Part shown: positions 1 to 51,107 of the stretch, piece by piece
How the letters are laid out: every line of letters starts with the position of its first letter
Numbering within the stretch: position 1 is the first letter of the stretch
NCBI GenBank assembly: GCA_030679255.1
Contig: JAUXTO010000013.1
Span: 256,189-307,295, forward strand
Length of the DNA: 51,107 nucleotides
Origin: Candidatus Gottesmanbacteria bacterium
Lineage (GTDB): Bacteria > Patescibacteriota > Microgenomatia > UBA10105 > UBA927
Reading direction: 5' to 3'
Made by a program: the position numbers and the translations under genes
Notes under the pieces: model-generated
What the model was told of the DNA's origin: nothing
The model's input: the letters and a program-made list of their open reading frames with translations, nothing else
Databases searched by the model: none

Positions 1-1135
1 TGGCGATCAACCCCAAAAAGAGTGCCCCCGCCAAGGTGATCCTCGTAAGAATATAGTTAAGGTACGCGGCGGTTGGGCTCCCGGGACGAATCCCCGGGAT
101 AAATCCGCCATATTTCTGTATTTCTCCTGCAATTTTTGTCGGATTAAAGGTAATCGCTGTGTAAAAATACGTAAACCCAATCACAAGAAAAAAGTATATA
201 ACATTGTAGGAAATACTGTTCGGATTGAATATTCCGGTCAATAACCTTCCGATGTTTACCAAAACCGGCTGCCCAGTCTGGCTAAAAAATCCGCCGACGA
301 GAGAGGGCAATAATACGAGCGATACAGCAAAAATAATCGGTATGACACCAGCTTGGTTGACCCGGAGTGGAAGATAAGACGTCGATCCACCGTACACTTT
401 GTTGCCGCGCACCCGACGGGCGTAGTGGACCGTAATCCTACGCACCGCTTCATTGACCGTCACGGTAGCGGCAATGACCCCCACTGCCAACGCCAAAAAT
501 ACCACAATATTTCCGACCACTTCCGCCGTCACCGTCGATATCGTCTGTCCTATAACAACCGGAAACCGGCCCACGATACCTGCAAATATCAGAAGCGATA
601 TGCCGTTGCCAACGCCATAGGCGGTAATAAGCTCTCCCAACCACATGACAAATATAGTCCCCGCTGTCATAGTCAGGACAAGAGAAATGAGAGTCAATGG
701 GTCAGCAACTCCTACAATCCCCTGATTTTTAAGAAGCGCGTACATGCCGATGGACTGGAGAACCGCCAGAGGAACGGTAATAAGACGCGTATATTGATTA
801 ATTTTTTCGCGGCCAAACTCCCCTTCTTTGGATAATTCCTCAAGCTTGGGAAATACAATCGTAAGAAGCTGGAGGATAATGGATGCGTTGATATAGGGGT
901 TCAAGCCGAGCGCCATGATGGAGAAATTAACGAGCGTCCCTCCGGAAAAAATGTCCAGAAGTCCCAAAAATTGGTTTTGCGCAAATAGTGAAGCAAGCTT
1001 GGCCGTGTCCACGCCGGGCATGGGGATATGGGCAAAAAGCCGGAATGCGACAAAGAGAAAAGCGGTGATAAGAATTTTCCGGCGAAGTTCCGGAACTTTC
1101 CAACTGTTCAAAATGGGCGCTATAAGATTGTTCAT
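1..1135 (-). CDS. secY: Preprotein translocase subunit SecY (C-terminal part lies beyond window start)
   Basis: Absent from the ORF track because it has no stop in the window. Manual translation of the minus strand from the ATG (complement of 1133-1135) gives [43 protein letters not shown]...[13 protein letters not shown]...[13 protein letters not shown], open to position 1. It sits in the canonical position after rplO. Confidence 0.9.
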
Positions 1136-1140
1136 CAAAT

Positions 1141-1219
1141 ATCATCGAATTACGAATGAAGCCCGAATATACGAATTCATTGGATAATTCGTATATTCGT
1201 ACAGATTCGATATTCGATA
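1141..1219. repeat. Word-repeat hairpin element, ACGAAT/ATTCGT family, copy 1 of 3 (rplO-secY spacer)
   Basis: atcatcgaattacgaatgaagcccgaatatacgaat is followed by the inverted block attcgtatattcgtacagattcgatattcgat. It is near-identical to 16550-16628: the first 36 nt differ at 2 positions and the last 14 nt are identical. Confidence 0.85.
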
Positions 1220-1222
1220 ATG

Positions 1223-1654
1223 TTATGACTCCGCTGTACCACCAGCTTTTGTAATAGCTTCTCTGGCAGATGCGGAGCATGGAACCTTAACCGTCAAGGC
1301 GACCGTAACCTCTCCGGCGCCTAATAGTTTCACCCGGCTGACACCAGCATCAATCATATGATATTTCCGAAGCGTTTCCAATGTAACAACCGTGCCTTTC
1401 GGCAGACCATTGAGTTTTTCTATCGCGATAGGAAACGCTTTAGGTTTTTGAGATCCGTTGCGGCCTTTGCCCCGCAAATACGGCAACCGCTTGACGAGCG
1501 GCGACTGGCCACCCTCAAAACCGCGCGGCATACTGCCGCGTGCCTTCTGGCCCTTTGTACCACGGCCGGACGTTTTATTTTTCCCGGAACCATGACCACG
1601 GCCGATGCGCTTCTTTGGTCGTCTGGTGAGCGATGGTAAATGCGATAAGTTCAT
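1223..1654 (-). CDS. rplO: 50S ribosomal protein L15
   Basis: MNLSHLPSLTRRPKKRIGRGHGSGKNKTSGRGTKGQKARG is a typical L15 N-terminus. The gene lies between rpsE and secY. Confidence 0.95.
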   Translation of the reverse strand: MNLSHLPSLTRRPKKRIGRGHGSGKNKTSGRGTKGQKARGSMPRGFEGGQSPLVKRLPYLRGKGRNGSQKPKAFPIAIEKLNGLPKGTVVTLETLRKYHMIDAGVSRVKLLGAGEVTVALTVKVPCSASAREAITKAGGTAES

Positions 1655-1656
1655 AG

Positions 1657-2127
1657 TTATTTAATCTGAATATTTTTCAACTGTTTCAGAGCATCCATGG
1701 TCGCATAGACATTGGATGCTTGATTCTTACTTCCTAAAATCTTGGAGGATATATCCCGGATTCCTGCCGCTTCCACGACCGCCCGCACCGCGCCACCTGC
1801 GATAACTCCGGTACCGGGAGGAGCTGGTTTAAGTAAAATTTTGGCCGCGCCGCGCTTGACATAGACCTGATGTGGGATGGTCCGTCCCCGCATGGGAACG
1901 ATGATTTGATGCTTCTTGGCATAACTGACGGCCTTTTTGACTCCTGATGATACATCCGGTGCCTGCCCGAGCCCTACCCCGACCCGGCCTTTTCTGTCTC
2001 CGACGACCACGAGCACTGAATATCCGGCCTTATTGCCTCCTTTGGTCTTTTTGGAAACACGGTTGACCTGGACGACTTTTTCGGCAAACTCTGATAGCCG
2101 CGGATCTGAACGTTGTTGATATTTCAT
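1657..2127 (-). CDS. rpsE: 30S ribosomal protein S5
   Basis: Contains [27 protein letters not shown] and [13 protein letters not shown] motifs. It is in spc-operon order and is followed directly by rplO with no L30 gene. Confidence 0.95.
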
Positions 2128-2174
2128 AGTTCGATTTACTCACTATGACCCTGAATTTTTATCGAAGGGTCATA

Positions 2175-2504
2175 TTAAAATTTGAGTCCTCCCTCCCGTG
2201 CGGCATCGGCAAATGCTTTTATGACACCATGATACCGGTTTCCTCCCCGATCAAATACCACCGAAGTAATGGTATGTTTCATGGCCAATGCGGCGATATC
2301 TTTGCCCATCTTCACGCCCATCGCCATATTTTTGCCGATCGAACGTTTGGACACTAGCGTACGCCCGGCCTCATCGTCAATAATTTGCACAAACAATGCA
2401 GTCCCCGACCGGTAGACAGCCAATCTGGGACGAGAGGCCGACCCTCGCACCACCGCACGGATGCGGCGTTGTCGAGATATTCTTTTGATTTTTCTATTTA
2501 GCAT
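2175..2504 (-). CDS. rplR: 50S ribosomal protein L18
   Basis: Contains RQRRIRAVVRGSASRPRLAVYRS and VVFDRGGNRYHGVIKAFADAAREGGLKF, and sits in operon order. Confidence 0.95.
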   Translation of the reverse strand: MLNRKIKRISRQRRIRAVVRGSASRPRLAVYRSGTALFVQIIDDEAGRTLVSKRSIGKNMAMGVKMGKDIAALAMKHTITSVVFDRGGNRYHGVIKAFADAAREGGLKF

Positions 2505-2506
2505 AA

Positions 2507-3067
2507 TTATTTTGCTCCGGGAGCACCTCCCACGGCTTTGGCGGATTTACCCGCTTTTCTCCGAACATATTCACCGACATACTTGATGCCTTTGCCTTTA
2601 TACGGTTCCGGCTTTTTCACGGCTCTCACGGAAGCCGCCACCTGTCCTACTGCATGTTTATCACTCCCTGCGACGATAATCTTACCTTCCGTCACGGATA
2701 ATGTAATACCCGGGGGCGGCGTGATCGTAACCGGATGAGAAAATCCTACCGTTAATACAACGCTTTGTCCGTTCATGGTCGCTCGATATCCCACACCGGA
2801 GAGCTCCAAAGTTTTTGTCCAAAGGGTTGTGGCGCCTACAACCGCATTATGGAGTTCGGCACGAAAATATCCATGGAGCGAACGAGTATCCCTCTCTTCG
2901 TCCAGTCTCGTCACGGATACTTGATTTCCAGAGACGGAAACCGCAAGTCCCACAGGAATAGTCAAAACCCGCTCCCCCTTGGGCCCTTTCACCATAACAG
3001 AACTCCCTGATACATTCATGGATGCTCCATCACCCAACGTAATTGGCATTTTTCCGATTCGTGACAT
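2507..3067 (-). CDS. rplF: 50S ribosomal protein L6
   Basis: MSRIGKMPI...GVGYRA...KPEPYKGKGIKY, in operon order. Confidence 0.95.
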   Translation of the reverse strand: MSRIGKMPITLGDGASMNVSGSSVMVKGPKGERVLTIPVGLAVSVSGNQVSVTRLDEERDTRSLHGYFRAELHNAVVGATTLWTKTLELSGVGYRATMNGQSVVLTVGFSHPVTITPPPGITLSVTEGKIIVAGSDKHAVGQVAASVRAVKKPEPYKGKGIKYVGEYVRRKAGKSAKAVGGAPGAK

Positions 3068-3073
3068 AAGTTA

Positions 3074-3466
3074 TTACCAGACTTCACACAGTAATTCTCC
3101 GCCGATGTTTTTTTTCTTCGCGAGCTTGCCCGTCATGATCCCTTGGGGGGTCGAAAGAATTGCAACTCCCATACCTCCGACTACCGTGGGAATGGCATTA
3201 CTTGCAACATAGATCCGCATCCCTGGCTTGCTTTTACGTTTCATATCCGTGAGGCTGGGGGTTTTACCCTCATACCGCAGTCGAAGCTCAAGCGTTTTTA
3301 CCACGCGTTCCCCGGCCGAGCGAACGGAGGACAAATACCCTTCATCCATAAGAATCTTGGCAACTGCCTCTTTGAGTTTAGAATGCGGCAGAACCATAAC
3401 GGTTTTACCCGCCATATACGAATTTTTAATCTGCGCCAACATGTCTCCTATCGGATCTGAAACCAT
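3074..3466 (-). CDS. rpsH: 30S ribosomal protein S8
   Basis: DPIGDMLAQIKNSYMAGK...GGELLCEVW, in operon order. Confidence 0.95.
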   Translation of the reverse strand: MVSDPIGDMLAQIKNSYMAGKTVMVLPHSKLKEAVAKILMDEGYLSSVRSAGERVVKTLELRLRYEGKTPSLTDMKRKSKPGMRIYVASNAIPTVVGGMGVAILSTPQGIMTGKLAKKKNIGGELLCEVW

Positions 3467-3476
3467 AATATTATTG

Positions 3477-3662
3477 TTACCACGACGCCTTTGTCACGCC
3501 GGGTAATTCTCCTTTATGAGCGAGCTCCCGAAAACACAATCTGCATATTCCAAACTTCCGCATGAACGCCCGGTTTCTGCCGCATAACCCGCAGCGGTTT
3601 TTATGCCGGACGGCAAATTTTTGACTATGTTCAAATTTAACAACATCAGAAGTTTTCGCCAT
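3477..3662 (-). CDS. rpsN: 30S ribosomal protein S14, type Z (zinc-binding)
   Basis: 61 aa with a CGLCGR...CRLCFRE double CxxC motif, located between rplE and rpsH. Confidence 0.93.
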
Positions 3663-3667
3663 AATAA

Positions 3668-4213
3668 TTATTTCTCAAACGGCATACCCAGATACGTCAA
3701 TAACTTTTTGGCGTGTGTGTCGCTCCCGGACCTGGTCACAAATGTTACTTCAAATCCCCGTGTTTTATCAATAAGCGTATATTCTAGCTCCGCAAATATC
3801 GTCTGATCGCTTATCCCCAAGGTGTAATTGCCGTGTCCGTCAAAACCGGATGCCGATACGCCCCGGAAATCCCGCACCCTTGGGAGCGCAATGGTCACAA
3901 GCCTCGTGAAAAAATCAGACATAAAACGGCCCCGGAGGGTCACTTTGAGCCCAACGGCATCGCCCGCACGGAGTTTAAACGTCGAAATTGCCCGTTTGGC
4001 CCTTGTCACAGACGGCTTCTGGCCGGTGATGACGGCAAGCTGGGCCGCCACCTTTTCGATAACTTTCTTATCTGCGAGAGCCTCGCGGCCTATGCCGCAG
4101 TTAACGACAATTTTCATAAGACGCGGGATGGCCATAGGGTTGGTAATTCCCAAATCTGTCTTTAATTTCGGTATTATTTCTTTCTGATATGTTTCTTGTA
4201 TAGTCATATGCAT
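3668..4213 (-). CDS. rplE: 50S ribosomal protein L5
   Basis: [13 protein letters not shown]...[19 protein letters not shown], in operon order. The start could instead be the third-codon Met. Confidence 0.94.
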
Positions 4214-4250
4214 GAGTCGTATGAGTCTAATGGGTCAAATGAGTCACATG
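4209..4250. repeat. Word-repeat element, ATGAGTC family, copy 1 of 2 (rplE-rplX spacer)
   Basis: atgcatgagtcgtatgagtctaatgggtcaaatgagtcacatg shows a roughly 9-nt period of ATGAGTCNN. The same word array is at 20481-20520. Confidence 0.8.
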
Positions 4251-4251
4251 A

Positions 4252-4557
4252 TTATAATTTCTGTTCACACTTCCGGCAGATGCGCTCCTTTTCTCCTTTG
4301 ACTACAAGATATCCCACCCGTGTCGGTTGATTGCACTTCGGACAGACAAGAACGACCTTGCTTACTGCAATCGGTTTCGTAATTTCTATAATGCCTCCGG
4401 CCTGCTTCTCACCTTGCTTTTTCTTGTGGCGTTTATAGATATTCACGCCGGTCACGACCACTGATCCCAGAGCGGGAAACGTTTTTTCCACTTTTCCTTT
4501 TTTTCCTTTATCCTTTCCTGTCGTAACAATAATTGTGTCACCTTTCCGTATTTTCAT
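4252..4557 (-). CDS. rplX: 50S ribosomal protein L24
   Basis: MKIRKGDTIIVTTGKDKGKKGKV KOW motif, in operon order. Confidence 0.94.
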   Translation of the reverse strand: MKIRKGDTIIVTTGKDKGKKGKVEKTFPALGSVVVTGVNIYKRHKKKQGEKQAGGIIEITKPIAVSKVVLVCPKCNQPTRVGYLVVKGEKERICRKCEQKL

Positions 4558-4598
4558 AAGACTGGATTCTCGCGCCTAGCGCGGGAATGACAAAAAAA

Positions 4599-4973
4599 CT
4601 AATACACTTCGGAAGCCATGCTGACAATTTTATGAAACCCCCGCTCCTTGAGCTCCCGGGCAACCGGCCCGAAAATACGGGTACCCCGAGGATTTTTATC
4701 ATCTGCATTATCAATGATCACTCCCGCATTATCATCAAAACGGATATACGAGCCATCCTTGCGGTGATACTCTTTGTGTACCCGGGCGACGACGACTTTC
4801 ACCATTTCGTCTTCTTTGACAAGCCCTGTGGGATCAGCCTTCCTGATGACACATTGCACAATATCTCCAAGACTTGCAAACTTGCGCTTAGAAGATCCGT
4901 AAATATGGATCACGACCATTTCCCTGGCCCCTGAATTGTCCGCAACTACGAGTGATGTACGTCGTTGAATCAT
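4599..4973 (-). CDS. rplN: 50S ribosomal protein L14
   Basis: [19 protein letters not shown]...[15 protein letters not shown]. Confidence 0.95.
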
Positions 4974-5236
4974 AGTTTTTCGATAACGATAAAGTGTTTC
5001 CGTTTGCTCATCGGTATGGTTTCTTTCATTTTGACGGTATCTCCTACCTTGATATCCGGGAGTGTATTATGTGCCGCAAAACGATGGCTCTTGCGGACCG
5101 TCTTTTTGTACAGTTTGTGGGCGTACGTACGCACGACTTGTACGATGACGGTCTTTGTCATTTTGGTGGATATCACTTTGCCCGTCATAATTCTTCCTTT
5201 TCCGGTATTTGTCGATGGTGTCATTTCTTTTTTCAT
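4970..5236 (-). CDS. rpsQ: 30S ribosomal protein S17
   Basis: [38 protein letters not shown]. It overlaps the rplN start by 4 nt. Confidence 0.94.
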
Positions 5237-5259
5237 ATGATGAATCTCAAGCCAGACTG

Positions 5260-5469
5260 TTATGATACCAGAGAAAGCTCCCGCTCGCGCATGATCGTTT
5301 TACTTACGGCAACAACGGTACGTTTTGTACGATATAAACGCAGATTTTTCATTTGCTTGGTCTTCCGTTCGACTCGACCTTTCAGCATCTCTGTTTCAAG
5401 CGTTTGTATCTGCTTGACAAGTTCTGCGTCAGACATGGCCCGTAATGATTGTTTTTCCTTTTTTTTCAT
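5260..5469 (-). CDS. rpmC: 50S ribosomal protein L29
   Basis: 69 aa helical protein ([22 protein letters not shown]) lying between rplP and rpsQ. Confidence 0.9.
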
Positions 5470-5472
5470 AAT

Positions 5473-5880
5473 TTACTCTTTCACGATAAACTTGGTCCGT
5501 ACCGGCAACTTAATGCTCGCAAGCCGCATCGCTTCTCGGGCATCTTCCATAGGTACTCCTGCCATCTCAAACATAATTCGCCCTGGCTTGACGACTGCGA
5601 CGTATTCGGCTACATCGCCTTTCCCACTACCCATACGGGTTTCCGGAGGCTTTTTCGTAATCGGTTTATGCGGAAAAATACGGATCCAGATACGCCCCCC
5701 GCGCTTCGTATAATGCGTGAGAGCGCGCCGGGCGGCTTCAATCTGCCGGCTTCCCACCCAACCGACCGTCAGAGCCTTGAGGCCAAATTCTCCAAAATTA
5801 ACCTCACTCCCGCGGTACGCGAGTCCTCCGCGTTTTCCGCGGAATTCTTTTCTGTGTTTGGCCCGTCTTGGTGCAAGCAT
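5473..5880 (-). CDS. rplP: 50S ribosomal protein L16
   Basis: [19 protein letters not shown]...[26 protein letters not shown]. Confidence 0.95.
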
Positions 5881-5883
5881 AAA

Positions 5884-5951
5884 AGCTATCAGCTATCAGC
5901 TATCAGCTATCAGACTGTCTGACGACTGAAGACTGAAAGCTGACGACTATC
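5884..5951. repeat. Heptamer word-repeat element, AGCTATC/TGACGAC family (rplP-rpsC spacer)
   Basis: (agctatc)x4 is followed by agactgtc tgacgac tgaagac tgaaagc tgacgac. The same words, partly reverse-complemented, occur inside copA at 19557-19621 and 18009-18029. Confidence 0.85.
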
Positions 5952-5953
5952 CA

Positions 5954-6610
5954 TCAACTCTTTCTACAAATCCACACTTTTACCCCAATATACCCGGATT
6001 TTGTAAGTGCCGGGACAATGGCAAAATCTATATCTTCCCGGATCGTTGAGAGCGGGATCGTACCCGACTGAAATTTCTCGCGCCGGGCAATTTCTGCTCC
6101 GTTTATGCGTCCTGACAATCGAATACGGACTCCCTTAGCGCCTGCCGATATTGCCCGCTCAACCGCCTGATTGCATACCCGCTTATGCGGCATCCGGCGG
6201 ACGAGTTGATCAGCGATATTGGTGGCAACGAGTGTGGCGTTCAAATTCGGCTCCTTGACCGGCTCGACGGCGATATCGACTTTGACGACTTGGGCTTTGC
6301 CCACTACGGTTTTTAATCTCTTACTTAATAAATCTTCCACAAATTTTTTAAGAATCTCCAGCCCGCTTCCTCCACGGCCAATCACCACTCCGGGACGTGA
6401 GACATGGACAGTGACTTTTACTTTATTAATCGACCGTTCAATTTCCACAAGCGCAAGCCCCGCGCTTTTCAGCTTGACCCCGAGTTGCCGCCGCAGTGCC
6501 ACATCAGCCAACAGTAGTGTACTGTATGTCCTGCTGTCGGCGTACCAACGCGATGACCAGTTAAATACTGGTCCGATACGGAATCCTCTTGGATTTATTT
6601 TTTGTCCCAT
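5954..6610 (-). CDS. rpsC: 30S ribosomal protein S3
   Basis: MGQKINPRGFRIGP is the canonical S3 start. The 14 upstream codons in the ORF track lie in the spacer repeat and are probably not translated. Confidence 0.93.
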   Translation of the reverse strand: MGQKINPRGFRIGPVFNWSSRWYADSRTYSTLLLADVALRRQLGVKLKSAGLALVEIERSINKVKVTVHVSRPGVVIGRGGSGLEILKKFVEDLLSKRLKTVVGKAQVVKVDIAVEPVKEPNLNATLVATNIADQLVRRMPHKRVCNQAVERAISAGAKGVRIRLSGRINGAEIARREKFQSGTIPLSTIREDIDFAIVPALTKSGYIGVKVWICRKS

Positions 6611-6624
6611 ATATTTAGAAATTC

Positions 6625-6745
6625 CAAATCTCAAGTACCAAGTACCAAACAAACGAAATCAAGCACTAATATACAAACAACTTAATTAGTTCTTGTTTGT
6701 TTCTGTTTGTTGCTTTGCTATTGTTTGATGCTTGGCTTTTGGTGC
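6625..6745. repeat. Word-repeat tract (GTACCAAG / CAAACA / TGCTTG words) spanning the rplV-rpsC spacer and the 3' end of rplV
   Basis: caagtaccaagtaccaaacaaacgaaatcaagcac...gttcttgtttgtttctgtttgttgctttgctattgtttgatgcttggcttttggtgcttgatgctt has forward and inverted blocks. The part at 6686-6745 encodes the L22 tail KHQAPKAKHQTIAKQQTETNKN. Confidence 0.75.
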
Positions 6746-7087
6746 TTGATGCTTACCTACTTCATCAGTCAACGTCACCCGTATATGGGTCATTCTTTTT
6801 TTAAACGCATGCGCCTGACCCTTGGATACCGCGTGCCAGCGCTTCATTGCCGGACCCGGTAGTACTTCTATTGATTTGATCCGCAGTAGCGTCGTATCTG
6901 CTTTTTTTTCTTTCGCCCCTGCTATAGCTGATGCCAAAACGTCTGCAAGCGGTCGGGCGACCCGTTTGGGCAATTGTCCTAATTTGACGAGCGCTCCCGC
7001 GGCCGTCAACCGATGAATCGAACGCGCTACTAATTGTACTTTGCGCGGACCCATCTTCACATATTTGGCAATCGCTGAAAATTCCAT
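6686..7087 (-). CDS. rplV: 50S ribosomal protein L22 (with low-complexity C-terminal tail)
   Basis: AIAKYVKMGPRKVQLVARSI...LRIKSIEVLPGPAMKRWHAVSKGQAHAFKKRMTHIRV, in operon order. Confidence 0.94.
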   Translation of the reverse strand: MEFSAIAKYVKMGPRKVQLVARSIHRLTAAGALVKLGQLPKRVARPLADVLASAIAGAKEKKADTTLLRIKSIEVLPGPAMKRWHAVSKGQAHAFKKRMTHIRVTLTDEVGKHQAPKAKHQTIAKQQTETNKN

Positions 7088-7091
7088 ATAT

Positions 7092-7168
7092 ATAAGTCTA
7101 TAAAGTCGAAAGTCTATAAAGTCTCTAAAGTCAAACTTTTAACTTTATGACTTTAAGGACTTTTGACT
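7092..7168. repeat. Word-repeat hairpin element, TAAAGTC/GACTTTA family, copy 1 of 2 (rpsS-rplV spacer)
   Basis: ataagtctataaagtcgaaagtctataaagtctctaaagtc is followed by the inverted block aactttatgactttaaggacttttgac. Confidence 0.85.
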
Positions 7169-7170
7169 CA

Positions 7171-7455
7171 TTACGTCTTATCCATCGTCCGCTTGGTCAC
7201 CTGACCGTGACCACGGAACGTCCGCGTCGGACTAAACTCACCTAAACGGTGACCAACCATGGCCTCCGTCACGAATACTTCGATAAACGTTCGTCCATTG
7301 TGTACACCAAACCGGTGCCCAACGAAATCAGGAGAAATCTGACATGCCCGGGACCATGTTTTAATAGGCGTCCGCTCCCCGCCTGCTTTTTGGCGGTTCA
7401 CTTTCACCAGAACCCTCGGATCTATGTATGGACCTTTTTTAGAACTTCGTGCCAT
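7171..7455 (-). CDS. rpsS: 30S ribosomal protein S19
   Basis: [16 protein letters not shown]...[32 protein letters not shown]. Confidence 0.95.
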
Positions 7456-7464
7456 AGTTTAGTT

Positions 7465-7540
7465 AAAAGTCTATAAAGTCATAAAGTCTATAAAGCCAAA
7501 ACCGTACTTTACGGACTTTATGAACTTGTGAACTTTTGAC
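7465..7540. repeat. Word-repeat hairpin element, TAAAGTC/GACTTTA family, copy 2 of 2 (rplB-rpsS spacer)
   Basis: aaaagtctataaagtcataaagtctataaagcc is followed by the inverted block gtactttacggactttatgaacttgtgaacttttgac. Confidence 0.85.
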
Positions 7541-8296
7541 TTATTTTTTTCTCTGTAATATAAACTTATCACTATACTTCTTAGGACTTCGTGTCTTTTT
7601 TCCCAATGTCCTCTTGCCCCACGGACTCTTTGGCGAAGACAACCCAATGCCGCTTCTGCCTTCTCCTCCGCCATGCGGATGAGATCGGGGATTTTGCGCA
7701 ACTCCGCGGACCCCCGGACGGATACCCATAAGCCTGCTTGTACCGGCTTTCCCGATCACCCGGTTTTTCCACTCAACATTACCCACTTGTCCGACGGTCG
7801 CCCGGCAATTCCCCGAAAAAACACGTATTTCTCCTGACGGAAGCTTTAATTGTACACGATCTCCCTCTTTTGCCAAAATGCTCGCCCCAGTCCCCGCGCT
7901 TCGCATCATCTGGGCTCCTGCCCCCGGCTTGATTTCTACACAATGAACAAGGGTGCCTACCGGCATATCCCCAAGGGTCAAACTGTTGCCCGGTTTGATC
8001 TCCGCATTTTTTCCTGAAACAACCACCGCTCCCACTTCAAGTCCGACAGGGGCCAAAATATACCGCTTCTCACCGTCCTTGTCCTGCAATAACGCGACTC
8101 CCGCTGTGCGGTTCGGGTCATACTCTATGGCCAGTACGCGGGCAGAAACGCCCTCTTTATCCCGCCGCCAATCAATCAAACGGTAAAACCGTTTCTGCCG
8201 GCCGCCCTGATGCCGAACCGCAACATGACCGGACACATCACGACCAGAGTGTTTTTGAAGAATTTCGTGTAATTGTTTTGACCTTTTTGTATTCAT
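7541..8296 (-). CDS. rplB: 50S ribosomal protein L2 (N-terminally short)
   Basis: SGRDVSGHVAVRHQGGRQKRFYRLIDWRR...VRGVAQNPRSHPHGGGEGRS. At 251 aa it lacks about 25 residues of the usual N-terminus. Confidence 0.94.
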   Translation of the reverse strand: MNTKRSKQLHEILQKHSGRDVSGHVAVRHQGGRQKRFYRLIDWRRDKEGVSARVLAIEYDPNRTAGVALLQDKDGEKRYILAPVGLEVGAVVVSGKNAEIKPGNSLTLGDMPVGTLVHCVEIKPGAGAQMMRSAGTGASILAKEGDRVQLKLPSGEIRVFSGNCRATVGQVGNVEWKNRVIGKAGTSRLMGIRPGVRGVAQNPRSHPHGGGEGRSGIGLSSPKSPWGKRTLGKKTRSPKKYSDKFILQRKK

Positions 8297-8300
8297 GGTT

Positions 8301-8369
8301 AATCTACGAATCTACGAATATGCGAATCTACGAATGTATTCCTATTCGCAGATTATGCATTCGTAGATT
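8301..8369. repeat. Word-repeat hairpin element, ACGAAT/ATTCGT family, copy 2 of 3 (rplW-rplB spacer)
   Basis: aatctacgaatctacgaatatgcgaatctacgaat is followed by the inverted block attcgcagattatgcattcgtagatt. Confidence 0.85.
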
Positions 8370-8371
8370 AC

Positions 8372-8674
8372 TCATTTCTTCTCCGTCTCTCCCGTCACTT
8401 CAAATGCGTCAATTTTTTGACCAGCTTTCAATTGTACAAGTGCTTTTTTCCAATCCACCCGCTTCACTTTCTTCGCCCGCTTACCCGCAGAACGAACCTT
8501 GCCATGCATCATGATCGTCCGGACCGACTCGACCGACACGCCATAAATATCCATAACAGCCTGGGCAATTTCCGGTTTCCTACTCCCCGCCGTCACGGCA
8601 AAAGTGTACCATCCCCGTGAGGCTAAATTTAGGCTTTTTTCCGTAATAACCGGCCGGATCACTGTTTGTTTCAT
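8372..8674 (-). CDS. rplW: 50S ribosomal protein L23
   Basis: VIRPVITEKSLNLASRGWYTFAV, in operon order. Confidence 0.93.
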   Translation of the reverse strand: MKQTVIRPVITEKSLNLASRGWYTFAVTAGSRKPEIAQAVMDIYGVSVESVRTIMMHGKVRSAGKRAKKVKRVDWKKALVQLKAGQKIDAFEVTGETEKK

Positions 8675-9489
8675 ACGCTTTTTTCTGGTCTATACCGCGA
8701 CTTCAATACTGCAATTGCTTCTTTCATAAACACCAACGTTTGATGCGATAGAACGACGTACGCATGTAAATTTTGTGCGGACAAAATATCTATGTCTGCA
8801 ATGTTGCGCGAAACTCTCGTTGTCAACTTCGCGTCGCTCCCGACTATGAGAAGCGTAGAACCTTTAACCCCATTGGCCTGCAAGGCTGCAGCCATTGCTT
8901 TTGTTTTTGAAAGTCCGCCAAGTCCGTCAATGACCATGAGTTTCCCTTCCAATTTCGCGCTGGTAAGTGCGCTGGCCAGAGCCGCACGTTTCATTTTTTG
9001 TGGCAAATCCAAATGATAATCGCGCGGGTGAGGTCCGAACGTGATGCCCCCGCCAACGAATATCGGCGCCCGAATGCCCCCGTGACGGGCCCGTCCGGTA
9101 CCTTTTTGACGATAAATTTTGCGCGTCGATCCTTCTACCTGTCCACGGGTTTTTGTGGCGGCTCCCCCTTCACGTTGGTTAGCCAAATACACGCGGACGG
9201 CCTGAGCTACGAGTGCATTATTAATTTTTGCGCCAAAAAGCTCTGCGGGGATGGCAATAGTACCGACGGATTTCCCGTCAATCCCATGGACGGGAACGGC
9301 GATCGAAGAAGATTGGGGCGATTGGCTCGCCTCGCTGGAGCTACGGCGAAGCGGGGGATGTTGGGGGATTTTGGGAGATCGGGGGGATGTGGGAGAGAAA
9401 CGAGTTTTAACCGTAGCGCGAGATACCGGTTTCGTTTTGACGACCGGCTTTTTGACAATTTTCTTTATAGCTTTTTTTACTTTTGGCAT
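8671..9489 (-). CDS. rplD: 50S ribosomal protein L4 with about 70 aa basic/Ser-Pro-rich N-terminal extension
   Basis: The core VPVHGIDGKSVGTIAIPAELFGAKINNALVAQAVRVYLANQREGGAATKTRGQVEGSTRKIYRQKGTGRARHG is canonical L4. The extension is MPKVKKAIKK...SPTSPRSPKIPQHPPLRRSSSEASQSPQSSS. Confidence 0.92.
   Translation of the reverse strand: MPKVKKAIKKIVKKPVVKTKPVSRATVKTRFSPTSPRSPKIPQHPPLRRSSSEASQSPQSSSIAVPVHGIDGKSVGTIAIPAELFGAKINNALVAQAVRVYLANQREGGAATKTRGQVEGSTRKIYRQKGTGRARHGGIRAPIFVGGGITFGPHPRDYHLDLPQKMKRAALASALTSAKLEGKLMVIDGLGGLSKTKAMAAALQANGVKGSTLLIVGSDAKLTTRVSRNIADIDILSAQNLHAYVVLSHQTLVFMKEAIAVLKSRYRPEKSV
9351..9397. repeat. GGGGGAT word repeats inside the rplD N-terminal extension
   Basis: gcgggggatgttgggggattttgggagatcggggggatgtgggagag has four GGGGGAT-type words at about 10-nt period. 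It encodes the PTSPRSPKIPQHPP segment on the minus strand. Confidence 0.75.
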
Positions 9490-9499
9490 ATATTAATTA

Positions 9500-10144
9500 T
9501 CAAAGCGTAGCTTTGGGTATTTTACTTGGCTCTTTCTGAATGATAAGGAGGCCATTCTGGCCTCCTGGTACTAATCCTTTAATCGTAAGCGTGTTGGTCT
9601 CTGTGTTAATTGCCACAACCGACAATCCCCGCTGAGTCACGCGGTCGTTGCCCATCCGGCCGGCCATACGTTTCCCAAGATACACGCGTCCGGGTGTCGT
9701 TGTAGCCCCAATCGAACCCGGCGCCCGTTCTCGGTCAGACTGACCATGGGTACGCGGTCCCCCGGCAAATCCATGGCGCTTGACGACACCGGCAAATCCT
9801 TTACCTTTTGAGGTGCCCGTCACGCGGACGACATCCCCTACGGCAAATACATCACTCACTTTGACTTCCGTCCCCGGTTTATCCGTGTCGCTGAGGGCGG
9901 GAACCGTGAATGAACGTAAAAAACGGAGCTTATTGGTGAGCCCCGCTTTTTTTATGTGTCCCTCTTCCGCCTTGGAAATATTTCGTGTGGTACCGAATCC
10001 GAGTTGAATGCTTTTAAAAGTTGGCTTGTCTTCGACCTCGGTAATCCAACACGGACCGGCCTGAATGTGCGTGACCGGAATACGCTCGCCATCCTTAGCA
10101 AACATCTGCGTCTGATCTTTTTTGAAACCTAATAGTGCATTCAT
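9500..10144 (-). CDS. rplC: 50S ribosomal protein L3
   Basis: MNALLGFKKDQTQMF...KGKGFAGVVKRHGFAGGPRTHGQSDRERAPGSIG. The upstream 24 codons of the ORF-track call lie over a spacer hairpin (aacgacctc-loop-gaggtcgtt) and are probably not coding. Confidence 0.92.
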   Translation of the reverse strand: MNALLGFKKDQTQMFAKDGERIPVTHIQAGPCWITEVEDKPTFKSIQLGFGTTRNISKAEEGHIKKAGLTNKLRFLRSFTVPALSDTDKPGTEVKVSDVFAVGDVVRVTGTSKGKGFAGVVKRHGFAGGPRTHGQSDRERAPGSIGATTTPGRVYLGKRMAGRMGNDRVTQRGLSVVAINTETNTLTIKGLVPGGQNGLLIIQKEPSKIPKATL

Positions 10145-10309
10145 AACAAGAACGACCTCGGTTGAGGTCGTTATCTCATCCAAGACTTTTGATAGATCTA
10201 ACCTGATATGAAACAATTGCTTATCATATCAAAGCTAAAGTATATCAGAGTATCTCCTCGCGTGCAACGCACGCGTGATTAGCACGTGATTTCATGTGCT
10301 CATCTCTTC

Positions 10310-10618
10310 TCACATCTTTATCTCTACATCCACACCTGCCGGTAAATCTAAATGCATGAGCTGGTCTATCGTCTTGTCCGTGGGCTCGATGATATCAATG
10401 AGCCGCTTATGGGTCTTAATCATAAAATCTTCGCGGCTATTCCTATCGATAAACGGGCTACGGGCGATATTATAATGCGCGCGGTCCGTTGGGAGCGGAA
10501 CCGGTCCCACGACGCGGGCACCCGTCCTCACGGCGGTATCCAATATCTTCTGACAACAGTCATCTATGATCCTGCTGTCATACGCTTTTAAACGTACACG
10601 TATTCTTCCTTTAGGCAT
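10310..10618 (-). CDS. rpsJ: 30S ribosomal protein S10
   Basis: [40 protein letters not shown]. Confidence 0.95.
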
Positions 10619-10664
10619 TATAACGAGAAACTTGACAAAAGCTCCTTAAGACAGATTAAGAAAC

Positions 10665-11852
10665 TTAAGCAATGATCTTTGTGATGACTCCGGCCCCGAC
10701 GGTGTGGCCGCCTTCGCGGATGGCAAACCGAAGACCTTCTTCGAGAGCGACGGGCACAATGAGCTTGGCCGTCATCTTGGTCGTATCTCCGGGCATAACC
10801 ATTTCTACTCCCGTAGGAAGGGTCACTTCGCCCGTCACATCCGTGGTCCGGATATAAAACTGCGGCCGGTATCCCGTAAAGAATGGTGTGTGCCGTCCAC
10901 CTTCTTCTTTGGCGAGAATATAGATTTCCGCTTCAAACTCGGTATGCGGCTTGACACTTCCCGGTGCGGCCAACACTTGTCCGCGCTCGACCTGATCCTT
11001 CTCAATGCCGCGAAGCAGAACGCCGACGTTGTCGCCGGCTAGTCCCTCATCGAGAAGCTTTCGGAACATTTCTACCCCCGTGACCACAGTGGTCTGGGTA
11101 GGTTTCATTCCGACGATCTCCATGGTGTCATTGACTTTGGCCTTACCCCGCTCGACGCGACCGGTGACGACTGTCCCTCTTCCTTTGATCGAGAAAACAT
11201 CCTCGACCGGCATAAGGAACGGTTTATCCAGTTCTCGCACCGGTTCCGGTACATAGGAATCTACCGTATCCATGAGTTCCTGGATCGCTTTCTCTGCTTC
11301 CGGGTCGCCCTGAAGCGCTTTGAGTGCGCTTCCACGGATGACCGGAATTTTATCGCCCGGGAACTTGTACTTCGTGAGAAGCTCACGCACTTCCATCTCA
11401 ACGAGATCCAAAAGCTCTTTGTCCTGTACCATGTCACATTTGTTCATAAATACGACGATAGCCGGTACGTTGACCTGGGCCGCAAGCAAAATGTGCTCAC
11501 GGGTCTGAGGCATCGGACCGTCGGGGGCTGATACCACGAGTATCGCTCCGTCCATCTGGGCGGCGCCCGTGATCATGTTTTTGATGTAGTCGGCGTGTCC
11601 CGGCGCGTCAATGTGGGCGTAGTGACGTTTGACCGTCTCGTATTCGGAATGATGAATGTTAATCGTCACGCCTCGGGCCCGTTCCTCGGGAGCATTATCA
11701 ATGTCCTCATATTTGAGGGCTTTGGCAAGTCCAAGTTTAGCCAGTACATGCGTGATAGCAGAAGTTAATGTAGTCTTTCCATGATCCACGTGACCAATGG
11801 TACCAATATTCAAATGGGGCTTTTTGCGGTCAAATTTTTGCTGGTCTGCCAT
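10665..11852 (-). CDS. tuf: Elongation factor Tu
   Basis: [21 protein letters not shown] and NKCD GTPase motifs in a 395 aa protein. A perfect AAGGAGG Shine-Dalgarno sequence lies upstream. Confidence 0.98.
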
Positions 11853-11866
11853 AGGTCCTCCTTAAT

Positions 11867-11913
11867 AAATACTACCAATATTACCAATACTACCAAAAAA
11901 CAATACTACCAAT
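11867..11913. repeat. Word-repeat element, ACTACCAAT family, copy 1 of 2 (fusA-tuf spacer)
   Basis: aaatactaccaatattaccaatactaccaaaaaacaatactaccaat. The same word array is at 22598-22636. Confidence 0.82.
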
Positions 11914-11954
11914 AAAAAAATTATTTTTTCAGAACCTAATAATTGTATCACAGG

Positions 11955-14057
11955 TCAAACTCTATTAGCAATGATCTTTTCCTGAATATTCCTGGGAACC
12001 TCCTGATAATGCGACGGCTCCATATAATAGGTGGCTCTGCCCTTGCTCATACTCCGCAGAGTTGTCGCGTAGCCGGAAAGTTCTGAAAGCGGGACGAGCG
12101 CTACAATGACCGTCACAAAACCCCGCTTGGTCGACCCCTGAATTTCCGCACGTTTAGACCCCAAATCTCCGATGGCGTCCCCCATATACTCATCCGGGGT
12201 CGTAATCTCGACTTTCATGATGGGCTCGAGAATGGTCGCCCCCGCCTGCTTGACGGCCGCCTGGAGCGCCATGCTTCCGGCAATTTTAAATGCTATCTCG
12301 CTACTATCCACATCATGATAGGTGCCGTCGTAGAGAGCAACAGCCATATCGACCAACGGATACCCGGCTATCACGCCATTTTCCATGGCTTCACGGACAC
12401 CCTTTTCTATGGGGGAAATAAATTCTTTCGGAATCGCACCCCCCTTAATCTCATCAATAAACTCATATCCCTCACCACGATTCTTGGGTTCAATACGGAG
12501 AAAACAATGTCCATACTGCCCGCGGCCACCGGATTGTTTGATATACTTCCCTTCGGCTTCCGCTTCTTTTGTGATTGTTTCTTTATAGGCTACCTGAGGA
12601 GCGCCGACGTTGGCTTCTACGTTAAATTCCCGCTTCATGCGGTCGACGAGAATCTCGAGGTGGAGCTCACCCATACCCCAAATGATGGTCTGATTGGTCT
12701 CGAGATTGCTTTTTATCTTAAACGTCGGATCTTCCTCAGAGAGACGCTGGAGGGCAAAACCCATCTTTTCCTGATCGTTTTTCGTCTTGGGCTCGATTGC
12801 CAGGGAAATAACCGGGTCCGGGAAGGTAATCTTTTCGAGAATAATCGGTTTTTCTTCATCACAGACCGTGTCTCCGGTAATGGTATCTTTAAATCCGACA
12901 ACGGCGACGATTTCCCCAGCATAGGCTTCTTTGATTTCCTCGCGCTGGTTGGCATGCATAAGAAGGAGCCGTCCCACGCGTTCTTTTATGCCTTTAATCG
13001 GATTGTACGTATACGAGCCGGATACAAGCTTGCCGGAATAGATACGGACATAGGTAAGTTTACCCACATGCGGGTCAATTTGAATTTTAAATGCGAGCCC
13101 GGAAAACGCTTCTTCGCTCACCCGCTTGCGCTCGACTTTCTCATTCGTCTTTGGATGGAGTCCGGTGACTGCCGGAAGATCGAGGGGCGACGGAAGGTAA
13201 TCAACGACCGCGTCCAAAAGCGGTTGGACGCCTTTATTCCTAAGGCTCGTCCCGCAATAGATAGGGACAAGTTTGTAGGCGATGACGGCCCGCCGGAGTG
13301 CCGCCTTGAGTTCATCGAACGTAGGCTCTACCCCGGATAAAAACTTTTCAATGAGAATATCATCCGTCTCGCTCACCCGCTCAACCAACGCTTTACGGCT
13401 TGCCTCAACTTCTTCCAAAAGTTCGGCTGGTATGGGGATCTCGTCATAGGTCGCGCCCAAATCGTCGCTATTCCAGACATATGCTTTGCGCGTCAAAAGA
13501 TCAACAAATCCTTTAAATTCATGTTCGCGGCCAATGGGAACAACCATGACGGCAGTCCTGGCCCCAAGACGTTCTTCAATCGATGCAATTGTTGCCCTAA
13601 AGTCCGCACCGATTTTGTCCATCTTATTAATAAAGCAAAGTCGCGGCACGTTGTACTTGTCCGCCTGATGCCAGACAGTCTCGGATTGACTCTGTACCCC
13701 TTCTTCTGCGTCCAACACGGTGATGCCACCGTCGAGGACCCGAAGACTGCGTTCGACCTCTGCGGTAAAATCCACGTGTCCGGGAGTATCGATAATATTG
13801 AAACGATACCCCTTCCAAAACGTCGTCGTTGCTGCTGATACAATCGTGATACCACGCTCCCTCTCCTGGTCCATCCAATCCATGACCGTCGTCCCCTCAT
13901 CGATATCCCCGATTTTATAGCTCCTGCCCGTGTAGTAGAGGATGCGCTCAGTGGTCGTCGTTTTGCCGGCATCAATATGGGCAATGATACCGATATTACG
14001 GACGCGGTCCTGCGGAAGATCGCGGTTTTCTGTTTTATGTACTTGTGGTTGGGCCAT
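11955..14057 (-). CDS. fusA: Elongation factor G
   Basis: [33 protein letters not shown] and NKMD motifs in a 700 aa protein. Confidence 0.98.
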
Positions 14058-14061
14058 AATA

Positions 14062-14091
14062 ATAAAAAAACTGCTCCGACCCCGAAGCAGT
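14062..14091 (-). terminator. Intrinsic terminator-like hairpin plus U-run between the PP2C gene and the fusA start
   Basis: Minus strand reads ACUGCUUCG-GGGU-CGGAGCAGU (9-bp stem with one G-U pair, tetraloop) followed by UUUUUUU. It ends about 5 nt before the fusA ATG. Confidence 0.7.
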
Positions 14092-14140
14092 CACCCCTTG
14101 CTTCTTACCTGTCTATTATATAAAGGAAGAGAGACAAAGT

Positions 14141-14860
14141 CTAGAGCCGGACGAGGAGGGATATGTCATCACGCTGGGTGCCGCGGCGGGTGACCTCATT
14201 AAGAATGGTTTCAACAATCTTCTTTGGGGATTCTTTCGTGGGATTTACCGCAAGCGCGTTGATATCTTTCAAAGACAAAACGTCTTTGATGCCGTCGGTA
14301 GCGATAAGAACCGGCTGATCGGATGGAATGGTCATCACGTCAGGCTGATAGCTGAACTCCGGAATTTTTCTATCTCCAAGTCCGATGAAACGTGATACGT
14401 TACTCGGATATTTTGTTGGATCTATCCAATGGTCAATAAGTTCATCAGGCTTGTACCAAGCAGATTCTTTCCACAGATATAATTGAACGTCTCCTATGGA
14501 AACGATCTCGTCTCCATGGCTTTTGTGGATGAGAAAACACGCAACACAGCTTGCGTACCGAGGATGAATCCGTTCAGCGTGAACATTTAATTTCTCAGCT
14601 ATAGTATCTGCTTTCATTTTTAACGTTTTTTCGTGTGCAGTGTCGTAAAAAGAAGGAAATTTTTCAGCAACAGCAAGCGCAATTTCTCTACCCATGACAT
14701 CTCCCGTTGTAAATTTTGGATTATTCCATCCGTCCACAACACAAATAATGTAATCTCCACCATCAAGCGGATGAACCTGTATGACGTCCTGATTGCGTTT
14801 GAATGGGAGGAGGTTGTAGGCGATGTGGTGTTTAGGGATTGTCCTAATAGTATATTTCAT
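14141..14860 (-). CDS. PP2C/SpoIIE-family serine/threonine phosphatase-like protein
   Basis: Contains VVDGWNN...IATDGIKDV...GTQRDDISLLV metal-binding Asp motifs. The start is assigned to MKYTIR; the ORF-track start 16 codons upstream is less likely. Confidence 0.7.
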   Translation of the reverse strand: MKYTIRTIPKHHIAYNLLPFKRNQDVIQVHPLDGGDYIICVVDGWNNPKFTTGDVMGREIALAVAEKFPSFYDTAHEKTLKMKADTIAEKLNVHAERIHPRYASCVACFLIHKSHGDEIVSIGDVQLYLWKESAWYKPDELIDHWIDPTKYPSNVSRFIGLGDRKIPEFSYQPDVMTIPSDQPVLIATDGIKDVLSLKDINALAVNPTKESPKKIVETILNEVTRRGTQRDDISLLVRL

Positions 14861-14904
14861 ACTCCATCTCCATTGACAACAAAACGACGGTCGCGGTAGT
14901 GTTG

Positions 14905-15120
14905 TCAATCCAATACATGTGGGGAAAGCTCGTAGCCGGAAGAGCGCACCACGTCACTGATTTTTCCTTCAGCTATCCTTGAATCATCAAACTCCACGTC
15001 AAGCGTTTGGCGGGCATAACTGCAGGAAGATTTGACACCGATGTCCTCCAGGTCGCTTTCGATGATGAGCGGACAGCTCGTACAATGCATGCCGATTACG
15101 TTGTAAGACTTTTTGATCAT
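14905..15120 (-). CDS. copZ: Heavy-metal-associated (HMA) domain copper chaperone
   Basis: 71 aa with a GMHCTSC metal-binding loop. Its start overlaps the upstream stop by 4 nt (ATGA). Confidence 0.88.
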   Translation of the reverse strand: MIKKSYNVIGMHCTSCPLIIESDLEDIGVKSSCSYARQTLDVEFDDSRIAEGKISDVVRSSGYELSPHVLD

Positions 15121-16154
15121 GGAATAACGTTAAATGATCCCGTATACATACCCATGGAACAGGCAAATGTGAGTGGGCCGGACTTTTGAGGCGTAAAGAC
15201 AATTTCTTCCTGCCCATTGACGGGTAAAATTTTAGAAATTCCCAAACCGGGAATGGTAAACGCGCGGGCGCAGCTTTGTGCGTTGTCCGCGATCAACCGC
15301 AACCGGACAGGAACACCGACCTTGAGAGTCGTTGCGTCTGCCGAATACCCGTTACTTCTCACGTTCATCACCACCTGTTGCATACCATCGCTGGCGACTC
15401 CAGCGACAACCCCTTGCCTGGCCAACGCAAGCTCGTCAACACTCATCGTTGCCGCCCGATACAGAGTACCGATGGTAAAAAACGAGCCGGTCAATCCCAC
15501 CCCGCCGCTTATGGAAACCAAAGCAAACAGCGCCACAATCCCGGATGCAACATACGTAAAAATTTTACGTTTAAGAAGCGTAAGAACTGCGGTGCCGAGC
15601 AAAACAAACACGGGGCTAGTACCCAGAACAAACGCGCCCATGATCCCTGCCCCCAACCATGGACTGCCGGAGGCCACAGCGACTAACATCGTCGCCTGCG
15701 TGATACCACAGGGCATGAATATCGTAAAAAATCCGAGCGCAAGCGGGGCAAACGAAGATTCGTCGCGGCTGATACCCCGCAGTAGCCGGTATGCCCAACG
15801 AGGCGGAGTAATCACCGCGTAGCGGAAGATCGGATGAAGATCGATGATGCGTGCCGCTGTCGCTAACATAAAAAGCCCGGCTACAATCTGCACGAATCCC
15901 ATCACCATGGGAGACAAAACGAGTGTCGAACCGAGCATTCCTAAAAGGAATCCAAGGATGACGTGCGCGACGAGCTTGGCGCCGAGAAACATGCCAATTA
16001 CCCCAAAACTCACTGATTTTTTTTGGGAACCCTCAATAAGCCCGGCTTCCGTCGTTTGGGAGACGGATGAAGCAAGTAACCCGCCTTGCACTGCCAGGCA
16101 CGAGATGCCACCAGTCGTCAGTCCCGTCAAAAATGCCAACCACACTGTATTCAT
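15117..16154 (-). CDS. TauE/SafE-like permease fused to a C-terminal cupredoxin-like domain
   Basis: GGISCLAVQGG and FMPCGITQ motifs sit in a polytopic N-terminal part. The C-terminal part (VVMNVRSNGYSADATTLKVGVPVRLRL...FACSMGMYTGSF) resembles a cupredoxin_1-type domain. The start is assigned to MNTVW. Confidence 0.72.
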   Translation of the reverse strand: MNTVWLAFLTGLTTGGISCLAVQGGLLASSVSQTTEAGLIEGSQKKSVSFGVIGMFLGAKLVAHVILGFLLGMLGSTLVLSPMVMGFVQIVAGLFMLATAARIIDLHPIFRYAVITPPRWAYRLLRGISRDESSFAPLALGFFTIFMPCGITQATMLVAVASGSPWLGAGIMGAFVLGTSPVFVLLGTAVLTLLKRKIFTYVASGIVALFALVSISGGVGLTGSFFTIGTLYRAATMSVDELALARQGVVAGVASDGMQQVVMNVRSNGYSADATTLKVGVPVRLRLIADNAQSCARAFTIPGLGISKILPVNGQEEIVFTPQKSGPLTFACSMGMYTGSFNVIP

Positions 16155-16201
16155 ACGAAATTTCGAGAACCGTGTTGATAGTCTACTGAAAAGATGTATG
16201 C

Positions 16202-16260
16202 TTGACAACCACAAAAAATTTCTTTATTATCATTATATCCCTGTAGGGGGGATAAAAGAA
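16202..16260. promoter_or_regulatory. Overlapping divergent promoters with a CsoR-type operator
   Basis: Plus strand has TTGACA (16202-16207), a 17-nt spacer and TATTAT (16225-16230). Minus strand has TATAAT (complement of 16232-16237). The pseudo-palindrome TATATCCC-TGTA-GGGGGGATA (16234-16254) matches the C-tract/G-tract architecture of known CsoR operators. Confidence 0.7.
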
Positions 16261-16271
16261 AGTAGGGGAGT

Positions 16272-16550
16272 ATGCCGAAGGGAATGCCGAGAGACCAGTC
16301 AATTGAACGAACTATTCTTCACCGGCTAAAAATAGCTCGGGGACACTTGGATAAAGTCATCGGAATGGTAGAAGAAGACCACTACTGTATCGATGTGGTC
16401 CACCAATCCATGGCCGTCCAGGCGGCGCTACGGGAAGCGGATCATTTGATCCTGAAAAATCATATGCAAACGTGTGTGGCTGACTCCATCCGGAAGGGTG
16501 ACGCAAACGACGTCATTGATGAAGTGATGAAGATCATGGAGAAGAAGTAA
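16272..16550 (+). CDS. csoR: CsoR/RcnR-family metal-sensing transcriptional repressor
   Basis: 92 aa. RLKIARGHLDKVIGMVEEDHYCIDVVHQSMAVQAAL...MQTC carries the C-H-C ligand pattern of Cu(I)-sensing CsoR. Confidence 0.88.
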   Translation: MPKGMPRDQSIERTILHRLKIARGHLDKVIGMVEEDHYCIDVVHQSMAVQAALREADHLILKNHMQTCVADSIRKGDANDVIDEVMKIMEKK

Positions 16551-16628
16551 TCATCGAATAACGAATGAAGCCCGAATATGCGAATGAGAATGAATTCGTA
16601 GATTCGTATCAATTCGATATTCGATGAT
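16550..16628. repeat. Word-repeat hairpin element, ACGAAT/ATTCGT family, copy 3 of 3
   Basis: atcatcgaataacgaatgaagcccgaatatgcgaat...gaattcgtagattcgtatcaattcgatattcgat. It is the near-twin of 1141-1219. Confidence 0.85.
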
Positions 16629-16637
16629 AAAAATTAT

Positions 16638-16991
16638 ATGGATAAGATTATTGTGACTATTACCGGACTTCTTTCGATAGCAGGCATCTATTGGTTTTTC
16701 TTTGGAAAAAAGGAGGAAACTGTTATGACGGCCTCAGATACATGGACCATCACCGTGGATGGCGGGTATAAACCCAATGTCATAAAAATTCCGAAAGATA
16801 AACCGGCAACGATTACCTTTCTTCGCAAGGACGAAAACAATTGTCTGGAGGAGGTCGTATTCCCTGATTATAAAATCAAGGAATATCTACCATTAAATAA
16901 AGAGGTCACCATCACCCTCCCCTCTCCCCATAAACCATCAAGCTTCCATTGTGGCATGTCTATGTTCCAAGGAAAAATTGAAACTGTATGA
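16638..16991 (+). CDS. Membrane-anchored cupredoxin-like domain protein
   Basis: An N-terminal TM helix is followed by TITVDGGYKPNVIKIPKDKPATITFLRKDENNCLEEVVFPDY...FHCGMSMFQGKI. It lies upstream of copA, as is common for this family. Confidence 0.72.
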   Translation: MDKIIVTITGLLSIAGIYWFFFGKKEETVMTASDTWTITVDGGYKPNVIKIPKDKPATITFLRKDENNCLEEVVFPDYKIKEYLPLNKEVTITLPSPHKPSSFHCGMSMFQGKIETV

Positions 16992-17632
16992 AACAAAATA
17001 CTGAAGAGCTTATAAAAAGGCACGCGTACTTCAATCGAAAATTTTTTGCCCGCTGGGCTCCATATTACGATCTTGTAGCCTTTGTCCTTAAGCCGCTCAG
17101 GTATGATGCGGCAAGGCGTCTTCAACTTCCCCACGATAGTCGGGTGCTCGATGTGGCTACTGGAACCGGAGAGCAGGCACTCGCGCTGGCTAAGGCGGGC
17201 TACGACGTGACTGGTATAGATCTTTCACCGGATATGCTCAAGCGGGCAACAAAAAAACGTACGTCGAGTATAAAACTAAAATTTGTTCATAGTGACGCAA
17301 CCCAACTTCCCTTTACATCAAATTCTTTCGACGCCACGACGATATCCTTCGCACTTCACGATATGCCTTATGAAATCCGCTTGCTTGTTTTGAAAGAAAT
17401 GATACGCGTCACCAAAAATAACGGCATTATTATGACTATTGATTATTTAGAACCTTCTAAGGGCCTTCTTGGAGCAATTACCTACAGATTTGTACGACGT
17501 TTTGAGACCCCCATGTACGAGGATTTTATTCATAAGGGATTATTGATCCACCTTACTAAAGTCGGACTCGTTCCACAAACCCAAACAACACTTTTTATCG
17601 GTCAAATAAAAATTTGCAAAAATAAAAAATAA
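16988..17632 (+). CDS. Class I SAM-dependent methyltransferase
   Basis: [13 protein letters not shown] (motif I) plus an [13 protein letters not shown] region. The gene is translationally coupled on both sides. Confidence 0.8.
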
Positions 17633-17633
17633 T

Positions 17634-19985
17634 ATGAAAACATCGTTTCCCATCATCGGTATGCATTGCGCAAGTTGCGCGCGGCTCATCGAAAAAAAGC
17701 TGAAGAAGACTCCGGGAGTGACAGACGCGATGGTCAATTATGGGAGCGAACAAGCATCTGTCGAGTTTGATGAGGCATCCTGCAATGTAGAAACGCTCGG
17801 GCGGGCGGTCGAGAATATTGGCTATAAAGCTATCATCGAGCCGATGACAGGGCCTGGCCCTGTCAAAAAAACAACGGATGAAATGAAAGAGGAAGCAAAA
17901 AAGAAAGAGCTCTCCGATCTCAAAATAAAAGTGGTTGTTTCAAGCGTTTTGAGTGTTTTCATCGTCCTTGGGAGTTTTCCGGAATGGTTTGGTGGGGCGA
18001 TGTCCGCCATCAGCGATCAGCTATCAGCAACGCTTACCAATCCCCTTGTGCTTCTCGGACTCACCATTCCCGTCCAATTTTGGGCCGGGTGGGGATTTTA
18101 TCAGGCTACGTGGTCGGGTCTTAAAAACCGCGCAGCAGGTATGGATACCCTGATTGCAATCGGCACGAGCGCCGCATTCGGATTTTCCGTCCTCACTACA
18201 CTTTTTGAACAGCAACTTCGCGCGGCGGGCTTCCCTATTATCATGTACTACGATACCGCGGCCGTCATCATAGCGCTCATCCTCCTCGGCCGGTATCTCG
18301 AGGCCAAAGCGAAGGCGCACACGAGCGACGCAATCAAAAAACTTCTCCATCTGCAGGCAAAGACTGCTCGCGTAATCCGAAATGGGCAAGAGATAGATAT
18401 ACCCATTGAAGAGGTCAAAACAGGTGATACGATCCGCGTCCGACCGGGAGAAAAAATCCCTGTAGACGGAAAAATTACCGACGGATCCTCAAGCATAGAT
18501 GAATCCATGGTGACCGGCGAGTCGATGCCCGTGGATAAAAAAATTGACGATCCGGTCATTGGCGCCACCATCAATAAAACCGGCACATTCCTCTTTTTGG
18601 CGACAAAAGTGGGAAGCGACACAATGCTTGCCCAAATTGTCACGATGGTTGCCCAAGCCCAAAGCTCACGCGCACCTATCGCGCGCCTTGCCGATGTCAT
18701 CTCCTCTTATTTTGTACCCATCGTTCTCATGCTTGCCGCGGCCACATTCGTCATCTGGTACGACGTCGGGTCATTTGCAGCTGCCTTCACCAACATGATT
18801 GCCGTCCTGATCATCGCCTGCCCCTGCGCGCTTGGCCTCGCGACCCCAACGGCCATCATGGTCGGAACAGGGCGGGGCGCAGAACGCGGAATCCTCATCA
18901 AAGACGCCCAGGCACTGGAGATTGCTCATAAAACAAAGATCGTAGTATTTGATAAAACCGGGACCCTTACCCGCGGCGAGCCCAAAGTCACCGATGCGGT
19001 GTTTGTCGAATCACTCAAAAATATCGATGAACTAAAAGCGGCAATAGTAGCCGTAGAAAAAAACTCAGAGCATCCATTGTCCAGGGCAATCGTAGATTAT
19101 ATCGGGGAGATAAGAGGGGTCAGGGATACAGGGGTAAAAAATTTCGCGGCTATTGAAGGGTTTGGCGTGAGAGGCGACGCAACCGTAGCCTCAAGGCCTG
19201 GCCTTGAGGCTAACACATTACGGGTGCTCGTGGGAAACAAAAAACTTATGGAAAAAGAGCGTGTTGGAGTGGAAACCTCACTGGATAAAAAAGCGAACGA
19301 ATGGATGCATGAGGGGAAAACACTTGCCTATGTCGCAGTCAACAATAAAAATGTCGCACTATTTGCAATAGCCGATACCATCAAGACGGAAGCCAAAGAG
19401 ATGGTCACTTCTCTCAAAAAAATGGGGATTGCCGTATGGATGATCACCGGGGATAACGAAGTGACGGCCCGTGCAATTGCCAAACAAGCGGGTATTGATA
19501 ACGTCCTTGCCGGTGTATTACCGCAGGAAAAAGCGGAAAAAATCAAAGAACTCAAGCAGTCGTCAGTCGTCAGTCGTCAGTCGTCAGATAGTCTGAAAGC
19601 TGAAGACAGACAGCTGAAGACTTCTGTCGTTGCGTTCGTTGGGGATGGGATCAATGACGCGCCGGCTCTTGCCTCCGCTGACGTCGGGATTGCGATGGGA
19701 ACCGGCACGGATGTGGCGATAGAATCAGCCGGTATCACACTCCTCAACCGCGATCTGCGCAGCGTAGTGACCGCGGTGAATCTCTCCCGCGTGACCCTTG
19801 GCATCATCAAACAAAATCTTTTCTGGGCATTTGGCTATAACGTCATCCTCATCCCTGTGGCCATGGGAGCACTCTACCCCATCACAGGATGGCTCCTGAA
19901 TCCCGCCCTCGCCGCATTTGCCATGGCGGCAAGCAGCATATCCGTCGTCGGTAATTCATTACGGTTGAAAGGAGTAAAAATATGA
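17634..19985 (+). CDS. copA: Copper-translocating P1B-type ATPase
   Basis: N-terminal HMA motif GMHCASC, TGES, the CPC transmembrane motif, DKTGTLT and [11 protein letters not shown], in a 783 aa protein. Confidence 0.96.
18009..18029 (+). repeat. Three tandem ATCAGCN heptamers inside copA
   Basis: atcagcg atcagct atcagca (21 nt, in frame) encodes ISDQLSA. It is the same word as the 5884-5913 spacer repeat. Confidence 0.7.
19557..19621 (+). repeat. Heptamer word-repeat tract inside copA (in-frame insertion)
   Basis: (cagtcgt)x4 cagatag tctgaaa gctgaag acagaca gctgaag encodes [20 protein letters not shown], between the [11 protein letters not shown] helix and [15 protein letters not shown]. 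Confidence 0.85.
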
Positions 19986-20479
19986 ACAGTGATACGAAAA
20001 TCATCATCGGTGCGATTGCAGCAAGCGTTGTAATTATCGCGGGAGCGGTATTTCTTTTGGGTAAAGACAACAGTCCCAAGCGTGCTGCGCTCGGGGAAGC
20101 CACCATGACGATTGATAAAATATTTGAGGATTTCGGCGACATGAAGCCTGATGAGGAAAAAACCGCTGTATTTACCATCACCAATACCAGCGACTCTATC
20201 TTGCGGCTTTGGGGCGTCTCTACATCTTGCGACTGCACGTTTGCGAGCGTAATAATAGACGGTGTGGCGAGTGGAGAATTTAATATGCCCGCCCACATGA
20301 TCGCGTCACTGAAAAATTGGATCGGCGAAGTGCCTGCCAAACAAACGGCAACACTCAAGGTCACCTACAAGCCGAAAATCATGCCGGTGACCGGCATCGT
20401 CACGCGGCAAACACGGTTTGCAACCAATGATCCGAAGAATGCGGAAGTGGAGGTGTCGGTAAAGGCAAATGTACTCTGA
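19982..20479 (+). CDS. DUF1573-like membrane-anchored protein
   Basis: An N-terminal TM helix is followed by [27 protein letters not shown], typical of DUF1573. Its start overlaps the copA stop. Confidence 0.65.
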
Positions 20480-20480
20480 G

Positions 20481-20520
20481 ATGTGTCTCATGGGGACCAA
20501 TGAGTCTTATGAGTCCCATG
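20481..20520. repeat. Word-repeat element, ATGAGTC family, copy 2 of 2
   Basis: atgtgtctcatggggaccaatgagtcttatgagtcccatg, with the same roughly 9-nt period and words as 4209-4250. Confidence 0.8.
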
Positions 20521-20524
20521 GAAT

Positions 20525-21361
20525 ATGAATATCATAAATACAGTATCGCTCATCACGGCCTTCTTCGGTGGTATGGTGGCACTCTTCGCCCCGTGCTGTA
20601 TCACCTATCTGTTGCCGAGCTATCTCGCAAATATTTTCCGCAGCCGCGAGAAGGTCGTCGCGATGACCATCATCTTTGGCCTGGGAATTGCCACGATCCT
20701 CGTCCCGATGGCCCTGGGCATACGGGCAGTGGGACAAATCTTCCAGCAATATCATACACAAACCTATATCGTGGGCGGCGCATTCATGATCCTCTTGGGA
20801 CTCATGGAACTTACCGGACGAAAAATTACGATTCCCATGATTCACCTGACGATTGACCTCACAAAACGGAATGACCCGTGGAGCGTCTATCTCATGGGGG
20901 TATTCTCCGGCATCACATCGTCCTGCTGCACACCGGTCTTGGCCGGAATCCTGACGCTCAGCTTTCTCTCTCCAACATTTTTCTGGGCGGGGCTTGCCGG
21001 GATCTTCTATGTATTTGGTATGGTCGTGCCGCTCGTCGTCATGGCCCTCATCCTCGAAAAAATGAATTGGGCCAAACTTCCGAAACTCAAAAATAAAACC
21101 ATACTCATCGCGGGAAAACATGTGTTGATCACTGACGCGATAGCGGGCGTCATCTTTATCCTGGTTGGCATCACCTTCACAATACTCGCCCTTACCGGTA
21201 ATATTGTCATGGGTCAAATCCAACCATTGGAACAAATGATGGGTACTGGTGTCGCAAGCGTCGTTCGGACGCTTCGCGCCATCCCCGGAAGTGAGCTCAT
21301 ATTTACCGTGTTGTTCATCATCAGTATTGGAGTATTCATTAGTAAAAGGAGGAAGTCATGA
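20525..21361 (+). CDS. CcdA/DsbD-family transmembrane thiol-disulfide transporter-like protein with vicinal Cys pairs
   Basis: Polytopic protein with FAPCCITYLLP in the first half and ITSSCCTPVLAG in the second. The DsbD_2-like repeat architecture carries CC where a single Cys is usual. Confidence 0.7.
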   Translation: MNIINTVSLITAFFGGMVALFAPCCITYLLPSYLANIFRSREKVVAMTIIFGLGIATILVPMALGIRAVGQIFQQYHTQTYIVGGAFMILLGLMELTGRKITIPMIHLTIDLTKRNDPWSVYLMGVFSGITSSCCTPVLAGILTLSFLSPTFFWAGLAGIFYVFGMVVPLVVMALILEKMNWAKLPKLKNKTILIAGKHVLITDAIAGVIFILVGITFTILALTGNIVMGQIQPLEQMMGTGVASVVRTLRAIPGSELIFTVLFIISIGVFISKRRKS

Positions 21362-22590
21362 AAAAACGATCCACGTCATTTGCTACGTCATTTTCCAAAT
21401 TACCGCATAAAAATATCGTACTATTTTTTATCATAGTGAGCATGACGCTCATCGCATTTAACCTCGGGAGAAATGAAACGCTTTTGCGTCGCCTCATTGC
21501 AAGTCCGTTAAGCGTCTTCCAATCATCAAAAGAATCCGTGTCTGCTAAAGAATTAAAAAAACTCCTTGCGAAAAAGGACTTTGCATTTATCAATGTCCAC
21601 ACCCCCTACGAAGGAGAAATAGAAAAAACCGATACATTTGTCGCCTACGATCAGATGGTCGCCCAAAGCGCGAGTTTACCAAAGGATAAAAATACGCCTA
21701 TCATCCTTTACTGCAAAACCGGCAGGATGAGTGGCGAAGCTATCGTAACCATGCAAAAAATGGGCTATACCAACGTCCGGCATCTCGTGGGCGGTATGGA
21801 TGCATGGACAAAAACAGGAGGAGCATTGCTCGACCTTTCTTCAATCGAAAAAGAGGTGTTGCCGGAGGGAGGCATTGAGCTTCCCATCACATGGGGAGAT
21901 ATTGGCCCGAGACTCATCGCTCTGGGTGTCATCGATGAAACGAAGTTTCGGAAAGCCGTGAACCTCACGCCTGAACAAGAAGAGATCCTCACCAAAGGGT
22001 CAGACAAAAAAATCACGATTGACACGACGAATGGGCAGTTTGTCGTAGACATGCTCTGGGCCATGGGCCTTGCCCAAAAAAGCATTGTCTATGAAGAAGG
22101 GCCTATGGGCCGGGAATATAAAAAGGATGCAGGAAACTTTGCCTCCACCGGCGGGTGGAGTCTCGCGCGCGGCGCGGCTATGCAGTACCTTAACCGGTTT
22201 GACCTCGTGGTACTCACCCCGGAGCAACAGAAAAAAGTCGGCGAAATTGCCCAAAATGTCTACCGCCCGTGTTGCGGCAACTCGACCTGGTTTCCCGACT
22301 GCAACCATGGCATGGCAGCCCTCGCTGCCATTGAACTCATGGTCGCGGCGGGAATTGATGAAAAAGCAATCTACCGCAACGTGCTCGCGCTCAACACCTA
22401 CTGGTTTAGTGATACGTATGTGACGATTGCCACACATTTTGCCCGCCAGGGAATCCCCTGGAAGGAGGTCGATGCAAAAATGATATTGGGCAAAGACTAT
22501 TCAAGTGCGCAGGGGGCACAGGCAATTGCCAAAAAAGTCGGTCCACTTCCCTACAAGCCGCAGCAACAAGGCGGGGGGTGTGGAGCCTGA
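21358..22590 (+). CDS. Membrane-anchored rhodanese-domain protein fused to an uncharacterised Cys-rich C-terminal domain
   Basis: The rhodanese region is FINVHTPYEGEI...IILYCKTGRMSGEA...GGMDAWTKTGG. The C-terminal roughly 250 aa contain RPCCGNSTWFPDCNHGMAALAAIEL and end in QQQGGGCGA. I do not recognise the C-terminal domain. Confidence 0.65.
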   Translation: MKKRSTSFATSFSKLPHKNIVLFFIIVSMTLIAFNLGRNETLLRRLIASPLSVFQSSKESVSAKELKKLLAKKDFAFINVHTPYEGEIEKTDTFVAYDQMVAQSASLPKDKNTPIILYCKTGRMSGEAIVTMQKMGYTNVRHLVGGMDAWTKTGGALLDLSSIEKEVLPEGGIELPITWGDIGPRLIALGVIDETKFRKAVNLTPEQEEILTKGSDKKITIDTTNGQFVVDMLWAMGLAQKSIVYEEGPMGREYKKDAGNFASTGGWSLARGAAMQYLNRFDLVVLTPEQQKKVGEIAQNVYRPCCGNSTWFPDCNHGMAALAAIELMVAAGIDEKAIYRNVLALNTYWFSDTYVTIATHFARQGIPWKEVDAKMILGKDYSSAQGAQAIAKKVGPLPYKPQQQGGGCGA

Positions 22591-22597
22591 CAATAAT

Positions 22598-22636
22598 CAA
22601 ATACTACCAATCCGACAAATACTACCAATACTACAA
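22598..22636. repeat. Word-repeat element, ACTACCAAT family, copy 2 of 2
   Basis: aaatactaccaatccgacaaatactaccaatactacaa, immediately before the ATG at 22637. Confidence 0.82.
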
Positions 22637-23506
22637 ATGAAAAAAGAAAGTAAACCCATTTTCTATGGAGCGCTTGCAAGTGTAGGACTCTTGAGCCTTT
22701 ACGCCGTCACGATGACTCTTTTGAGCGGTTGGGGGGCGGCGGTCGAGCAGTTTAGCGCTCTCTGGTATCTGATGGTTCCGCTTGCTGCCGGCTTTGGCAT
22801 ACAAGTTGGGCTGTACACAAAACTTAAAGCCACAATTCGGGAGCGATCCAAAGGAGCGATTGCTGCAGGCGGCACGTCTGCAGGGGCGTCGATGCTTGCC
22901 TGCTGCGTCCACCACGCGACGGATGTGCTCCCTCTCCTGGGGCTCTCCGGCCTAAGTTTATTTCTCACACAATTCCAAAAACCCATCCTCATCATAAGCT
23001 TGGGCATCAATGTTTTGGGCATCTACGTCATCTTCAAGCATATAAAACATGAAACGGTCTCCAAAACAACCTTAATACTCATGACTATTGCTTCCGTTAC
23101 TCTCCTTGCGGTATGGGGAATTGCAAGTCAACGCACGTTGAACGAAAAAACCTCACTATCCCCCGCTACGCTCGCATGGGAAACGAAAGAACACGTCGGC
23201 GGCAATGTCACGGTTGCAGTCACCCCCATCACACTCCGGCCGCTCTTTCCTGCATCATTTGACGTTGCCTTTGAAACACATTCCGTTGAACTCGACTTTG
23301 TGATCGAAAGTGTCGTCCGCCTCACTGATGAAAAAGGCACCCGTTATACGCCGCATTGGCAGGGTTCCCCTCCCGGAGGACACCACAGAAAAGGAACGCT
23401 CGTATTTACCCCGGATATACCCAAATTAACAATACTAACGTTAGAATTTATCAAAATCGCCGGAATCCCAAGCCGAACATTTAAATGGGAAGTCAATAAA
23501 CCATGA
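22637..23506 (+). CDS. Membrane protein with ACCVHH motif and a C-terminal soluble domain (function unknown)
   Basis: The start is assigned to MKKESKPIFYG because the upstream ORF-track extension crosses the spacer repeat. It has about 4-5 TM helices, the motif SMLACCVHHATDVLP, and a C-terminal part with GSPPGGHHRKGTLVF. Confidence 0.6.
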   Translation: MKKESKPIFYGALASVGLLSLYAVTMTLLSGWGAAVEQFSALWYLMVPLAAGFGIQVGLYTKLKATIRERSKGAIAAGGTSAGASMLACCVHHATDVLPLLGLSGLSLFLTQFQKPILIISLGINVLGIYVIFKHIKHETVSKTTLILMTIASVTLLAVWGIASQRTLNEKTSLSPATLAWETKEHVGGNVTVAVTPITLRPLFPASFDVAFETHSVELDFVIESVVRLTDEKGTRYTPHWQGSPPGGHHRKGTLVFTPDIPKLTILTLEFIKIAGIPSRTFKWEVNKP

Positions 23507-23679
23507 AAAAATTACTCATCCCGATACTCTGCGCTCTTCCCTTTGTGGGAATTGCGCTCTGGTTTATCACCGGGAAAAATGCCGGTAACCTCCTAACGTT
23601 TGGTCTTATTCTTGCGTGCCCGCTCTCGCATATGTTTTTGATGGGTCATGGGAATGCAAAAAAGGAGCATAAACACTAG
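23503..23679 (+). CDS. DUF2933-like small membrane protein
   Basis: 58 aa, below the ORF-track cutoff: MKKLLIPILCALPFVGIALWFITGKNAGNLLTFGLILACPLSHMFLMGHGNAKKEHKH. The ACPLxHxFxMxHG motif is present, and the start overlaps the previous stop as ATGA. Confidence 0.6.
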   Translation: MKKLLIPILCALPFVGIALWFITGKNAGNLLTFGLILACPLSHMFLMGHGNAKKEHKH

Positions 23680-23726
23680 TTTCTATTAAGGGAGCATGAG
23701 TGATGGGCTTAAGGTATTATAGAGAT

Positions 23727-23807
23727 ATGCAAACCATAACAATGTTTGAAGGCCAAAAAATCCGTCGGACATGGGATAGTAAAAAGGAAAAGTGGTATTT
23801 TTCGTAA
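23727..23807 (+). pseudogene. Bro-N-type N-terminal gene fragment
   Basis: MQTITMFEGQKIRRTWDSKKEKWYFS then a stop. It matches the FxGxKIRxxxxxxxxWxFS N-terminal pattern of the full Bro-N/DinD-like gene at 45364-46209 and is followed by the hairpin cggttac-aaacc-gtaaccg (23814-23832). Confidence 0.55.
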
Positions 23808-23923
23808 ACGAAACGGTTACAAACCGTAACCGGTCGAACGTGGTCAGCGGATCAAATTATCTTCCACAACTATTTAATAAGAAAAATAATATTATGCAAA
23901 CAGAAATTTTGTAATTCATTCTT

Positions 23924-24916
23924 ATGAAGGAAATACCAAAAACTCAAATCATAATCTACGAAGCAGAAAATGGTAAAACGCGCATAGAGGTGCGTTTTGA
24001 GAATGAAAATGCATGGTTGACGCAGAAACGAATAGCAGAATTGTTTGATTGTAGTATTGATAATGTTTCTTTGCATCTTAAAAATATTTTCTTTGAGCAC
24101 GAGCTTGATCCAAAAGCAGTAATCGAGGAATACTCGATAACTGCCAGCGACGGCAAGCAATACAGAACGAAACATTACAACCTGGAGGCCATTATCTCCA
24201 TCGGATACCGGGTAAATTCAATACGAGGCACCCAGTTTAGGATTTGGGCAACGGAGCGTCTTAAAGAATATATGATCAAAGGGTTTACCTTGGACGATAT
24301 CCGTCTCAAGCAAGGCGGACACAAGTCCAGATACTTTGAAGAACTTTTGCAACGCATCCGCGATATCCGCAGCAGCGAGCGGATGCTCTATCAAAAAATC
24401 ACGGATATATATGCAACAGCTATCGATTATCGTAAAGACGCCAAAGAAACAGAACTTTTTTTCCAGACGGTACAAAATAAGATGCACTACGCCGTAACCG
24501 GAAAAACTGCGGCCGAGATTATCTCCGAGCGCGCAAGTCACATCAAGCAAAATATGGGACTGACGAACTTCCCGGGGATGCATCCGATCAAACGCGATAT
24601 TTATATAGCGAAAAACTATCTTGATGAAAAAGAGCTGAAACTTCTCAACCGCGTTGTTGATGCTTATCTATCATTTGCTGAAATCCAAGCCCAAAGTGAA
24701 CATGTAATGAAAATGGCTGATTGGACTGGCAAACTTGATGAATATTTGTCTCTGATGGGGAAAGGAGTGCTTCAACATTCGGGTAGTGTGAGCGCAATTG
24801 ATGCCGAGACGAGAGCGGAGAAAGAATTTGCCTCCTATAAACGGGTGCAAGACAAAAACTACATTTCAGATTTTGATAAAATAGTAAAGAGGTTGGCAAA
24901 AAAAAGTAACAAATGA
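23924..24916 (+). CDS. RhuM-family protein
   Basis: IIIYEAENGKTRIEVRFENENAWLTQKRIAELFDCSIDNVSLHLKNIF...NLEAIISIGYRVNSIRGTQFRIWATERLKEY is a characteristic RhuM N-terminal and core sequence. The gene is visibly AT-richer than its neighbours. Confidence 0.85.
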   Translation: MKEIPKTQIIIYEAENGKTRIEVRFENENAWLTQKRIAELFDCSIDNVSLHLKNIFFEHELDPKAVIEEYSITASDGKQYRTKHYNLEAIISIGYRVNSIRGTQFRIWATERLKEYMIKGFTLDDIRLKQGGHKSRYFEELLQRIRDIRSSERMLYQKITDIYATAIDYRKDAKETELFFQTVQNKMHYAVTGKTAAEIISERASHIKQNMGLTNFPGMHPIKRDIYIAKNYLDEKELKLLNRVVDAYLSFAEIQAQSEHVMKMADWTGKLDEYLSLMGKGVLQHSGSVSAIDAETRAEKEFASYKRVQDKNYISDFDKIVKRLAKKSNK

Positions 24917-24985
24917 TAAAGAACAAAATAACATTCCCGGAACACAAAGAAGTGGGCATTATGAGTGAATTTACAGTAATCTGAT

Positions 24986-25120
24986 ATGCAAATAAAAACA
25001 ATCTTAACATGTCCAAAATGTGGAGAAGCGCAGAAAGCCACTATGCCAATAGATGCCTGCCAATATTTTTACAAATGCCAAAAGTGCGGTGAGATGTTAG
25101 AATCAAAACTAGGAATATGA
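24986..25120 (+). pseudogene. Truncated duplicate of the GDCCVxC gene 5' part
   Basis: MQIKTILTCPKCGEAQKATMPIDACQYFYKCQKCGEML then ESKLGI and a stop. Nucleotides 24986-25100 parallel 25987-26101, and the GDCCVxC motif itself is missing. Confidence 0.8.
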
Positions 25121-25152
25121 CAAACTGAAATTAGAGTTTACTGAAAAAACAC

Positions 25153-25974
25153 ATGATAAATAAAAGTAAAAAGATGATTGTTCAAGGTAGAGAAATAAAT
25201 ATTATTCTTCAAAAAGATAATGAAGATTTCATTTCCCTTACCGATATATTGAAAGCAAAGGATGGTGATTTCTTTATTTCCGATTGGCTCAGAAATAGAA
25301 ATACCGTTGAATTCCTGGGAATATGGGAAAAGCTACATAACCCAAATTTTAATTATGGCGAATTTGCCACAATTAAAAGTCAAGCAGGATTGAACAGTTA
25401 CAAAATAAGCGTAAAAGAGTGGGTCAAAAAGACGAACGCTGTCGGTCTCAAGGCAACTGCGGGACGGTATGGGGGGACATATGCCCATAAAGATATTGCT
25501 TTTGAATTTGGCATGTGGATCAGTCCTGAATTTAAAATTTATCTCATCAAAGAGTTTCAGAGACTAAAAAATGAAGAGAGTGAAAAATTACTCTTGGGTT
25601 GGGATATAAAACGCACGTTAGCAAAAATAAACTATAAAATTCATACAGATGCTATCAAAGAACATTTGATCCCTCTCCAACTTACGAAGCCAGAAGTCAA
25701 TGTAATCTATGCCACGGAGGCTGATGTACTTAATATGGCATTGTTTGGTAAAACCGCCAAAACGTGGCGTGATGAACATCCATCCAAAGACGGCAATATT
25801 CGTGATTATTCGAATGTAACTCAACTGGTGGTGCTGGCAAATCTGGAAGGAATAAACGCCGAACTTATCCGACGCAAATTGCCTCAAAATGAACGCTTAA
25901 TACAGCTAAATATTATTGCAATTACTCAAATACAGTCACTGGTAGGGAATAAATCAATACAGCAATTGAAATAA
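25153..25974 (+). CDS. KilA-N domain-containing protein
   Basis: FISLTDILKAKDGDFFISDWLRNRNTVEFLGIWE...AGRYGGTYAHKDIAFEFGMWISPEFKIYLIKEFQRL is a typical KilA-N domain. Confidence 0.85.
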   Translation: MINKSKKMIVQGREINIILQKDNEDFISLTDILKAKDGDFFISDWLRNRNTVEFLGIWEKLHNPNFNYGEFATIKSQAGLNSYKISVKEWVKKTNAVGLKATAGRYGGTYAHKDIAFEFGMWISPEFKIYLIKEFQRLKNEESEKLLLGWDIKRTLAKINYKIHTDAIKEHLIPLQLTKPEVNVIYATEADVLNMALFGKTAKTWRDEHPSKDGNIRDYSNVTQLVVLANLEGINAELIRRKLPQNERLIQLNIIAITQIQSLVGNKSIQQLK

Positions 25975-25986
25975 TATTGTTTCAAT

Positions 25987-26169
25987 ATGCAAACAGAAAC
26001 AAATTTGACCTGTCCAAGATGTGGAAAAGCGCAGAAGGCGACTATGCCCACCAATGCCTGTCAGCATTTCTATAAATGCCAAAAGTGCGGTGAGATGTTA
26101 AAACCAAAAGAGGGAGACTGTTGCGTCTTTTGTTCGTATGCCGATAGCAAGTGTCCGTCAAAGCAGTAG
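25987..26169 (+). CDS. GDCCVxC-domain small metal-binding protein
   Basis: 60 aa: CPRCG...CQKCGEMLKPKEGDCCVFCSYADSKCP. Confidence 0.8.
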   Translation: MQTETNLTCPRCGKAQKATMPTNACQHFYKCQKCGEMLKPKEGDCCVFCSYADSKCPSKQ

Positions 26170-26183
26170 GATCATGCCTTTCT

Positions 26184-26567
26184 ATGAATTTCGATTACAC
26201 CGTTACGACCAAGAAAGCGTTTGATACAGCCGTGAAATCGGTTGAAGAGGAAACGAAAACCGCAGGGTTCAGGGTGCTCTACATTCATGATGTCGCCGCT
26301 ACTTTGAAAGAAAAAAGTTTTCAGATTGAACCGTTTAAGATTATTGAAATCTGCAATGCCAAAAGCGCGTATGCAGTATTACAGGCAGACATAAAGATTG
26401 GGCTTTGTTTGCCGTGTAAAATAAACGTGTATCAAAAAAATGATAAAACATTCATTTCCGGTATGAGGCCAACGGTCCTGCCTCAATTCTTCCCAAACGC
26501 CGACCTTGGCAATTTACCTGATGAAATTGATGCTATTATTAGAGGAATTATTGATAAGAGTAAATAA
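26184..26567 (+). CDS. DUF302 domain-containing protein
   Basis: MNFDYTVTTKKAFDTAVKSVEEETKTAGFRVLYIHDVAATLKEKSF...IIEICNAKSAYAVLQAD...LPCKINVY. The start is assigned to the internal ATG at 26184. Confidence 0.75.
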   Translation: MNFDYTVTTKKAFDTAVKSVEEETKTAGFRVLYIHDVAATLKEKSFQIEPFKIIEICNAKSAYAVLQADIKIGLCLPCKINVYQKNDKTFISGMRPTVLPQFFPNADLGNLPDEIDAIIRGIIDKSK

Positions 26568-26610
26568 GAGCCCGCCATAGGCTCGTGGCTCTCGCTGATT
26601 GGCGGACATA

Positions 26611-26649
26611 AGAAACGCTAAGCCCTCATGAAACTTGGCAAGCGTTTCT
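26611..26649 (+). promoter_or_regulatory. Inverted repeat AGAAACGCT-N21-AGCGTTTCT immediately upstream of the RBS of the 26667 ORF
   Basis: The 9-bp arms are at 26611-26619 and 26641-26649, followed by ATTGGAGGTG and the ATG at 26667. A paralogous structure is at 26883-26920. Confidence 0.55.
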
Positions 26650-26666
26650 ATTGGAGGTGAAAAATT

Positions 26667-26801
26667 ATGATGGGATATGGATGGGGAGGAACTATGATGG
26701 GATCATTCGGCGTGTATGGACTTTTGACGTGGCTCGCGCTTATCGTATTTTTAGTCTTGGGAAGCTTGTACTTTTGGAAAGGGTTAACGAAGAAAAAATA
26801 A
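26667..26801 (+). CDS. Small Gly/Trp-rich single-TM protein (hypothetical)
   Basis: 44 aa, below the ORF-track cutoff: MMGYGWGGTMMGSFGVYGLLTWLALIVFLVLGSLYFWKGLTKKK. A GGAGGTG Shine-Dalgarno sequence lies 8 nt upstream. Confidence 0.5.
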   Translation: MMGYGWGGTMMGSFGVYGLLTWLALIVFLVLGSLYFWKGLTKKK

Positions 26802-26882
26802 GATGTAGCCCGCCTACGCTTGCTTTGCGCCTTTTCACTACTATTCGTAGACGGCGCAAAGAGCGCGTGAGCGGTGGGTTTA

Positions 26883-26920
26883 AGAAACACTACGTCTCGT
26901 AAGACTCGACAAGTGTTTCT
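26883..26920 (+). promoter_or_regulatory. Inverted repeat AGAAACACT-N20-AGTGTTTCT immediately upstream of the RBS of the 26938 ORF
   Basis: The 9-bp arms are at 26883-26891 and 26912-26920, followed by AAAAGGTGGTG and the ATG at 26938. It is a paralogue of 26611-26649. Confidence 0.55.
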
Positions 26921-26937
26921 AAAAGGTGGTGATAATT

Positions 26938-27213
26938 ATGAAACATGATCCAATGGCAACGGCTAACGCAATGGCCGCAACAGTTGCGTTTATTGCGGTA
27001 GTCTGCGCGCTGGCAATCATACTCGCTCCTGAACTTTCGCTCGGAGTAGCCCAATCCTGGTTTCACGGGATTGACCTAAGCAAAATGAGAATGGCGGTCA
27101 ATCCATCTCTAGGCTCACTCCTGTATGGATGGATAACAGCCACGATTGGCGGATGGGTAGTAGGGTACGTCTTTGCATGGACCTACAATTGGTTTGCGCC
27201 AAAAAAGAAATAG
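26938..27213 (+). CDS. DUF5676-like small membrane protein
   Basis: MKHDPMATANAMAATVAFIAVVCALAIIL...GWITATIGGWVVGYVFAWTYNWF has two TM helices and the characteristic C-terminal aromatic motif. Confidence 0.55.
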   Translation: MKHDPMATANAMAATVAFIAVVCALAIILAPELSLGVAQSWFHGIDLSKMRMAVNPSLGSLLYGWITATIGGWVVGYVFAWTYNWFAPKKK

Positions 27214-27216
27214 ACG

Positions 27217-27891
27217 TTATTTCTGGAGGGATCGGTCGGGACGGACAGAGGAAAGTTCTTTTTCAAGTGCCGTCATCGAGGGAATGACGAGTTGCCGGCC
27301 GCGGGATACAAGAAGTTTTTTCTTTTTAAGGGCTTCGACCTGGAGACTTGCCGTCTCACGGGTGGTGCCGATCCATGCTGAAATCTCTTTATGCGTCGGG
27401 GACACTTCAAGCGCGACACCTTTGGCATCCTTTACCCCGAACTTTTCCGCATAATAGAGAATGAGGAGTATGGTTTTGACATACGCCGATTCAAGCACAA
27501 GGTGTTCAATACGTAACCAAAGACCGGAAACCCCCAAAAGCAATCGTTCTACAAAATCCTTTAAAACTTCCGGTTGATCATCAATAAACGTTTTGACTGC
27601 TTCCCGCGGCGCGCGACGGATAGATACTGCTGTCGCTGCCTCAAAAAAATAACGATTCGGAATGTCATTGATGACCCATGTCATGGGGAAAAACGCACCC
27701 GGACGATAAAACTGCAGCATGAGCGTCTCCCCTGCGCCGTTAATCGAATACTGACGGACGATACCTTTTTCAATATAACAAACCCCATGAGGCGTATCAT
27801 CCGCCCGAAGAATCATTTCTCCTTTTTTGTATAGAAGAAGAGGGTGAGCGGTGAAAAAATCAATTACTTTTCGTTTAACAGTATCCGTCAT
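27217..27891 (-). CDS. Crp/Fnr-family transcriptional regulator
   Basis: An N-terminal cNMP-binding-like beta-roll (GEMILRADDTPHGVCYIEKGIVRQY) is combined with a C-terminal HTH (SPTHKEISAWIGTTRETASLQVEALKKKKLL). Confidence 0.85.
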   Translation of the reverse strand: MTDTVKRKVIDFFTAHPLLLYKKGEMILRADDTPHGVCYIEKGIVRQYSINGAGETLMLQFYRPGAFFPMTWVINDIPNRYFFEAATAVSIRRAPREAVKTFIDDQPEVLKDFVERLLLGVSGLWLRIEHLVLESAYVKTILLILYYAEKFGVKDAKGVALEVSPTHKEISAWIGTTRETASLQVEALKKKKLLVSRGRQLVIPSMTALEKELSSVRPDRSLQK

Positions 27892-27982
27892 ACAGCCGAA
27901 TGGTAAGCAGGATTACAAGTATACCTCGAATCAAATAATGAAATATGTAATACATCGTACATAATTTTTCCATCAATACGGT

Positions 27983-28405
27983 ATGATAGGTTCTATGAGA
28001 AATCGATTCCTTTTTATCCTTTCCCTCGCCGGTATTGGGATTGCCATCTATGTGTTGCAAGGATTTCTCCGGCAAGCTCCCATCGTCTGTCTGAATTCCG
28101 GATGTGAAATTGTCCGTAAAAGCCCATACAGTTATCTTTTTGGTATCCCGGTACCCGGATACGGACTCATGGGTTATACTGTAATAGCAATACTCGCATT
28201 TCTCCGGACGCTCTCTCCAAAATTTCATAAACAGCTCTTGCCATGGATCGTCGGTATTGCCTCGGGTGGAGTGGCATTCGTCGTATGGTTTACCTATATG
28301 GAGCTCTTTGTTATCCGTGGGGTTTGCACCTGGTGCGCGGTTTCGGCCGTCAATATGGTAGTCATTGCAGGAATTGCGTGGAGCGAGTATCGTACAAAAA
28401 AATGA
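27983..28405 (+). CDS. Vitamin K epoxide reductase (VKOR)-family protein
   Basis: 4 TM helices, a loop Cys pair (VCLNSGCEIV) and the active-site CTWC. Confidence 0.82.
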   Translation: MIGSMRNRFLFILSLAGIGIAIYVLQGFLRQAPIVCLNSGCEIVRKSPYSYLFGIPVPGYGLMGYTVIAILAFLRTLSPKFHKQLLPWIVGIASGGVAFVVWFTYMELFVIRGVCTWCAVSAVNMVVIAGIAWSEYRTKK

Positions 28406-29028
28406 AACTTACCGGAGAATCAAAATTACTATTAGGCATCCTTGCTGCTACCGGTGCCATCATCGGAATTGCTGTTTTTTTCTTTAGCAAACCTCCCGCC
28501 CCACCGAAGCCCATCGCGCGCGATGAATTGGTCACAACGGATTCATTCAGCATCGGCAACGGATCGGCTTCAGCCTACCTCGTAGAATTTTCTGATTTTC
28601 AGTGTCCGGCCTGCCGCGCCTTTGCACCGGTAGTCAATGAGCTCGTCGGCAAGTACCCGGATAAACTACTCTTCGTATATCGGCATTTTCCGCTTACCAA
28701 ACATGAATTTGCCAAACCCGCAGCCATGGCAGCGGAAGCGGCAGGAGAGCAAGGAAAATTTTGGGAAATGGCCAAACTCCTGTTTGAAAATCAGGACCGG
28801 CTTTCCACAAAACCCTGGACAAGCTTAGCCGACGAACTCAAGCTGGACCGAACAGCATTTGATGCGGCGCTAAACTCGGAGATACTCAAAATAAAAGTCG
28901 ACCGCGATGAGAGAGCTGCTTTTCAACTCAAGCTTCCCGGAACACCATCGTTTTTCTTAAACGGTGTGCGCCTGGAAGCGGCAAGTCCGCTTGATCTACA
29001 AAAAGCAGTGGAGGACGTAGTACAATAA
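28402..29028 (+). CDS. DsbA-like thioredoxin-fold oxidoreductase, membrane anchored
   Basis: The start at MKLTGES overlaps the VKOR stop by 4 nt. The active site is FSDFQCPACRAF, followed by GTPSFFLNG. Confidence 0.85.
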   Translation: MKLTGESKLLLGILAATGAIIGIAVFFFSKPPAPPKPIARDELVTTDSFSIGNGSASAYLVEFSDFQCPACRAFAPVVNELVGKYPDKLLFVYRHFPLTKHEFAKPAAMAAEAAGEQGKFWEMAKLLFENQDRLSTKPWTSLADELKLDRTAFDAALNSEILKIKVDRDERAAFQLKLPGTPSFFLNGVRLEAASPLDLQKAVEDVVQ

Positions 29029-29032
29029 TACC

Positions 29033-29794
29033 ATGTTCGATCTAACCGGAAAAATAGCACTTGTGACGGGGGCTAGCAGTGGCATCGGACGGGCATCGGC
29101 TCTTGCCCTCGCCCGCCAAGGAGCGACCGTCGTAGTCGCCGCACGACGGGTAGAAAAGCTACAGACCCTGGCAAAAGAAATCGTTGCCATGGGACGGGAA
29201 TCGTTACCGGTTGCCATGGATGTAACGAAAAAAGACACTATTTCCTCTGCAGTGAATAAAACCGTAGAGATGTACGGCAAGATAGATATCCTCCTTAATA
29301 ATGCCGGGGTCGCTGAATTTACTCCATTTTTGGATTTGACCGAAGAACAATGGGATAAAACACTCGATACGAACCTGAAGGGGTGCTTTCTTGTAGCTCA
29401 ACTCACTGCCCGCGAAATGGCCAAACACAAATGGGGGCGGATCGTGAATATCGCATCAATTGCTTCAGGTGGTGTCGGCGTTGGATTCCCATCAGTCGCC
29501 CACTACTGCGCGAGTAAGGGAGGGATTGTCGCCATGACCGAAGCTATGGCTATTGAACTCGCCCCCATGGGAATACTCGTCAACTGCATCGGGCCTGGAG
29601 TAATCGAAACAGAAATGACTGAAGGACTGCTCAAAGATCCCAAGCAAGCTGAAGCGCTTCTTGCCAGGGCTCCCCTCAAACGCGCCGGAAAAGCGGAAGA
29701 GATTGCTGCGGCAGTGGTCTATTTTGCCTCCAATGAATCCAGTTACACGACGGGATCAATCCTCTACGTCGACGGCGGGTGGCTCGCAAATTAA
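29033..29794 (+). CDS. SDR-family oxidoreductase (FabG-like)
   Basis: TGASSGIGRA, NNAG and YCASKGG (YxxxK) motifs in a 253 aa protein. Confidence 0.9.
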   Translation: MFDLTGKIALVTGASSGIGRASALALARQGATVVVAARRVEKLQTLAKEIVAMGRESLPVAMDVTKKDTISSAVNKTVEMYGKIDILLNNAGVAEFTPFLDLTEEQWDKTLDTNLKGCFLVAQLTAREMAKHKWGRIVNIASIASGGVGVGFPSVAHYCASKGGIVAMTEAMAIELAPMGILVNCIGPGVIETEMTEGLLKDPKQAEALLARAPLKRAGKAEEIAAAVVYFASNESSYTTGSILYVDGGWLAN

Positions 29795-29901
29795 TCATAA
29801 TTGCCTGCACTGAGCGAGCGTACGCGAGTCGAAGTGTTTGACAGATTACACAATCTCCCTTACTATAATGAAATATAAATACGAAACTCGTCATCAGCAT
29901 T

Positions 29902-30339
29902 GTGATCGTCGCCGGCGCAATAGGCGCTAGTGTCATTCTTCAAAAAAATCGCAACTCCGCCAAGCAACCACTCGAATCGAGGCAAACGGTCACGGAAAAA
30001 ACATCATCAGATCAGATCAAACGATACGAGCTCTATACGCCAACATTATTTACCAACACAGCCAATAAACGACGCGTACTCTATTTTTATGCAACCTGGT
30101 GCCCATCCTGCAAACTGGCCGATGCTGACTTTACGGCAAATGCTAACAACATTCCGGCTGACGCTATCGTGTTGAGGGTCAACTATAATGATCCGGATAC
30201 AGATAACGAAGAAAAAAAATTGGCAAGAACATACGGAATAACGTATCAACACACTTTTGTCCAAATAGATGCCCAAGGAAAACCCTTGACCACATGGAAC
30301 GGTGGCCAAACGGATGACCTGGTGGCAAAGATTCAATAG
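29902..30339 (+). CDS. Thioredoxin-family protein (N-terminus uncertain)
   Basis: VLYFYATWCPSCKLADADF active site. The ORF-track start is a GTG in the middle of a predicted TM helix, and the upstream ATG at 29868 is in another frame. Confidence 0.75.
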   Translation: MIVAGAIGASVILQKNRNSAKQPLESRQTVTEKTSSDQIKRYELYTPTLFTNTANKRRVLYFYATWCPSCKLADADFTANANNIPADAIVLRVNYNDPDTDNEEKKLARTYGITYQHTFVQIDAQGKPLTTWNGGQTDDLVAKIQ

Positions 30340-30355
30340 TCTAACAACTCTTACA

Positions 30356-32077
30356 ATGATACTCCTTGTCGCTTTTGCATTTCTGGGAGGAATTGTTACT
30401 ATTCTCTCCCCCTGCATACTGCCCATTTTACCCATCGTGCTCTCCGGATCGATAACCGGAGGTAAACAACGCCCATGGGGCGTGGTCGTAGGATTTATCG
30501 CGAGCTTTACATTTTTTACCCTCTTCCTATCGGCGATCGTGAAAGCAACGAATATCTCTGCTGATGCTCTCCGTATGGTATCGGTCGTTGTTATCGCGAT
30601 ATTTGGTCTATCTCTTCTTCTTCCGATGATTCAGCTGATGACCGAACGACTATTTTCCAGACTAACGGGATTACTGTCACCTCGTACACTGTCTCCGTCA
30701 CGATCTGATTTTTTCAGCGGACTGCTCGTCGGCTTGAGCTTGGGCCTTCTTTGGACCCCATGCGTCGGCCCGATCCTGGCTTCGATCATTACCTTGGCGG
30801 CAACAAGCCAAGTGACGGCTGATACCATCATTATCACACTTGCCTATGCTACTGGCACCGCTATCCCGCTCCTTGCAATCACGTACGGCGGCAGAAGTCT
30901 CCTGACTAAAAACCCGTGGCTCGTCGCCAATTCGGGACGCATACAGAAAGGATTTGGCATACTTATGATACTTACCGCTCTATCTCTATACTTACAGCTT
31001 GATCGAAGATTTCAATCATATATACTCAATCGATTCCCGAACTATGGGTTGGGTTTAACTAAATTTGAAGATACTGCGCTTATAAAAAAATCATTACAAC
31101 AGTTACAAAATCCATCTTTACGAAAGGAGTCGTCTATGATAAACGCACCCGAACTCATCCCCGGAGGAATATGGTTTAACCTTCCCGCCAATCAGGAATC
31201 TATGAGTATAAAAAGTCTTCGAGGACAAGTAGTACTCGTCGATTTTTGGACCTATACGTGTATAAATTGTATTCGAACACTTCCCTACCTCAAATCATGG
31301 CATGAGAAGTATAAAAACAAAGGACTCACGATTGTGGGTATTCACACCCCGGAGTTTGAATTTGAAAAAAATCCGGATAATGTGGCTCGGGCAATCCGCG
31401 ACTTTGGCATCATGTATCCCGTCATGCAAGACAATGCGTTTGCCACCTGGAACGCATACGCCAATCGGTATTGGCCGGCGAAATATTTGATTGATAAAAA
31501 TGGCGTCATCCTCTACACGCACTTCGGCGAAGGAAACTATGACGAGACGGAAACGAAAATTCAGGAACTTCTCAAGGAGGCAGGCACACTGACCGAAGAG
31601 ATGCCCGTGAACAATGCAGCGTACCAAACATCCGCGCGGACACCTGAGACGTATCTGGGTAATTGGCGGATTGCAGCGATCGCCTCACCCGAACGCATTC
31701 AACAAGATGTTTCAAAGAGGTATTCTATACCGGAAAATCTTACCCAAAATACATTTGCCTTGGGCGGTACATGGATGGTGGGATATGAATATGCACAACC
31801 TGAAAGAGGGGCCAATCTGATATACCGATTCGATGCGGCGAATGTATTTCTTGTGATGAGGCCAAAAACAAAAGGTACTATCGGTACCATACGTGTGCTC
31901 CTTGATGGAAAACCAGCCGACAAAAATACAGCAGGCGAAGATGTGAACGATGGAGTGGTACGTGTAGACGCCGACCGGCTCTATAAACTCATCAAACTCC
32001 CCAGTGGTGGTGAACACACTCTGGAACTGGAATTTCCCGAGGGCAACATTGAACTCTACGCATTTACGTTTGGATAA
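30356..32077 (+). CDS. DipZ-like fusion: CcdA transmembrane domain + thioredoxin-like (redoxin) domain + C-terminal beta-rich domain
   Basis: LSPCILPILP and LWTPCVGPIL are the CcdA half-motifs. VDFWTYTCINCIRTLPY is the redoxin CxxC. The start could also be the GTG at 30302 or the ATG at 30314. Confidence 0.82.
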   Translation: MILLVAFAFLGGIVTILSPCILPILPIVLSGSITGGKQRPWGVVVGFIASFTFFTLFLSAIVKATNISADALRMVSVVVIAIFGLSLLLPMIQLMTERLFSRLTGLLSPRTLSPSRSDFFSGLLVGLSLGLLWTPCVGPILASIITLAATSQVTADTIIITLAYATGTAIPLLAITYGGRSLLTKNPWLVANSGRIQKGFGILMILTALSLYLQLDRRFQSYILNRFPNYGLGLTKFEDTALIKKSLQQLQNPSLRKESSMINAPELIPGGIWFNLPANQESMSIKSLRGQVVLVDFWTYTCINCIRTLPYLKSWHEKYKNKGLTIVGIHTPEFEFEKNPDNVARAIRDFGIMYPVMQDNAFATWNAYANRYWPAKYLIDKNGVILYTHFGEGNYDETETKIQELLKEAGTLTEEMPVNNAAYQTSARTPETYLGNWRIAAIASPERIQQDVSKRYSIPENLTQNTFALGGTWMVGYEYAQPERGANLIYRFDAANVFLVMRPKTKGTIGTIRVLLDGKPADKNTAGEDVNDGVVRVDADRLYKLIKLPSGGEHTLELEFPEGNIELYAFTFG

Positions 32078-32135
32078 ATTCAATATACGGATACAATACT
32101 TGTAAAGTCTTGCATCGACCATATACTATACAATC

Positions 32136-32591
32136 ATGAATATTCTCCTTGTTTACGCCACCAACTCCGGAAGTACAGCGGCGGCTGCACAGTTGATTGC
32201 AGATGTCTTGACCGCAAAAGGACACATAGTATCCGTCAAAGACGCAAAAATTGCGACTCCTGAAGAGGTGACCGCTGCGCCGTTTTTTATCCTCGGATCG
32301 CCAAGCTGGGATCACGATGGACTGGAGGGACAACCACTTCCGGAAATGGAAGAGTTTATCACCCGGTGTAAAGACGTACAACTAAACGGCAAACCCTGCA
32401 CAGTGTTTGGACTGGGAGATAGTTCCTACACATACTTTTGTGGTGCAGTCACGTATCTTGAGGCGTTCATCAAACGGACCGGGGGGACACTCACTTTCCC
32501 ATCACTCAAAGTCGATGGATTTTATATGAAGCCGGAGGCGGGAGAGAATGTTACGAAGTGGGCAAATGAATTGGCGGAAAAGATAAAATAA
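32136..32591 (+). CDS. Flavodoxin (short-chain)
   Basis: MNILLVYATNSGSTAAAAQ FMN phosphate loop and GLGDSSYTYFCGA motif, 151 aa. Confidence 0.85.
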   Translation: MNILLVYATNSGSTAAAAQLIADVLTAKGHIVSVKDAKIATPEEVTAAPFFILGSPSWDHDGLEGQPLPEMEEFITRCKDVQLNGKPCTVFGLGDSSYTYFCGAVTYLEAFIKRTGGTLTFPSLKVDGFYMKPEAGENVTKWANELAEKIK

Positions 32592-32628
32592 GAGAACATA
32601 GGAGAAATTAGGAGATAGTAAGAGATAC
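32590..32628. repeat. Word-repeat tract (TAGGAGA-type words) between convergent flavodoxin and glycosylase genes
   Basis: aagagaacataggagaaattaggagatagtaagagatac, with a roughly 9-10 nt period. Confidence 0.6.
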
Positions 32629-32639
32629 ACGCGTGACGA

Positions 32640-33263
32640 TCAAGACTTCAACTCCAAACTTTTCCATAAAATACGGGCGGCATAGGTACGATAGGGCTTC
32701 CATTTATTCACAATCTTTTCCATCTGCTTAATTGTCGGGTCTTTTTTGAACCCATATAATTTTTTGATCGCATTTTTCAGTCCCAAATCCCCATAAGAGA
32801 ATATATCTTCACGCCCCAAGGTAAACATGAGAAACATCTCCGCCGTCCATGGACCGATACCTTTGACTTTCGTGAGTTCGGCGATGACCTCATGGTCTGA
32901 CAATTGGGCTAATTGGTCTAATTGGACAGATTTGACAAGTACCTGTTGCGCTAGGTCACGGATAAATCGCGTCTTGGACCAACTCATGCCGGTTGTACGA
33001 AGCTTCTCTTCTGAAAGCTTCATCACTGTGCGGGGGGTAATAATTTTAGTAGGAAATAATTTCTCAAACCGGGAAAAAATGACATCCGATACCTTGCCCG
33101 ATAACTGCTGGCCGATGATGTTTTCACACAAAGATACAAAGTAATCCTCTGCAGGACGGGCATTACGATTTTCGAGCATAATAATGCTAGCAACTGAAAA
33201 AAGAATAGGATCAATGGATTGAAAATGATTTTGCACTTTCCTGTTCATATCATCTATACACAC
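32640..33263 (-). CDS. DNA-3-methyladenine glycosylase II-like (HhH-GPD superfamily)
   Basis: LTKVKGIGPWTAEMFLMFTLGREDIFSYGDLGLKNA is a helix-hairpin-helix Gly/Pro loop with the catalytic Asp. Confidence 0.82.
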   Translation of the reverse strand: MCIDDMNRKVQNHFQSIDPILFSVASIIMLENRNARPAEDYFVSLCENIIGQQLSGKVSDVIFSRFEKLFPTKIITPRTVMKLSEEKLRTTGMSWSKTRFIRDLAQQVLVKSVQLDQLAQLSDHEVIAELTKVKGIGPWTAEMFLMFTLGREDIFSYGDLGLKNAIKKLYGFKKDPTIKQMEKIVNKWKPYRTYAARILWKSLELKS

Positions 33264-33454
33264 TTAATTATTAGCGGCTGATCACAATTGGGACAATCAA
33301 ACGGCAATTCGCGACCCGGCGGAACATCATCAAGTTGTGCCTTTGTAAGCCCTATGGGTACGGTTCGATGACAATTTGGACACACAAGGCTTTGTTCAGA
33401 ATTAAAGGGAGTAATTTCGGAGCTTTCTACTTCTATAATTTCTGGTATCGGCAT
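33254..33454 (-). CDS. Small zinc-ribbon protein (hypothetical)
   Basis: 66 aa with CPNCHRTVP...CPNCDQPL. Confidence 0.5.
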   Translation of the reverse strand: MPIPEIIEVESSEITPFNSEQSLVCPNCHRTVPIGLTKAQLDDVPPGRELPFDCPNCDQPLIIKCV

Positions 33455-33539
33455 TTTCTTAAAAAGATGTTATTTCAATATCATCTTGCTGTCCGAACTA
33501 CCTTATATCTTTTCCATTTTGAAGAAAATTCGGCTACTA

Positions 33540-34016
33540 TTACCATTTAAAGTGAGCGAACGCTCTATTGGCTTCTGCTGCGCGGTGGATCGTGTCGCGT
33601 TTTTTGATGGCTTCCCCTACTCCTTGGGATGCATCCAGAAGCTCAACAGCCAACTTTTCGGCGAAGGTATGAAATTCTTTGTTCGATCGTTTTTGGGCAA
33701 ACATGACAAGCCAACGAAGGGCGAGCGACACTCTGCGGTCTCCCCGTACTTCCGTCGGCACCTGATACGATGCTCCACCGACCCTGCGGGCACGGACTTC
33801 CATCTTGGGGCCAATGTTATTGATCGCCGTTTCAAATACTTTTATCGGATCTTCCTGTCCTTTTTCTTTGAGAATCGCCAGCGCCCGGTATACCTGCGTC
33901 TCTGCAGTACGCTTTTTCCCGCGCTCCATGACACGGTTGACGAGCCGCGTGAGCAACCTGTTCCCGTAGACAGGATCAGCGGCAAGAAGTTTTTTGGTAA
34001 CCCGTTTTCCTCTCAT
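33540..34016 (-). CDS. rpsG: 30S ribosomal protein S7
   Basis: DPVYGNRLLTRLVNRVMERGKKRTAE...EVRARRVGGASYQVP...ANRAFAHFKW. Confidence 0.96.
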   Translation of the reverse strand: MRGKRVTKKLLAADPVYGNRLLTRLVNRVMERGKKRTAETQVYRALAILKEKGQEDPIKVFETAINNIGPKMEVRARRVGGASYQVPTEVRGDRRVSLALRWLVMFAQKRSNKEFHTFAEKLAVELLDASQGVGEAIKKRDTIHRAAEANRAFAHFKW

Positions 34017-34020
34017 AAGA

Positions 34021-34458
34021 TTAATTCGCTTTGGCAGCGACAGGGCCCGTCGCTCCGGCTTTCGTACCGTAGCGGCTGCGGCCTTGTTTCCTGCCTACGA
34101 CGCCCGTCATGTCAAATTTACCCCGGACAATATGATATTTGACTCCGGGCAAATCCGGTACCCGGCCGCCACGGATAAGTACTATCGCGTGCTCCGTAAG
34201 TTCATGTCCAATGCCGCCGATATACGCCGTGACTTCCTGCTTATTGGAAAGTCTGACCCGGGCGACTTTACGCAGTGCTGAGTTGGGCTTTTTGGGCGTC
34301 ATGGTCTTGACGAGTGTGACGACTCCCCGCTTGAACGGTGCGGCGAGCTGGCTCGTCACGCGGTCTTTGGCGTTAAAAAATTTGCGCAGCGCCGTCGCTT
34401 TGACTTTTTTCGACTTCCGTTTGCGGCCATATTTGATAAGTTGATTAATCGTAGGCAT
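34021..34458 (-). CDS. rpsL: 30S ribosomal protein S12
   Basis: [13 protein letters not shown]...[18 protein letters not shown]...[21 protein letters not shown]. The start is placed at MPTINQ, directly after the rpoC stop. Confidence 0.95.
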
Positions 34459-34459
34459 A

Positions 34460-37400
34460 TTAAATAATCTGTGCCCGTTCCGAATCGACCGGAATGAGTC
34501 TGCCGATAATAACATTTTCCTTGAGTCCCAACAATTTGTCTTCTTTACCGGCAAGCGCTGCGTCGGTCAACACATTGGTCGTCTCCTGGAACGATGCCGC
34601 GGAAAGCCATGACTCAGTGAACAGTGAAGCGCGGGTAATGCCGAGAATCACGACCTGCGCCGTCGCCGGCTCGCCGCCTTCGGCCAATACTCTGGCGTTT
34701 TCATCCTGGAAGCGCATACGGTCGACGAGCTCTCCAGGCAATAAACTCGTATCTCCGGCGCTATCGACCCGGACTTTATCACTAATCTTGCGGACAATCA
34801 CTTCAAAATGTTTATCCGCAATCCCAATCCCCTGAGATTCATAGACCCGTTGGATCTCGATAATAAGATACTTTTGTGCGCCGCGCAGACCCCGCACCTG
34901 AAGCACTTCTTTGACGTCAAGGCTCCCGCTGGCAAGTTGATCTCCTGCTGCGATGAGATCGCCTTCTTTCACTTTGAGTTCAGCGGTGAGCGGAATCAAA
35001 TATTCACGTTCTTCTACCGGCTTCATCACGGTATTTCTCACCCGGACTTTGTATCCGGATTCGGTTTCGGTAATATCGACTTTTCCGGCAATCTCCGTAA
35101 TCGGAGATAGAGCGCGGGGCATGCGGATTTCAAAAAGTTCCTCGACGCGCGGCAACCCTTGCGTCACATCCAGTCCGACGATACCTCCCGCGTGCCTGAC
35201 CCGCATAGTGAGCTGTGTACCCGGTTCGCCAATGGATTGAGCGGCAATGACTCCGACCGGAGTCCCCATATCAACCTGCGCATTCGTCGCATAATCTTTG
35301 CCATAACATGTCTGGCAAAGTCCCACCGGCGCTTGACAAGCTATGGGAGAACGGATGACGACGGTCTCCACCTGATGTTCGTCAATGAGCTTGATGTGAT
35401 CTTCTGTAATTTCTACACCACGGGCAACCAACACTTTCTTGCCTCCTGGTACGAGAATGTCTACCGCAGGGATGCGTGCGAGAAGCCGCGCACCAAACGT
35501 TGCCTGACGGTCCTCGTGTCGCGAGACTTCCCATCCTTCATGCGTATCACAATCAGCGACCCGGATAATGGCGTCATGGGAAACATCCACGAGCCTTCGG
35601 GTGAGATATCCAGCATCAGCAGTCTTGAGGGCTGAATCCGTAAGACCCTTCCGGGATCCGCGGGTCGACGTAACATATTCAAAGATCGAAAGTCCCTGGC
35701 GGTAATTACTTTTGGTCGGCAACTCAACGATTTTACCTAAAGGGTCGACCACCAATCCTTTGATGGCCGAAAGTTGCTTCAGATAATCTTTAGATGCCCG
35801 GGCACTTCCGGATTCGATAATCATCTTCATGGGATTATCTGCGGGGAGCGCGTTCCAGGTAAGATCGGCAAGCGTCTCCGTGACCTCGATCCAAATTTCA
35901 TTGGCGAGCCGTTTCTTTTCTTCAAGCGTGATCAGGCCCTGTTGGAAGTTGGTGTCTATCTCCGCAACTTTAACCTCTGCTTCGCGCACAAGCGCGTCTT
36001 TTTGAGGAACCACAATCCCGTCAAAGACCGATACGGAAAGTCCACCACACTGTGTCGCTCCCCAGAAACCGATATTTTTAATTGCGTCGATGACGGTAAC
36101 GACTTCTTCTTTGGAATAATGCAAGAGCGCCTGCGTGATAAGCTTTTTGATGGTTACGGCTTTAATAGGAGTATTGATAAACCGGAGCTCCTTGGGCAAT
36201 ACTTCGTTGAATAATATCTTCCCCACGGTCGTCACCATTTCTTGGCCGTCTACGTTCACCCGGATGGGTTCACGAATCCCGAGAGCGCCGGTTTGTTGGG
36301 CATAGATGGCCTCATGGGAATCCGCATACCGCACGAGTTCTTCTTCTTTTTTACCATCAAAGTCACTGTCAACGGTTGTAATATAGAAACAACCCAATAC
36401 CATTTCCTTGTTGGGAACGGTGATCGGTGAACCGTCGGCGGGTTTGAGTAAATTATGGGTCGGTAACATCAGATGAATCGCTTCATCCTGGCTTTGTTTA
36501 GAAAGCGGGATATGGACGGCCATCTGGTCGCCGTCAAAATCTGCGTTGTATCCTGCGCACACACAAGGATGAATGCGGATTGCCGATCCTTCTATGAGAA
36601 TGGGGAAAAACGCCTGAATTCCGAGCTTGTGGAGCGTCGGTGCGCGGTTAAGAAGCACCGGATGATTTTTTGTAATTTCCTCAAGGATATCAAATACTTC
36701 CGGAGTACGGCGCTCAAGCACGGTTTTTGCGTTTTTAACATTGGGCGCAATCCCGCGAACGATAAGCTCACGAAGCACGAATGGCTTAAACATCTCGAGA
36801 GCCATTTCTTTGGGGATACCACACTGGGTAAGGTTAAGTTCCGGACCTACGACGATCACCGACCGGCCGGAATAATCGACACGCTTGCCGAGAAGATTCT
36901 GTCGGAAGCGGCCCTGTTTACCCCGAAGCATATCGGAAAGGGATCTCAAGGGCTGAATGACTGCCCTTGAACTTGGACGTTGGGTCGCGTCAATGAGACT
37001 ATCAACCGCCTCCTGAAGCATACGTTTTTCGTTACGCAATATAATTTCCGGCGCACCCAAATCCATGAGATGCTTGAGCCTGTTATTACGGTTTATGACT
37101 CTCCGGTACAAATCATTCAGATCGCTTGTCGCAAACCGGCCCCCGGTCAGCTGGACCATGGGACGCAAGTCCGGAGGAATCACCGGTAAGATTTTGAGGA
37201 TCATCCATGCCGGATTGACGCTCGCCTTCCGGATGCCGTCAATGACGCGCAGTCTCTTGGTGGCTTTGATATGCCGTTGTCCTGTGGTCTTGGCAATTTC
37301 TTCCCGAAGGTCGGCGGCAAGTTTATCCAGATCTAATTTTTTAACGACGGAAAGTACTGCCTCGGCTCCCATGTCCACACTAAAACAGGATGCTGCTTCA

Positions 37401-38179
37401 TATTCATCGAGCCGCAGAAATTCGTCTTCGGTGAGTGTCGTGAGTGGCTTGATGGTTTTGACGATACCCACGAGCGAGTCAATAATTTCATTAATTTTTC
37501 CGGCTTCCTCATCCCGTTTATTTTCAAGTCCGGCCAAATCCTGACGTTCTTTGAGAGATATTTCAGAGAGGGCGAGGTCTGTGGCTTCACGGGTAAGTCC
37601 GCGTGCCTTCACCGCGTCACGATCCGCGGCAAATTGCTTTTTTCTCTTTTCCACTTCCTGGTTATAGATAGCTTCTGCTTCACCGACACGCTTCGCGCCG
37701 GAATCCGCGAGGCTCTTGAGAACGTCTTTTTTCTTTTGGTCATCCACATCCGTCACCAAATACTGTGCAAAATAGATGACCCCTTCAAGCGCTCTTGGGC
37801 TAATGTCGAGAAGCAATGAAAGTTTGGAAGGCGCGCCTTTAAAAAACCAAACATGGGCCACTGGGACGGCCAATGATATGTGTCCCATTCGTTCGCGGCG
37901 CACCTTGCTCTGTGTTACTTCGACACCACATTTATCGCAGACTATCCCGCGGTAACGAATTCTTTTGTACTTGCCGCAGTAACATTCCCAATCCTTCGTA
38001 GGACCAAAAATCCGTTCGTCAAACAACCCGTCTTTTTCCGGTTTCAGCGTCCGGTAATTGATAGTCTCGGGTTTGATGACCTCACCGTAGGACCATGCCT
38101 TGATATCCTCTGAGGAGGCCAGGGTCACTTTCAACCCGGAAAAATCTACGATATTTGCAAACATTCCTTTTTTATCCAT
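34460..38179 (-). CDS. rpoC: DNA-directed RNA polymerase subunit beta'
   Basis: [23 protein letters not shown] zinc motif, [12 protein letters not shown] catalytic loop, and trigger-loop/bridge-helix regions. The start is assigned to MDKKGMF, 4 nt after the rpoB stop. Confidence 0.97.
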
Positions 38180-38183
38180 AGTG

Positions 38184-41100
38184 TTACTCCTTCTTGAGTT
38201 CGGCAACTGGTATCTCAACCGCATCGAGAGCAACCTGAGCGCCACTGGCTTCAGCGAGTTCCTTGGCCTGTTTTTTTGCTTGATCATCGGAAACCGCGGT
38301 GATCGCTGCAGCTTGCCCGGCTGGGTCAGCACTCGCCGGCTGCGGCTTAGCAGTCACTACGCCCGTCGGCTCAACGTGAAGCCCCAACGCCTGAAGTTCT
38401 TTGACTAATACTTTAAATGACTCCGGTACCGTTGAAGCCGGGATATCCGTGCCTTTGACGATCGCTTCAAATGCTTTGGCCCTCCCCACAACATCGTCGG
38501 ATTTGATCGTCAACATTTCCTGAAGTACATGCGCGGCCCGGTGGGCTTCGAGTGCCCAGACTTCCATTTCTCCCAACCGTTGTCCACCCATCTGGGCTTT
38601 ACCTCCGAGCGGTTGTTGGGTGACGAGGGAATAGGGACCCGTTGATCGGGCGTGCGTTTTGTCCTCGACCATGTGGATGAGTTTCATGATATAGCCGATT
38701 CCCACGACGATCGGTTCTTTGAACGCCTCTCCGCTTCTTCCGTCATAGAGCGTTGTCTTCCCATTGACGGGAAGTTTGGCTTCAACAAGTTTTTTGACGA
38801 TATCCGCTTCGATGATCGGTTCAAACACCGGAAGGGCAATTTTCAAATTAAGTTTCTGTGCTGCAAGTCCCAAATGAGATTCAAGAAGTTGTCCCAAATT
38901 CATACGGGAAAGAACCGACAATGGAGAAATAATCAGATCGACGGTCGTGCCGTCAGCCAAATAGGGCATATCTGCTTGGGGAACGATCTTGCTGATGACG
39001 CCTTTATTTCCATGGCGTCCGGCGAGTTTGTCTCCCACAACGACTTTGCGTACTTGGGCGACTTTGATAATAATTTTCCTGTTTGTCCCCGGTTCGAGCT
39101 CGTCCCCTGCTTCTTTATCCAAAATTTTAACTTCTATGACGGTTCCCCGCTCGCCGTGTGGCATCCGGAGGCTCGTATCCCGCACTTCGCGTGCTTTTTC
39201 TCCAAAAATAGCCCGGAGCAAGCGCTCTTCTGCGGTGAGCTCCGTTTCTCCTTTAGGAGCAATTTTTCCGACGAGTATGTCATTAGGGGCAACTTCCGCC
39301 CCGACGACGACGATTCCGTCTTCATCGAGATTCCGAAGAGCCTCTTCTCCGACGTTGGGGATATCCCGGGTCGTTTCTTCGATACCAAGCTTCGTATCGA
39401 CGACACTCGCTTCATATTCTTCAATATTTACTGATGTGAGTGAATCTTCTTTGACGAGACGGTCCGAAATAACGATGGCGTCCTCATACCCTAATCCGTC
39501 ATAACTCATGTAGGCGACCACTGCGTTCGTACCGAGCGCAAGTTCTCCATTTTCGCTCGATGGACCATCGATGAGGATGGCGCCTTTTTTCACTTTATCT
39601 CCGGTTTTTACACTCACATGTTGGTTGTAGCAGGTGGATTGACTTGTCCTCTTAAACTTTTCGACGGCATAGGTTTCCTCTAGACCATCTTTCGTTTTTA
39701 TGGATACTGTTCCCGCATCTGCATACGTCACCACCGCATCGTCAGGTGACATAATCACCCGTCCCATCGACATAGAAATTGCTGCCTCCATACCAGTACC
39801 GACGACCGGTGATTGCGGAACAATAAGCGGCACGGCCTGTGATTGCATGTGGGTTCCCATGAGTGCGCGGTTGGCTTCATCATGGGCGAGAAATGGAATG
39901 AGCGAGGCAGGAGCACCGACAACTTGTCGTGGAACTACGTCGATAAAATCGACAAGCTTAGCATCCGCTTCAAGAAACTCGCCCTTATACCGTACCGGTA
40001 TACGTTCATCAAGGATGTATCCCTCATCATCCATGGCGATACTGGCGTGCGTCACATAGTGATATTGTTCATCATCGGCGGATATATAGACGATCTGATC
40101 TGTCACGCGTACACGCGTGGTTCCATTTTTTTCAATCTTCTCGACTTTCCGGTACGGAGTTTCCAAAAATCCATATTCATTGACCCGGGCATAGAGCGCC
40201 ATATAGGTAACTAACCCAATGTTCGGCCCCTCCGGACTTCTCACCGGACAAATACGGCCATATTGGCTCGCATTAATGTCACGGATGGAAAATGATGCAC
40301 GTTCGCGGCTAATCCCGCCGATACCCATGACGGTGAGTCTACGTAAATTATCGATTTCAGCAAGCGGATTAGTCTGATCGAGGATTGTTGAAAGTTGGCT
40401 TGTACGGAAAAAATCGTTAACCGCGGCGATAATCGGCCGGGCATTAACAAGTTGTGATGGAGTCAAGTCAATTGCGGCCGCTCCGGCTAAACTCATTTTC
40501 TCGCGGATCGAACGCTCGAGCCGCAAGAGTCCGACACGGAACGCGTTTGTCGCGACCAACTCCCCTACTCTACGGACCCGTCGGTTTCCCAAATGATCAA
40601 TATCGTCCACATCACCTTTGCCGTTAGCGAGACCTATGAGGTACCGGATACTGCCGATGATATCTTCTTTCGTGAGCACCCAATGCTGTCGGTCAAGGGG
40701 TACCGAAACACCAAGCTTTTTGTTCATCTTATAGCGGCCTACCCGCTCCATGCTATAGCGGCGATAGTCAAAAAACATGGTGCGAAGAAGTTCCTGTGCA
40801 TTATCGAGAACAATTGGTTCGCCGGGCCGGAGCTTCTTGTAGAGTTCGAGGGTCGCTTCCACTTGAGAAGTCGTGAGGTCTTTCTTGAGCGTCGCATCGA
40901 TGAATTGATGATCTTTATCCAAATCTACATCGGCGAAGAGCTTGCGGATCTCCGCTTCGTCAGAGACGCCGATAGCACGCAAAAACGTCGTTGCCGGAAA
41001 CTTGCGCCTCCGATCAATGCGCACCATAAGCACGTCATGGCGCGTCATGGCAAATTCGAGCCAACTTCCATGGAGTGGCCGGATTTCCGCCGTATAGAGC

Positions 41101-41561
41101 ATGCGTCCCGTCGACGGATCGATCTGAGAAGTAAAGTAAATACCCGGACTCCGGACCAATTGATTGACGACGCACCGCTCGATACCATTAATAATGAAAG
41201 TACCGTTGGCCGTCATCGCGGGGATATCACCCAAAAATACTTCCTGCGTCACGCGGGATCCTGTTTGTTTGTTGGTGAGGGTCGTCGTCACTTTAAGCGG
41301 CATGTCAAAGGTCAAGCCCTTGTCCCGGGCAACTTCGCTAGAGAGGCGCGGTTTGCCGAAGTAATAATCACCAAATGAGAGTTCCCAATTTTTACCGGTA
41401 AAGTCTACGACGGGAGTCACTTCGTCGAGAAGTTCACGGATCCCGGTTTCCAGAAACCATTGATAGGATTCACGTTGTACAAGGACCAGATCCAGAGGAG
41501 GCAGGTTCGGATAGGCTTTTCCCCAGGAAACATGCTGAATAATGTTTTCGTCGTGTGCCAT
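38184..41561 (-). CDS. rpoB: DNA-directed RNA polymerase subunit beta
   Basis: Contains RERASFSIRDINASQYGRICPVRSPEGPNIGL, GRHGNKGVISKI and MNLGQLLE. The start is assigned to MAHDENII. There is a low-complexity C-terminal tail (KPQPASADPAGQAAAITAVSDDQAKKQAKE). Confidence 0.97.
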   Translation of the reverse strand: MAHDENIIQHVSWGKAYPNLPPLDLVLVQRESYQWFLETGIRELLDEVTPVVDFTGKNWELSFGDYYFGKPRLSSEVARDKGLTFDMPLKVTTTLTNKQTGSRVTQEVFLGDIPAMTANGTFIINGIERCVVNQLVRSPGIYFTSQIDPSTGRMLYTAEIRPLHGSWLEFAMTRHDVLMVRIDRRRKFPATTFLRAIGVSDEAEIRKLFADVDLDKDHQFIDATLKKDLTTSQVEATLELYKKLRPGEPIVLDNAQELLRTMFFDYRRYSMERVGRYKMNKKLGVSVPLDRQHWVLTKEDIIGSIRYLIGLANGKGDVDDIDHLGNRRVRRVGELVATNAFRVGLLRLERSIREKMSLAGAAAIDLTPSQLVNARPIIAAVNDFFRTSQLSTILDQTNPLAEIDNLRRLTVMGIGGISRERASFSIRDINASQYGRICPVRSPEGPNIGLVTYMALYARVNEYGFLETPYRKVEKIEKNGTTRVRVTDQIVYISADDEQYHYVTHASIAMDDEGYILDERIPVRYKGEFLEADAKLVDFIDVVPRQVVGAPASLIPFLAHDEANRALMGTHMQSQAVPLIVPQSPVVGTGMEAAISMSMGRVIMSPDDAVVTYADAGTVSIKTKDGLEETYAVEKFKRTSQSTCYNQHVSVKTGDKVKKGAILIDGPSSENGELALGTNAVVAYMSYDGLGYEDAIVISDRLVKEDSLTSVNIEEYEASVVDTKLGIEETTRDIPNVGEEALRNLDEDGIVVVGAEVAPNDILVGKIAPKGETELTAEERLLRAIFGEKAREVRDTSLRMPHGERGTVIEVKILDKEAGDELEPGTNRKIIIKVAQVRKVVVGDKLAGRHGNKGVISKIVPQADMPYLADGTTVDLIISPLSVLSRMNLGQLLESHLGLAAQKLNLKIALPVFEPIIEADIVKKLVEAKLPVNGKTTLYDGRSGEAFKEPIVVGIGYIMKLIHMVEDKTHARSTGPYSLVTQQPLGGKAQMGGQRLGEMEVWALEAHRAAHVLQEMLTIKSDDVVGRAKAFEAIVKGTDIPASTVPESFKVLVKELQALGLHVEPTGVVTAKPQPASADPAGQAAAITAVSDDQAKKQAKELAEASGAQVALDAVEIPVAELKKE

Positions 41562-41652
41562 CGGATAATTCCCCTCAGAGCCAAGCTTATGTGAACGACA
41601 AAAAGAAGCGAACAATGAACGTTCGCCTCTCTCGGGCTATTGAAGTTTCTTT

Positions 41653-41680
41653 ATTATATATGCCTTTTGGCCGATGTCAA
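41653..41680 (-). promoter_or_regulatory. Sigma-70-type promoter upstream of rpoB
   Basis: Minus strand has TTGACA (complement of 41675-41680), a 16-nt spacer and TATAAT (complement of 41653-41658), about 90 nt upstream of the rpoB ATG. Confidence 0.65.
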
Positions 41681-41693
41681 TACCCCGCGTGTA

Positions 41694-42653
41694 TTATTCC
41701 AAATGCGGCCTGATTAACGCTTCTACCTCAGAAAAATTTTTCGTCTCCATGAGTTCCTTCATGAGCGTTGTCGCCCCAGAGAAAGAACGTACATAAATTT
41801 TAAAATATTTTCTCATCGCGGCAAACCTGTGTTCTCCAGGGTAGCATTCTTCGTACTGCTTGGCGTGGGCGAGTAATAAATCCAACATTTCTTTTTTCGA
41901 GTGTTCCCTGGGCGTTTTTTCAAACACCCACGGATTATGAAATATCCCCGTCCCGATCATCACTCCGTCTACGCCATACGACTCGTGGACCACTGCGGCT
42001 TGATCTCTCCTTACGATACCGCCATTACCGATGATGACCGTATCTGGGCTGAGCGTATCCCTCAGCTTAACGGCAATTCCAATTTCATCCCAATGGGCAG
42101 GAACTTTCGATAATTCTTTCGCTGTTCTCCCGTGGATGGTGATCGCGTCGACGTGCTGCAAAAGCAAAAACCGAATCCATGAGTCCGTCACTATTGATTT
42201 GACACCAAGACGCGTTTTCACGCTCACCGGGAGTCCGGGCGCCCCCTCTTTTACGGCAGTAATCATTGCCGCGGCGAGTCCCGGATTCTTGATAAGAGCC
42301 GACCCGCATCCCATCTTCATCACGTCACGCACCGGACAACCCATATTAATATCAATGCCGTCAAAACCCAAATCCTTGGCGAGTTTGGCAACGGTAAAAA
42401 AATTCTTGGGTTCCGTCCCCCATATGTGGGCAACGATCGGTTGCTGCTTCGCGGAATATCGAAACCGTGGAATGGTCTTTTCATACCCACGGGAACAAAG
42501 TGCCTCCGTGTTGGTAAATTCCGTAAACATGACGTCGGGTTTGGCAATATCGGCAATAAGCTCACGGAATACATAATCCGTCACCCCATCCATGGGAGCA
42601 AGGACGAGAAAGGGTTTATGATCGCGGGCGCGCTGTTGCCAAAAATTTATCAT
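41694..42653 (-). CDS. dus: tRNA-dihydrouridine synthase
   Basis: LVLAPMDGVTDYVFREL and DINMGCPVRDVMKMGCGSALI in a TIM-barrel FMN enzyme of 319 aa. Confidence 0.9.
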   Translation of the reverse strand: MINFWQQRARDHKPFLVLAPMDGVTDYVFRELIADIAKPDVMFTEFTNTEALCSRGYEKTIPRFRYSAKQQPIVAHIWGTEPKNFFTVAKLAKDLGFDGIDINMGCPVRDVMKMGCGSALIKNPGLAAAMITAVKEGAPGLPVSVKTRLGVKSIVTDSWIRFLLLQHVDAITIHGRTAKELSKVPAHWDEIGIAVKLRDTLSPDTVIIGNGGIVRRDQAAVVHESYGVDGVMIGTGIFHNPWVFEKTPREHSKKEMLDLLLAHAKQYEECYPGEHRFAAMRKYFKIYVRSFSGATTLMKELMETKNFSEVEALIRPHLE

Positions 42654-42672
42654 GGGGGTATTTTACACTATA

Positions 42673-43011
42673 TTAAAACCCCTCTATCCCCTGAAGTTGT
42701 TGTCCCACCTGACTATTAAGGGAATTAATGAAGGCGACGGTGTACTGAGTAGCTATGATAAACGTAACACCGGAAAGAATCATTGCTATCACCCCGACAA
42801 TTTTTGCTTTGTCATCATTCTCGCGAAGGTACTTTAACCCCCAAAAGATTCCCATCGGAGCCAATAAAATACTCCCGGCGTAAAGCTTTATCTGATCCAC
42901 GGGCGTCGTTCCCGGGGGAACCACATGAAGATTCTTCCCACAATTAAAGCAAAAATAATCCGTGGGCCGGATGGCAATATGACACCCCGGACACGTTGGC
43001 AGTTCATCCAT
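42673..43011 (-). CDS. Zinc-ribbon membrane protein (hypothetical)
   Basis: MDELPTCPGCHIAIRPTDYFCFNCGKNL followed by two TM helices. The start is placed at the Met just after the aquaporin stop. Confidence 0.55.
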   Translation of the reverse strand: MDELPTCPGCHIAIRPTDYFCFNCGKNLHVVPPGTTPVDQIKLYAGSILLAPMGIFWGLKYLRENDDKAKIVGVIAMILSGVTFIIATQYTVAFINSLNSQVGQQLQGIEGF

Positions 43012-43013
43012 AA

Positions 43014-43628
43014 TTATAAATTTTTCATCCGGGTATACACCCATCCGGCGATCGCACCCCCGGTCATGGGACCTGCAGCATACAGAAGCATATTCCCAAG
43101 ATGCGAGGAAATTCCGGATAGATCAAATATGAGAGGTGCAACACCCACTGCCGGGTTAAACGCGCCGCCCGAAATAGGCCCGCCGGCTGTTGCTGCCGCC
43201 AACAAAGTCATCCCGATTGCCAACCCGTAATAATCATTTCCTTTTGTTTTCTCTGTCGCTGCCACATGATGGACAACACTCACGAGCGCAAAGGTAAAGA
43301 GTGCTTCAACGACAAATGCCGTTATCCAGCTCACGTGCGGCGCAGGAGCCGGAAGAAAATAATCTTTTTTGATGAAGGCATAAACTCCCGATGCCACCAA
43401 CCCGCCCAATAGTTGAACTGCCATATATTTGATGGCATCATTCCGATTAATTTTTTTAGAAACCCAAAGTCCCAACGTCACTGCGGGATTATAGTGCGCC
43501 CCGGAAATATAGCCACCCATATACACCATCGCCGCAAGGATGAGTCCTATGGCTACCGGATTGCCGCTCAGGGCGACGACAAGCACCAGGAAAAACGTAC
43601 CCATGAATTCAACAAGAAGTTTCTTCAT
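43014..43628 (-). CDS. MIP/aquaporin-family channel
   Basis: Two NPA boxes (SGAHYNPAVTLG and GGAFNPAVGV), six hydrophobic segments, 204 aa. Confidence 0.88.
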   Translation of the reverse strand: MKKLLVEFMGTFFLVLVVALSGNPVAIGLILAAMVYMGGYISGAHYNPAVTLGLWVSKKINRNDAIKYMAVQLLGGLVASGVYAFIKKDYFLPAPAPHVSWITAFVVEALFTFALVSVVHHVAATEKTKGNDYYGLAIGMTLLAAATAGGPISGGAFNPAVGVAPLIFDLSGISSHLGNMLLYAAGPMTGGAIAGWVYTRMKNL

Positions 43629-43681
43629 ATGATTTCATTATATCCTCTTTACGTCTCCGTCGTACACCACCCGGTGGGTGC

Positions 43682-43752
43682 CATTCACTCCGGAATCTTT
43701 GAGGTGTGAGGAGGTCATCTTCCAGAATCAGGATGGTTTTGTTGAGGATCAT
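43682..43752 (-). repeat. Receiver-like 5' stub repeat, copy 1 (shortest)
   Basis: Minus strand reads ATGATCCTCAACAAAACCATCCTGATTCTGGAAGATGACCTCCT..TCAAAGAT..GGAG. It encodes MILNKTILILEDDLLT and then decays. It lies upstream of the aquaporin gene. Confidence 0.85.
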
Positions 43753-43877
43753 AAAATTATCCGGATTCACACTTCTCTACCATCCAAAAAGAAAAGGCTT
43801 GAACCTAGGTAACCTGGCGGGTTAATTTTTACTACAAACAGGCGCAACCCTATTGCACCCGGAAGGTAATTCCCTAT

Positions 43878-44135
43878 TTATTTCCCCCACATCCCTGCAT
43901 CAATTTCTTGTAGAGAAAATCCATGTTTTTTAATGCTACTCATTATCTTTGACTGTGTTACTCTGTCATATTCAGACTTCCCTTGTAATACAATTAAAAA
44001 TGGTCGTTCCGGGGCCATGTGTTTTTTGGGACAGGTGTACTTCAGATGTCGTGAGCCTACTTGCCGCTCAGAAGAAAACCCGAGTCTTTTGAGGCAACGG
44101 GTAAATTCTGTCGATCGGTAAAAATTGAATTTCAT
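43878..44135 (-). CDS. hicA: HicA-like toxin (YcfA/HicA family mRNA interferase)
   Basis: STEFTRCLKRLGFSSERQVGSRHLKY...FLIVLQGKSEYDRVTQSKIMSSIKKHGFSLQE fits the HicA pattern (LxxxGF...GSxHxxY). The start is assigned to MKFNF. Confidence 0.68.
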   Translation of the reverse strand: MKFNFYRSTEFTRCLKRLGFSSERQVGSRHLKYTCPKKHMAPERPFLIVLQGKSEYDRVTQSKIMSSIKKHGFSLQEIDAGMWGK

Positions 44136-44325
44136 TCTGATATTTCTTTGGTATATCAAAAATTGTATAAATAAGATCGTTGACACAAAAAAATAATTCA
44201 TTTAAATCGTTTGCTTCTGTAATGGCATTGAATTCATCAAGCGTGGCAATAAGGACGCCTGAATCGCCTTTTTGTATATGTACCGCTATGTGATCCGGTA
44301 GGATCATCTTTTTTGTTTTTGTCAT
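44068..44325 (-). CDS. hicB: HicB-like antitoxin (N-terminal domain type)
   Basis: HIAVHIQKGDSGVLIATLDEFNAITEANDLNELFFCVNDLIYTIF. An AGGTGA Shine-Dalgarno sequence precedes ATG ACA AAA. The extended -10 element TGCTATAAT lies upstream. Confidence 0.62.
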   Translation of the reverse strand: MTKTKKMILPDHIAVHIQKGDSGVLIATLDEFNAITEANDLNELFFCVNDLIYTIFDIPKKYQNEIQFLPIDRIYPLPQKTRVFF

Positions 44326-44412
44326 ATACATCACCTATGGCCAATTATAGCACACGATAAGACAAATTTTTTATCCTCATTCAATTACCTTTTTAATCAT
44401 CCTCACGTATCG

Positions 44413-44572
44413 ACAACTCCAATAAAACCTTATATTGCTCATCCTGTTCGATCGTTGCCTACCGCTCCAATATCTTTGAGAACGTCAGCAGGTCATCTTC
44501 CAGAATCAGGATGGTTTTGTTGAGGATCATAGTTCACCCACGCCCCCGGTCACACACCCCCGGTGTGTGTGA
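44413..44572 (-). repeat. Receiver-like 5' stub repeat, copy 2 (with upstream hairpin)
   Basis: Minus strand has the hairpin CACACACC-GGG-GGTGTGTG, then GGTGAACT, then ATGATCCTCAACAAAACCATCCTGATTCTGGAAGATGACCTGCT...AAGATATTGGAGCGGTAGGCAACGATCGAACAGGAT...GGAGTTGT. The ORF stops after 23 codons. Confidence 0.88.
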
Positions 44573-44613
44573 GAATTGTAATTCTTTCTGTGACGTCCCA
44601 TACTGGATTGAGC

Positions 44614-45084
44614 ATGAAGAATCTGCATAAACTCATCGCTTCGATTGCCCTGTGCGAGGCGGTCGGCATCCTCAGCACCCCATTTACCCTAGCCGCCATT
44701 ACGGGATGGTATACCAATCTCATCAAACCTTCCTTTTCCCCTCCCAATTGGATCTTCGGCCCCGTCTGGACCTTGCTCTACATGATGATGGGAATATCTC
44801 TTTTTCTTATCTGGGAGTTAGGATTAAAAAAGAAAAAAGTAAAAACCGCGGTGTATTATTTTGGAGCCCAATTAGTACTGAATTTCTTCTGGTCTATCGC
44901 ATTTTTCGGGTTGCGCTCACCACTTCTGGGGCTCGTGAATATCACGATACTTCTGGGGCTTATTCTCTTGACGATGAAACACTTTTATCCCCTGTCCAAA
45001 CCTGCCTTTTATCTTCTGGTACCCTACTCCCTGTGGGTCAGTTTTGCAGCGATTCTCAATGGAGCAATCGTCATTCTCAATTAA
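44614..45084 (+). CDS. tspO: TspO/MBR-family tryptophan-rich sensory protein
   Basis: AVGILSTPFTLAAITGWYTNLIKPSFSPPNWIFGPVWTLLYMMMGISLFLIW...LVLNFFWSIAFFG, five TM helices. The start is assigned to MKNLHKL. Confidence 0.88.
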   Translation: MKNLHKLIASIALCEAVGILSTPFTLAAITGWYTNLIKPSFSPPNWIFGPVWTLLYMMMGISLFLIWELGLKKKKVKTAVYYFGAQLVLNFFWSIAFFGLRSPLLGLVNITILLGLILLTMKHFYPLSKPAFYLLVPYSLWVSFAAILNGAIVILN

Positions 45085-45309
45085 CAACTCCTACAGCACA
45101 GTCAAACGTGCCAGTCGAGTTTGACTCGACGGCTGATCCTACGCAATCATTGCCAACCTCTCCACTATCTCTGAAGTTCCACGGAGCGAAAGTCCCGCCG
45201 AAGTCACGCCACACGAGACGAAGGAGGATTGAAAGCGTTAGCAGATCATCTTCCGGATTCAGGATGGTTTTGTTGAGGATCATAGTTCACCCACACCCCG
45301 GGTGTGTGT
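45085..45309 (-). repeat. Receiver-like 5' stub repeat, copy 3 (with upstream hairpin)
   Basis: Minus strand has the hairpin CACACC-CGG-GGTGTG, then GGTGAACT, then ATGATCCTCAACAAAACCATCCTGAATCCGGAAGATGATCTGCT...TTCGGCGGGACTTTCGCTCCGTGGAACTTCAGAGATA...GGAGTTGT. This is the 68-codon ORF 45077-45283 in the track. Confidence 0.88.
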
Positions 45310-45363
45310 AATTCTTCATATAAATACGCAAAATCTGAAGGAGAGAGTTTATAGATACTATCG

Positions 45364-46209
45364 CTACAAAGATTTGATTATCTTGGTTTTTTTGACCGGC
45401 ATGTAATTTTCACTTGACACAACCCGTTTTTTAGATTGCTGTTCAATATCCCTTCTGGTTCTTCCAGCGACGCTTCCGCCGTCCTTTGCATCACGGTCAA
45501 GATTCGGAAATCCTCGTGAATTCCGATCGCGATGGAATTTAGTCGTGGTTGCCTCTCCCAACATCGTTAAGATAAGCTCAATATCCGTCATATGATCCCG
45601 AAGATTTTGCCGCTGTAAACCTTTCAGCTTCTTATAATCTTCAACGGTGAGATTAAACGCACCCTTCATGATGTCATTGGTCAAAATCGCATAATCGATA
45701 CTTTCATCAGCACCACGCTCCATCCATTCGTCGGTCAATTCATTTCGTACGGAAATACCACGCACCCGCTTTTCTACCCACTCCTTGGAATATCCCTTTT
45801 GTTTATATATGGCTTTCATACGCTTCATTGAAAGTTCCGGATCTTCTATTTCGGCAATCCGTTCATACCCGACACGTGCGAGCCAACGCTTCAGTGGTTC
45901 CGCTTTGGGAGATGGGACAGACTGGATAATACGAAAAATACCCTCCGTGTTGGCACAGTCCGTTTCGCGCATTTTTCCATCGGCGGCTGCCAATTTCAAC
46001 TGTCGACAAATTGTCGACGGTTCAAAAGAGTCATCTGTTTTTACCCTGATTTTCATCTTAAACCAGTAATCTCGGGGATCTTTGCTATCGGTCAGGACTG
46101 CAATAATATCCACTACTGAAAACCACCATTCGGCATGAAAAATGGTTTTTCTGATTTTTCTACCTTTAAACAAGGCAATTTTCGTCGTTTCGATGTCGCG
46201 GGTGGTCAT
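45364..46209 (-). CDS. Bro-N domain protein (DinD / phage antirepressor-like)
   Basis: IALFKGRKIRKTIFHAEWWFSVVDIIAVLTDSKDPRDYWFKMK...GIFRIIQSVPSPKAEPLKRWLARVGYERI. A TATAAT box lies 7 nt upstream of the ATG. Confidence 0.78.
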   Translation of the reverse strand: MTTRDIETTKIALFKGRKIRKTIFHAEWWFSVVDIIAVLTDSKDPRDYWFKMKIRVKTDDSFEPSTICRQLKLAAADGKMRETDCANTEGIFRIIQSVPSPKAEPLKRWLARVGYERIAEIEDPELSMKRMKAIYKQKGYSKEWVEKRVRGISVRNELTDEWMERGADESIDYAILTNDIMKGAFNLTVEDYKKLKGLQRQNLRDHMTDIELILTMLGEATTTKFHRDRNSRGFPNLDRDAKDGGSVAGRTRRDIEQQSKKRVVSSENYMPVKKTKIIKSL

Positions 46210-46233
46210 ACGTCAATTATACTCGTTTTCCGA

Positions 46234-46401
46234 AAACTCCTACGCCTGATCCTGTTCAATCGTTGCCAACCGCTCCAGTATCTCTGAAGCTCCACGGAGC
46301 GAAAGTCCCGCCGAAACCCTGTGTGAAAGCCAAGGGTGAAGGGGGATTGAAAGCGTGAGCAGGTCATCTTCCAGAATCAGGATGGTTTTATTGAGGATCA
46401 T
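46234..46401 (-). repeat. Receiver-like 5' stub repeat, copy 4
   Basis: It starts 15 nt after the hsdR stop: AGGTG, then ATGATCCTCAATAAAACCATCCTGATTCTGGAAGATGACCTGCT...TTCGGCGGGACTTTCGCTCCGTGGAGCTTCAGAGATA...GGAGTTTT. It encodes 53 codons (MILNKTILILEDDLLTLSIPLHPW...). Confidence 0.88.
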
Positions 46402-46416
46402 GCAATAACACCTGAC

Positions 46417-48786
46417 TCACCTTGGGAGGGCCAAGTAAAGATTTTTTTGGAAGTCAAAATAGATTGCTCGAATATTCTCCACATCCCCTAACGCTTCTTC
46501 TGCATCAGCAATAGCGTGATATTTTAAATTCAAAAGTATGGGTAATTTTTCCTCATCAAGCTCCTCAAATCCAGCTGCTTCATACTTTTTCAATACAAAA
46601 TTTAGAAATTCTTCTTCTTTATCGGTAAGGTGTTCAAAGATATGACCCTTGTTCGCTTCGGCCCGTTCTTTCCGTGTAATTAGTGGATTATTAAAAGCAA
46701 GATATGCAAGAACGTCATAAAAATCACATTGTTCTGCGTTGACGATCTCGGTAATATTTTCAATCTGCTCTAGATCAATACCTATATCAAATAGGCGTTC
46801 CAATAATCGTTTTCTAGTTGTGGGATTTGACCATATTTTCCTAAGTTCCTCTTCACTCTTAAATAGATCTGGCAGAATTCCATAAAGGCTTTTAATAAAC
46901 TCCTCTGATGACATTGGTTTTCCATCTGCGCCCCAAAATGAAGTGGAAATCATGTGTTGAATCTCTCGATCTTTGCCATCTCGTAATTTTATTTTAATTT
47001 TCTTCTTTGATTTACACTCACAGGGTGATTTACCACAAATTGGACATGGAGGTTTTGGTGGTTTCTCACAAACACAAGGTTTTTGTCCACAAACATTACA
47101 TACTTGTACAGGGGTTTTTTTACAAATACAAGGATTTTGACCGCATTTAGCACAGACTTCTTCTACTGGTTCACCATCCCATTCGGGGTCTAGAAAATGA
47201 TGACAGGCGTCTACAAAATCATAAATAGTAAAATATTCTTTTCCATCAAAAAGCCTCGTACCTCGTCCAATGATCTGCTTAAATTCAATCATTGAGTTTA
47301 TAGGACGCATCAAAACTATATTTCTGATATTGCGTGCGTCTATGCCAGTCGAAAGTTTTTGGGAAGTGGTCAAAACGGTAGGAATTGTCTTTTCATTATC
47401 CTGAAATTCTCGTAGATATTGTTCACCACGCGCACCATCATTCGCGGTCACACGCACACAGTAATTTGGCTCTTTGCTTTTCTTATATTGATTTACTAAA
47501 TCTCGCACCGCCAAAGCATGCGCTTGATTTGCACAAAAAATAATGGTCTTTTCAGCTTGATTCATCTCATCCATCATCACCCGTACGCGTTTTGCCTCAC
47601 GCTCTTTGATTTCAATAATTCGATTAAAATCAGCCTCCTCATATACCTTTCCTTCTTCTACTTCTCCTTCAATAATCTGGTCATCAGATGTGTAAATATA
47701 ATCATCAATTGTTGTTTTTACGCGCTTTACTTTAAATGGTGTCAAAAATCCATCGTTTACGCCTTCTTTGAGTGAATAAACATATACGGGTTTGCCAAAA
47801 TATTTATACGTATTAATATTATCTTTTTGCTTGGGCGTAGCGGTAAGACCAAGTTGAACTGCCGGAAAGAAATATTCTAAAATTCCACGCCAATTACTCT
47901 CATCGTTGGCGCCGCCACGGTGACACTCGTCAATGACGATAAAATCAAAAAAGTCGGGCGGATATTCTCCAAAATACGGAGTGCCATTTGGCCCACTCAT
48001 AAATGTCTGAAAAATCGTAAAGAAAATACTCCCACTCATAGGCACCCCACCCTTTTTACGGATATCAAATGGATTGATGCGCACGAGCGCGTCCTGGGGG
48101 AATAATGAAAACGCATTGAACGCTTGATCGGCTAAAATATTCCGGTCAGCCAAAAATAAAATTCTGGGTCTCCTACTTCCATCGTGCTTTTGATTCCAGC
48201 GGGTTTGAAAAAGTTTCCAAGCAATCTGAAATGCAACGGCAGTTTTTCCGGTTCCCGTTGCCATAGTCAAAAGAATTCTATTTTTTTCTTCTGCTATAGC
48301 GTTTAATACATTATTGATAGCTATCTCTTGATAGTAACGCTTGCCATATTCGCCTTCATTGGGCACACTGCTAAATTTTTCCTTCCACTCATTCTGATCC
48401 GAATAGGTCCTACTCCATAACTCATCTGGTGTCGGAAACTTCTCAATATTTCCCTCTTGCCCAGATTTCATGGAAATTTGATAAATTTCTCGACCGTTGG
48501 TGGCGTAGGTATAGTCTATGTGAAGTTTCTGTGCATATGCTTTGGCTTGTGCCACTCCTTTAGCCGAAGGCAAATTTTCGGCTTTTGCCTCAATCACCGC
48601 GACCTTACGATTTTTATAGACTAAAATATAGTCAGCAATATCTGCCTTGCCACGCATTCCACCGGTTTGAATTTTACCCTCGGTGATGTGATGCTCCCGC
48701 AAGACTCTCGATCCTTCAACTTCACCCCAACCACTGGCTTTCAGTTTAGGGTCAATATATTCCGCTCGTGTTTCTGCTTCATTCAT
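46417..48786 (-). CDS. hsdR: Type I restriction enzyme R subunit (EcoEI-like architecture) with Cys-rich insert
   Basis: N-terminal nuclease region (NEAETRAEYIDPKL...DYILVYK...IEAK), helicase motifs TMATGTGKT, VIDECHR, LGLTATP and QIIGRGTR, and a C-terminal helical domain. Three CxxCG(Q/K)xPCxC units lie at 47014-47157. Confidence 0.92.
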   Translation of the reverse strand: MNEAETRAEYIDPKLKASGWGEVEGSRVLREHHITEGKIQTGGMRGKADIADYILVYKNRKVAVIEAKAENLPSAKGVAQAKAYAQKLHIDYTYATNGREIYQISMKSGQEGNIEKFPTPDELWSRTYSDQNEWKEKFSSVPNEGEYGKRYYQEIAINNVLNAIAEEKNRILLTMATGTGKTAVAFQIAWKLFQTRWNQKHDGSRRPRILFLADRNILADQAFNAFSLFPQDALVRINPFDIRKKGGVPMSGSIFFTIFQTFMSGPNGTPYFGEYPPDFFDFIVIDECHRGGANDESNWRGILEYFFPAVQLGLTATPKQKDNINTYKYFGKPVYVYSLKEGVNDGFLTPFKVKRVKTTIDDYIYTSDDQIIEGEVEEGKVYEEADFNRIIEIKEREAKRVRVMMDEMNQAEKTIIFCANQAHALAVRDLVNQYKKSKEPNYCVRVTANDGARGEQYLREFQDNEKTIPTVLTTSQKLSTGIDARNIRNIVLMRPINSMIEFKQIIGRGTRLFDGKEYFTIYDFVDACHHFLDPEWDGEPVEEVCAKCGQNPCICKKTPVQVCNVCGQKPCVCEKPPKPPCPICGKSPCECKSKKKIKIKLRDGKDREIQHMISTSFWGADGKPMSSEEFIKSLYGILPDLFKSEEELRKIWSNPTTRKRLLERLFDIGIDLEQIENITEIVNAEQCDFYDVLAYLAFNNPLITRKERAEANKGHIFEHLTDKEEEFLNFVLKKYEAAGFEELDEEKLPILLNLKYHAIADAEEALGDVENIRAIYFDFQKNLYLALPR

Positions 48787-48793
48787 AGACTAA

Positions 48794-50020
48794 TTATAGT
48801 TCAGCATGGAATGCTTTGCTCAGCACCGACTTTTTAAACTCATCCAAGTCAGACAATTTTTGTTCGTATATTTGTTCCAATCTTTTTGTCTCAGCAGAAA
48901 ATTCATCAAGTTTTTTTACTATAATCTTTTGTTCCGATACTTTTGGTACCAATATTTTTATTTCCTTCAATATTTTTACTGAAACCACATTTTTTATTGC
49001 TGCTCCTTTTGTATACATCTTTAAATCATCCTGAAAAACACCACTCTCCATCCAATACTTCAAAAACTGATTGTATATAATGTGGTGCGGACTCAGCTTC
49101 AGCAATGCCTGATTTATGATTCCTTTTTTAATACCATCTGGTGCAACTGCAATCTTGCCCATCGTCCCTGAACAACTCATGATTAAATCACCAGATTTTA
49201 ATTCAAATCGTTTCATTTCATTAAATTTTTTTTCATCTACAAAATAACGAACATTTGTGAATTGATTATATATGGCATGCTGTTGCTCGTAGACCACATA
49301 GCCGTCCTTTTTAAAAATATTTTTCTTTAGACTTCCTCCAAATGGCCCCCTCACAAAACCACAGACATCTCCCAGCTTCGTTTCATCCCAATCTTTTCCA
49401 GGATTCGCGAAAATGCTCTGTAAATAAGACTCAAAAAGCTCTTTGGAATTTTGTAAATTTATTTCGGCGTTTCTCTTTATTTCTTCAATATTTATAAAAA
49501 TATCATCTAAAATTTTTACAATGCGCTGTTGTTCAGGAAACTGTGGAAACGGTATCTCTATTTCTTTATACTTATGCAGATCAAGATTTCTAATTCCAGT
49601 AGAGTGACTCTGCATGCGCTCTGTAATGCCGATAAAATAGGAATAGAATAGAAATTTATGTAAAAAATTAAAGTCCAACACGCCCTGATCTTTAACCCTT
49701 ATTACAGAGGTAAAATTACTAAAGGAGAAATTTCCGTCAGTTTTATCAAATATAATGACACGACCAACAGGCTGTTTTGGCCCTCCTCCAGATTTTTCCA
49801 AAACTATGTCTCCATACGCTAGCTTTCGTTTATCAAATTGCTTTCTCTCCACATCTAAATATGCTATATCGGTATCATTCAACTTGCCTTCTTTGGTAAT
49901 ATTTGTGTTTCTGATAACGCCAACATGTATATATGGCGGTTCTTTCCCTTTCCATAATCCATTATAGAAATCACAAATATCGCCAAGTTTTTTTGTTTGC
50001 CAGTTGGTTTTCATAATCAT
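48794..50020 (-). CDS. hsdS: Type I restriction-modification specificity subunit
   Basis: WQTKKLGDICDFYNGL plus a second TRD starting WDETKLGDVCGFVRGPFGG. Conserved helical spacers (FPEQQRIVKILD, VSEQKIIVKKLD) are present. 408 aa. Confidence 0.92.
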   Translation of the reverse strand: MIMKTNWQTKKLGDICDFYNGLWKGKEPPYIHVGVIRNTNITKEGKLNDTDIAYLDVERKQFDKRKLAYGDIVLEKSGGGPKQPVGRVIIFDKTDGNFSFSNFTSVIRVKDQGVLDFNFLHKFLFYSYFIGITERMQSHSTGIRNLDLHKYKEIEIPFPQFPEQQRIVKILDDIFINIEEIKRNAEINLQNSKELFESYLQSIFANPGKDWDETKLGDVCGFVRGPFGGSLKKNIFKKDGYVVYEQQHAIYNQFTNVRYFVDEKKFNEMKRFELKSGDLIMSCSGTMGKIAVAPDGIKKGIINQALLKLSPHHIIYNQFLKYWMESGVFQDDLKMYTKGAAIKNVVSVKILKEIKILVPKVSEQKIIVKKLDEFSAETKRLEQIYEQKLSDLDEFKKSVLSKAFHAEL

Positions 50021-50973
50021 TTAAATAATTTCTCCATCTCTTTAAAAAGAGCATCGAAATTTTTAAAGTCAGATTCTTCATTTCTTTCTTCACAGATAAA
50101 CTTTTGGAATTCTGGCTTACGAAGCGTCCTTTCTCTTGAAATAATGTTCCCATCCTTTTTGGTTTCTGTAATACTAAAATTTTTTTGTTCATCAGTAAAT
50201 AATTCAGAAGAAAATAAATTTTCAATTCCAGCTTGTATTTCTTTTTCCGTGTTTTCTGTATTATTTTTAAATATAAAAGGTATTAAAAAATTAGTTTTTT
50301 TACTATTACACGCATTAAAATCATCTTTTGCATCACAATCAAAAACAAATAATATTTTATATCTTTCAAAATTTGCTTCACTATATCTAGTAAAGAATTT
50401 TTTGATATCAGTTTTACATCCAAGGCTTTCGATGTCCAAATCTAAACTTGGAGCAAAAAATTCTTTTGCCTTTTTTATATAGACGACATTATTTCCTTCG
50501 GTATAAATAATAGGTTTATTAACTTTTTTTAGTTTTTCAGAAAATTCCTTCTTAGTTTTTTCAGTTTCAATAAATAAACTTTCCAAATCTTTATTTAATT
50601 GAAAGACCCCCAGTTCTTCATTTAATTTTTCAGAATCCGATTTAAAATCATACCCTTCAAATTGAAATCTTCCATTACTATCTTTTTTTATTTTCGTAAC
50701 TCGTGAACCTCGAATTTTCTTATCTAACCATACCCTATATGTTGTGATATTTTCTCCTTCTAATGAAAGAAAATTAAATGAGTGGGTAGTTATAAATATT
50801 TGTGCATTGTTGATAAATATATTTTTGAATCTGTTCGCAAGTAACTGAGCATTTTTGTATTCATAGGAATTTTCCGGTTCTTCAAAGCCCCAAATAAAGT
50901 ACTTTTTTGCTTTCTGTCCGAGTTTAATTTTTTTTGATGTAAATGCTTGTTCTTTTATAGAAATAAAATATAA
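50017..50973 (-). pseudogene. ABC/AAA_21-type ATPase fused to a DUF4435 (OLD-Toprim-like) domain, 5'-truncated by an IS insertion
   Basis: The reading frame is open from the TGA at 50974-50976 with no start codon. KYFIWGFEEPENSYEY (Walker B-like) and IFITTHS (H-loop) are present but there is no Walker A part. The C-terminal IIYTEGNNVVY...ILFVFDCDAKDD...GIENLF resembles DUF4435. The ORF-track start at 50586 is an internal TTG. Confidence 0.7.
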
Positions 50974-51107
50974 TCAACCCACGACCTTACGGTCGGGGTT
51001 TTATGATTATGCAACTCCGAAACGGAGTTGCCCTGCATCTTTTTTTCCTTGTTCTTCGATATATCTCATGATGACCTGATCATTGATGCCTACGGTCGAC
51101 ACGAAGT
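50974..51107 (-). mobile_element. IS200/IS605-family insertion sequence, right end (partial, continues beyond window)
   Basis: The tnpA C-terminus is followed by two subterminal hairpins on the minus strand: GCAACTCCG-TTT-CGGAGTTGC (51011-51031) and CCCGACC-GTAAG-GTCGTGGG (about 50977-50997). The ATPase frame is interrupted here. Confidence 0.78.
51007..51107 (-). CDS. tnpA: IS200/IS605 Y1 (HUH) transposase TnpA, C-terminal 32 codons
   Basis: Manual translation gives FVSTVGINDQVIMRYIEEQGKKDAGQLRFGVA then a stop. FVSTVG...YI..Q is the characteristic IS200 TnpA C-terminus. The ORF is open to the window edge. Confidence 0.8.
   Translation of the reverse strand, partial: FVSTVGINDQVIMRYIEEQGKKDAGQLRFGVA

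Follow-up and report, generated by a model that had tools for sequence, protein, structure and literature searches.

Word-built hairpin inserts between ribosomal protein genes of a Candidatus Gottesmanbacteria genome: candidate IVS-like foldback repeats

The window is the whole 51,107-nt stretch of DNA that was analysed, from Candidatus Gottesmanbacteria (assembly GCA_030679255.1, contig JAUXTO010000013.1, positions 256,189–307,295, forward strand). The source organism is an ultra-small groundwater bacterium of the CPR (Patescibacteriota; Microgenomatia; UBA10105; UBA927). The features of its ribosomal protein cluster, and those of the genes outside it, are as follows.

1136–1222, minus strand: 87-nt hairpin insert of ACGAAT/ATTCGT words, period 7–8, filling the L15-to-secY spacer (−32.8 kcal/mol, z −5.5).
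4214–4251, minus strand: single-arm array between L24 and L5, four 9-nt units with the transcript-strand sequence GACTCATNN (TRF 4.4 copies; fold z +0.9).
4558–4598, minus strand: small GC-rich hairpin (GTCATTCCCGCGCTAGGCGCGAGAATCCAGTC) between L14 and L24, of a REP-like class distinct from the word arrays.
5881–5953, minus strand: 73-nt hairpin insert between S3 and L16, with AGCTATC x4.3 opposite TGACGAC-type heptamers (TRF 100% matches; −35.5 kcal/mol, z −4.7).
6611–6755, minus strand: weaker hairpin of CAAACA/GTACCAAG words spanning the 3' end of L22 and the L22-to-S3 spacer (z −2.6).
7088–7170, minus strand: 83-nt AAAGTC/GACTTT hairpin insert between S19 and L22 (z −5.7).
7456–7540, minus strand: 85-nt AAAGTC/GACTTT hairpin insert between L2 and S19 (z −5.4).
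8297–8371, minus strand: 75-nt hairpin insert between L23 and L2, made of AATCTACG octamers x4.4 and their complement (z −5.2).
11868–11914, minus strand: single-arm 9-nt array in the 5' leader of tuf, with the transcript-strand sequence ATTGGTAGT (TRF 5.4 copies; no hairpin).
16551–16632, plus strand: hairpin insert, the second ACGAAT element, filling the csoR-to-cupredoxin spacer (−31.6 kcal/mol, z −7.7).
18003–18028, plus strand: three AGCTATC-type heptamers in frame in copA (…SAISDQLS…; TRF; repeat families D7 and D9).
19557–19633, plus strand: AGCTATC/TGACGAC hairpin within copA (fold z −3.1).
20481–20520, plus strand: single-arm ATGAGTC-type 9-nt array, by sequence, in the spacer between a DUF1573 gene and the next gene (no hairpin).
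22598–22638, plus strand: single-arm ACTACCAAT 9-nt array (TRF 4.6 copies; no structure).
32585–32615, no strand assigned: weak 10-nt array (AAAATAGGAG x3.1) between convergent flavodoxin and HhH-GPD genes (one locus, no hairpin).

Counting arrays with TRF (period 6–12, at least 2.5 copies), we found 16 in the window, whereas 50 dinucleotide-preserving shuffles average 0.92 and never exceed 4. Intergenic DNA makes up 9.8% of the window yet contains 12 of the 16 (binomial p = 9e-10). Within the window, arrays are concentrated in spacers but not restricted to them; others lie elsewhere, for example in frame in copA. TRF detected an array at each position quoted by the first-pass annotation and none in the AT-rich blocks at 24–26 kb and 46–51 kb, from which the words had been reported absent. 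The observation is real yet overstated, and only partly confirmed: almost every S10-spc spacer was said to be built of repeats, whereas arrays occupy eight of the 22 EF-G-to-secY junctions. Eleven of these junctions measure −4 to +23 nt, and three more contain a GC hairpin, a plain hairpin or a leader.

RNA folding was scored against 200 shuffles per region. Strong hairpins form at 1135–1225, 5875–5955, 7085–7172, 7458–7545, 8295–8375 and 16545–16632 (z −4.6 to −7.7; 0 of 200 shuffles equally stable), and weaker ones at 19550–19640 (z −3.1) and 6615–6755 (z −2.6). The claim that the spacers can fold into long hairpins thus stands for six of the eight ribosomal array junctions, one site in the copper operon and another within the copA reading frame (z −2.6 to −7.7), but fails for the five single-arm arrays, since 4205–4255, 11855–11955, 20475–20525, 22590–22645 and 32580–32640 gave no hairpin on folding (z −0.3 to +0.9). 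Membership of the 32585–32615 array in the class is doubtful because it combines a single locus with the lack of a hairpin. Rfam contains no family for the hairpin inserts.

Each word family had been said to occur at more than one locus. Five of the seven recur and survive proper alignment (z 6.6–25), whereas cross-family controls show no similarity (z about 0); the GTACCAAG/CAAACA and TAGGAGA words have one locus apiece in the window. The ACGAAT/ATTCGT family had been assigned three loci, 1141–1219, 16550–16628 and 8301–8369. The first two are indeed near-identical (1141–1221 versus 16550–16630, 71/83 positions, z 25), lie in different operons on opposite strands and share an irregular GAAGCCCGAAT bulge, but the insert at 8301–8375 is only loosely related to them (z 7–11). 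The AGCTATC element at about 5873–5951 recurs within copA, as had been noted, and does so in inverted orientation (19555–19635, 62/78, z 19.5). The remaining pairs are the AAAGTC elements at 7088–7170 and 7461–7545 (61/81, z 13.8), the ATGAGTC arrays at 4209–4252 and 20481–20520 (z 7), and the ACTACCAAT arrays at 22598–22638 and 11865–11915 (31/38, z 6.6). The 22598–22638 array ends where the ATG (22637) opens a gene of 289 aa without assigned function.

The in-frame copA insert comprises 60 nt (about 19563–19622, residues 644–663). Its 20 aa correspond to a gap in solved CopA structures and are missing from four CopA proteins of Gottesmanbacteria; in the same loop, two further relatives have different inserts. 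In the CopA alignment, the residues encoded at 18003–18028 occur only in the window and in protein P0122, and these heptamers were probably inserted into a variable linker. The 5' arm of the 6615–6755 hairpin is a translated C-terminal tail of L22, about 21 extra aa that are missing from relatives L005 to L007 in the L22 alignment; the start of S3 is now placed at the conserved MGQKINP (6610).

We compared the L3-to-secY junctions of 81 related (Microgenomates) genomes (n = 1269). Most are at most 20 nt long (1001/1269, 79%), and 212 measure 35–260 nt, with presence differing by genome and by junction. Word-built hairpins occur at ribosomal junctions in 24 of the 81 genomes, and array density is similar within the ribosomal cluster (0.22 per kb) and beyond it (0.16 per kb). 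Both results support the earlier suggestion of a genome-wide process, one that is lineage-wide and not specific to the operon. Alignments of filled and empty sites place every insert precisely between stop and start codons and reveal no target-site duplication; nor is there a CRISPR-like spacer-repeat layout, in agreement with the earlier statement that this is not classical REP/BIME, CRISPR or MITE architecture.

The inserts are dispensable, most relatives being without them; even the closest relative, L002, is without four of those in the window. At the L15-to-secY junction, L002, L003 and L006 have an overlapping ATGA and no insert, and the L23-to-L2 insert is found only in the window (L002 9 nt, L003 2 nt, others −4 to +11 nt). 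The S3-to-L16 spacer is 3 nt in L002 and holds four other word families in L003 to L006. The S19-to-L22 spacer is 1–4 nt in L005 to L012, whereas L002 has the same insert as the window with five extra units, and the L2-to-S19 junction has orthologous 72-nt inserts in L002 and L003 and none in L005 to L012. Unit number also shifts in the single-arm arrays: the L24-to-L5 array, which stops 3 nt before the conserved L5 ATG, has four units in the window, one in L004 and five in L006 and is missing from L002 and L003; the tuf-leader array, between an extended −10 box and a Shine-Dalgarno sequence, has about four in the window, one in L002, 3–4 in L003 and three in L006. Sister-genome spacers thus vary in both words and copy number, a comparison that the first-pass annotation had proposed. 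The GC-rich L14-to-L24 hairpin is kept in L002 and L003, with similar hairpins at other junctions of L004, L014 and L070.

Across 41 hairpins from 17 genomes, the median element is 82 nt long, starts 2 nt past a stop codon, ends 9 nt before a start codon and has a 6-nt loop; the word period is 7 in 27, 8 in 10 and 9 in 3. The 5' arm is the richer in G in 30 hairpins and the 3' arm in one, and ATG/GTG triplets number 50 in 5' arms and 10 in 3' arms. The genes downstream of the hairpin inserts have no Shine-Dalgarno sequence. Folding is equally good for sense and antisense strands (20 versus 20 elements; 80 versus 89 G-U pairs), so that the data give no evidence of selection acting on the structure of the transcript itself. 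The words are diverse and A-rich, with 106 heptamer classes among 197 arrays. Elements can be nearly identical between genomes: the window S19-to-L22 insert and the L004 S3-to-L16 insert are 92% identical over 75 nt in inverse orientation, with spacer triplets in identical order, whereas four-fold sites of the two genomes are only 40% identical.

The word pattern of the 7088–7170 element is also common to the arms of cassettes with a PF05635 (23S rRNA IVS protein, IVP) gene. A metagenome scan with the window's AAAGTC pattern, the family for which the ORF link was examined, returned at least 120 contigs. Among 121 AAAGTC loci, 18 have a closely matching PF05635 gene bracketed by the inverted arrays (E 1e-30 to 1e-34), 16 are ORF-less hairpins like those of the window and 81 are single-arm arrays without an ORF, so that arrays exist apart from cassettes. 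The PF05635 gene starts 2–83 nt past the array in 13 of the 14 loci of the first search (915 nt in L107), and a complementary array lies downstream of it in 13 of 13 loci with flanks inspected. Conversely, four of four PF05635 genes chosen by protein similarity alone are flanked by inverted arrays and lie between co-directional host genes, such as tig-clpP; divergent homologues (about 25–27% identity) have different words (CAAATCC, AAAATAT) or lie within a 16S rRNA gene. The PF05635 product is a small four-helix-bundle protein, and we know of no mobility function for it. PF05635 genes were absent from the window and from ribosomal-cluster loci totalling 1.37 Mb, and the elements have no linked transposase or reverse transcriptase.

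On balance, we favour, with modest confidence, a model in which the word hairpins are ORF-less, IVS-like foldback repeats of the widespread PF05635 cassette class that are pasted between sites and tolerated at cistron boundaries. The proposed element would consist of a tandem array of 7–9-nt words, a short loop and the complementary array, with the PF05635 gene in the loop of the full-length form; it is because full-length members hold this gene there that we read them as IVS-like cassettes in mRNA spacers, not rRNA helices. Single-arm arrays may be half-copies or relatives of the same kind. The alignments point firmly to copies having been pasted between unrelated sites and to arms that win and lose units after insertion, as replication slippage predicts. 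Elements persist only where harm is small, exactly between a stop and the next start or in frame in tolerant protein loops. Arm complementarity could be kept by templated correction within the palindrome or by selection. In the transcript, the stem would bring stop and start codons to within about 11 unpaired nt, and termination-reinitiation coupling of genes without a Shine-Dalgarno sequence would thereby survive; the start-proximal arm may be kept low in G and ATG/GTG. By analogy with rRNA IVSs, RNase III could plausibly act on the stem. The first-pass annotation had offered a small non-autonomous mobile element class as one candidate, and near-identical copies at non-orthologous sites within and between genomes, together with the ORF-bearing AAAGTC form, lend this direct support. 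Its interpretation is thus supported in part.

Rather unlikely, in our judgment, is that the hairpins are RNA punctuation selected by the host (RNase III processing sites, or stems that stabilise the 3' end of the upstream cistron or bridge translational coupling) and spread by recruitment rather than selfish copying. The tight placement relative to both the stop and the start codon, the downstream genes lacking a Shine-Dalgarno sequence and the L2-to-S19 insert kept in the window, L002 and L003 would fit such a role, as would the excision of IVS stems by RNase III (PMC4990558). The 92% identity against saturated four-fold sites and the G-poor, ATG-poor 3' arm could likewise reflect host selection for function, contrary to the IVS-like reading. 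Against punctuation stand the 79% of relatives' junctions with no insert, the four window inserts absent from L002, the differing word families at one junction in sister genomes, the equal folding of both strands with G-U pairs no commoner on the sense strand, the occurrence of the same element in both orientations and in a coding loop, and the lack of an Rfam family.

A purely local origin, with slippage of a short motif in place, an inverted partner made by template switching and shared words reflecting composition-driven convergence without transfer, seems less likely again. It would accommodate the shifting copy numbers at orthologous sites, the broad A-rich repertoire, the single words where relatives have arrays (the L002 tuf leader; L004 before L5) and the ATTCGT/ATTCCT beside the L2 start in L002 and L005 where the window has (ATTCGTAG)n. 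It does not explain why unrelated loci share irregular detail such as the GAAGCCCGAAT bulge and the spacer-triplet order of the window and L004 AAAGTC elements, why cross-family controls lack similarity, or why the same arms flank a conserved gene in many unrelated contigs. Very improbable is a role as protein-binding iterons or operators, phased DNA sites bound by a regulator of neighbouring genes. Phasing of the units and the position of some arrays near promoters (the tuf leader array is downstream of an extended −10 box) would fit, but unit number runs from 1 to 5 among close relatives, words change from junction to junction, most copies lie within operons between co-transcribed cistrons, and others are in coding sequence.

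Among known systems, REP, BIME and REPIN elements are non-autonomous, with a GTAG-type head, a 20–40-nt unit palindrome and the HUH Y1 transposase RAYT as partner. Like the window elements, they are short, non-autonomous hairpin repeats scattered intergenically between cistrons and have a putative partner gene with copies of the repeat on either side, but the window elements lack the conserved head and unit palindrome, their arms are tandem words in many families of few copies each, and the associated gene encodes a four-helix bundle instead of an HUH Y1 transposase. MITEs such as Correia/NEMIS derive from a longer element, have no ORF and can be co-transcribed with adjacent genes; Rickettsia palindromic elements (RPEs) insert in frame in proteins. 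The window elements likewise appear to be ORF-less derivatives with the potential for such co-transcription, and their occurrence in copA and L22 resembles in-frame RPE insertion in conserved proteins; unlike these elements, they are wholly palindromes of tandem words, with no target-site duplication in filled-versus-empty comparisons and no transposase-bearing parent.

The cyanobacterial STRR sequences of Mazel et al. 1990 are reportedly intergenic short tandem repeats of the heptamer kind. TAACTGA heptamer repeats occur intergenically in Beggiatoaceae, cyanobacteria and Bacteroidetes, as direct repeats of one word per genome that are inverted in only 1 of 170 sets (PMC4679880). Both consist of 2–6 tandem copies of short words, mainly heptamers, are nearly all intergenic and often end a few nt before a start codon, including in ribosomal-protein operons; no function has been assigned and horizontal spread is suspected. 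They match the single-arm arrays of the window at 4214–4251, 11868–11914 and 22598–22638. Unlike the TAACTGA repeats, the elements described here fall into many word families within one genome, occur mostly as inverted hairpin pairs in the ribosomal cluster and are linked to a cargo gene.

Closest are the 23S rRNA IVSs of Coxiella burnetii and Leptospira, selfish stem-loop elements with an S23p (PF05635) ORF that are excised by RNase III (PMC4990558). The window copies are unlike them in lying between protein-coding cistrons or in frame in genes instead of in rRNA helices, in being ORF-less, and in having arms of tandem 7–9-nt words where the IVS has a unique 28-bp stem; excision by RNase III is established for the IVS and plausible for the window copies. 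In both, however, terminal inverted repeats form a long stem with an optional PF05635 ORF in the loop, the element sits in a highly transcribed unit where RNA breakage is harmless, distribution is sporadic and the element is regarded as selfish. The link is made closer by the PF05635 genes between AAAGTC/GACTTT arrays and by the divergent homologue within a 16S rRNA gene.

Tandem word arrays are far more frequent in the window than in shuffled sequence. TRF detected an array at each site quoted in the first-pass annotation and 16 arrays in the window (period 6-12, at least 2.5 copies), whereas 50 dinucleotide-preserving shuffles averaged 0.92 and never exceeded 4. Twelve of the 16 are intergenic, although intergenic DNA makes up only 9.8% of the window (p = 9e-10). 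The proposal that such spacers fold into long hairpins was borne out in part: RNA folding recovered six strong and two weaker hairpins and left five arrays unstructured. Each of the six strong cases is a single long hairpin with periodic bulges (z -4.6 to -7.7; 0/200 shuffles equally stable), and all eight elements form single long stems (z -2.6 to -7.7).

Genes and word-built elements of the window
1-14,057, minus strand: secY, then L15 through S10, then tuf and fusA
14-23 kb: copper and redox island with csoR, cupredoxins, copA and DsbD-like genes
Beyond the copper island: RhuM and KilA-N genes, rpoBC, dus, aquaporin and a type I restriction system
1135-1225, 5875-5955, 7085-7172, 7458-7545, 8295-8375, 16545-16632: spacers with strong hairpins
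19550-19640 (inside copA), 6615-6755: weaker hairpins
4212-4251, 11868-11914, 20481-20520, 22598-22638, 32585-32615: single-arm arrays without structure

The claim that almost every spacer of the ribosomal-protein cluster is built from words is overstated, since word arrays occupy only 8 of the 22 junctions from fusA to secY; 11 of these junctions are tight (-4 to +23 nt), and in the others there is either a hairpin (GC-rich or simple) or a leader. Specificity for ribosomal operons was considered and rejected: the cluster contains 0.22 arrays per kb vs 0.16 per kb elsewhere, its junctions are about twice as dense, and there is no enrichment per junction. The word families, which might have dissolved on proper alignment, survive it (z 6.6 to 25 vs shuffles), with cross-family controls at z ~0. 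Two of them, the GTACCAAG/CAAACA and TAGGAGA words, occur at one locus each. The arms consist of 3-5 tandem words that differ from junction to junction.

The surroundings of these elements have features of their own. Neither rpsL nor rpsG precedes fusA (14058-14160). Upstream are a hairpin resembling an intrinsic terminator (14092-14069, minus strand) and a gene for a PP2C/SpoIIE-type phosphatase, and the copper island comes next. A 75-nt segment occurs in four copies (43698-43772, 44476-44550, 45229-45303 and 46347-46421, minus strand) in the stretch that separates the aquaporin gene from the type I restriction genes, adjoining a Bro-N gene, with 68-89% identity to the reference copy; it contains a gene start encoding MILNKTILILEDDLLT…, and short or broken frames follow most copies. 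The L4 gene (9353-9390, minus strand) has a 10-nt repeat (3.9 copies) in its Ser/Pro-rich N-terminal region, which corresponds to about 13 extra residues relative to two relatives (L002 and L003). There is no transposase among the annotated window genes, no rRNA, tRNA or Rfam family in the window, and no Rfam family in L002 or L003.

We compared the junctions with those of 80 loci spanning the same cluster, which were fetched by an S3 protein scan; genes were placed by tblastn and each spacer was extracted. A look-up of sister strains by exact protein returned only an identical contig, and among sequencing runs the sequence was matched in DNA runs only. Of the 1269 L3-to-secY junctions in the 81 genomes, window included, 1001 do not exceed 20 nt and 212 span 35-260 nt. 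At least one word-built hairpin is present in 24 of the 81 genomes, three or more in nine, and eleven in a single Levybacteria genome (L065). The proposed comparison of sister-genome spacers revealed that words and copy numbers vary even among the window's nearest relatives, and the presence of an insert likewise differs genome by genome, nearest relatives included. The L23-to-L2 insert is found in the window only; the S3-to-L16 junction is 3 nt in L002 and carries five different word families in the window, L003, L004, L005 and L006; and L15-to-secY is an overlapping ATGA in L002, L003 and L006. In the alignments, the inserts fall exactly between the stop codon and the start codon.

This placement is part of a regular architecture. 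In a sample of 41 word hairpins from 17 genomes, the median length is 82 nt with a loop of 6 nt (3-9 nt in the five compact hairpins of the window's ribosomal cluster), the stem begins 2 nt past the stop codon and finishes 9 nt ahead of the start codon, and a period of 7 is most common (27 hairpins), followed by 8 (10 hairpins) and 9 (3 hairpins). The downstream genes lack a preceding Shine-Dalgarno sequence. The stem would bring the stop and start codons back close to each other, so that coupling could survive the insertion, and RNase III may cleave the stems, by analogy with rRNA intervening sequences (IVSs) (PMC4990558). Sense and antisense folds stand at 20 vs 20 and G-U pairs at 80 vs 89; fold energy and G-U counts are thus alike on both strands, and folding shows no sign of selection on the mRNA strand, a candidate explanation that we rejected. 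The arms themselves are asymmetric. The 5' arm is the more G-rich of the two in 30 hairpins vs 1, and ATG/GTG triplets number 50 in 5' arms and 10 in 3' arms. Because either strand of a palindrome gives the same reading, the handedness is intrinsic to the element rather than set by its orientation; the G-poor, start-codon-poor arm always adjoins the downstream start codon, and translation may have selected this arrangement. A stop-rich 5' arm was rejected (frames closed 2.22 in the 5' arm vs 2.17 in the 3' arm), leaving the scarcity of G and ATG/GTG in the 3' arm as the one asymmetry that stands. We also rejected a MIRU-type relay, in which mini-ORFs from the upstream stop would have to reach the downstream start: all of them fall short, by 10-208 nt. 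A processing or coupling function selected by the host could be read from the regular placement and the handedness, less readily from the genome-by-genome presence of the inserts and the equal folding of both strands, and we consider it unlikely.

The elements also change in size and position. At orthologous sites the arms differ in unit number: L002 has five GACWTTATA units more than the window after S19, the tuf leader holds about 4, 1, 3-4 and 3 ATTGGTAGT units in four genomes, and the array before L5 has 4, 1 and 5 units across genomes. Two ACGAAT hairpins located in different operons and on opposite coding strands have 71 of 83 positions in common, including an irregular bulge. Over 75 nt, the S19-to-L22 element of the window, when inverted, has 92% identity to the S3-to-L16 insert of L004, a relative whose ribosomal genes have 71% identity to those of the window and 40% at four-fold sites; with 92% in the element vs 40% at four-fold sites, the elements have either spread recently or are constrained in sequence. 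Together, these comparisons show that the window hairpins are insertions, that they are dispensable, and that they are copied between sites and change by whole units. A purely local origin by slippage would explain the changes in unit number but hardly the common bulge or the inverted copy in another genome, and is improbable. Seeding of arrays at GAGTC (nickase) sites was rejected, as the 67 GAGTC sites in 51 kb indicate neither avoidance nor any special status.

Copies also lie inside genes. CopA contains a 20-residue insert (about 19563-19622) encoded by a hairpin that belongs to the family of the S3-to-L16 spacer; it is missing from solved CopA structures, absent in four Gottesmanbacteria CopA proteins and present in three close ones, and two other relatives have different inserts in the same loop. 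Three AGCTATC-type heptamers lie in frame near residue 125 of copA, and an extra tail of about 21 residues in L22 is encoded by the 5' arm of the 6615-6755 hairpin. In annotation, the inserts displace start and stop calls (S3, L3 and L22 in the window) and lengthen conserved proteins, CopA for example, by in-frame loops. In an alignment of copA relatives, the Gottesmanbacteria CopA proteins differ at recurrent loops (columns 128-160, 279-317, 601-610 and 730-756) by several in-frame inserts, 10-26 aa long and lineage-specific, and at least three unrelated inserts share the loop preceding a motif of 12 residues.

A scan of public metagenome contigs with the word pattern of 7092-7168 (AAAGTCNNNAAAGTCNAAAGTCNNNAAAGTC) matched at least 120 contigs. 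At 14 loci the array is followed by an ORF of about 115 codons, which starts 2-83 nt past the array in 13 of the 14 and 915 nt past it in the other (L107); a complementary GACTTT array lies 3' of the ORF in all 13 loci with flanks examined. The ORF encodes PF05635, the 23S rRNA intervening-sequence protein (Pfam, E 1e-30 to 1e-34). Among the matches listed, 18 of 121 AAAGTC loci have PF05635 after a tblastn pass, 16 are ORF-less hairpins resembling those of the window, and 81 are single-arm arrays. As an unbiased check, we picked four PF05635 proteins on protein similarity alone and fetched their contigs: inverted AAAGT-type arrays bracket all four genes, and all four cassettes lie between co-directional host genes, such as tig and clpP. 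More distant PF05635 homologues on the same contigs have other words (CAAATCC/GGATTTG, AAAATAT/ATATTTT). One of them (117 aa; L112, ~2000-2700, reversed strand) is encoded by an insertion in a 16S rRNA gene, some 75 nt into it from the 5' end, with the ORF between complementary flanks; this insertion is an ORF-bearing IVS in 16S rRNA instead of 23S. There is little sign of spread by phage, with one viral contig matching the word pattern and one carrying a distant PF05635 relative. No PF05635 gene was found in the window (scanned ORFs, tblastn and HMM search) or in the 1.37 Mb of ribosomal loci from the 80 relatives (tblastn and HMM search).

Our results show that the inserts sit precisely at cistron boundaries or in frame and that one family has an ORF-bearing form. 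The best-supported reading, toward which we lean, places the window hairpins in an IVS-like class of foldback repeats, as members without an ORF. The window and its comparisons connect ORF-less cistron hairpins, single-arm arrays and PF05635 cassettes with the same arms. A broader proposal is that PF05635 (Avd-like) genes and inverted tandem-word arms form one widespread, undescribed mobile system; we hold this to be doubtful. Such a cassette would need no promoter because it would be carried on host transcripts. RNase III would excise it at a register-tolerant stem, giving the protein its own mRNA and leaving both host RNA halves usable, and copying into other transcribed spacers would involve the Avd-like protein acting on the repeat arms, possibly with a reverse transcriptase partner, as in diversity-generating retroelements. 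If this were true, rRNA IVSs, CPR ribosomal-operon hairpins and the unexplained heptamer arrays known from other phyla (STRR, TAACTGA) would be the autonomous members and relics of one system. Our literature search turned up neither an account of word-built intercistronic hairpins in CPR bacteria nor one of PF05635 genes with flanking tandem-word arms outside rRNA. The comparisons also show that in small CPR genomes the ribosomal-protein operon, although tightly coupled, tolerates a structured insert of ~80 nt at many junctions. Recognition of its own arms by the four-helix-bundle protein, punctuation by RNase III and termination-reinitiation across the stem are now testable.

Other structured elements occur at ribosomal junctions. 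The S17-to-L14 spacer of L002, L003 and L005 holds a 150-nt element (CCAGGTAGTAGAAACTCGAC…GTCGAGTTTTCACTACCTGG; fold energy -51.5 kcal/mol, no Rfam match); in the window, S17 and L14 overlap at 4970-4973 with no insert. The L002 and L003 copies agree at 148/150 positions, and identity against L005 is 140/150, with four-fold sites between these genomes at only 37-47%; L003 and L005 also have diverged copies, with matching ends, at three further junctions. This element is a candidate conserved structured RNA or mobile element. The S10-to-L3 spacer (window 10103-10309, minus strand) contains a leader kept across relatives, in which an extended -10-like box (TCTGATATACT) is accompanied by a small hairpin and, immediately ahead of the L3 start, by a terminator-like stem with a T run; it has no Rfam match and looks like an internal promoter with an attenuator or a ribosomal-protein leader. 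The listed L3 start (TTG, 10216) is probably wrong, and an ATG near 10102 agrees better with relatives. A second insert class consists of small GC-rich hairpins (GTCATTCC-CGCG…CGCG-GGAATGAC) at ribosomal-protein junctions of several genomes (window 4558-4598; L15-to-secY in L004; S17-to-L14 and L14-to-L24 in L014; L18-to-S5 in L070), and these look REP-like.

We know of no function or mode of spread established since about 1990 for the rRNA IVS and its S23p/PF05635 protein, and the heptamer repeats of cyanobacteria and sulfur bacteria are, to our knowledge, equally unexplained. In Coxiella, the IVS is a selfish stem-loop of 428 nt; it carries an S23p ORF, and RNase III cuts it (PMC4990558). 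Like IVSs, the eight window elements have terminal inverted repeats that pair into one long stem; a PF05635 ORF in the loop is absent from the window but present at the family level for AAAGTC arms. IVSs lie in 23S helices 9, 25 or 45, whereas the window copies are all in mRNA spacers or coding loops. The view that the architecture is not classical REP/BIME, CRISPR or MITE holds. REP, BIME and REPIN elements recur as numerous, nearly identical copies of an imperfect palindrome of 20-40 nt whose head tetranucleotide is conserved, whereas the window arms are tandem words that change between junctions, and only the GC hairpin at 4558-4598 is REP-like. The units are 7-10 nt and contiguous, not 24-48-nt repeats with unique spacers of similar length, and the elements have terminal inverted repeats but no target-site duplication, with no duplicated flank in filled-vs-empty alignments at six junctions. 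The small ORF by which MIRUs overlap the upstream stop and downstream start is absent from the window inserts. The single-arm arrays are similar to a published set, the TAACTGA heptamers found in Beggiatoaceae and cyanobacteria, which are intergenic and near start codons and occur in ribosomal operons too (PMC4679880). As in TAACTGA/STRR repeats, the arrays at 4214-4251, 20481-20520 and 22598-22638 are tandem direct words in intergenic DNA near a start, although their units are 9 nt rather than heptamers. Inverted TAACTGA sets account for only 1 of 170 (PMC4679880), and the hairpin forms of the window exceed that definition.

Follow-up and report, generated by a model that had tools for sequence, protein, structure and literature searches.

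A 2.9-kb AT-rich accessory islet in a groundwater Patescibacteria genome carries a true series of 5' ends of one gene, encoding a GDCCVxC protein, in the order stub, RhuM gene, stub, KilA-N gene and intact gene, as the first-pass annotation of this DNA had read it. Every GDCCVxC 5' end precedes an inserted single-gene module, and the single intact gene stands at the right end. The islet is on balance probably the product of serial, homology-assisted recombination at the 5' end of the GDCCVxC gene, and the gene-start stubs look like scars of repeated recombination rather than the sites of a dedicated cassette machine. RhuM and KilA-N single-gene defence candidates sit in many unrelated operons across bacterial phyla, and duplicated target stubs bear on how such genes enter operons. 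The locus and its relatives form a readable record in which modules carry fragments of former neighbours, leave the head of the displaced gene and preserve one working copy.

Location and edges of the islet

The window, which is the whole 51,107-nt stretch of DNA analysed, contains the islet at positions 23684–26570, between a DUF2933 gene and the leader of small membrane-protein genes. It holds the whole array, and all features described within it are on the + strand. An alignment with the orthologous loci L010 and L011 maps the edges to 23683/4 and ~26570, with ~37 nt of the closest relative replaced by the islet. The whole array, including the GDCCVxC, DUF302, RhuM and KilA-N genes, is missing from all 61 of the 61 orthologous loci recovered, the closest orthologous genome being only ~82% identical at the protein level. 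Its absence there, together with the mapped edges, marks the islet as an insertion. The GDCCVxC gene had been taken for the target of nested integration; on these loci, it is not a resident target of the lineage.

The GC content is 31–42% inside the block and 45–58% in the flanks, in agreement with the AT-richness already noticed by eye; the low-GC block extends to ~26.6 kb, so that the GDCCVxC and DUF302 genes are included. The DUF302 gene (26178–26567; PF03625, 2e-17) is the final gene of the islet. GDCCVxC–DUF302 adjacency without RhuM or KilA-N, which had been proposed as a check, is present in L124 and L126, and no cassette-free version of the islet was found among the loci recovered. No RNA family was detected by Rfam in the window, L002 or L004, and promoter-like and terminator-like sites were not above chance. 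Among the sequencing runs, the region is present in the source sample alone (assembler contigs), while other runs share only a conserved KilA-N palindrome. Looking up the GDCCVxC and KilA-N proteins by exact match returned no record.

Gene-start copies and the modules behind them

The intact GDCCVxC gene (X2, 25987–26169) encodes 60 aa, as first annotated, and its product matches NCBIfam NF041374 with an E-value of 5e-27 and 93.8 bits over profile positions 2–56 of 58, including the motif GDCCVFC. Membership of NF041374 was judged by the curated cut-off of 40 bits together with coverage of the zinc ribbon and the GDCCVxC motif, and on these terms the intact gene encodes a GDCCVxC domain-containing (seleno)protein. 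The second copy, stub B (X1, 24986–25120), is a truncated frame of 44 codons that consists of GDCCVxC codons 1–43, then Ile and a stop. Its 44-aa product aligns to profile positions 2–39 of 58 (5e-15, 55.4 bits) and lacks the GDCCVxC motif itself; stub B is a fragment of an NF041374 member, not a member. The earlier observation that this copy stops at 25120 and is followed by the KilA-N gene was correct. For annotation, short ORFs like the 44-codon stub are scars, not genes.

The two copies form a direct repeat of 125 nt (24984–25108 and 25985–26109) with 83% identity and a spacing of 1001 nt. The duplication had been placed at 24986–25100 with a length of ~115 nt; it is real, and longer than that. 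Stub B retains all cysteines, and its 8 amino-acid differences in codons 1–38 are all confined to columns that vary in the family alignment. With its conserved positions in codons 1–38 untouched, stub B resembles an allele that was functional until recently. The codon differences between X1 and X2 comprise 9 synonymous and 11 non-synonymous changes; this count was rejected as a test of in-situ decay versus a foreign allele, as both histories predict ~9:11 on a rough expectation, and more can be learned from the avoidance of conserved columns. The intact copy is a mosaic: nt 1–57 are L152-like (52/57, 91%), and nt 76–183 are L217-like (99/108, 92%).

Shorter copies of the gene start lie at the left edge of each module. 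Stub A (23893–23906) is an exact copy of the GDCCVxC start, TATGCAAACAGAAA, and is at once the former Bro-N/GDCCVxC junction and the beginning of the RhuM-module leader; within the window this 14-mer occurs only at 23893 and 25986, and stub A aligns with the GDCCVxC start of L072 (5001–5013). A degenerate gene-start copy followed by TT, TATGACAAACTGAAATT (25116–25132), directly follows the last homologous codon of stub B and marks the left edge of the KilA-N module. The 16-mer TATGCAAACAGAAATT, searched with an edit distance <=2, has 3 matches in the 51-kb window (23893, 25116 and 25986), against a chance expectation of ~0.023 per islet-like random sequence. The same type of junction, nucleotides 1–13 of the gene followed by TT, stands before RhuM and before KilA-N.

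The remains of a Bro-N gene precede stub A. The 5' remnant (23727–23807) corresponds to 26 codons of a 274-aa gene of the PADLOC PDC-S13 type and is 87% identical at the nucleotide level to L152 positions 614–704 (tblastn, 92% over 26 aa); it opens with ATGCAAAC, confirming that it begins like the GDCCVxC gene. The 3' remnant of the same gene (23836–23893, ending in VVSGSNYLPQLFNKKNN) was recognized by aligning it with the 3' ends of the Bro-N genes in L152, L072 and L151. Between the two, ~690 nt of Bro-N interior are deleted, with a 7–8 bp hairpin at the joint (23814–23832). The closest GDCCVxC relatives have a Bro-N gene of 274–277 aa upstream, which adjoins GDCCVxC in L072 and L151 and lies one gene off in L152. 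The window retains both ends of this Bro-N gene, and its 13-nt stub is found where that arrangement would put it. The Bro-N and GDCCVxC starts covary within loci, with CAGAC twice in L151 and CAAAC twice in L072. Judged by its position after the Bro-N 3' end, which matches the closest relatives, and by its place at the head of a conserved RhuM module, the 13-nt stub is not a chance match. It is the genuine remnant suspected in the first-pass annotation, extends to an exact 14 nt, and sits at a Bro-N-stop/GDCCVxC-start junction as in L072, L151 and L152.

The RhuM gene (23924–24916) encodes 330 aa (PF13310, 9e-104; PADLOC PDC-S05, 4e-134). The module that contains it (23893–24980, 1,088 nt) is 85% identical by blastn over 1090 nt to L217, another groundwater contig. 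Its conserved leader spans 23893–23923, and the stretch 23893–23933, which includes stub A, is identical to L217 2970–3010 at 41/41 positions, so the gene-start match does accompany RhuM elsewhere. Downstream of the gene, at 24931–24984, lies a degenerate 3' end of a multicopper-oxidase gene (TFPEHKEVGIMSEFTVI and stop), identified by its register match to the oxidase ends of L217 and L083 (HIPEHME[SA]GMMSKFTV[LI] and stop), with 37–38 of 54 nt matching. A comparable oxidase end follows RhuM in L217, and there is no oxidase gene at the window site. On this comparison, the oxidase 3' end is baggage from a former insertion site, carried with the RhuM module. Such fragments of former neighbours point to recombination via host-gene homology rather than at a dedicated core.

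The KilA-N gene (25153–25974) encodes 273 aa (PF04383, 3e-25; PADLOC PDC-S22, 5e-127) and has >8000 homologues, of which the best 120 are 72–87% identical to the query. Its homology to copies elsewhere (~85% at the nucleotide level) spans the reading frame only; across four loci it extends from ~10 nt ahead of the ATG to the stop codon, with unrelated flanks. Among the 83 other GDCCVxC loci, none has GDCCVxC linked to KilA-N, and no donor contig with KilA-N directly before GDCCVxC was found. The KilA-N leader matches the Bro-N interior of L152 over 16 nt, which was treated as chance, as the same search gave several matches of equal score.

Related arrays and defence-candidate families

The first-pass annotation had seen the same logic in a receiver-stub array of the window (43.7–46.4 kb), and the comparison holds. 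The layout of stub, cassette, stub and intact gene recurs with other target genes and with variable break points. With a PD-(D/E)XK gene it is found in L220, L002 and L210; L004 shows the layout too. In L220, PD-(D/E)XK stubs stand before a RhuM gene (16 codons), another RhuM gene (10 codons) and Bro-N (8 nt), followed by the intact gene, to which the younger stubs are identical. In L171 the 5' stub derives from an integrase gene, and in L215 it is the 3' end of the upstream gene that is repeated. Among RhuM and KilA-N loci from viral contigs, flanking repeats beyond chance are found at only 3/45 and 0/9, respectively.

RhuM (PDC-S05), KilA-N (PDC-S22) and the full-length Bro-N protein of L152 (PDC-S13, 1.5e-119) match their family HMMs over the full length, with E-values from 1e-119 to 1e-134. 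These assignments make the three genes no more than candidates for an anti-phage role. In the arrays of related contigs they co-occur with ATPase, Fic and toxin-antitoxin genes, and RhuM-like genes are found in R-M loci (Anantharaman et al. 2013, PMC3710099). Unlike PADLOC candidates in restriction or BREX operons, those of the window are hosted by a metal/thiol-redox islet. The papers found do not describe the entry route of RhuM/KilA-N-type genes into operons, and nothing was found in the literature on RhuM with KilA-N, or on GDCCVxC.

Neither the islet nor any of the other arrays inspected contains a recombinase, transposase or reverse transcriptase. Pfam scans of the islet genes and of 10 further window ORFs (20 window ORFs scanned) detected no integrase, and no integrase or recombinase was called in the related arrays L002, L004, L210 and L220. 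A conserved cassette-borne recombination site was likewise not found: the KilA-N flanks are unrelated across the four loci, and the repeats are target-derived and differ between arrays. Both window cassettes follow nt 13 of the gene start and then TT, but the end points of the stubs differ: nt 128 in stub B, and codon 16, codon 10 and nt 8 in L220.

Origin of the array

From the anatomy, synteny, mosaicism and carried-along fragments described above, we infer an order of events and a recombination route. The starting state, as the relatives suggest, would have been a Bro-N gene directly before GDCCVxC. Two promiscuous single-gene modules, RhuM and KilA-N, would then have been added before GDCCVxC, each insertion cutting the current GDCCVxC copy and leaving its head, of 13 nt in one case and 128 nt in the other, with an intact copy, foreign in part, installed or retained downstream. 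The interior of Bro-N would have been lost afterwards. The modules presumably have no recombinase or site of their own and travel with fragments of former host genes (the GDCCVxC start, the multicopper-oxidase 3' end), which could act as portable homology. Entry may have occurred through a looped-out circle of stub and cassette that integrates by a single crossover, or through homology that anchors one end with illegitimate joining at the other. If homology-assisted recombination alone is at work, it would explain the spread of recombinase-free genes among small-genome bacteria, natural competence being an assumption.

A Campbell-type single crossover of a circle that bears a truncated gene fragment yields a truncated copy, the insert and an intact chimeric copy. 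The order X1, KilA-N, X2, with X2 a mosaic, resembles this product. The likeness is incomplete in that natural circles of stub and cassette were not observed (assembler contigs alone), and some repeats are too short for a RecA-dependent crossover.

[quoted passage not shown] 2017, PMC5361080). The islet shares with these sequential-displacement (orphan-module) arrays the serial acquisition at one locus, a truncated piece of a conserved gene beside each older module, a single functional copy, the absence of a dedicated recombinase and stubs that have diverged from one another. Variable modules set apart by truncated copies of the conserved gene, with an intact copy closing the series, are present both here and in L220. 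Diverged alleles and a chimeric intact copy are found as well, X1 and X2 being 83% identical with differences that avoid conserved columns, and X2 combining L152-like and L217-like parts. The orphan arrays, by contrast, have their anchor upstream and displaced 3' ends, whereas the islet has a downstream anchor and displaced 5' heads, a mirrored geometry that may go with a similar mechanism. The islet also differs in that its modules, each a complete independent gene, are stacked on the upstream side of the conserved gene, its stubs include the 3' end of the upstream neighbour, and its anchor is a 60-codon metal-type zinc-ribbon gene and not a toxin.

Serial homology-assisted recombination has to accommodate several observations. 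The use of the same break point twice, at nt 13 and then TT, argues against pure illegitimate joining and calls for a shared ancestral leader or a site preference. Repeats of 14–24 nt, such as the 14–16-nt gene-start copies that flank the window cassettes and the repeat of L215, are too short for an ordinary RecA-dependent crossover. The identity of the younger L220 stubs to the intact gene also fits a mechanism that duplicates its target at insertion. A recombinase or nuclease that cuts at ATGCAAACAGAAA would speak against serial homology-assisted recombination.

These points bear on a rival account, in our judgement improbable, in which a dedicated mechanism places RhuM, KilA-N and Bro-N cassettes of ORF size within the opening codons of host genes or at gene junctions. 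It would be site-preferring or target-duplicating, supplied in trans or by the cassette proteins, and would copy a target stretch of 8 to ~130 nt and regenerate the host gene; it is the idea of the first-pass annotation with the gene start, in place of the 27-nt run, as the core. Up to five same-strand copies of the gene start within 2.3 kb (23727, 23893, 24985, 25116 and 25986), the joining of two cassettes at one point, the exact 14-nt repeat that brackets the RhuM-to-KilA-N block and the covariation of Bro-N and GDCCVxC starts in L151 and L072 argue for such a mechanism, as do cassettes of exactly ORF size and duplicated segments that always stop at the insertion point and cross gene junctions (the window RhuM module, L220 Bro-N). 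Set against these are the lack of any enzyme gene of the kinds sought in the arrays inspected, the wide variation in break points and repeat lengths between arrays, the absence of a sequence common to the cassette flanks across loci, window repeats that are 76–86% identical rather than identical, and the scarcity of repeats beyond chance at viral-contig loci. The islet resembles integrative elements that target tRNA-gene and other gene ends, in that the target is kept intact by a copy of the disrupted part on one side, and integron cassettes, in that single-gene units are arrayed in one orientation; it differs from both in having no integrase, no attC-like cassette site and apparently no fixed crossover point, and in its target-derived repeats of 8 to 130 nt. 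The stronger formulation, also doubtful in our view, makes RhuM, KilA-N and Bro-N (PDC-S05, S22 and S13) a class of mobile genes that insert at gene starts or junctions by this copying and carry the stub to the next host as a homing arm, so that the GDCCVxC, receiver and PD-(D/E)XK arrays would be products of one undescribed defence-gene-embedding mechanism. Their own DNA-binding proteins, or perfect palindromes within the cassette coding sequences, might take part in the insertion. A target-duplicating mechanism, if true, would be a new kind of gene mobility.

A history of tandem GDCCVxC paralogues, each once complete with a partner gene and truncated later by unrelated RhuM/KilA-N insertions and deletions, would make the stubs uninformative on how the cassettes arrived, and seems less probable still. 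It gains from L152, where two full-length GDCCVxC genes flank a 309-aa gene without RhuM or KilA-N, from the next gene start within 1 nt of stub B, which could be a simple deletion joint between adjacent units, and from the evident Bro-N deletions. X1 and X2 are, however, each nearer to the first L152 copy than to the second, and so are not the pair of L152. This history also requires two separate events that each stopped precisely at a GDCCVxC start and truncated the copy before it. In another genome, moreover, RhuM is accompanied by both the 13-nt stub and the oxidase stub, and the pattern is also seen with unrelated genes.

Classical att-type integration, with a tyrosine or serine recombinase supplied in trans acting at a 27-nt run, AAATGCCAAAAGTGCGGTGAGATGTTA, is the least credible of the readings and is already largely refuted. 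It drew on the identity of both copies over these 27 nt, with only ~80% identity upstream, and on the run being the last stretch before the copies diverge. The identity is confirmed; the divergence point is not, as homology continues in register for 14 nt past the run (10/14 identical; ESKLG vs KPKEG), to codon 43. With 21 mismatches in 125 nt, an identical run of this length has P = 0.078 under random placement and is nothing out of the ordinary. The run is 26/27 identical in the GDCCVxC genes of L217 and L084, which have no adjoining cassette, and so is equally conserved in unrelated GDCCVxC genes, whereas the RhuM stub does not contain it. A dif/Xer-type site was also considered and rejected, the core having no dyad symmetry by eye. 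As a minor observation, the 3' flanks of the KilA-N genes of the window and L004 are similar, with an estimated nominal P of ~0.02.

Extent and setting of the islet

The AT-rich block recognised in the first-pass annotation is real, but it extends further than described, running from ~23.7 to ~26.6 kb and including the GDCCVxC and DUF302 genes. The DUF302, RhuM and KilA-N genes were confirmed with Pfam. For comparison, the surroundings of orthologues of the neighbouring rhodanese-fusion gene were collected at 61 loci in Microgenomates assemblies, including those of Gottesmanbacteria and Woesebacteria. Gene order is conserved among them as DUF1573, CcdA-like, rhodanese fusion, (289-aa protein), DUF2933, small membrane protein, Crp (minus strand), VKOR and DsbA. 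In all 61, GDCCVxC, DUF302, RhuM and KilA-N are absent within 8 kb. When the window is aligned with L010, its closest relative, the extra DNA is bounded at 23683/4 and ~26570, the latter just past the DUF302 stop codon, with ~2.9 kb in the window standing in for 37 nt. This comparator is only ~82% identical in protein. Because the islet is missing from the 61 loci and its edges map against L010, the GDCCVxC gene, previously taken as the target, itself belongs to the inserted islet and is not resident in the lineage.

Relative to L010, the window also has an extra paralogous unit before the 95-aa gene (26571–26936), formed by a leader and a 44-aa Gly/Trp-rich membrane-protein gene (26667–26801), which is found in some relatives (L022, L026, L033) and missing from others. 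The orthologous neighbourhood L085 (rhodanese tail 97% identical, 289-aa protein 61%) holds a different islet, which includes a GDCCVxC gene and a Bro-N gene shortened by an internal deletion (132 aa). This suggests the site after the 289-aa and DUF2933 genes as a possible recurrent hotspot.

Truncated gene copies and the cassettes they flank

A repeat search of the window revealed a direct repeat of 125 nt (24984–25108 and 25985–26109; 83% identity, 1001 nt spacing), in agreement with the reported duplication of the GDCCVxC gene start. The NCBIfam profile NF041374 matches the intact 60-aa product (5e-27, positions 2–56 of 58) and the 44-aa product of the truncated copy, stub B (24986–25120; 5e-15). 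The latter match is confined to positions 2–39, so that stub B is a true head of such a gene, lacking the signature motif. The two copies had been described as diverging directly after a run of 27 identical nucleotides, but the homology continues in register for 14 nt (10/14 identical), to the Gly43 codon. With 21 mismatches placed at random over 125 nt, such a run has P = 0.078, and its reading as an att core is thus unsupported. Between stub B and the intact gene, 9 codons differ synonymously and 11 non-synonymously. Stub B retains every cysteine, and all eight amino-acid changes in its codons 1–38 fall at positions that vary across the family. It has the look of an allele that worked until recently rather than of an old decaying duplicate. 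The intact gene is a mosaic, with nucleotides 1–57 identical at 52 of 57 positions to the first copy in locus L152 and nucleotides 76–183 at 99 of 108 to the copy in groundwater contig L217. Locus L152 carries two full-length GDCCVxC genes with a 309-aa gene between them; correspondence of the window copies to this pair was rejected, since both are nearer to its first copy than to its second.

The closest GDCCVxC relatives (L072, L151, L152/153; 82–83% protein identity) have a 274–277-aa Bro-N gene upstream, directly adjoining in L072 and L151 and one gene away in L152. The window retains the first 26 Bro-N codons (23727–23807; 87% nucleotide identity to L152) and the last ~16 (23836–23893; ..VVSGSNYLPQLFNKKNN), and the interior of ~690 nt is absent. 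The 13-nt gene start that follows (within stub A, 23893–23906) occupies the same position as the gene start in L072 and L151. The exact 14-mer TATGCAAACAGAAA lies at 23893 and 25986 and nowhere else in the window, which upholds the claimed identity, and stub A is a genuine remnant. A hairpin, CGGTTAC-AAACC-GTAACCG, is located at the Bro-N deletion joint (23814–23832). Among 83 other GDCCVxC loci, DUF302 is nearby in 8, Bro-N in 5, and KilA-N or a close RhuM in none; the array is thus not linked to GDCCVxC in general.

The nearest RhuM relative (84% protein identity) is in L217, in the order multicopper oxidase, RhuM, nucleotidyltransferase, GDCCVxC, TfoX_N and DNA_alkylation. Window positions 23893–24980 align with L217 2970–4057 at 85% identity over 1090 nt, and the RhuM leader (23893–23933), stub A included, is identical at 41 of 41 positions. 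Downstream of RhuM, 24931–24984 reads TFPEHKEVGIMSEFTVI*, recognisable as a degenerate version of the oxidase C-terminus HIPEHME[SA]GMMSKFTV[LI]* (37–38 of 54 nt match, in register), and L217 has a comparable copy at the same place. Given that the GDCCVxC start and the oxidase tail bracket RhuM in both, RhuM was presumably once inserted after nucleotide 13 of a GDCCVxC gene lying behind an oxidase gene, with ~70 nt of the oxidase/GDCCVxC junction apparently duplicated. The block of 13-nt start, RhuM and oxidase tail would later have moved as a unit to the present site, which has no oxidase gene next to it. Within the RhuM coding sequence (24116–24144) lies a 12-nt inverted repeat around a 5-nt loop (GCAGTAATCGAG..CTCGATAACTGC).

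KilA-N has more than 8000 homologues, and the best 120 are 72–87% identical to the query; those of the 120 with a named organism include Patescibacteria, Nitrospirota, Margulisbacteria and Sphingobacterium. DNA homology among four KilA-N loci (~85%) spans from ~10 nt before the ATG to the stop codon. At the left edge, one base beyond the final homologous codon in stub B, stands TATGACAAACTGAAATT, a degenerate version of the gene start that also has the TT found directly after the break preceding RhuM. Within an edit distance of 2 or less, the 16-mer gene start has only 3 matches in the 51-kb window, with ~0.023 expected per islet-like sequence. The coding sequence contains a 32-nt near-perfect palindrome, TTTTAATTATGGCGAATTTGCCACAATTAAAA (25347–25378), kept in all four aligned loci. 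In several metagenomes from groundwater and rock, variants of this 32-mer two letters apart stand out as distinct words of high depth (105 in metagenome X1, 320 in X3), and contigs of the source assembly break at this element. A 22-nt near-palindrome, ATTGAAATAATATTGTTTCAAT (25965–25986), covers the KilA-N stop codon and the spacer as far as the GDCCVxC start and lies exactly at the right-hand cassette junction.

Arrays with other target genes

The order of stub, cassette and intact gene is general, occurring also with other target genes. Locus L220 consists of a PD-(D/E)XK stub (16 codons, in-frame fusion), RhuM, a 10-codon stub, RhuM, an 8-nt stub, Bro-N, and a 30-nt RhuM tail with the intact PD-(D/E)XK gene, which the younger stubs match exactly. 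L002 and L210 likewise have this nuclease stub before RhuM, and in L171 RhuM lies between an integrase-gene 5' stub and an intact integrase copy. Groundwater contig L004 has a ~170-nt unit, whole or partial, before each of four cassettes: 3843–4010 (full), 4859–4975, 5222–5322 and 6786–6956 (partial or slightly diverged), before KilA-N, a Bro-N fragment, Fic and RhuM. The unit comprises a GGGGACGGTCC dyad, a short ATG-led stretch and a terminator-like hairpin, and matched no Rfam family. In L215, a groundwater Patescibacteria contig, KilA-N (region 3001–3874) separates a tRNA-binding-domain gene from prolyl-tRNA synthetase, and the 24-nt repeat (83% identical) on either side of it corresponds to the upstream gene's 3' end. 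When upstream and downstream flanks were compared against shuffled pairings from different loci, the window, L004 and L002 scored far above the null, as did only 3 of 45 RhuM loci and none of 9 KilA-N loci from viral contigs.

Mode of insertion

The structural part of the first-pass reading, gene-head stubs produced by nested insertion with the gene intact at one end, is borne out. An integrase was found neither in the islet nor among the 20 window ORFs scanned nor in related arrays, no site common to the cassette flanks was found, and break points and repeat lengths differ between arrays. Recombination through host-gene fragments serving as portable homology is therefore favoured. By one route, loop-out between direct repeats would yield a circle of stub and cassette that integrates by a single crossover, predicting a truncated copy, the insert and an intact chimeric copy, as stub B, KilA-N and the intact gene (25987–26169) look. 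The other would be homology-facilitated illegitimate recombination, proposed for T6SS and Rhs orphan arrays (PMC5361080). Awkward for such recombination are the identical break point of both window cassettes, the length of some repeats (only 14–24 nt), and the identity of the young L220 stubs to the intact gene. Because of them, target duplication or site preference as part of the mechanism stays in consideration, although we consider it unlikely.

Compared with known displacement-type recombination arrays, the window array is a new, mirrored version at the 5' side, with known candidate defence genes: RhuM, KilA-N and Bro-N match the PADLOC single-gene defence candidates PDC-S05, S22 and S13 (1e-119 to 1e-134).

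Follow-up and report, generated by a model that had tools for sequence, protein, structure and literature searches.

Organization of the array

The window analysed here is a stretch of 51,107 nt from Candidatus Gottesmanbacteria bacterium (GCA_030679255.1, JAUXTO010000013.1:256189-307295). Downstream of its type I restriction genes lie four same-orientation, truncated 5' copies of a receiver-type gene (hereafter stubs, numbered by ascending coordinate), with unrelated genes between them. From upstream to downstream on the minus strand, the features are:

46417..50020, minus strand: hsdR and hsdS, type I restriction genes, directly upstream of copy 4
46230..46401, minus strand: stub copy 4, a long form made up of receiver-gene nt 1-109 and a 63-nt insert, beginning 15 nt past the hsdR stop
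45364..46209, minus strand: Bro-N/DinD-like gene, PADLOC candidate PDC-S13 (Pfam Bro-N, E 9.5e-11; PADLOC PDC-S13, E 9e-114)
45287..45308, no strand assigned: palindromic hairpin CACACACC CGG GGTGTGTG, upstream of copy 3
45085..45283, minus strand: stub copy 3, a long form carrying a frameshift and a further 34-nt insertion, abutting the tspO stop codon
44563..45084, plus strand: tspO, in opposite orientation (Pfam TspO_MBR, E 6e-47)
44551..44572, no strand assigned: the palindromic hairpin again, located between copy 2 and the start of tspO
44393..44530, minus strand: stub copy 2, short form joined to the last ~13 receiver-gene codons, with a premature stop after codon 23
43878..44334, minus strand: two-gene module, an 88-aa ORF and a HicA-family toxin (HicA_toxin, E 0.002, below the Pfam cutoff)
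43753..43829, minus strand: decayed copy of the receiver gene's own leader (GAAATCAACCCGACGGGTTA...TTCAAACC...), upstream of copy 1
43668..43752, minus strand: stub copy 1, mosaic, with nt 1-47 perfect to the consensus, nt 48-85 at ~70% and no similarity thereafter
43014..43628, minus strand: MIP/aquaporin gene, the last variable module (Pfam MIP, E 1e-33)

A preliminary description of this DNA had reported a core of 41-45 nt recurring four times on the minus strand with 0-3 mismatches, each copy with its ATG at complement 43752, 44530, 45283 or 46401. A core search bore this out, locating a 44-nt core at 43709-43752, 44487-44530, 45240-45283 and 46358-46401, with 1, 0, 3 and 1 mismatches in copies 1-4, respectively, and no match in 100 shuffled sequences. 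Much else of the described layout was recovered: stubs lie at module boundaries, the gap from the hsdR stop to the first ATG measures 15 nt, the reading frames from the ATG comprise 47, 23, 68 and 53 codons in copies 1-4 (23-68 had been given), and the CACACACC/GGTGTGTG hairpin and GGGTGAACT are present upstream of both copies 2 and 3. The block of about 37 nt assigned to copies 3 and 4 is in fact longer, at 74 nt with 89% identity (repeat family D3). The proposed -10 boxes can be read as TATAAT after copies 1, 2 and 4, in the last case immediately after the stub and before the Bro-N gene; these boxes rest on reading of the sequence, a promoter scan being no better than chance. The string GGAGTT(G/T)T, described as a common end of copies 2-4, is what remains of the codons for P-Y-D-F in copies 3 and 4, and the similar string of copy 2 derives from the 3' end of the gene.

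The stub repeat is modular: gene nt 1-57 come first, an optional in-frame insert of 63 nt follows (among the window stubs, in copies 3 and 4 alone), and a tail extends to gene nt 106-109. The possibility that the insert is a dispersed mini-element was rejected, as it was seen only within long-form stubs. As pieces of the receiver gene the stubs range from 47 to ~117 nt with varying 3' ends, nt 1-47 being the sole stretch common to all copies, and every pair of copies has its own extent of homology (copies 2/3 from -45 to +57; copies 3/4 over the full ~172 nt; copies 1/2 over 47 nt). Outside the window, the 307-kb contig carries a fifth stub (P0004). An assembly artefact is unlikely, since the same two-stub structure is present in the independent assemblies of the related loci L005 (ENA) and L010 (JGI).

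Of the intervening modules previously described, the Bro-N gene, the reversed tspO, a weak HicA with its small upstream ORF and the MIP gene were all identified, but the zinc-ribbon gene does not belong to a cassette: it is conserved backbone (ZnR-Dus-rpoB in L004, L008 and L010), only MIP being variable there and missing at the syntenic site in all three. tspO is probably backbone as well rather than cargo, judging from its position next to ZnR/Dus/rpoB in L043 and L017. The Bro-N family occurs in many phyla at 64-79% identity. The 88-aa ORF and HicA module is found beside a stub in L002 and L043 too, at a different array position. As for the non-coding elements, the leader seen before copy 1 is also located upstream of intact receiver genes in L007 and L019, and the hairpin precedes both intact receiver genes and other genes elsewhere (L029); in L010 it is found upstream of tspO with no stub after it.

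The stubs are remnants of a stand-alone receiver gene

The stubs had been interpreted as N-terminal parts of a receiver-type gene, and a search for the intact form identified a 144-aa gene at L003:734-1168, at L007:7248-7682 and in L015, whose predicted fold matches a receiver. On sequence comparison, the stubs are non-functional 5' remnants of this stand-alone gene, and copy 2, which keeps both gene ends, is an internal deletion of it. Comparable structures to copy 2 are L017/P0008 and L002/P0002. No intact copy was found in the window, where tblastn and blastn searches with the full gene matched 5' parts only.

The L003 and L007 genes share 84% identity, with 55 of their 70 differences at third codon positions. 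The family has more than 365 members, and the named sources are all Patescibacteria/CPR except for one MAG labelled Nanoarchaeota. An AlphaFold2 model of the protein (pLDDT 91.3, pTM 0.87) predicts a flavodoxin-like receiver fold, with Rcp1, the ComE REC domain and RcpA as the top Foldseek matches in the PDB (E down to 8e-6, TM 0.63-0.69). No match of the parent protein to Pfam Response_reg was obtained at E <= 1, and the family profile retrieved only marginal matches to the PmrA receiver among PDB sequences (E 0.0085). Residues E11, D12, D64, S90 and K110 are invariant in 40 sequences and putatively correspond to the receiver acidic pocket, phospho-acceptor Asp, Ser/Thr and Lys, an assignment made by pattern without structural superposition.

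In five of the contexts inspected the receiver gene directly follows defence genes on the same strand, namely a short pAgo-SIR2 after HsdMSR, an AAA_15 system, a type III R-M system, an SLFN-like helicase and a 358-aa gene read as a candidate SIR2-like protein; in L034 and L039 the genes immediately upstream carry no annotation. Because it normally stands right after variable defence genes in Patescibacteria, the receiver gene forms the conserved edge of a gene-exchange hotspot. The position of hsdR and hsdS before copy 4, at a GC content of 0.35-0.40 versus ~0.48 for the rest, fits this usual order of a defence system followed by the receiver gene. A phage origin of the gene was rejected, as IMG/VR contained no relatives by protein patterns or by one DNA pattern.

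Module content and order vary among related genomes

Relatives sharing the rpoB-Dus-zinc-ribbon backbone have one or two stubs at the same place with other cargo or another order, so that the cassettes are variable, as the preliminary description had proposed to check. Content and order differ between the window and L010, L004, L017, L002 and L043: L004 and L008 show HigBA, stub, 86-aa ORF and backbone; L010 shows HigBA, stub, Bro-N, 191-aa ORF, stub, tspO and backbone; and L043 shows stub, hicBA, tspO, Dus and rpoB. One and the same stub-to-Bro-N junction stands behind hsdR in the window, behind the native leader in L001 and behind an HTH gene in L005, and one upstream context, the HTH gene, precedes three different cargos. 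The form of the stub can also differ at orthologous junctions: copy 2 is short with a long counterpart in L002, and copy 4 is long with a short counterpart in L001.

This variation bears on whether the stubs descend from a local tandem duplication of the receiver gene, with decay of the extra copies and later arrival of unrelated genes. The proximity and shared orientation of the copies, together with the two gene ends retained in copy 2, would be consistent with such a history. However, what precedes the copies is of three kinds (hsdR, the hairpin type or the native leader), single stub-plus-cargo units recur at other positions in L001, L002 and L043, and the cargo genes are unrelated to one another. 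Moreover, the window stubs differ at six synonymous versus two non-synonymous sites, mostly variants also found in intact genes of other genomes, in agreement with the earlier view that they are not paralogues formed in situ. The fragments thus appear to derive from different alleles without in-situ duplication, and on contexts, variants and recurring units we regard tandem duplication as the least probable of the readings considered here.

Only slightly better are the prospects of a function maintaining the stubs, either by encoding a small peptide (MILNKTILILEDDLL...) or by serving the cargo genes as promoter, leader or insulator, which we consider highly unlikely. ORFs of 38-77 aa with this N-terminus have been called in several metagenomes, the first 47 nt are almost invariant in many copies, and the receiver gene's leader before copy 1 could drive MIP. 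Nevertheless, the ORF ends all differ, with a stop after 23 codons in copy 2, a frameshift in copy 3 and no ATG in L006; invariant residues are altered by non-synonymous changes in copy 3 and in L005; and the cargo genes have TATAAT boxes of their own. The near-invariance stems in part from the search pattern, which fixed the amino acids, and the distant intact gene of L019 differs at many synonymous sites. Since orthologous stubs diverge like their neighbours (copy 3 and its ortholog in L005/L010 share 83% identity, equal to that of the flanking tspO), the stub sequence is under no special constraint. On these three grounds, a nucleotide-level constraint peculiar to the first 47 nt was rejected.

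The same architecture is found at other genes

Stub duplications flank cassettes at six unrelated genes, one in this window (a Zn-finger gene) and five at other CPR loci (cutA, a PD-(D/E)XK-like gene, a methyltransferase 3' end, an integrase 3' end and a TerS-like gene). The window example comprises:

24984..26109, plus strand: Zn-finger example, a 125-nt 5' stub of a 60-aa gene (24984-25108), KilA-N, then the intact gene start (25985-26109)
25153-25974, plus strand: KilA-N cargo, PDC-S22, between the Zn-finger stub and the intact gene start

Between the Zn-finger stub and the intact gene, 9 codons differ synonymously and 11 non-synonymously, in line with an origin from different alleles, and reading both translations suggests that the Cys ligands are kept. 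L041 and L042 represent an occupied and an empty site, distinguished by an AbiEii cassette of 893 nt and the 31 nt of the cutA start that are duplicated with it, and L019 carries three methyltransferase 3' stubs. In L039/L040 an integrase 3' stub is joined to a TerS-like 5' stub at one junction, the leftover that misaligned stacking of Int-Gabija-TerS and Int-157aa-receiver-TerS variants would leave. Bro-N does not always make a stub of the gene that follows it, as in L041 and L042 it lies upstream of ftsK with no ftsK stub. A point against the model favoured below is that in four gene families the duplicated segment begins 1-2 nt before the ATG, which we would attribute to tiny intergenic spacers combined with selection to keep the gene.

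Evidence on site-specific recombination

From the same-orientation repeats, the preliminary description had proposed either serial site-specific insertion into one target or an integron-like cassette mechanism. In the first of these, the initial ~47 nt of the receiver gene, perhaps with the palindromic leader, would be the att site of a tyrosine or serine recombinase encoded elsewhere, and the modules would be decayed integrative elements (CIME-like) or serial cassettes. Several observations point this way: the modules are flanked by the 5' end of a target gene in four copies on one strand, as tandem accretion yields (PMC5704250); a minimal 47-nt core is common to all copies; junctions cluster at nt 106-109; the partial leader of L017 is interrupted at its palindrome's midpoint; and tyrosine recombinases are encoded within 5 kb of the receiver gene in L039/L040.

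Against this, the absence of a visible integrase or recombinase, already remarked upon, extended to the 29 window proteins that were scanned against Pfam in three batches (a set leaving out the ribosomal-protein part and some small ORFs), none of which matched Phage_integrase, recombinase or transposase families. In L018, L019, L021 and L034 the annotation showed none within 8-10 kb of the gene or stub, nor was any seen in loci lacking annotation. A constant att core at which crossovers would always fall is missing, only nt 1-47 being shared while 3' ends vary from 47 to 117 nt and pairwise homology extents all differ, and orthologous stubs diverge as fast as flanking genes. Six unrelated genes would moreover demand many site specificities. 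In L043 and L017 tspO belongs to the backbone; because copies 1 and 2 lie beyond it, the array does not represent stacking at one site, and serial insertion into one target is not supported. We therefore consider site-specific accretion unlikely.

The integron-like mechanism fared no better, the copies being mosaic and neither a recombinase, among the window proteins scanned, nor an attC-like fold having been identified; intI next to the array, attI and Pc are likewise absent from the window. DNA folds of the four stubs on both strands gave z-scores of -1.11 to +0.96 against shuffles, which are not significant, and no inverted-repeat core or hairpin within a stub, the only stable hairpin nearby being the 8-bp CACACACC palindrome outside it. 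Less likely still than accretion, in our estimate, is that the receiver-gene start, possibly with its palindromic leader or hairpins, serves as the attachment site of an undescribed trans-acting recombinase or nuclease, giving Patescibacteria an integron-like platform for taking up and rearranging defence genes at gene starts; if it did, the cluster at nt 106-109 and the duplications starting 1-2 nt before the ATG would be its footprints. A tRNA or tmRNA as integration target was ruled out, since the window contains neither, and no Rfam family was detected across the whole window at gathering thresholds. A motif, CCATC(N)GATTYTG, linking the receiver stub with a stub of gene X in L001 was treated as chance, being confined to stubs in this window.

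A proposed model of stacked cargo variants

We favour, with a probability of about 0.55, the reading that the stubs are scars of homology-anchored and illegitimate recombination, which stacked alternative cargo variants of one hotspot. From these end products we infer a pathway in which incoming DNA from relatives with other cargo would pair with a resident copy via the conserved first ~50-110 nt, by RecA-type homologous recombination, while its other end would be joined illegitimately, amounting overall to homology-facilitated illegitimate recombination. Both cargo variants would thereby be stacked, without replacement of the resident cargo, and a truncated gene copy would be left at the new junction. 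Repeated events, followed by deletions, gene conversion or crossover among stubs, may have produced the present array, and a module between two stubs could be lost, moved or passed on by ordinary recombination, so that a dedicated recombinase would be unnecessary. Natural transformation or another route of DNA entry into the host is assumed.

Researchers have proposed homology-facilitated illegitimate recombination for Vibrio cholerae T6SS immunity arrays and for rhs C-terminal displacement (PMC5361080). As expected for displacement of this kind, a fragment of the anchor gene adjoins each displaced module and the modules differ between close relatives, pointing to horizontal acquisition. Contrary to that expectation, no intact anchor gene stands at an array end in the window; intact genes occur in other genomes. 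Stub junctions cluster at two homopolymer runs of the receiver gene, A5 (nt 54-58) and T5 (nt 102-106), where most of the illegitimate joins would have fallen. Five independent junctions lie within nt 106-109, a clustering tighter than usual for illegitimate recombination, which could instead reflect a specific cleavage site.

The favoured reading would mean that very small, reduced genomes such as those of Patescibacteria/CPR need no dedicated mobile-element machinery to assemble and rearrange their defence islands: short conserved ends of genes would act as portable homology, and the scars would record the order of acquisitions. The 144-aa receiver-type protein, usually encoded after defence systems, offers a practical marker for islands and new defence genes, and may be a regulator. 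For genome scans the array calls for caution, as same-orientation repeats bounding single-gene modules can mimic integrons.

Comparison with known systems

The array resembles the orphan-module arrays of rhs C-terminal displacement, CDI/Rhs orphans and V. cholerae T6SS immunity genes (PMC5361080), in which a conserved gene is the homology anchor, fragments of it lie beside displaced modules, and the modules are horizontally acquired and strain-variable without a dedicated recombinase. In contrast to those arrays, the present one is anchored by the 5' end of a small receiver gene that marks the hotspot's downstream edge; the anchor occurs as 5' stubs rather than 3' core fragments, with no intact copy in the window. 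The cargo consists of independent whole genes (defence candidates, a channel and a toxin-antitoxin pair) with putative promoters of their own instead of anchor-fused toxin tips.

With tandem accretion of ICEs, IMEs and CIMEs it shares direct repeats of a target-gene end bounding the elements, and decayed elements without an integrase persist in such arrays (PMC5704250). The modules here are, however, only 0.6-1.1 kb with one function each, the repeats are mosaic and variable in length, no integrase was found in the window, and the tspO backbone lies inside the array, so that the copies do not all occupy one target site. Sedentary chromosomal integrons likewise have small cassettes of one function each, among them a toxin-antitoxin pair and a gene in reverse orientation, with similar repeats of 100-170 nt in one orientation between them, whereas here intI, attI and Pc are lacking, the repeats are fragments of a coding gene without an attC hairpin, and the cassettes have putative promoters of their own.

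Bacterial defence islands carry variable defence content beside a conserved flanking gene and exchange it via flank homology. The hotspot described here differs in that its flank is a receiver-type gene, so far almost only seen in Patescibacteria, and in that exchange has been repeatedly additive, leaving flank stubs rather than clean replacement. Taken together, the array looks like the product of ordinary repeated recombination at a hotspot rather than a new integron-like system.

A modular repeat array downstream of the hsd genes

The 44-nt core lies four times on the minus strand of the window, whereas dinucleotide-preserving shuffles yielded it in 0 of 100 cases; the four-fold repeat, and the unrelated gene contents between its copies, are as given in the preliminary description.

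Repeat copies and neighbouring genes (minus strand unless stated)
HsdS and HsdR genes: upstream of the array, low GC, ending 15 nt ahead of copy 4
Copy 4, 46358-46401: core with 1 mismatch; 63-nt insert at 46284-46346
Copy 3, 45240-45283: core with 3 mismatches; insert at 45171-45226
Copy 2, 44487-44530: core with no mismatch
Copy 1, 43709-43752: core with 1 mismatch
Genes between copies: Bro-N; TspO (opposite strand); a weak HicA match with a small ORF upstream; MIP

Read on the minus strand, an alignment of the four intergenic regions resolves the repeat into a head (ATG to ~nt 57 of the gene), an optional 63-nt in-frame insert (at nt ~57) and a tail (AGATAnTGGAGCGGTTGGCAACGATYGARCAGGATCAG). 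Among the window copies the insert is present in copies 3 and 4 only; it recurs in L002, L005 and L010, three of the loci compared from other genomes and metagenomes, always in stubs and in no intact gene, with GCTTTCA and GCTTCAG at its flanks. Copy 1 matches perfectly over 47 nt and at ~70% identity to nt ~85, with no similarity beyond, while copies 2 and 3 have ~45 nt upstream in common, including a CACACACC/GGTGTGTG palindrome. A fifth, long-form stub (P0004, 59 aa), whose PYDFSV end is undecayed, is encoded on the same 307-kb source contig outside the window.

In several CPR genomes, CACACACC-N3-GGTGTGTG palindromes stand 6-15 nt ahead of where various genes start (window 44551-44572 and 45287-45308; L029 7973 and 9546; L011 5557). 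Other dispersed repeats of the window (1141-1221 with 16550-16628; 11868-11912 with 22600-22653) consist of paired 36-nt blocks rich in ACGAAT/TTCGTA, at 86-94% identity, and, at two places between genes, of short AATACTACC units in tandem.

The parent is a receiver-fold gene

A degenerate scan returned one locus from species-representative genomes (L001) and fifteen from metagenomes (L002-L016). Since in three of these (L003, L007 and L015) the same sequence opens an intact 144-aa gene, the window copies are 5' remnants of this gene. The L003 and L007 versions are 84% identical, and 55 of their 70 differences fall at third codon positions, a pattern that identifies it as an ordinary gene subject to purifying selection. 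In copies 3 and 4 the GGAGTT(G/T)T motif is the decayed codon run P-Y-D-F of this gene. In copy 2, as in L002 and L017 (protein P0008), the 5' ~117 nt are joined to the last ~13 codons (...HLPMREDNIVHPK), so that this copy is an internal deletion; no middle part of the gene is left in the window. Duplication in situ is an unlikely origin for the array.

The family numbers over 365 members, and all named sources are Patescibacteria/CPR, bar one MAG labelled Nanoarchaeota. It has no match in Pfam or PADLOC and is absent from IMG/VR. Five residues (E11, D12, D64, S90 and K110) do not vary across an alignment of 40 sequences. The term "receiver-like" used initially is apt at the level of predicted fold, because a confident AlphaFold2 model (pLDDT 91) resembles receiver domains such as those of Rcp1 and ComE (TM 0.63-0.69).

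The intact gene usually sits behind defence genes

In five of the contexts fetched, the intact gene lies directly behind defence genes on the same strand.

Genes directly upstream of the intact receiver gene
L018: RadC, HsdM, HsdS, HsdR, pAgo, SIR2
L019: PLD-helicase, MmeI-type enzyme, AAA_15 system
L021: NERD, type III Mod and Res
L029: RadC, MazG, SLFN-like helicase
L007: 358-aa gene that we read as putatively SIR2-like

At L034 and L039 the genes immediately 5' are short and unannotated; L021 and L034 differ in the presence versus absence of a defence insert directly upstream (the receiver gene is at ~8001 or ~10001 in L018, L019, L021, L029, L034 and L039). The window fits this defence-then-receiver arrangement, because hsdS and hsdR end just before copy 4. 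PADLOC candidates among the cargo include Bro-N (PDC-S13), a KilA-N gene at 25153-25974 (PDC-S22) and a RhuM gene at 23924-24916 (PDC-S05). Next to the RhuM-family gene, in a low-GC patch, a further Bro-N gene (23700-23914) is internally deleted, its N-terminal and C-terminal pieces remaining. The association of defence islands with a receiver gene that is all but confined to Patescibacteria is new and useful, and this family is a candidate island marker or regulator.

Relatives carry stubs at the same site with other content

Relatives with ~90% RpoB protein identity and a shared rpoC-rpoB-Dus-zinc-ribbon (ZnR) backbone have stubs at the same site, at module boundaries, and the content between them varies from locus to locus.

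Gene order at related loci
L004, L008, L011, L012: HigB, HTH, stub, 86-aa ORF, leader with DUF5676, ZnR
L006, L013: the same upstream genes, shorter stub, leader with DUF5676
L010, L005: HigB, HTH, stub, shortened Bro-N, 191-aa ORF, long stub, tspO (reversed), backbone
L017: internally deleted receiver gene, another Bro-N, tspO (reversed), leader with DUF5676
L043: stub, hicBA, tspO (reversed), Dus, rpoB
L002: KilA-N, type III R-M, 261-aa gene, hairpin, long stub, hicBA, partial leader, Fic

The hicBA unit moves with its stub, and its position differs between genomes. Judging from these gene orders, tspO is probably a backbone gene; window copies 1 and 2 would therefore lie on its far side from copies 3 and 4, which does not fit the serial insertion into a single target that had been proposed.

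Two leaders recur among the loci compared. One, of ~155 nt, precedes DUF5676 two-transmembrane genes (window 26789-26943; L008 6789-6941; L010 9431-9583; L017 ~3420-3540) and has 86% identity across genomes that are ~77% identical in rpoB DNA. It has a predicted two-hairpin structure with several compensatory pairs, all from one divergent sequence (L006), lacks a match in Rfam and may act as a cis-regulatory RNA. The other, of ~50-80 nt (GAAATCAACCCGACGGGTTA..ATAG..TTCAAACC..TTCTTTTT, containing the palindrome AACCCGACGGGTT), heads unrelated modules, namely the receiver gene, HigB, Fic, a 77-aa ORF and a PD-(D/E)XK-like gene (window 43753-43829; L008 4198, 4481 and 5456; L011 4318 and 5718; L019 9923; L002 387), and could be a shared promoter/operator or another homology anchor.

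The same architecture occurs at other genes

Elsewhere, too, cassettes lie between a stub of a gene end and a second occurrence of that end.

Stub-bounded cassettes at other genes
Window 24984-26169: 125-nt (44-codon) 5' stub of a Zn-finger gene (24984-25108), KilA-N, intact 60-aa gene (25985-)
L001: 29-nt 5' piece of a putative PD-(D/E)XK-like gene, flanking that gene, a receiver stub and Bro-N
L019, 7568-7625, 8322-8372 and 10845-10894: three MmeI-type methyltransferase 3' ends (YKLYGLTxEEIxIVE) bounding two cassettes, one of which holds the intact receiver gene
L039/L040: Int, Gabija pair, TerS 5' stub, Int 3' stub, 157-aa gene, receiver, TerS
L041: 893-nt AbiEii cassette in cutA at +30, with repeats at 14195-14225 and 15118-15148; empty site at L042 8121-8160

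The Zn-finger repeat is 83% identical and begins 2 nt ahead of the ATG; stub and intact gene differ by 9 synonymous and 11 non-synonymous codon changes, and, as we read both translations, the Cys ligands are kept. At L039/L040 the TerS-like 5' stub runs straight into the integrase 3' stub (repeat pairs 5656-5761/9238-9344 and 9122-9261/10528-10667 in L039), the order expected if two variants of one hotspot had been joined illegitimately and out of alignment. L039 has a separate 70-nt direct repeat (18682-18751/19706-19775) around an 89-aa ORF and a PIN module. L041 and L042 represent occupied and empty states of one site, where a 31-nt duplication that begins 1 nt ahead of the ATG restores cutA. 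The first 9 nt of cutA and of the receiver gene are identical (ATGATCCTC). Stub, cassette and gene form a general architecture in these genomes.

Proposed recombination at gene starts

The analysis revealed no dedicated machinery. The 29 window proteins scanned include no recombinase or transposase; no recombinase gene is annotated within 8-10 kb of the gene or stub in L018, L019, L021 and L034, and inspection of unannotated loci revealed none. Exceptions among the loci are L039/L040, which have two tyrosine recombinases, L017 and L043, which have IS fragments, and L029, which has an IS200-type TnpA. Whichever strand was folded, the stubs did no better than their shuffled counterparts. The integron-like mechanism suggested earlier is not supported.

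Several comparisons suggest that the stubs recombine with one another. The same stub-to-cargo junction has different upstreams (in front of Bro-N stands hsdR in the window, the native leader in the case of L001 and an HTH gene in that of L005), three different cargos share one upstream context (HTH), long and short stub forms differ at orthologous junctions, and copy 1 has a pristine 47-nt patch with decayed flanks. The stubs derive from different functional alleles: over their first 48 nt the four window copies show 8 differences, 6 of them synonymous. The sequence is under no special constraint: copy 3 is 83% identical to its L005/L010 orthologue, the same as the adjoining tspO, and the intact gene of the more distant L019 has many synonymous-site differences. 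That the stubs are themselves functional is improbable. The head is the best homology anchor because it is the most conserved part of the receiver protein.

Stub 3' ends do not fall at one site: they lie at nt ~47-50 (L009), ~57 (L005), ~82-85 (L006, copy 1), 106-109 (copy 4/L001, copy 3/L005, L004, L016, L043) and ~117 (copy 2/L002, L017), and two clusters match an A5 run (nt 54-58) and a T5 run (nt 102-106). We take T-rich cassette ends, of which the 3' flank of tspO in L017 and L043 is an example, as a hint of joining by microhomology.

We favour, at a probability of about 55%, a record of repeated additive recombination at a defence-island hotspot with the receiver gene as its conserved edge. 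An incoming variant would pair within the conserved gene start and its other end would be joined illegitimately, stacking two cargo variants with a gene stub at the junction; later deletions and stub-stub recombination would then reshape the array. The main rival, accretion of decayed integrative elements (a concept from PMC5704250) by a trans-acting recombinase, is a distinctly less likely account, roughly a one-in-five prospect in our judgement. The tight junction cluster at nt 106-109, the duplications beginning 1-2 nt ahead of an ATG and the location of most of the genome outside the window keep it in play. A site-specific system would need a separate specificity for each unrelated gene, which generic homologous and illegitimate recombination does not.

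The array is a known kind of scar array in a new variant, and the original observation of the repeats stands. Two outcomes that the preliminary description had named as refuting it did not occur: the content does vary between relatives, and the stubs do lie at module boundaries. The same process as in our preferred reading, additive recombination, has been proposed for T6SS immunity arrays of V. cholerae and for rhs C-terminal displacement (PMC5361080); here it is mirrored to the 5' end of the gene, the cargo is defence and the hosts are Patescibacteria.
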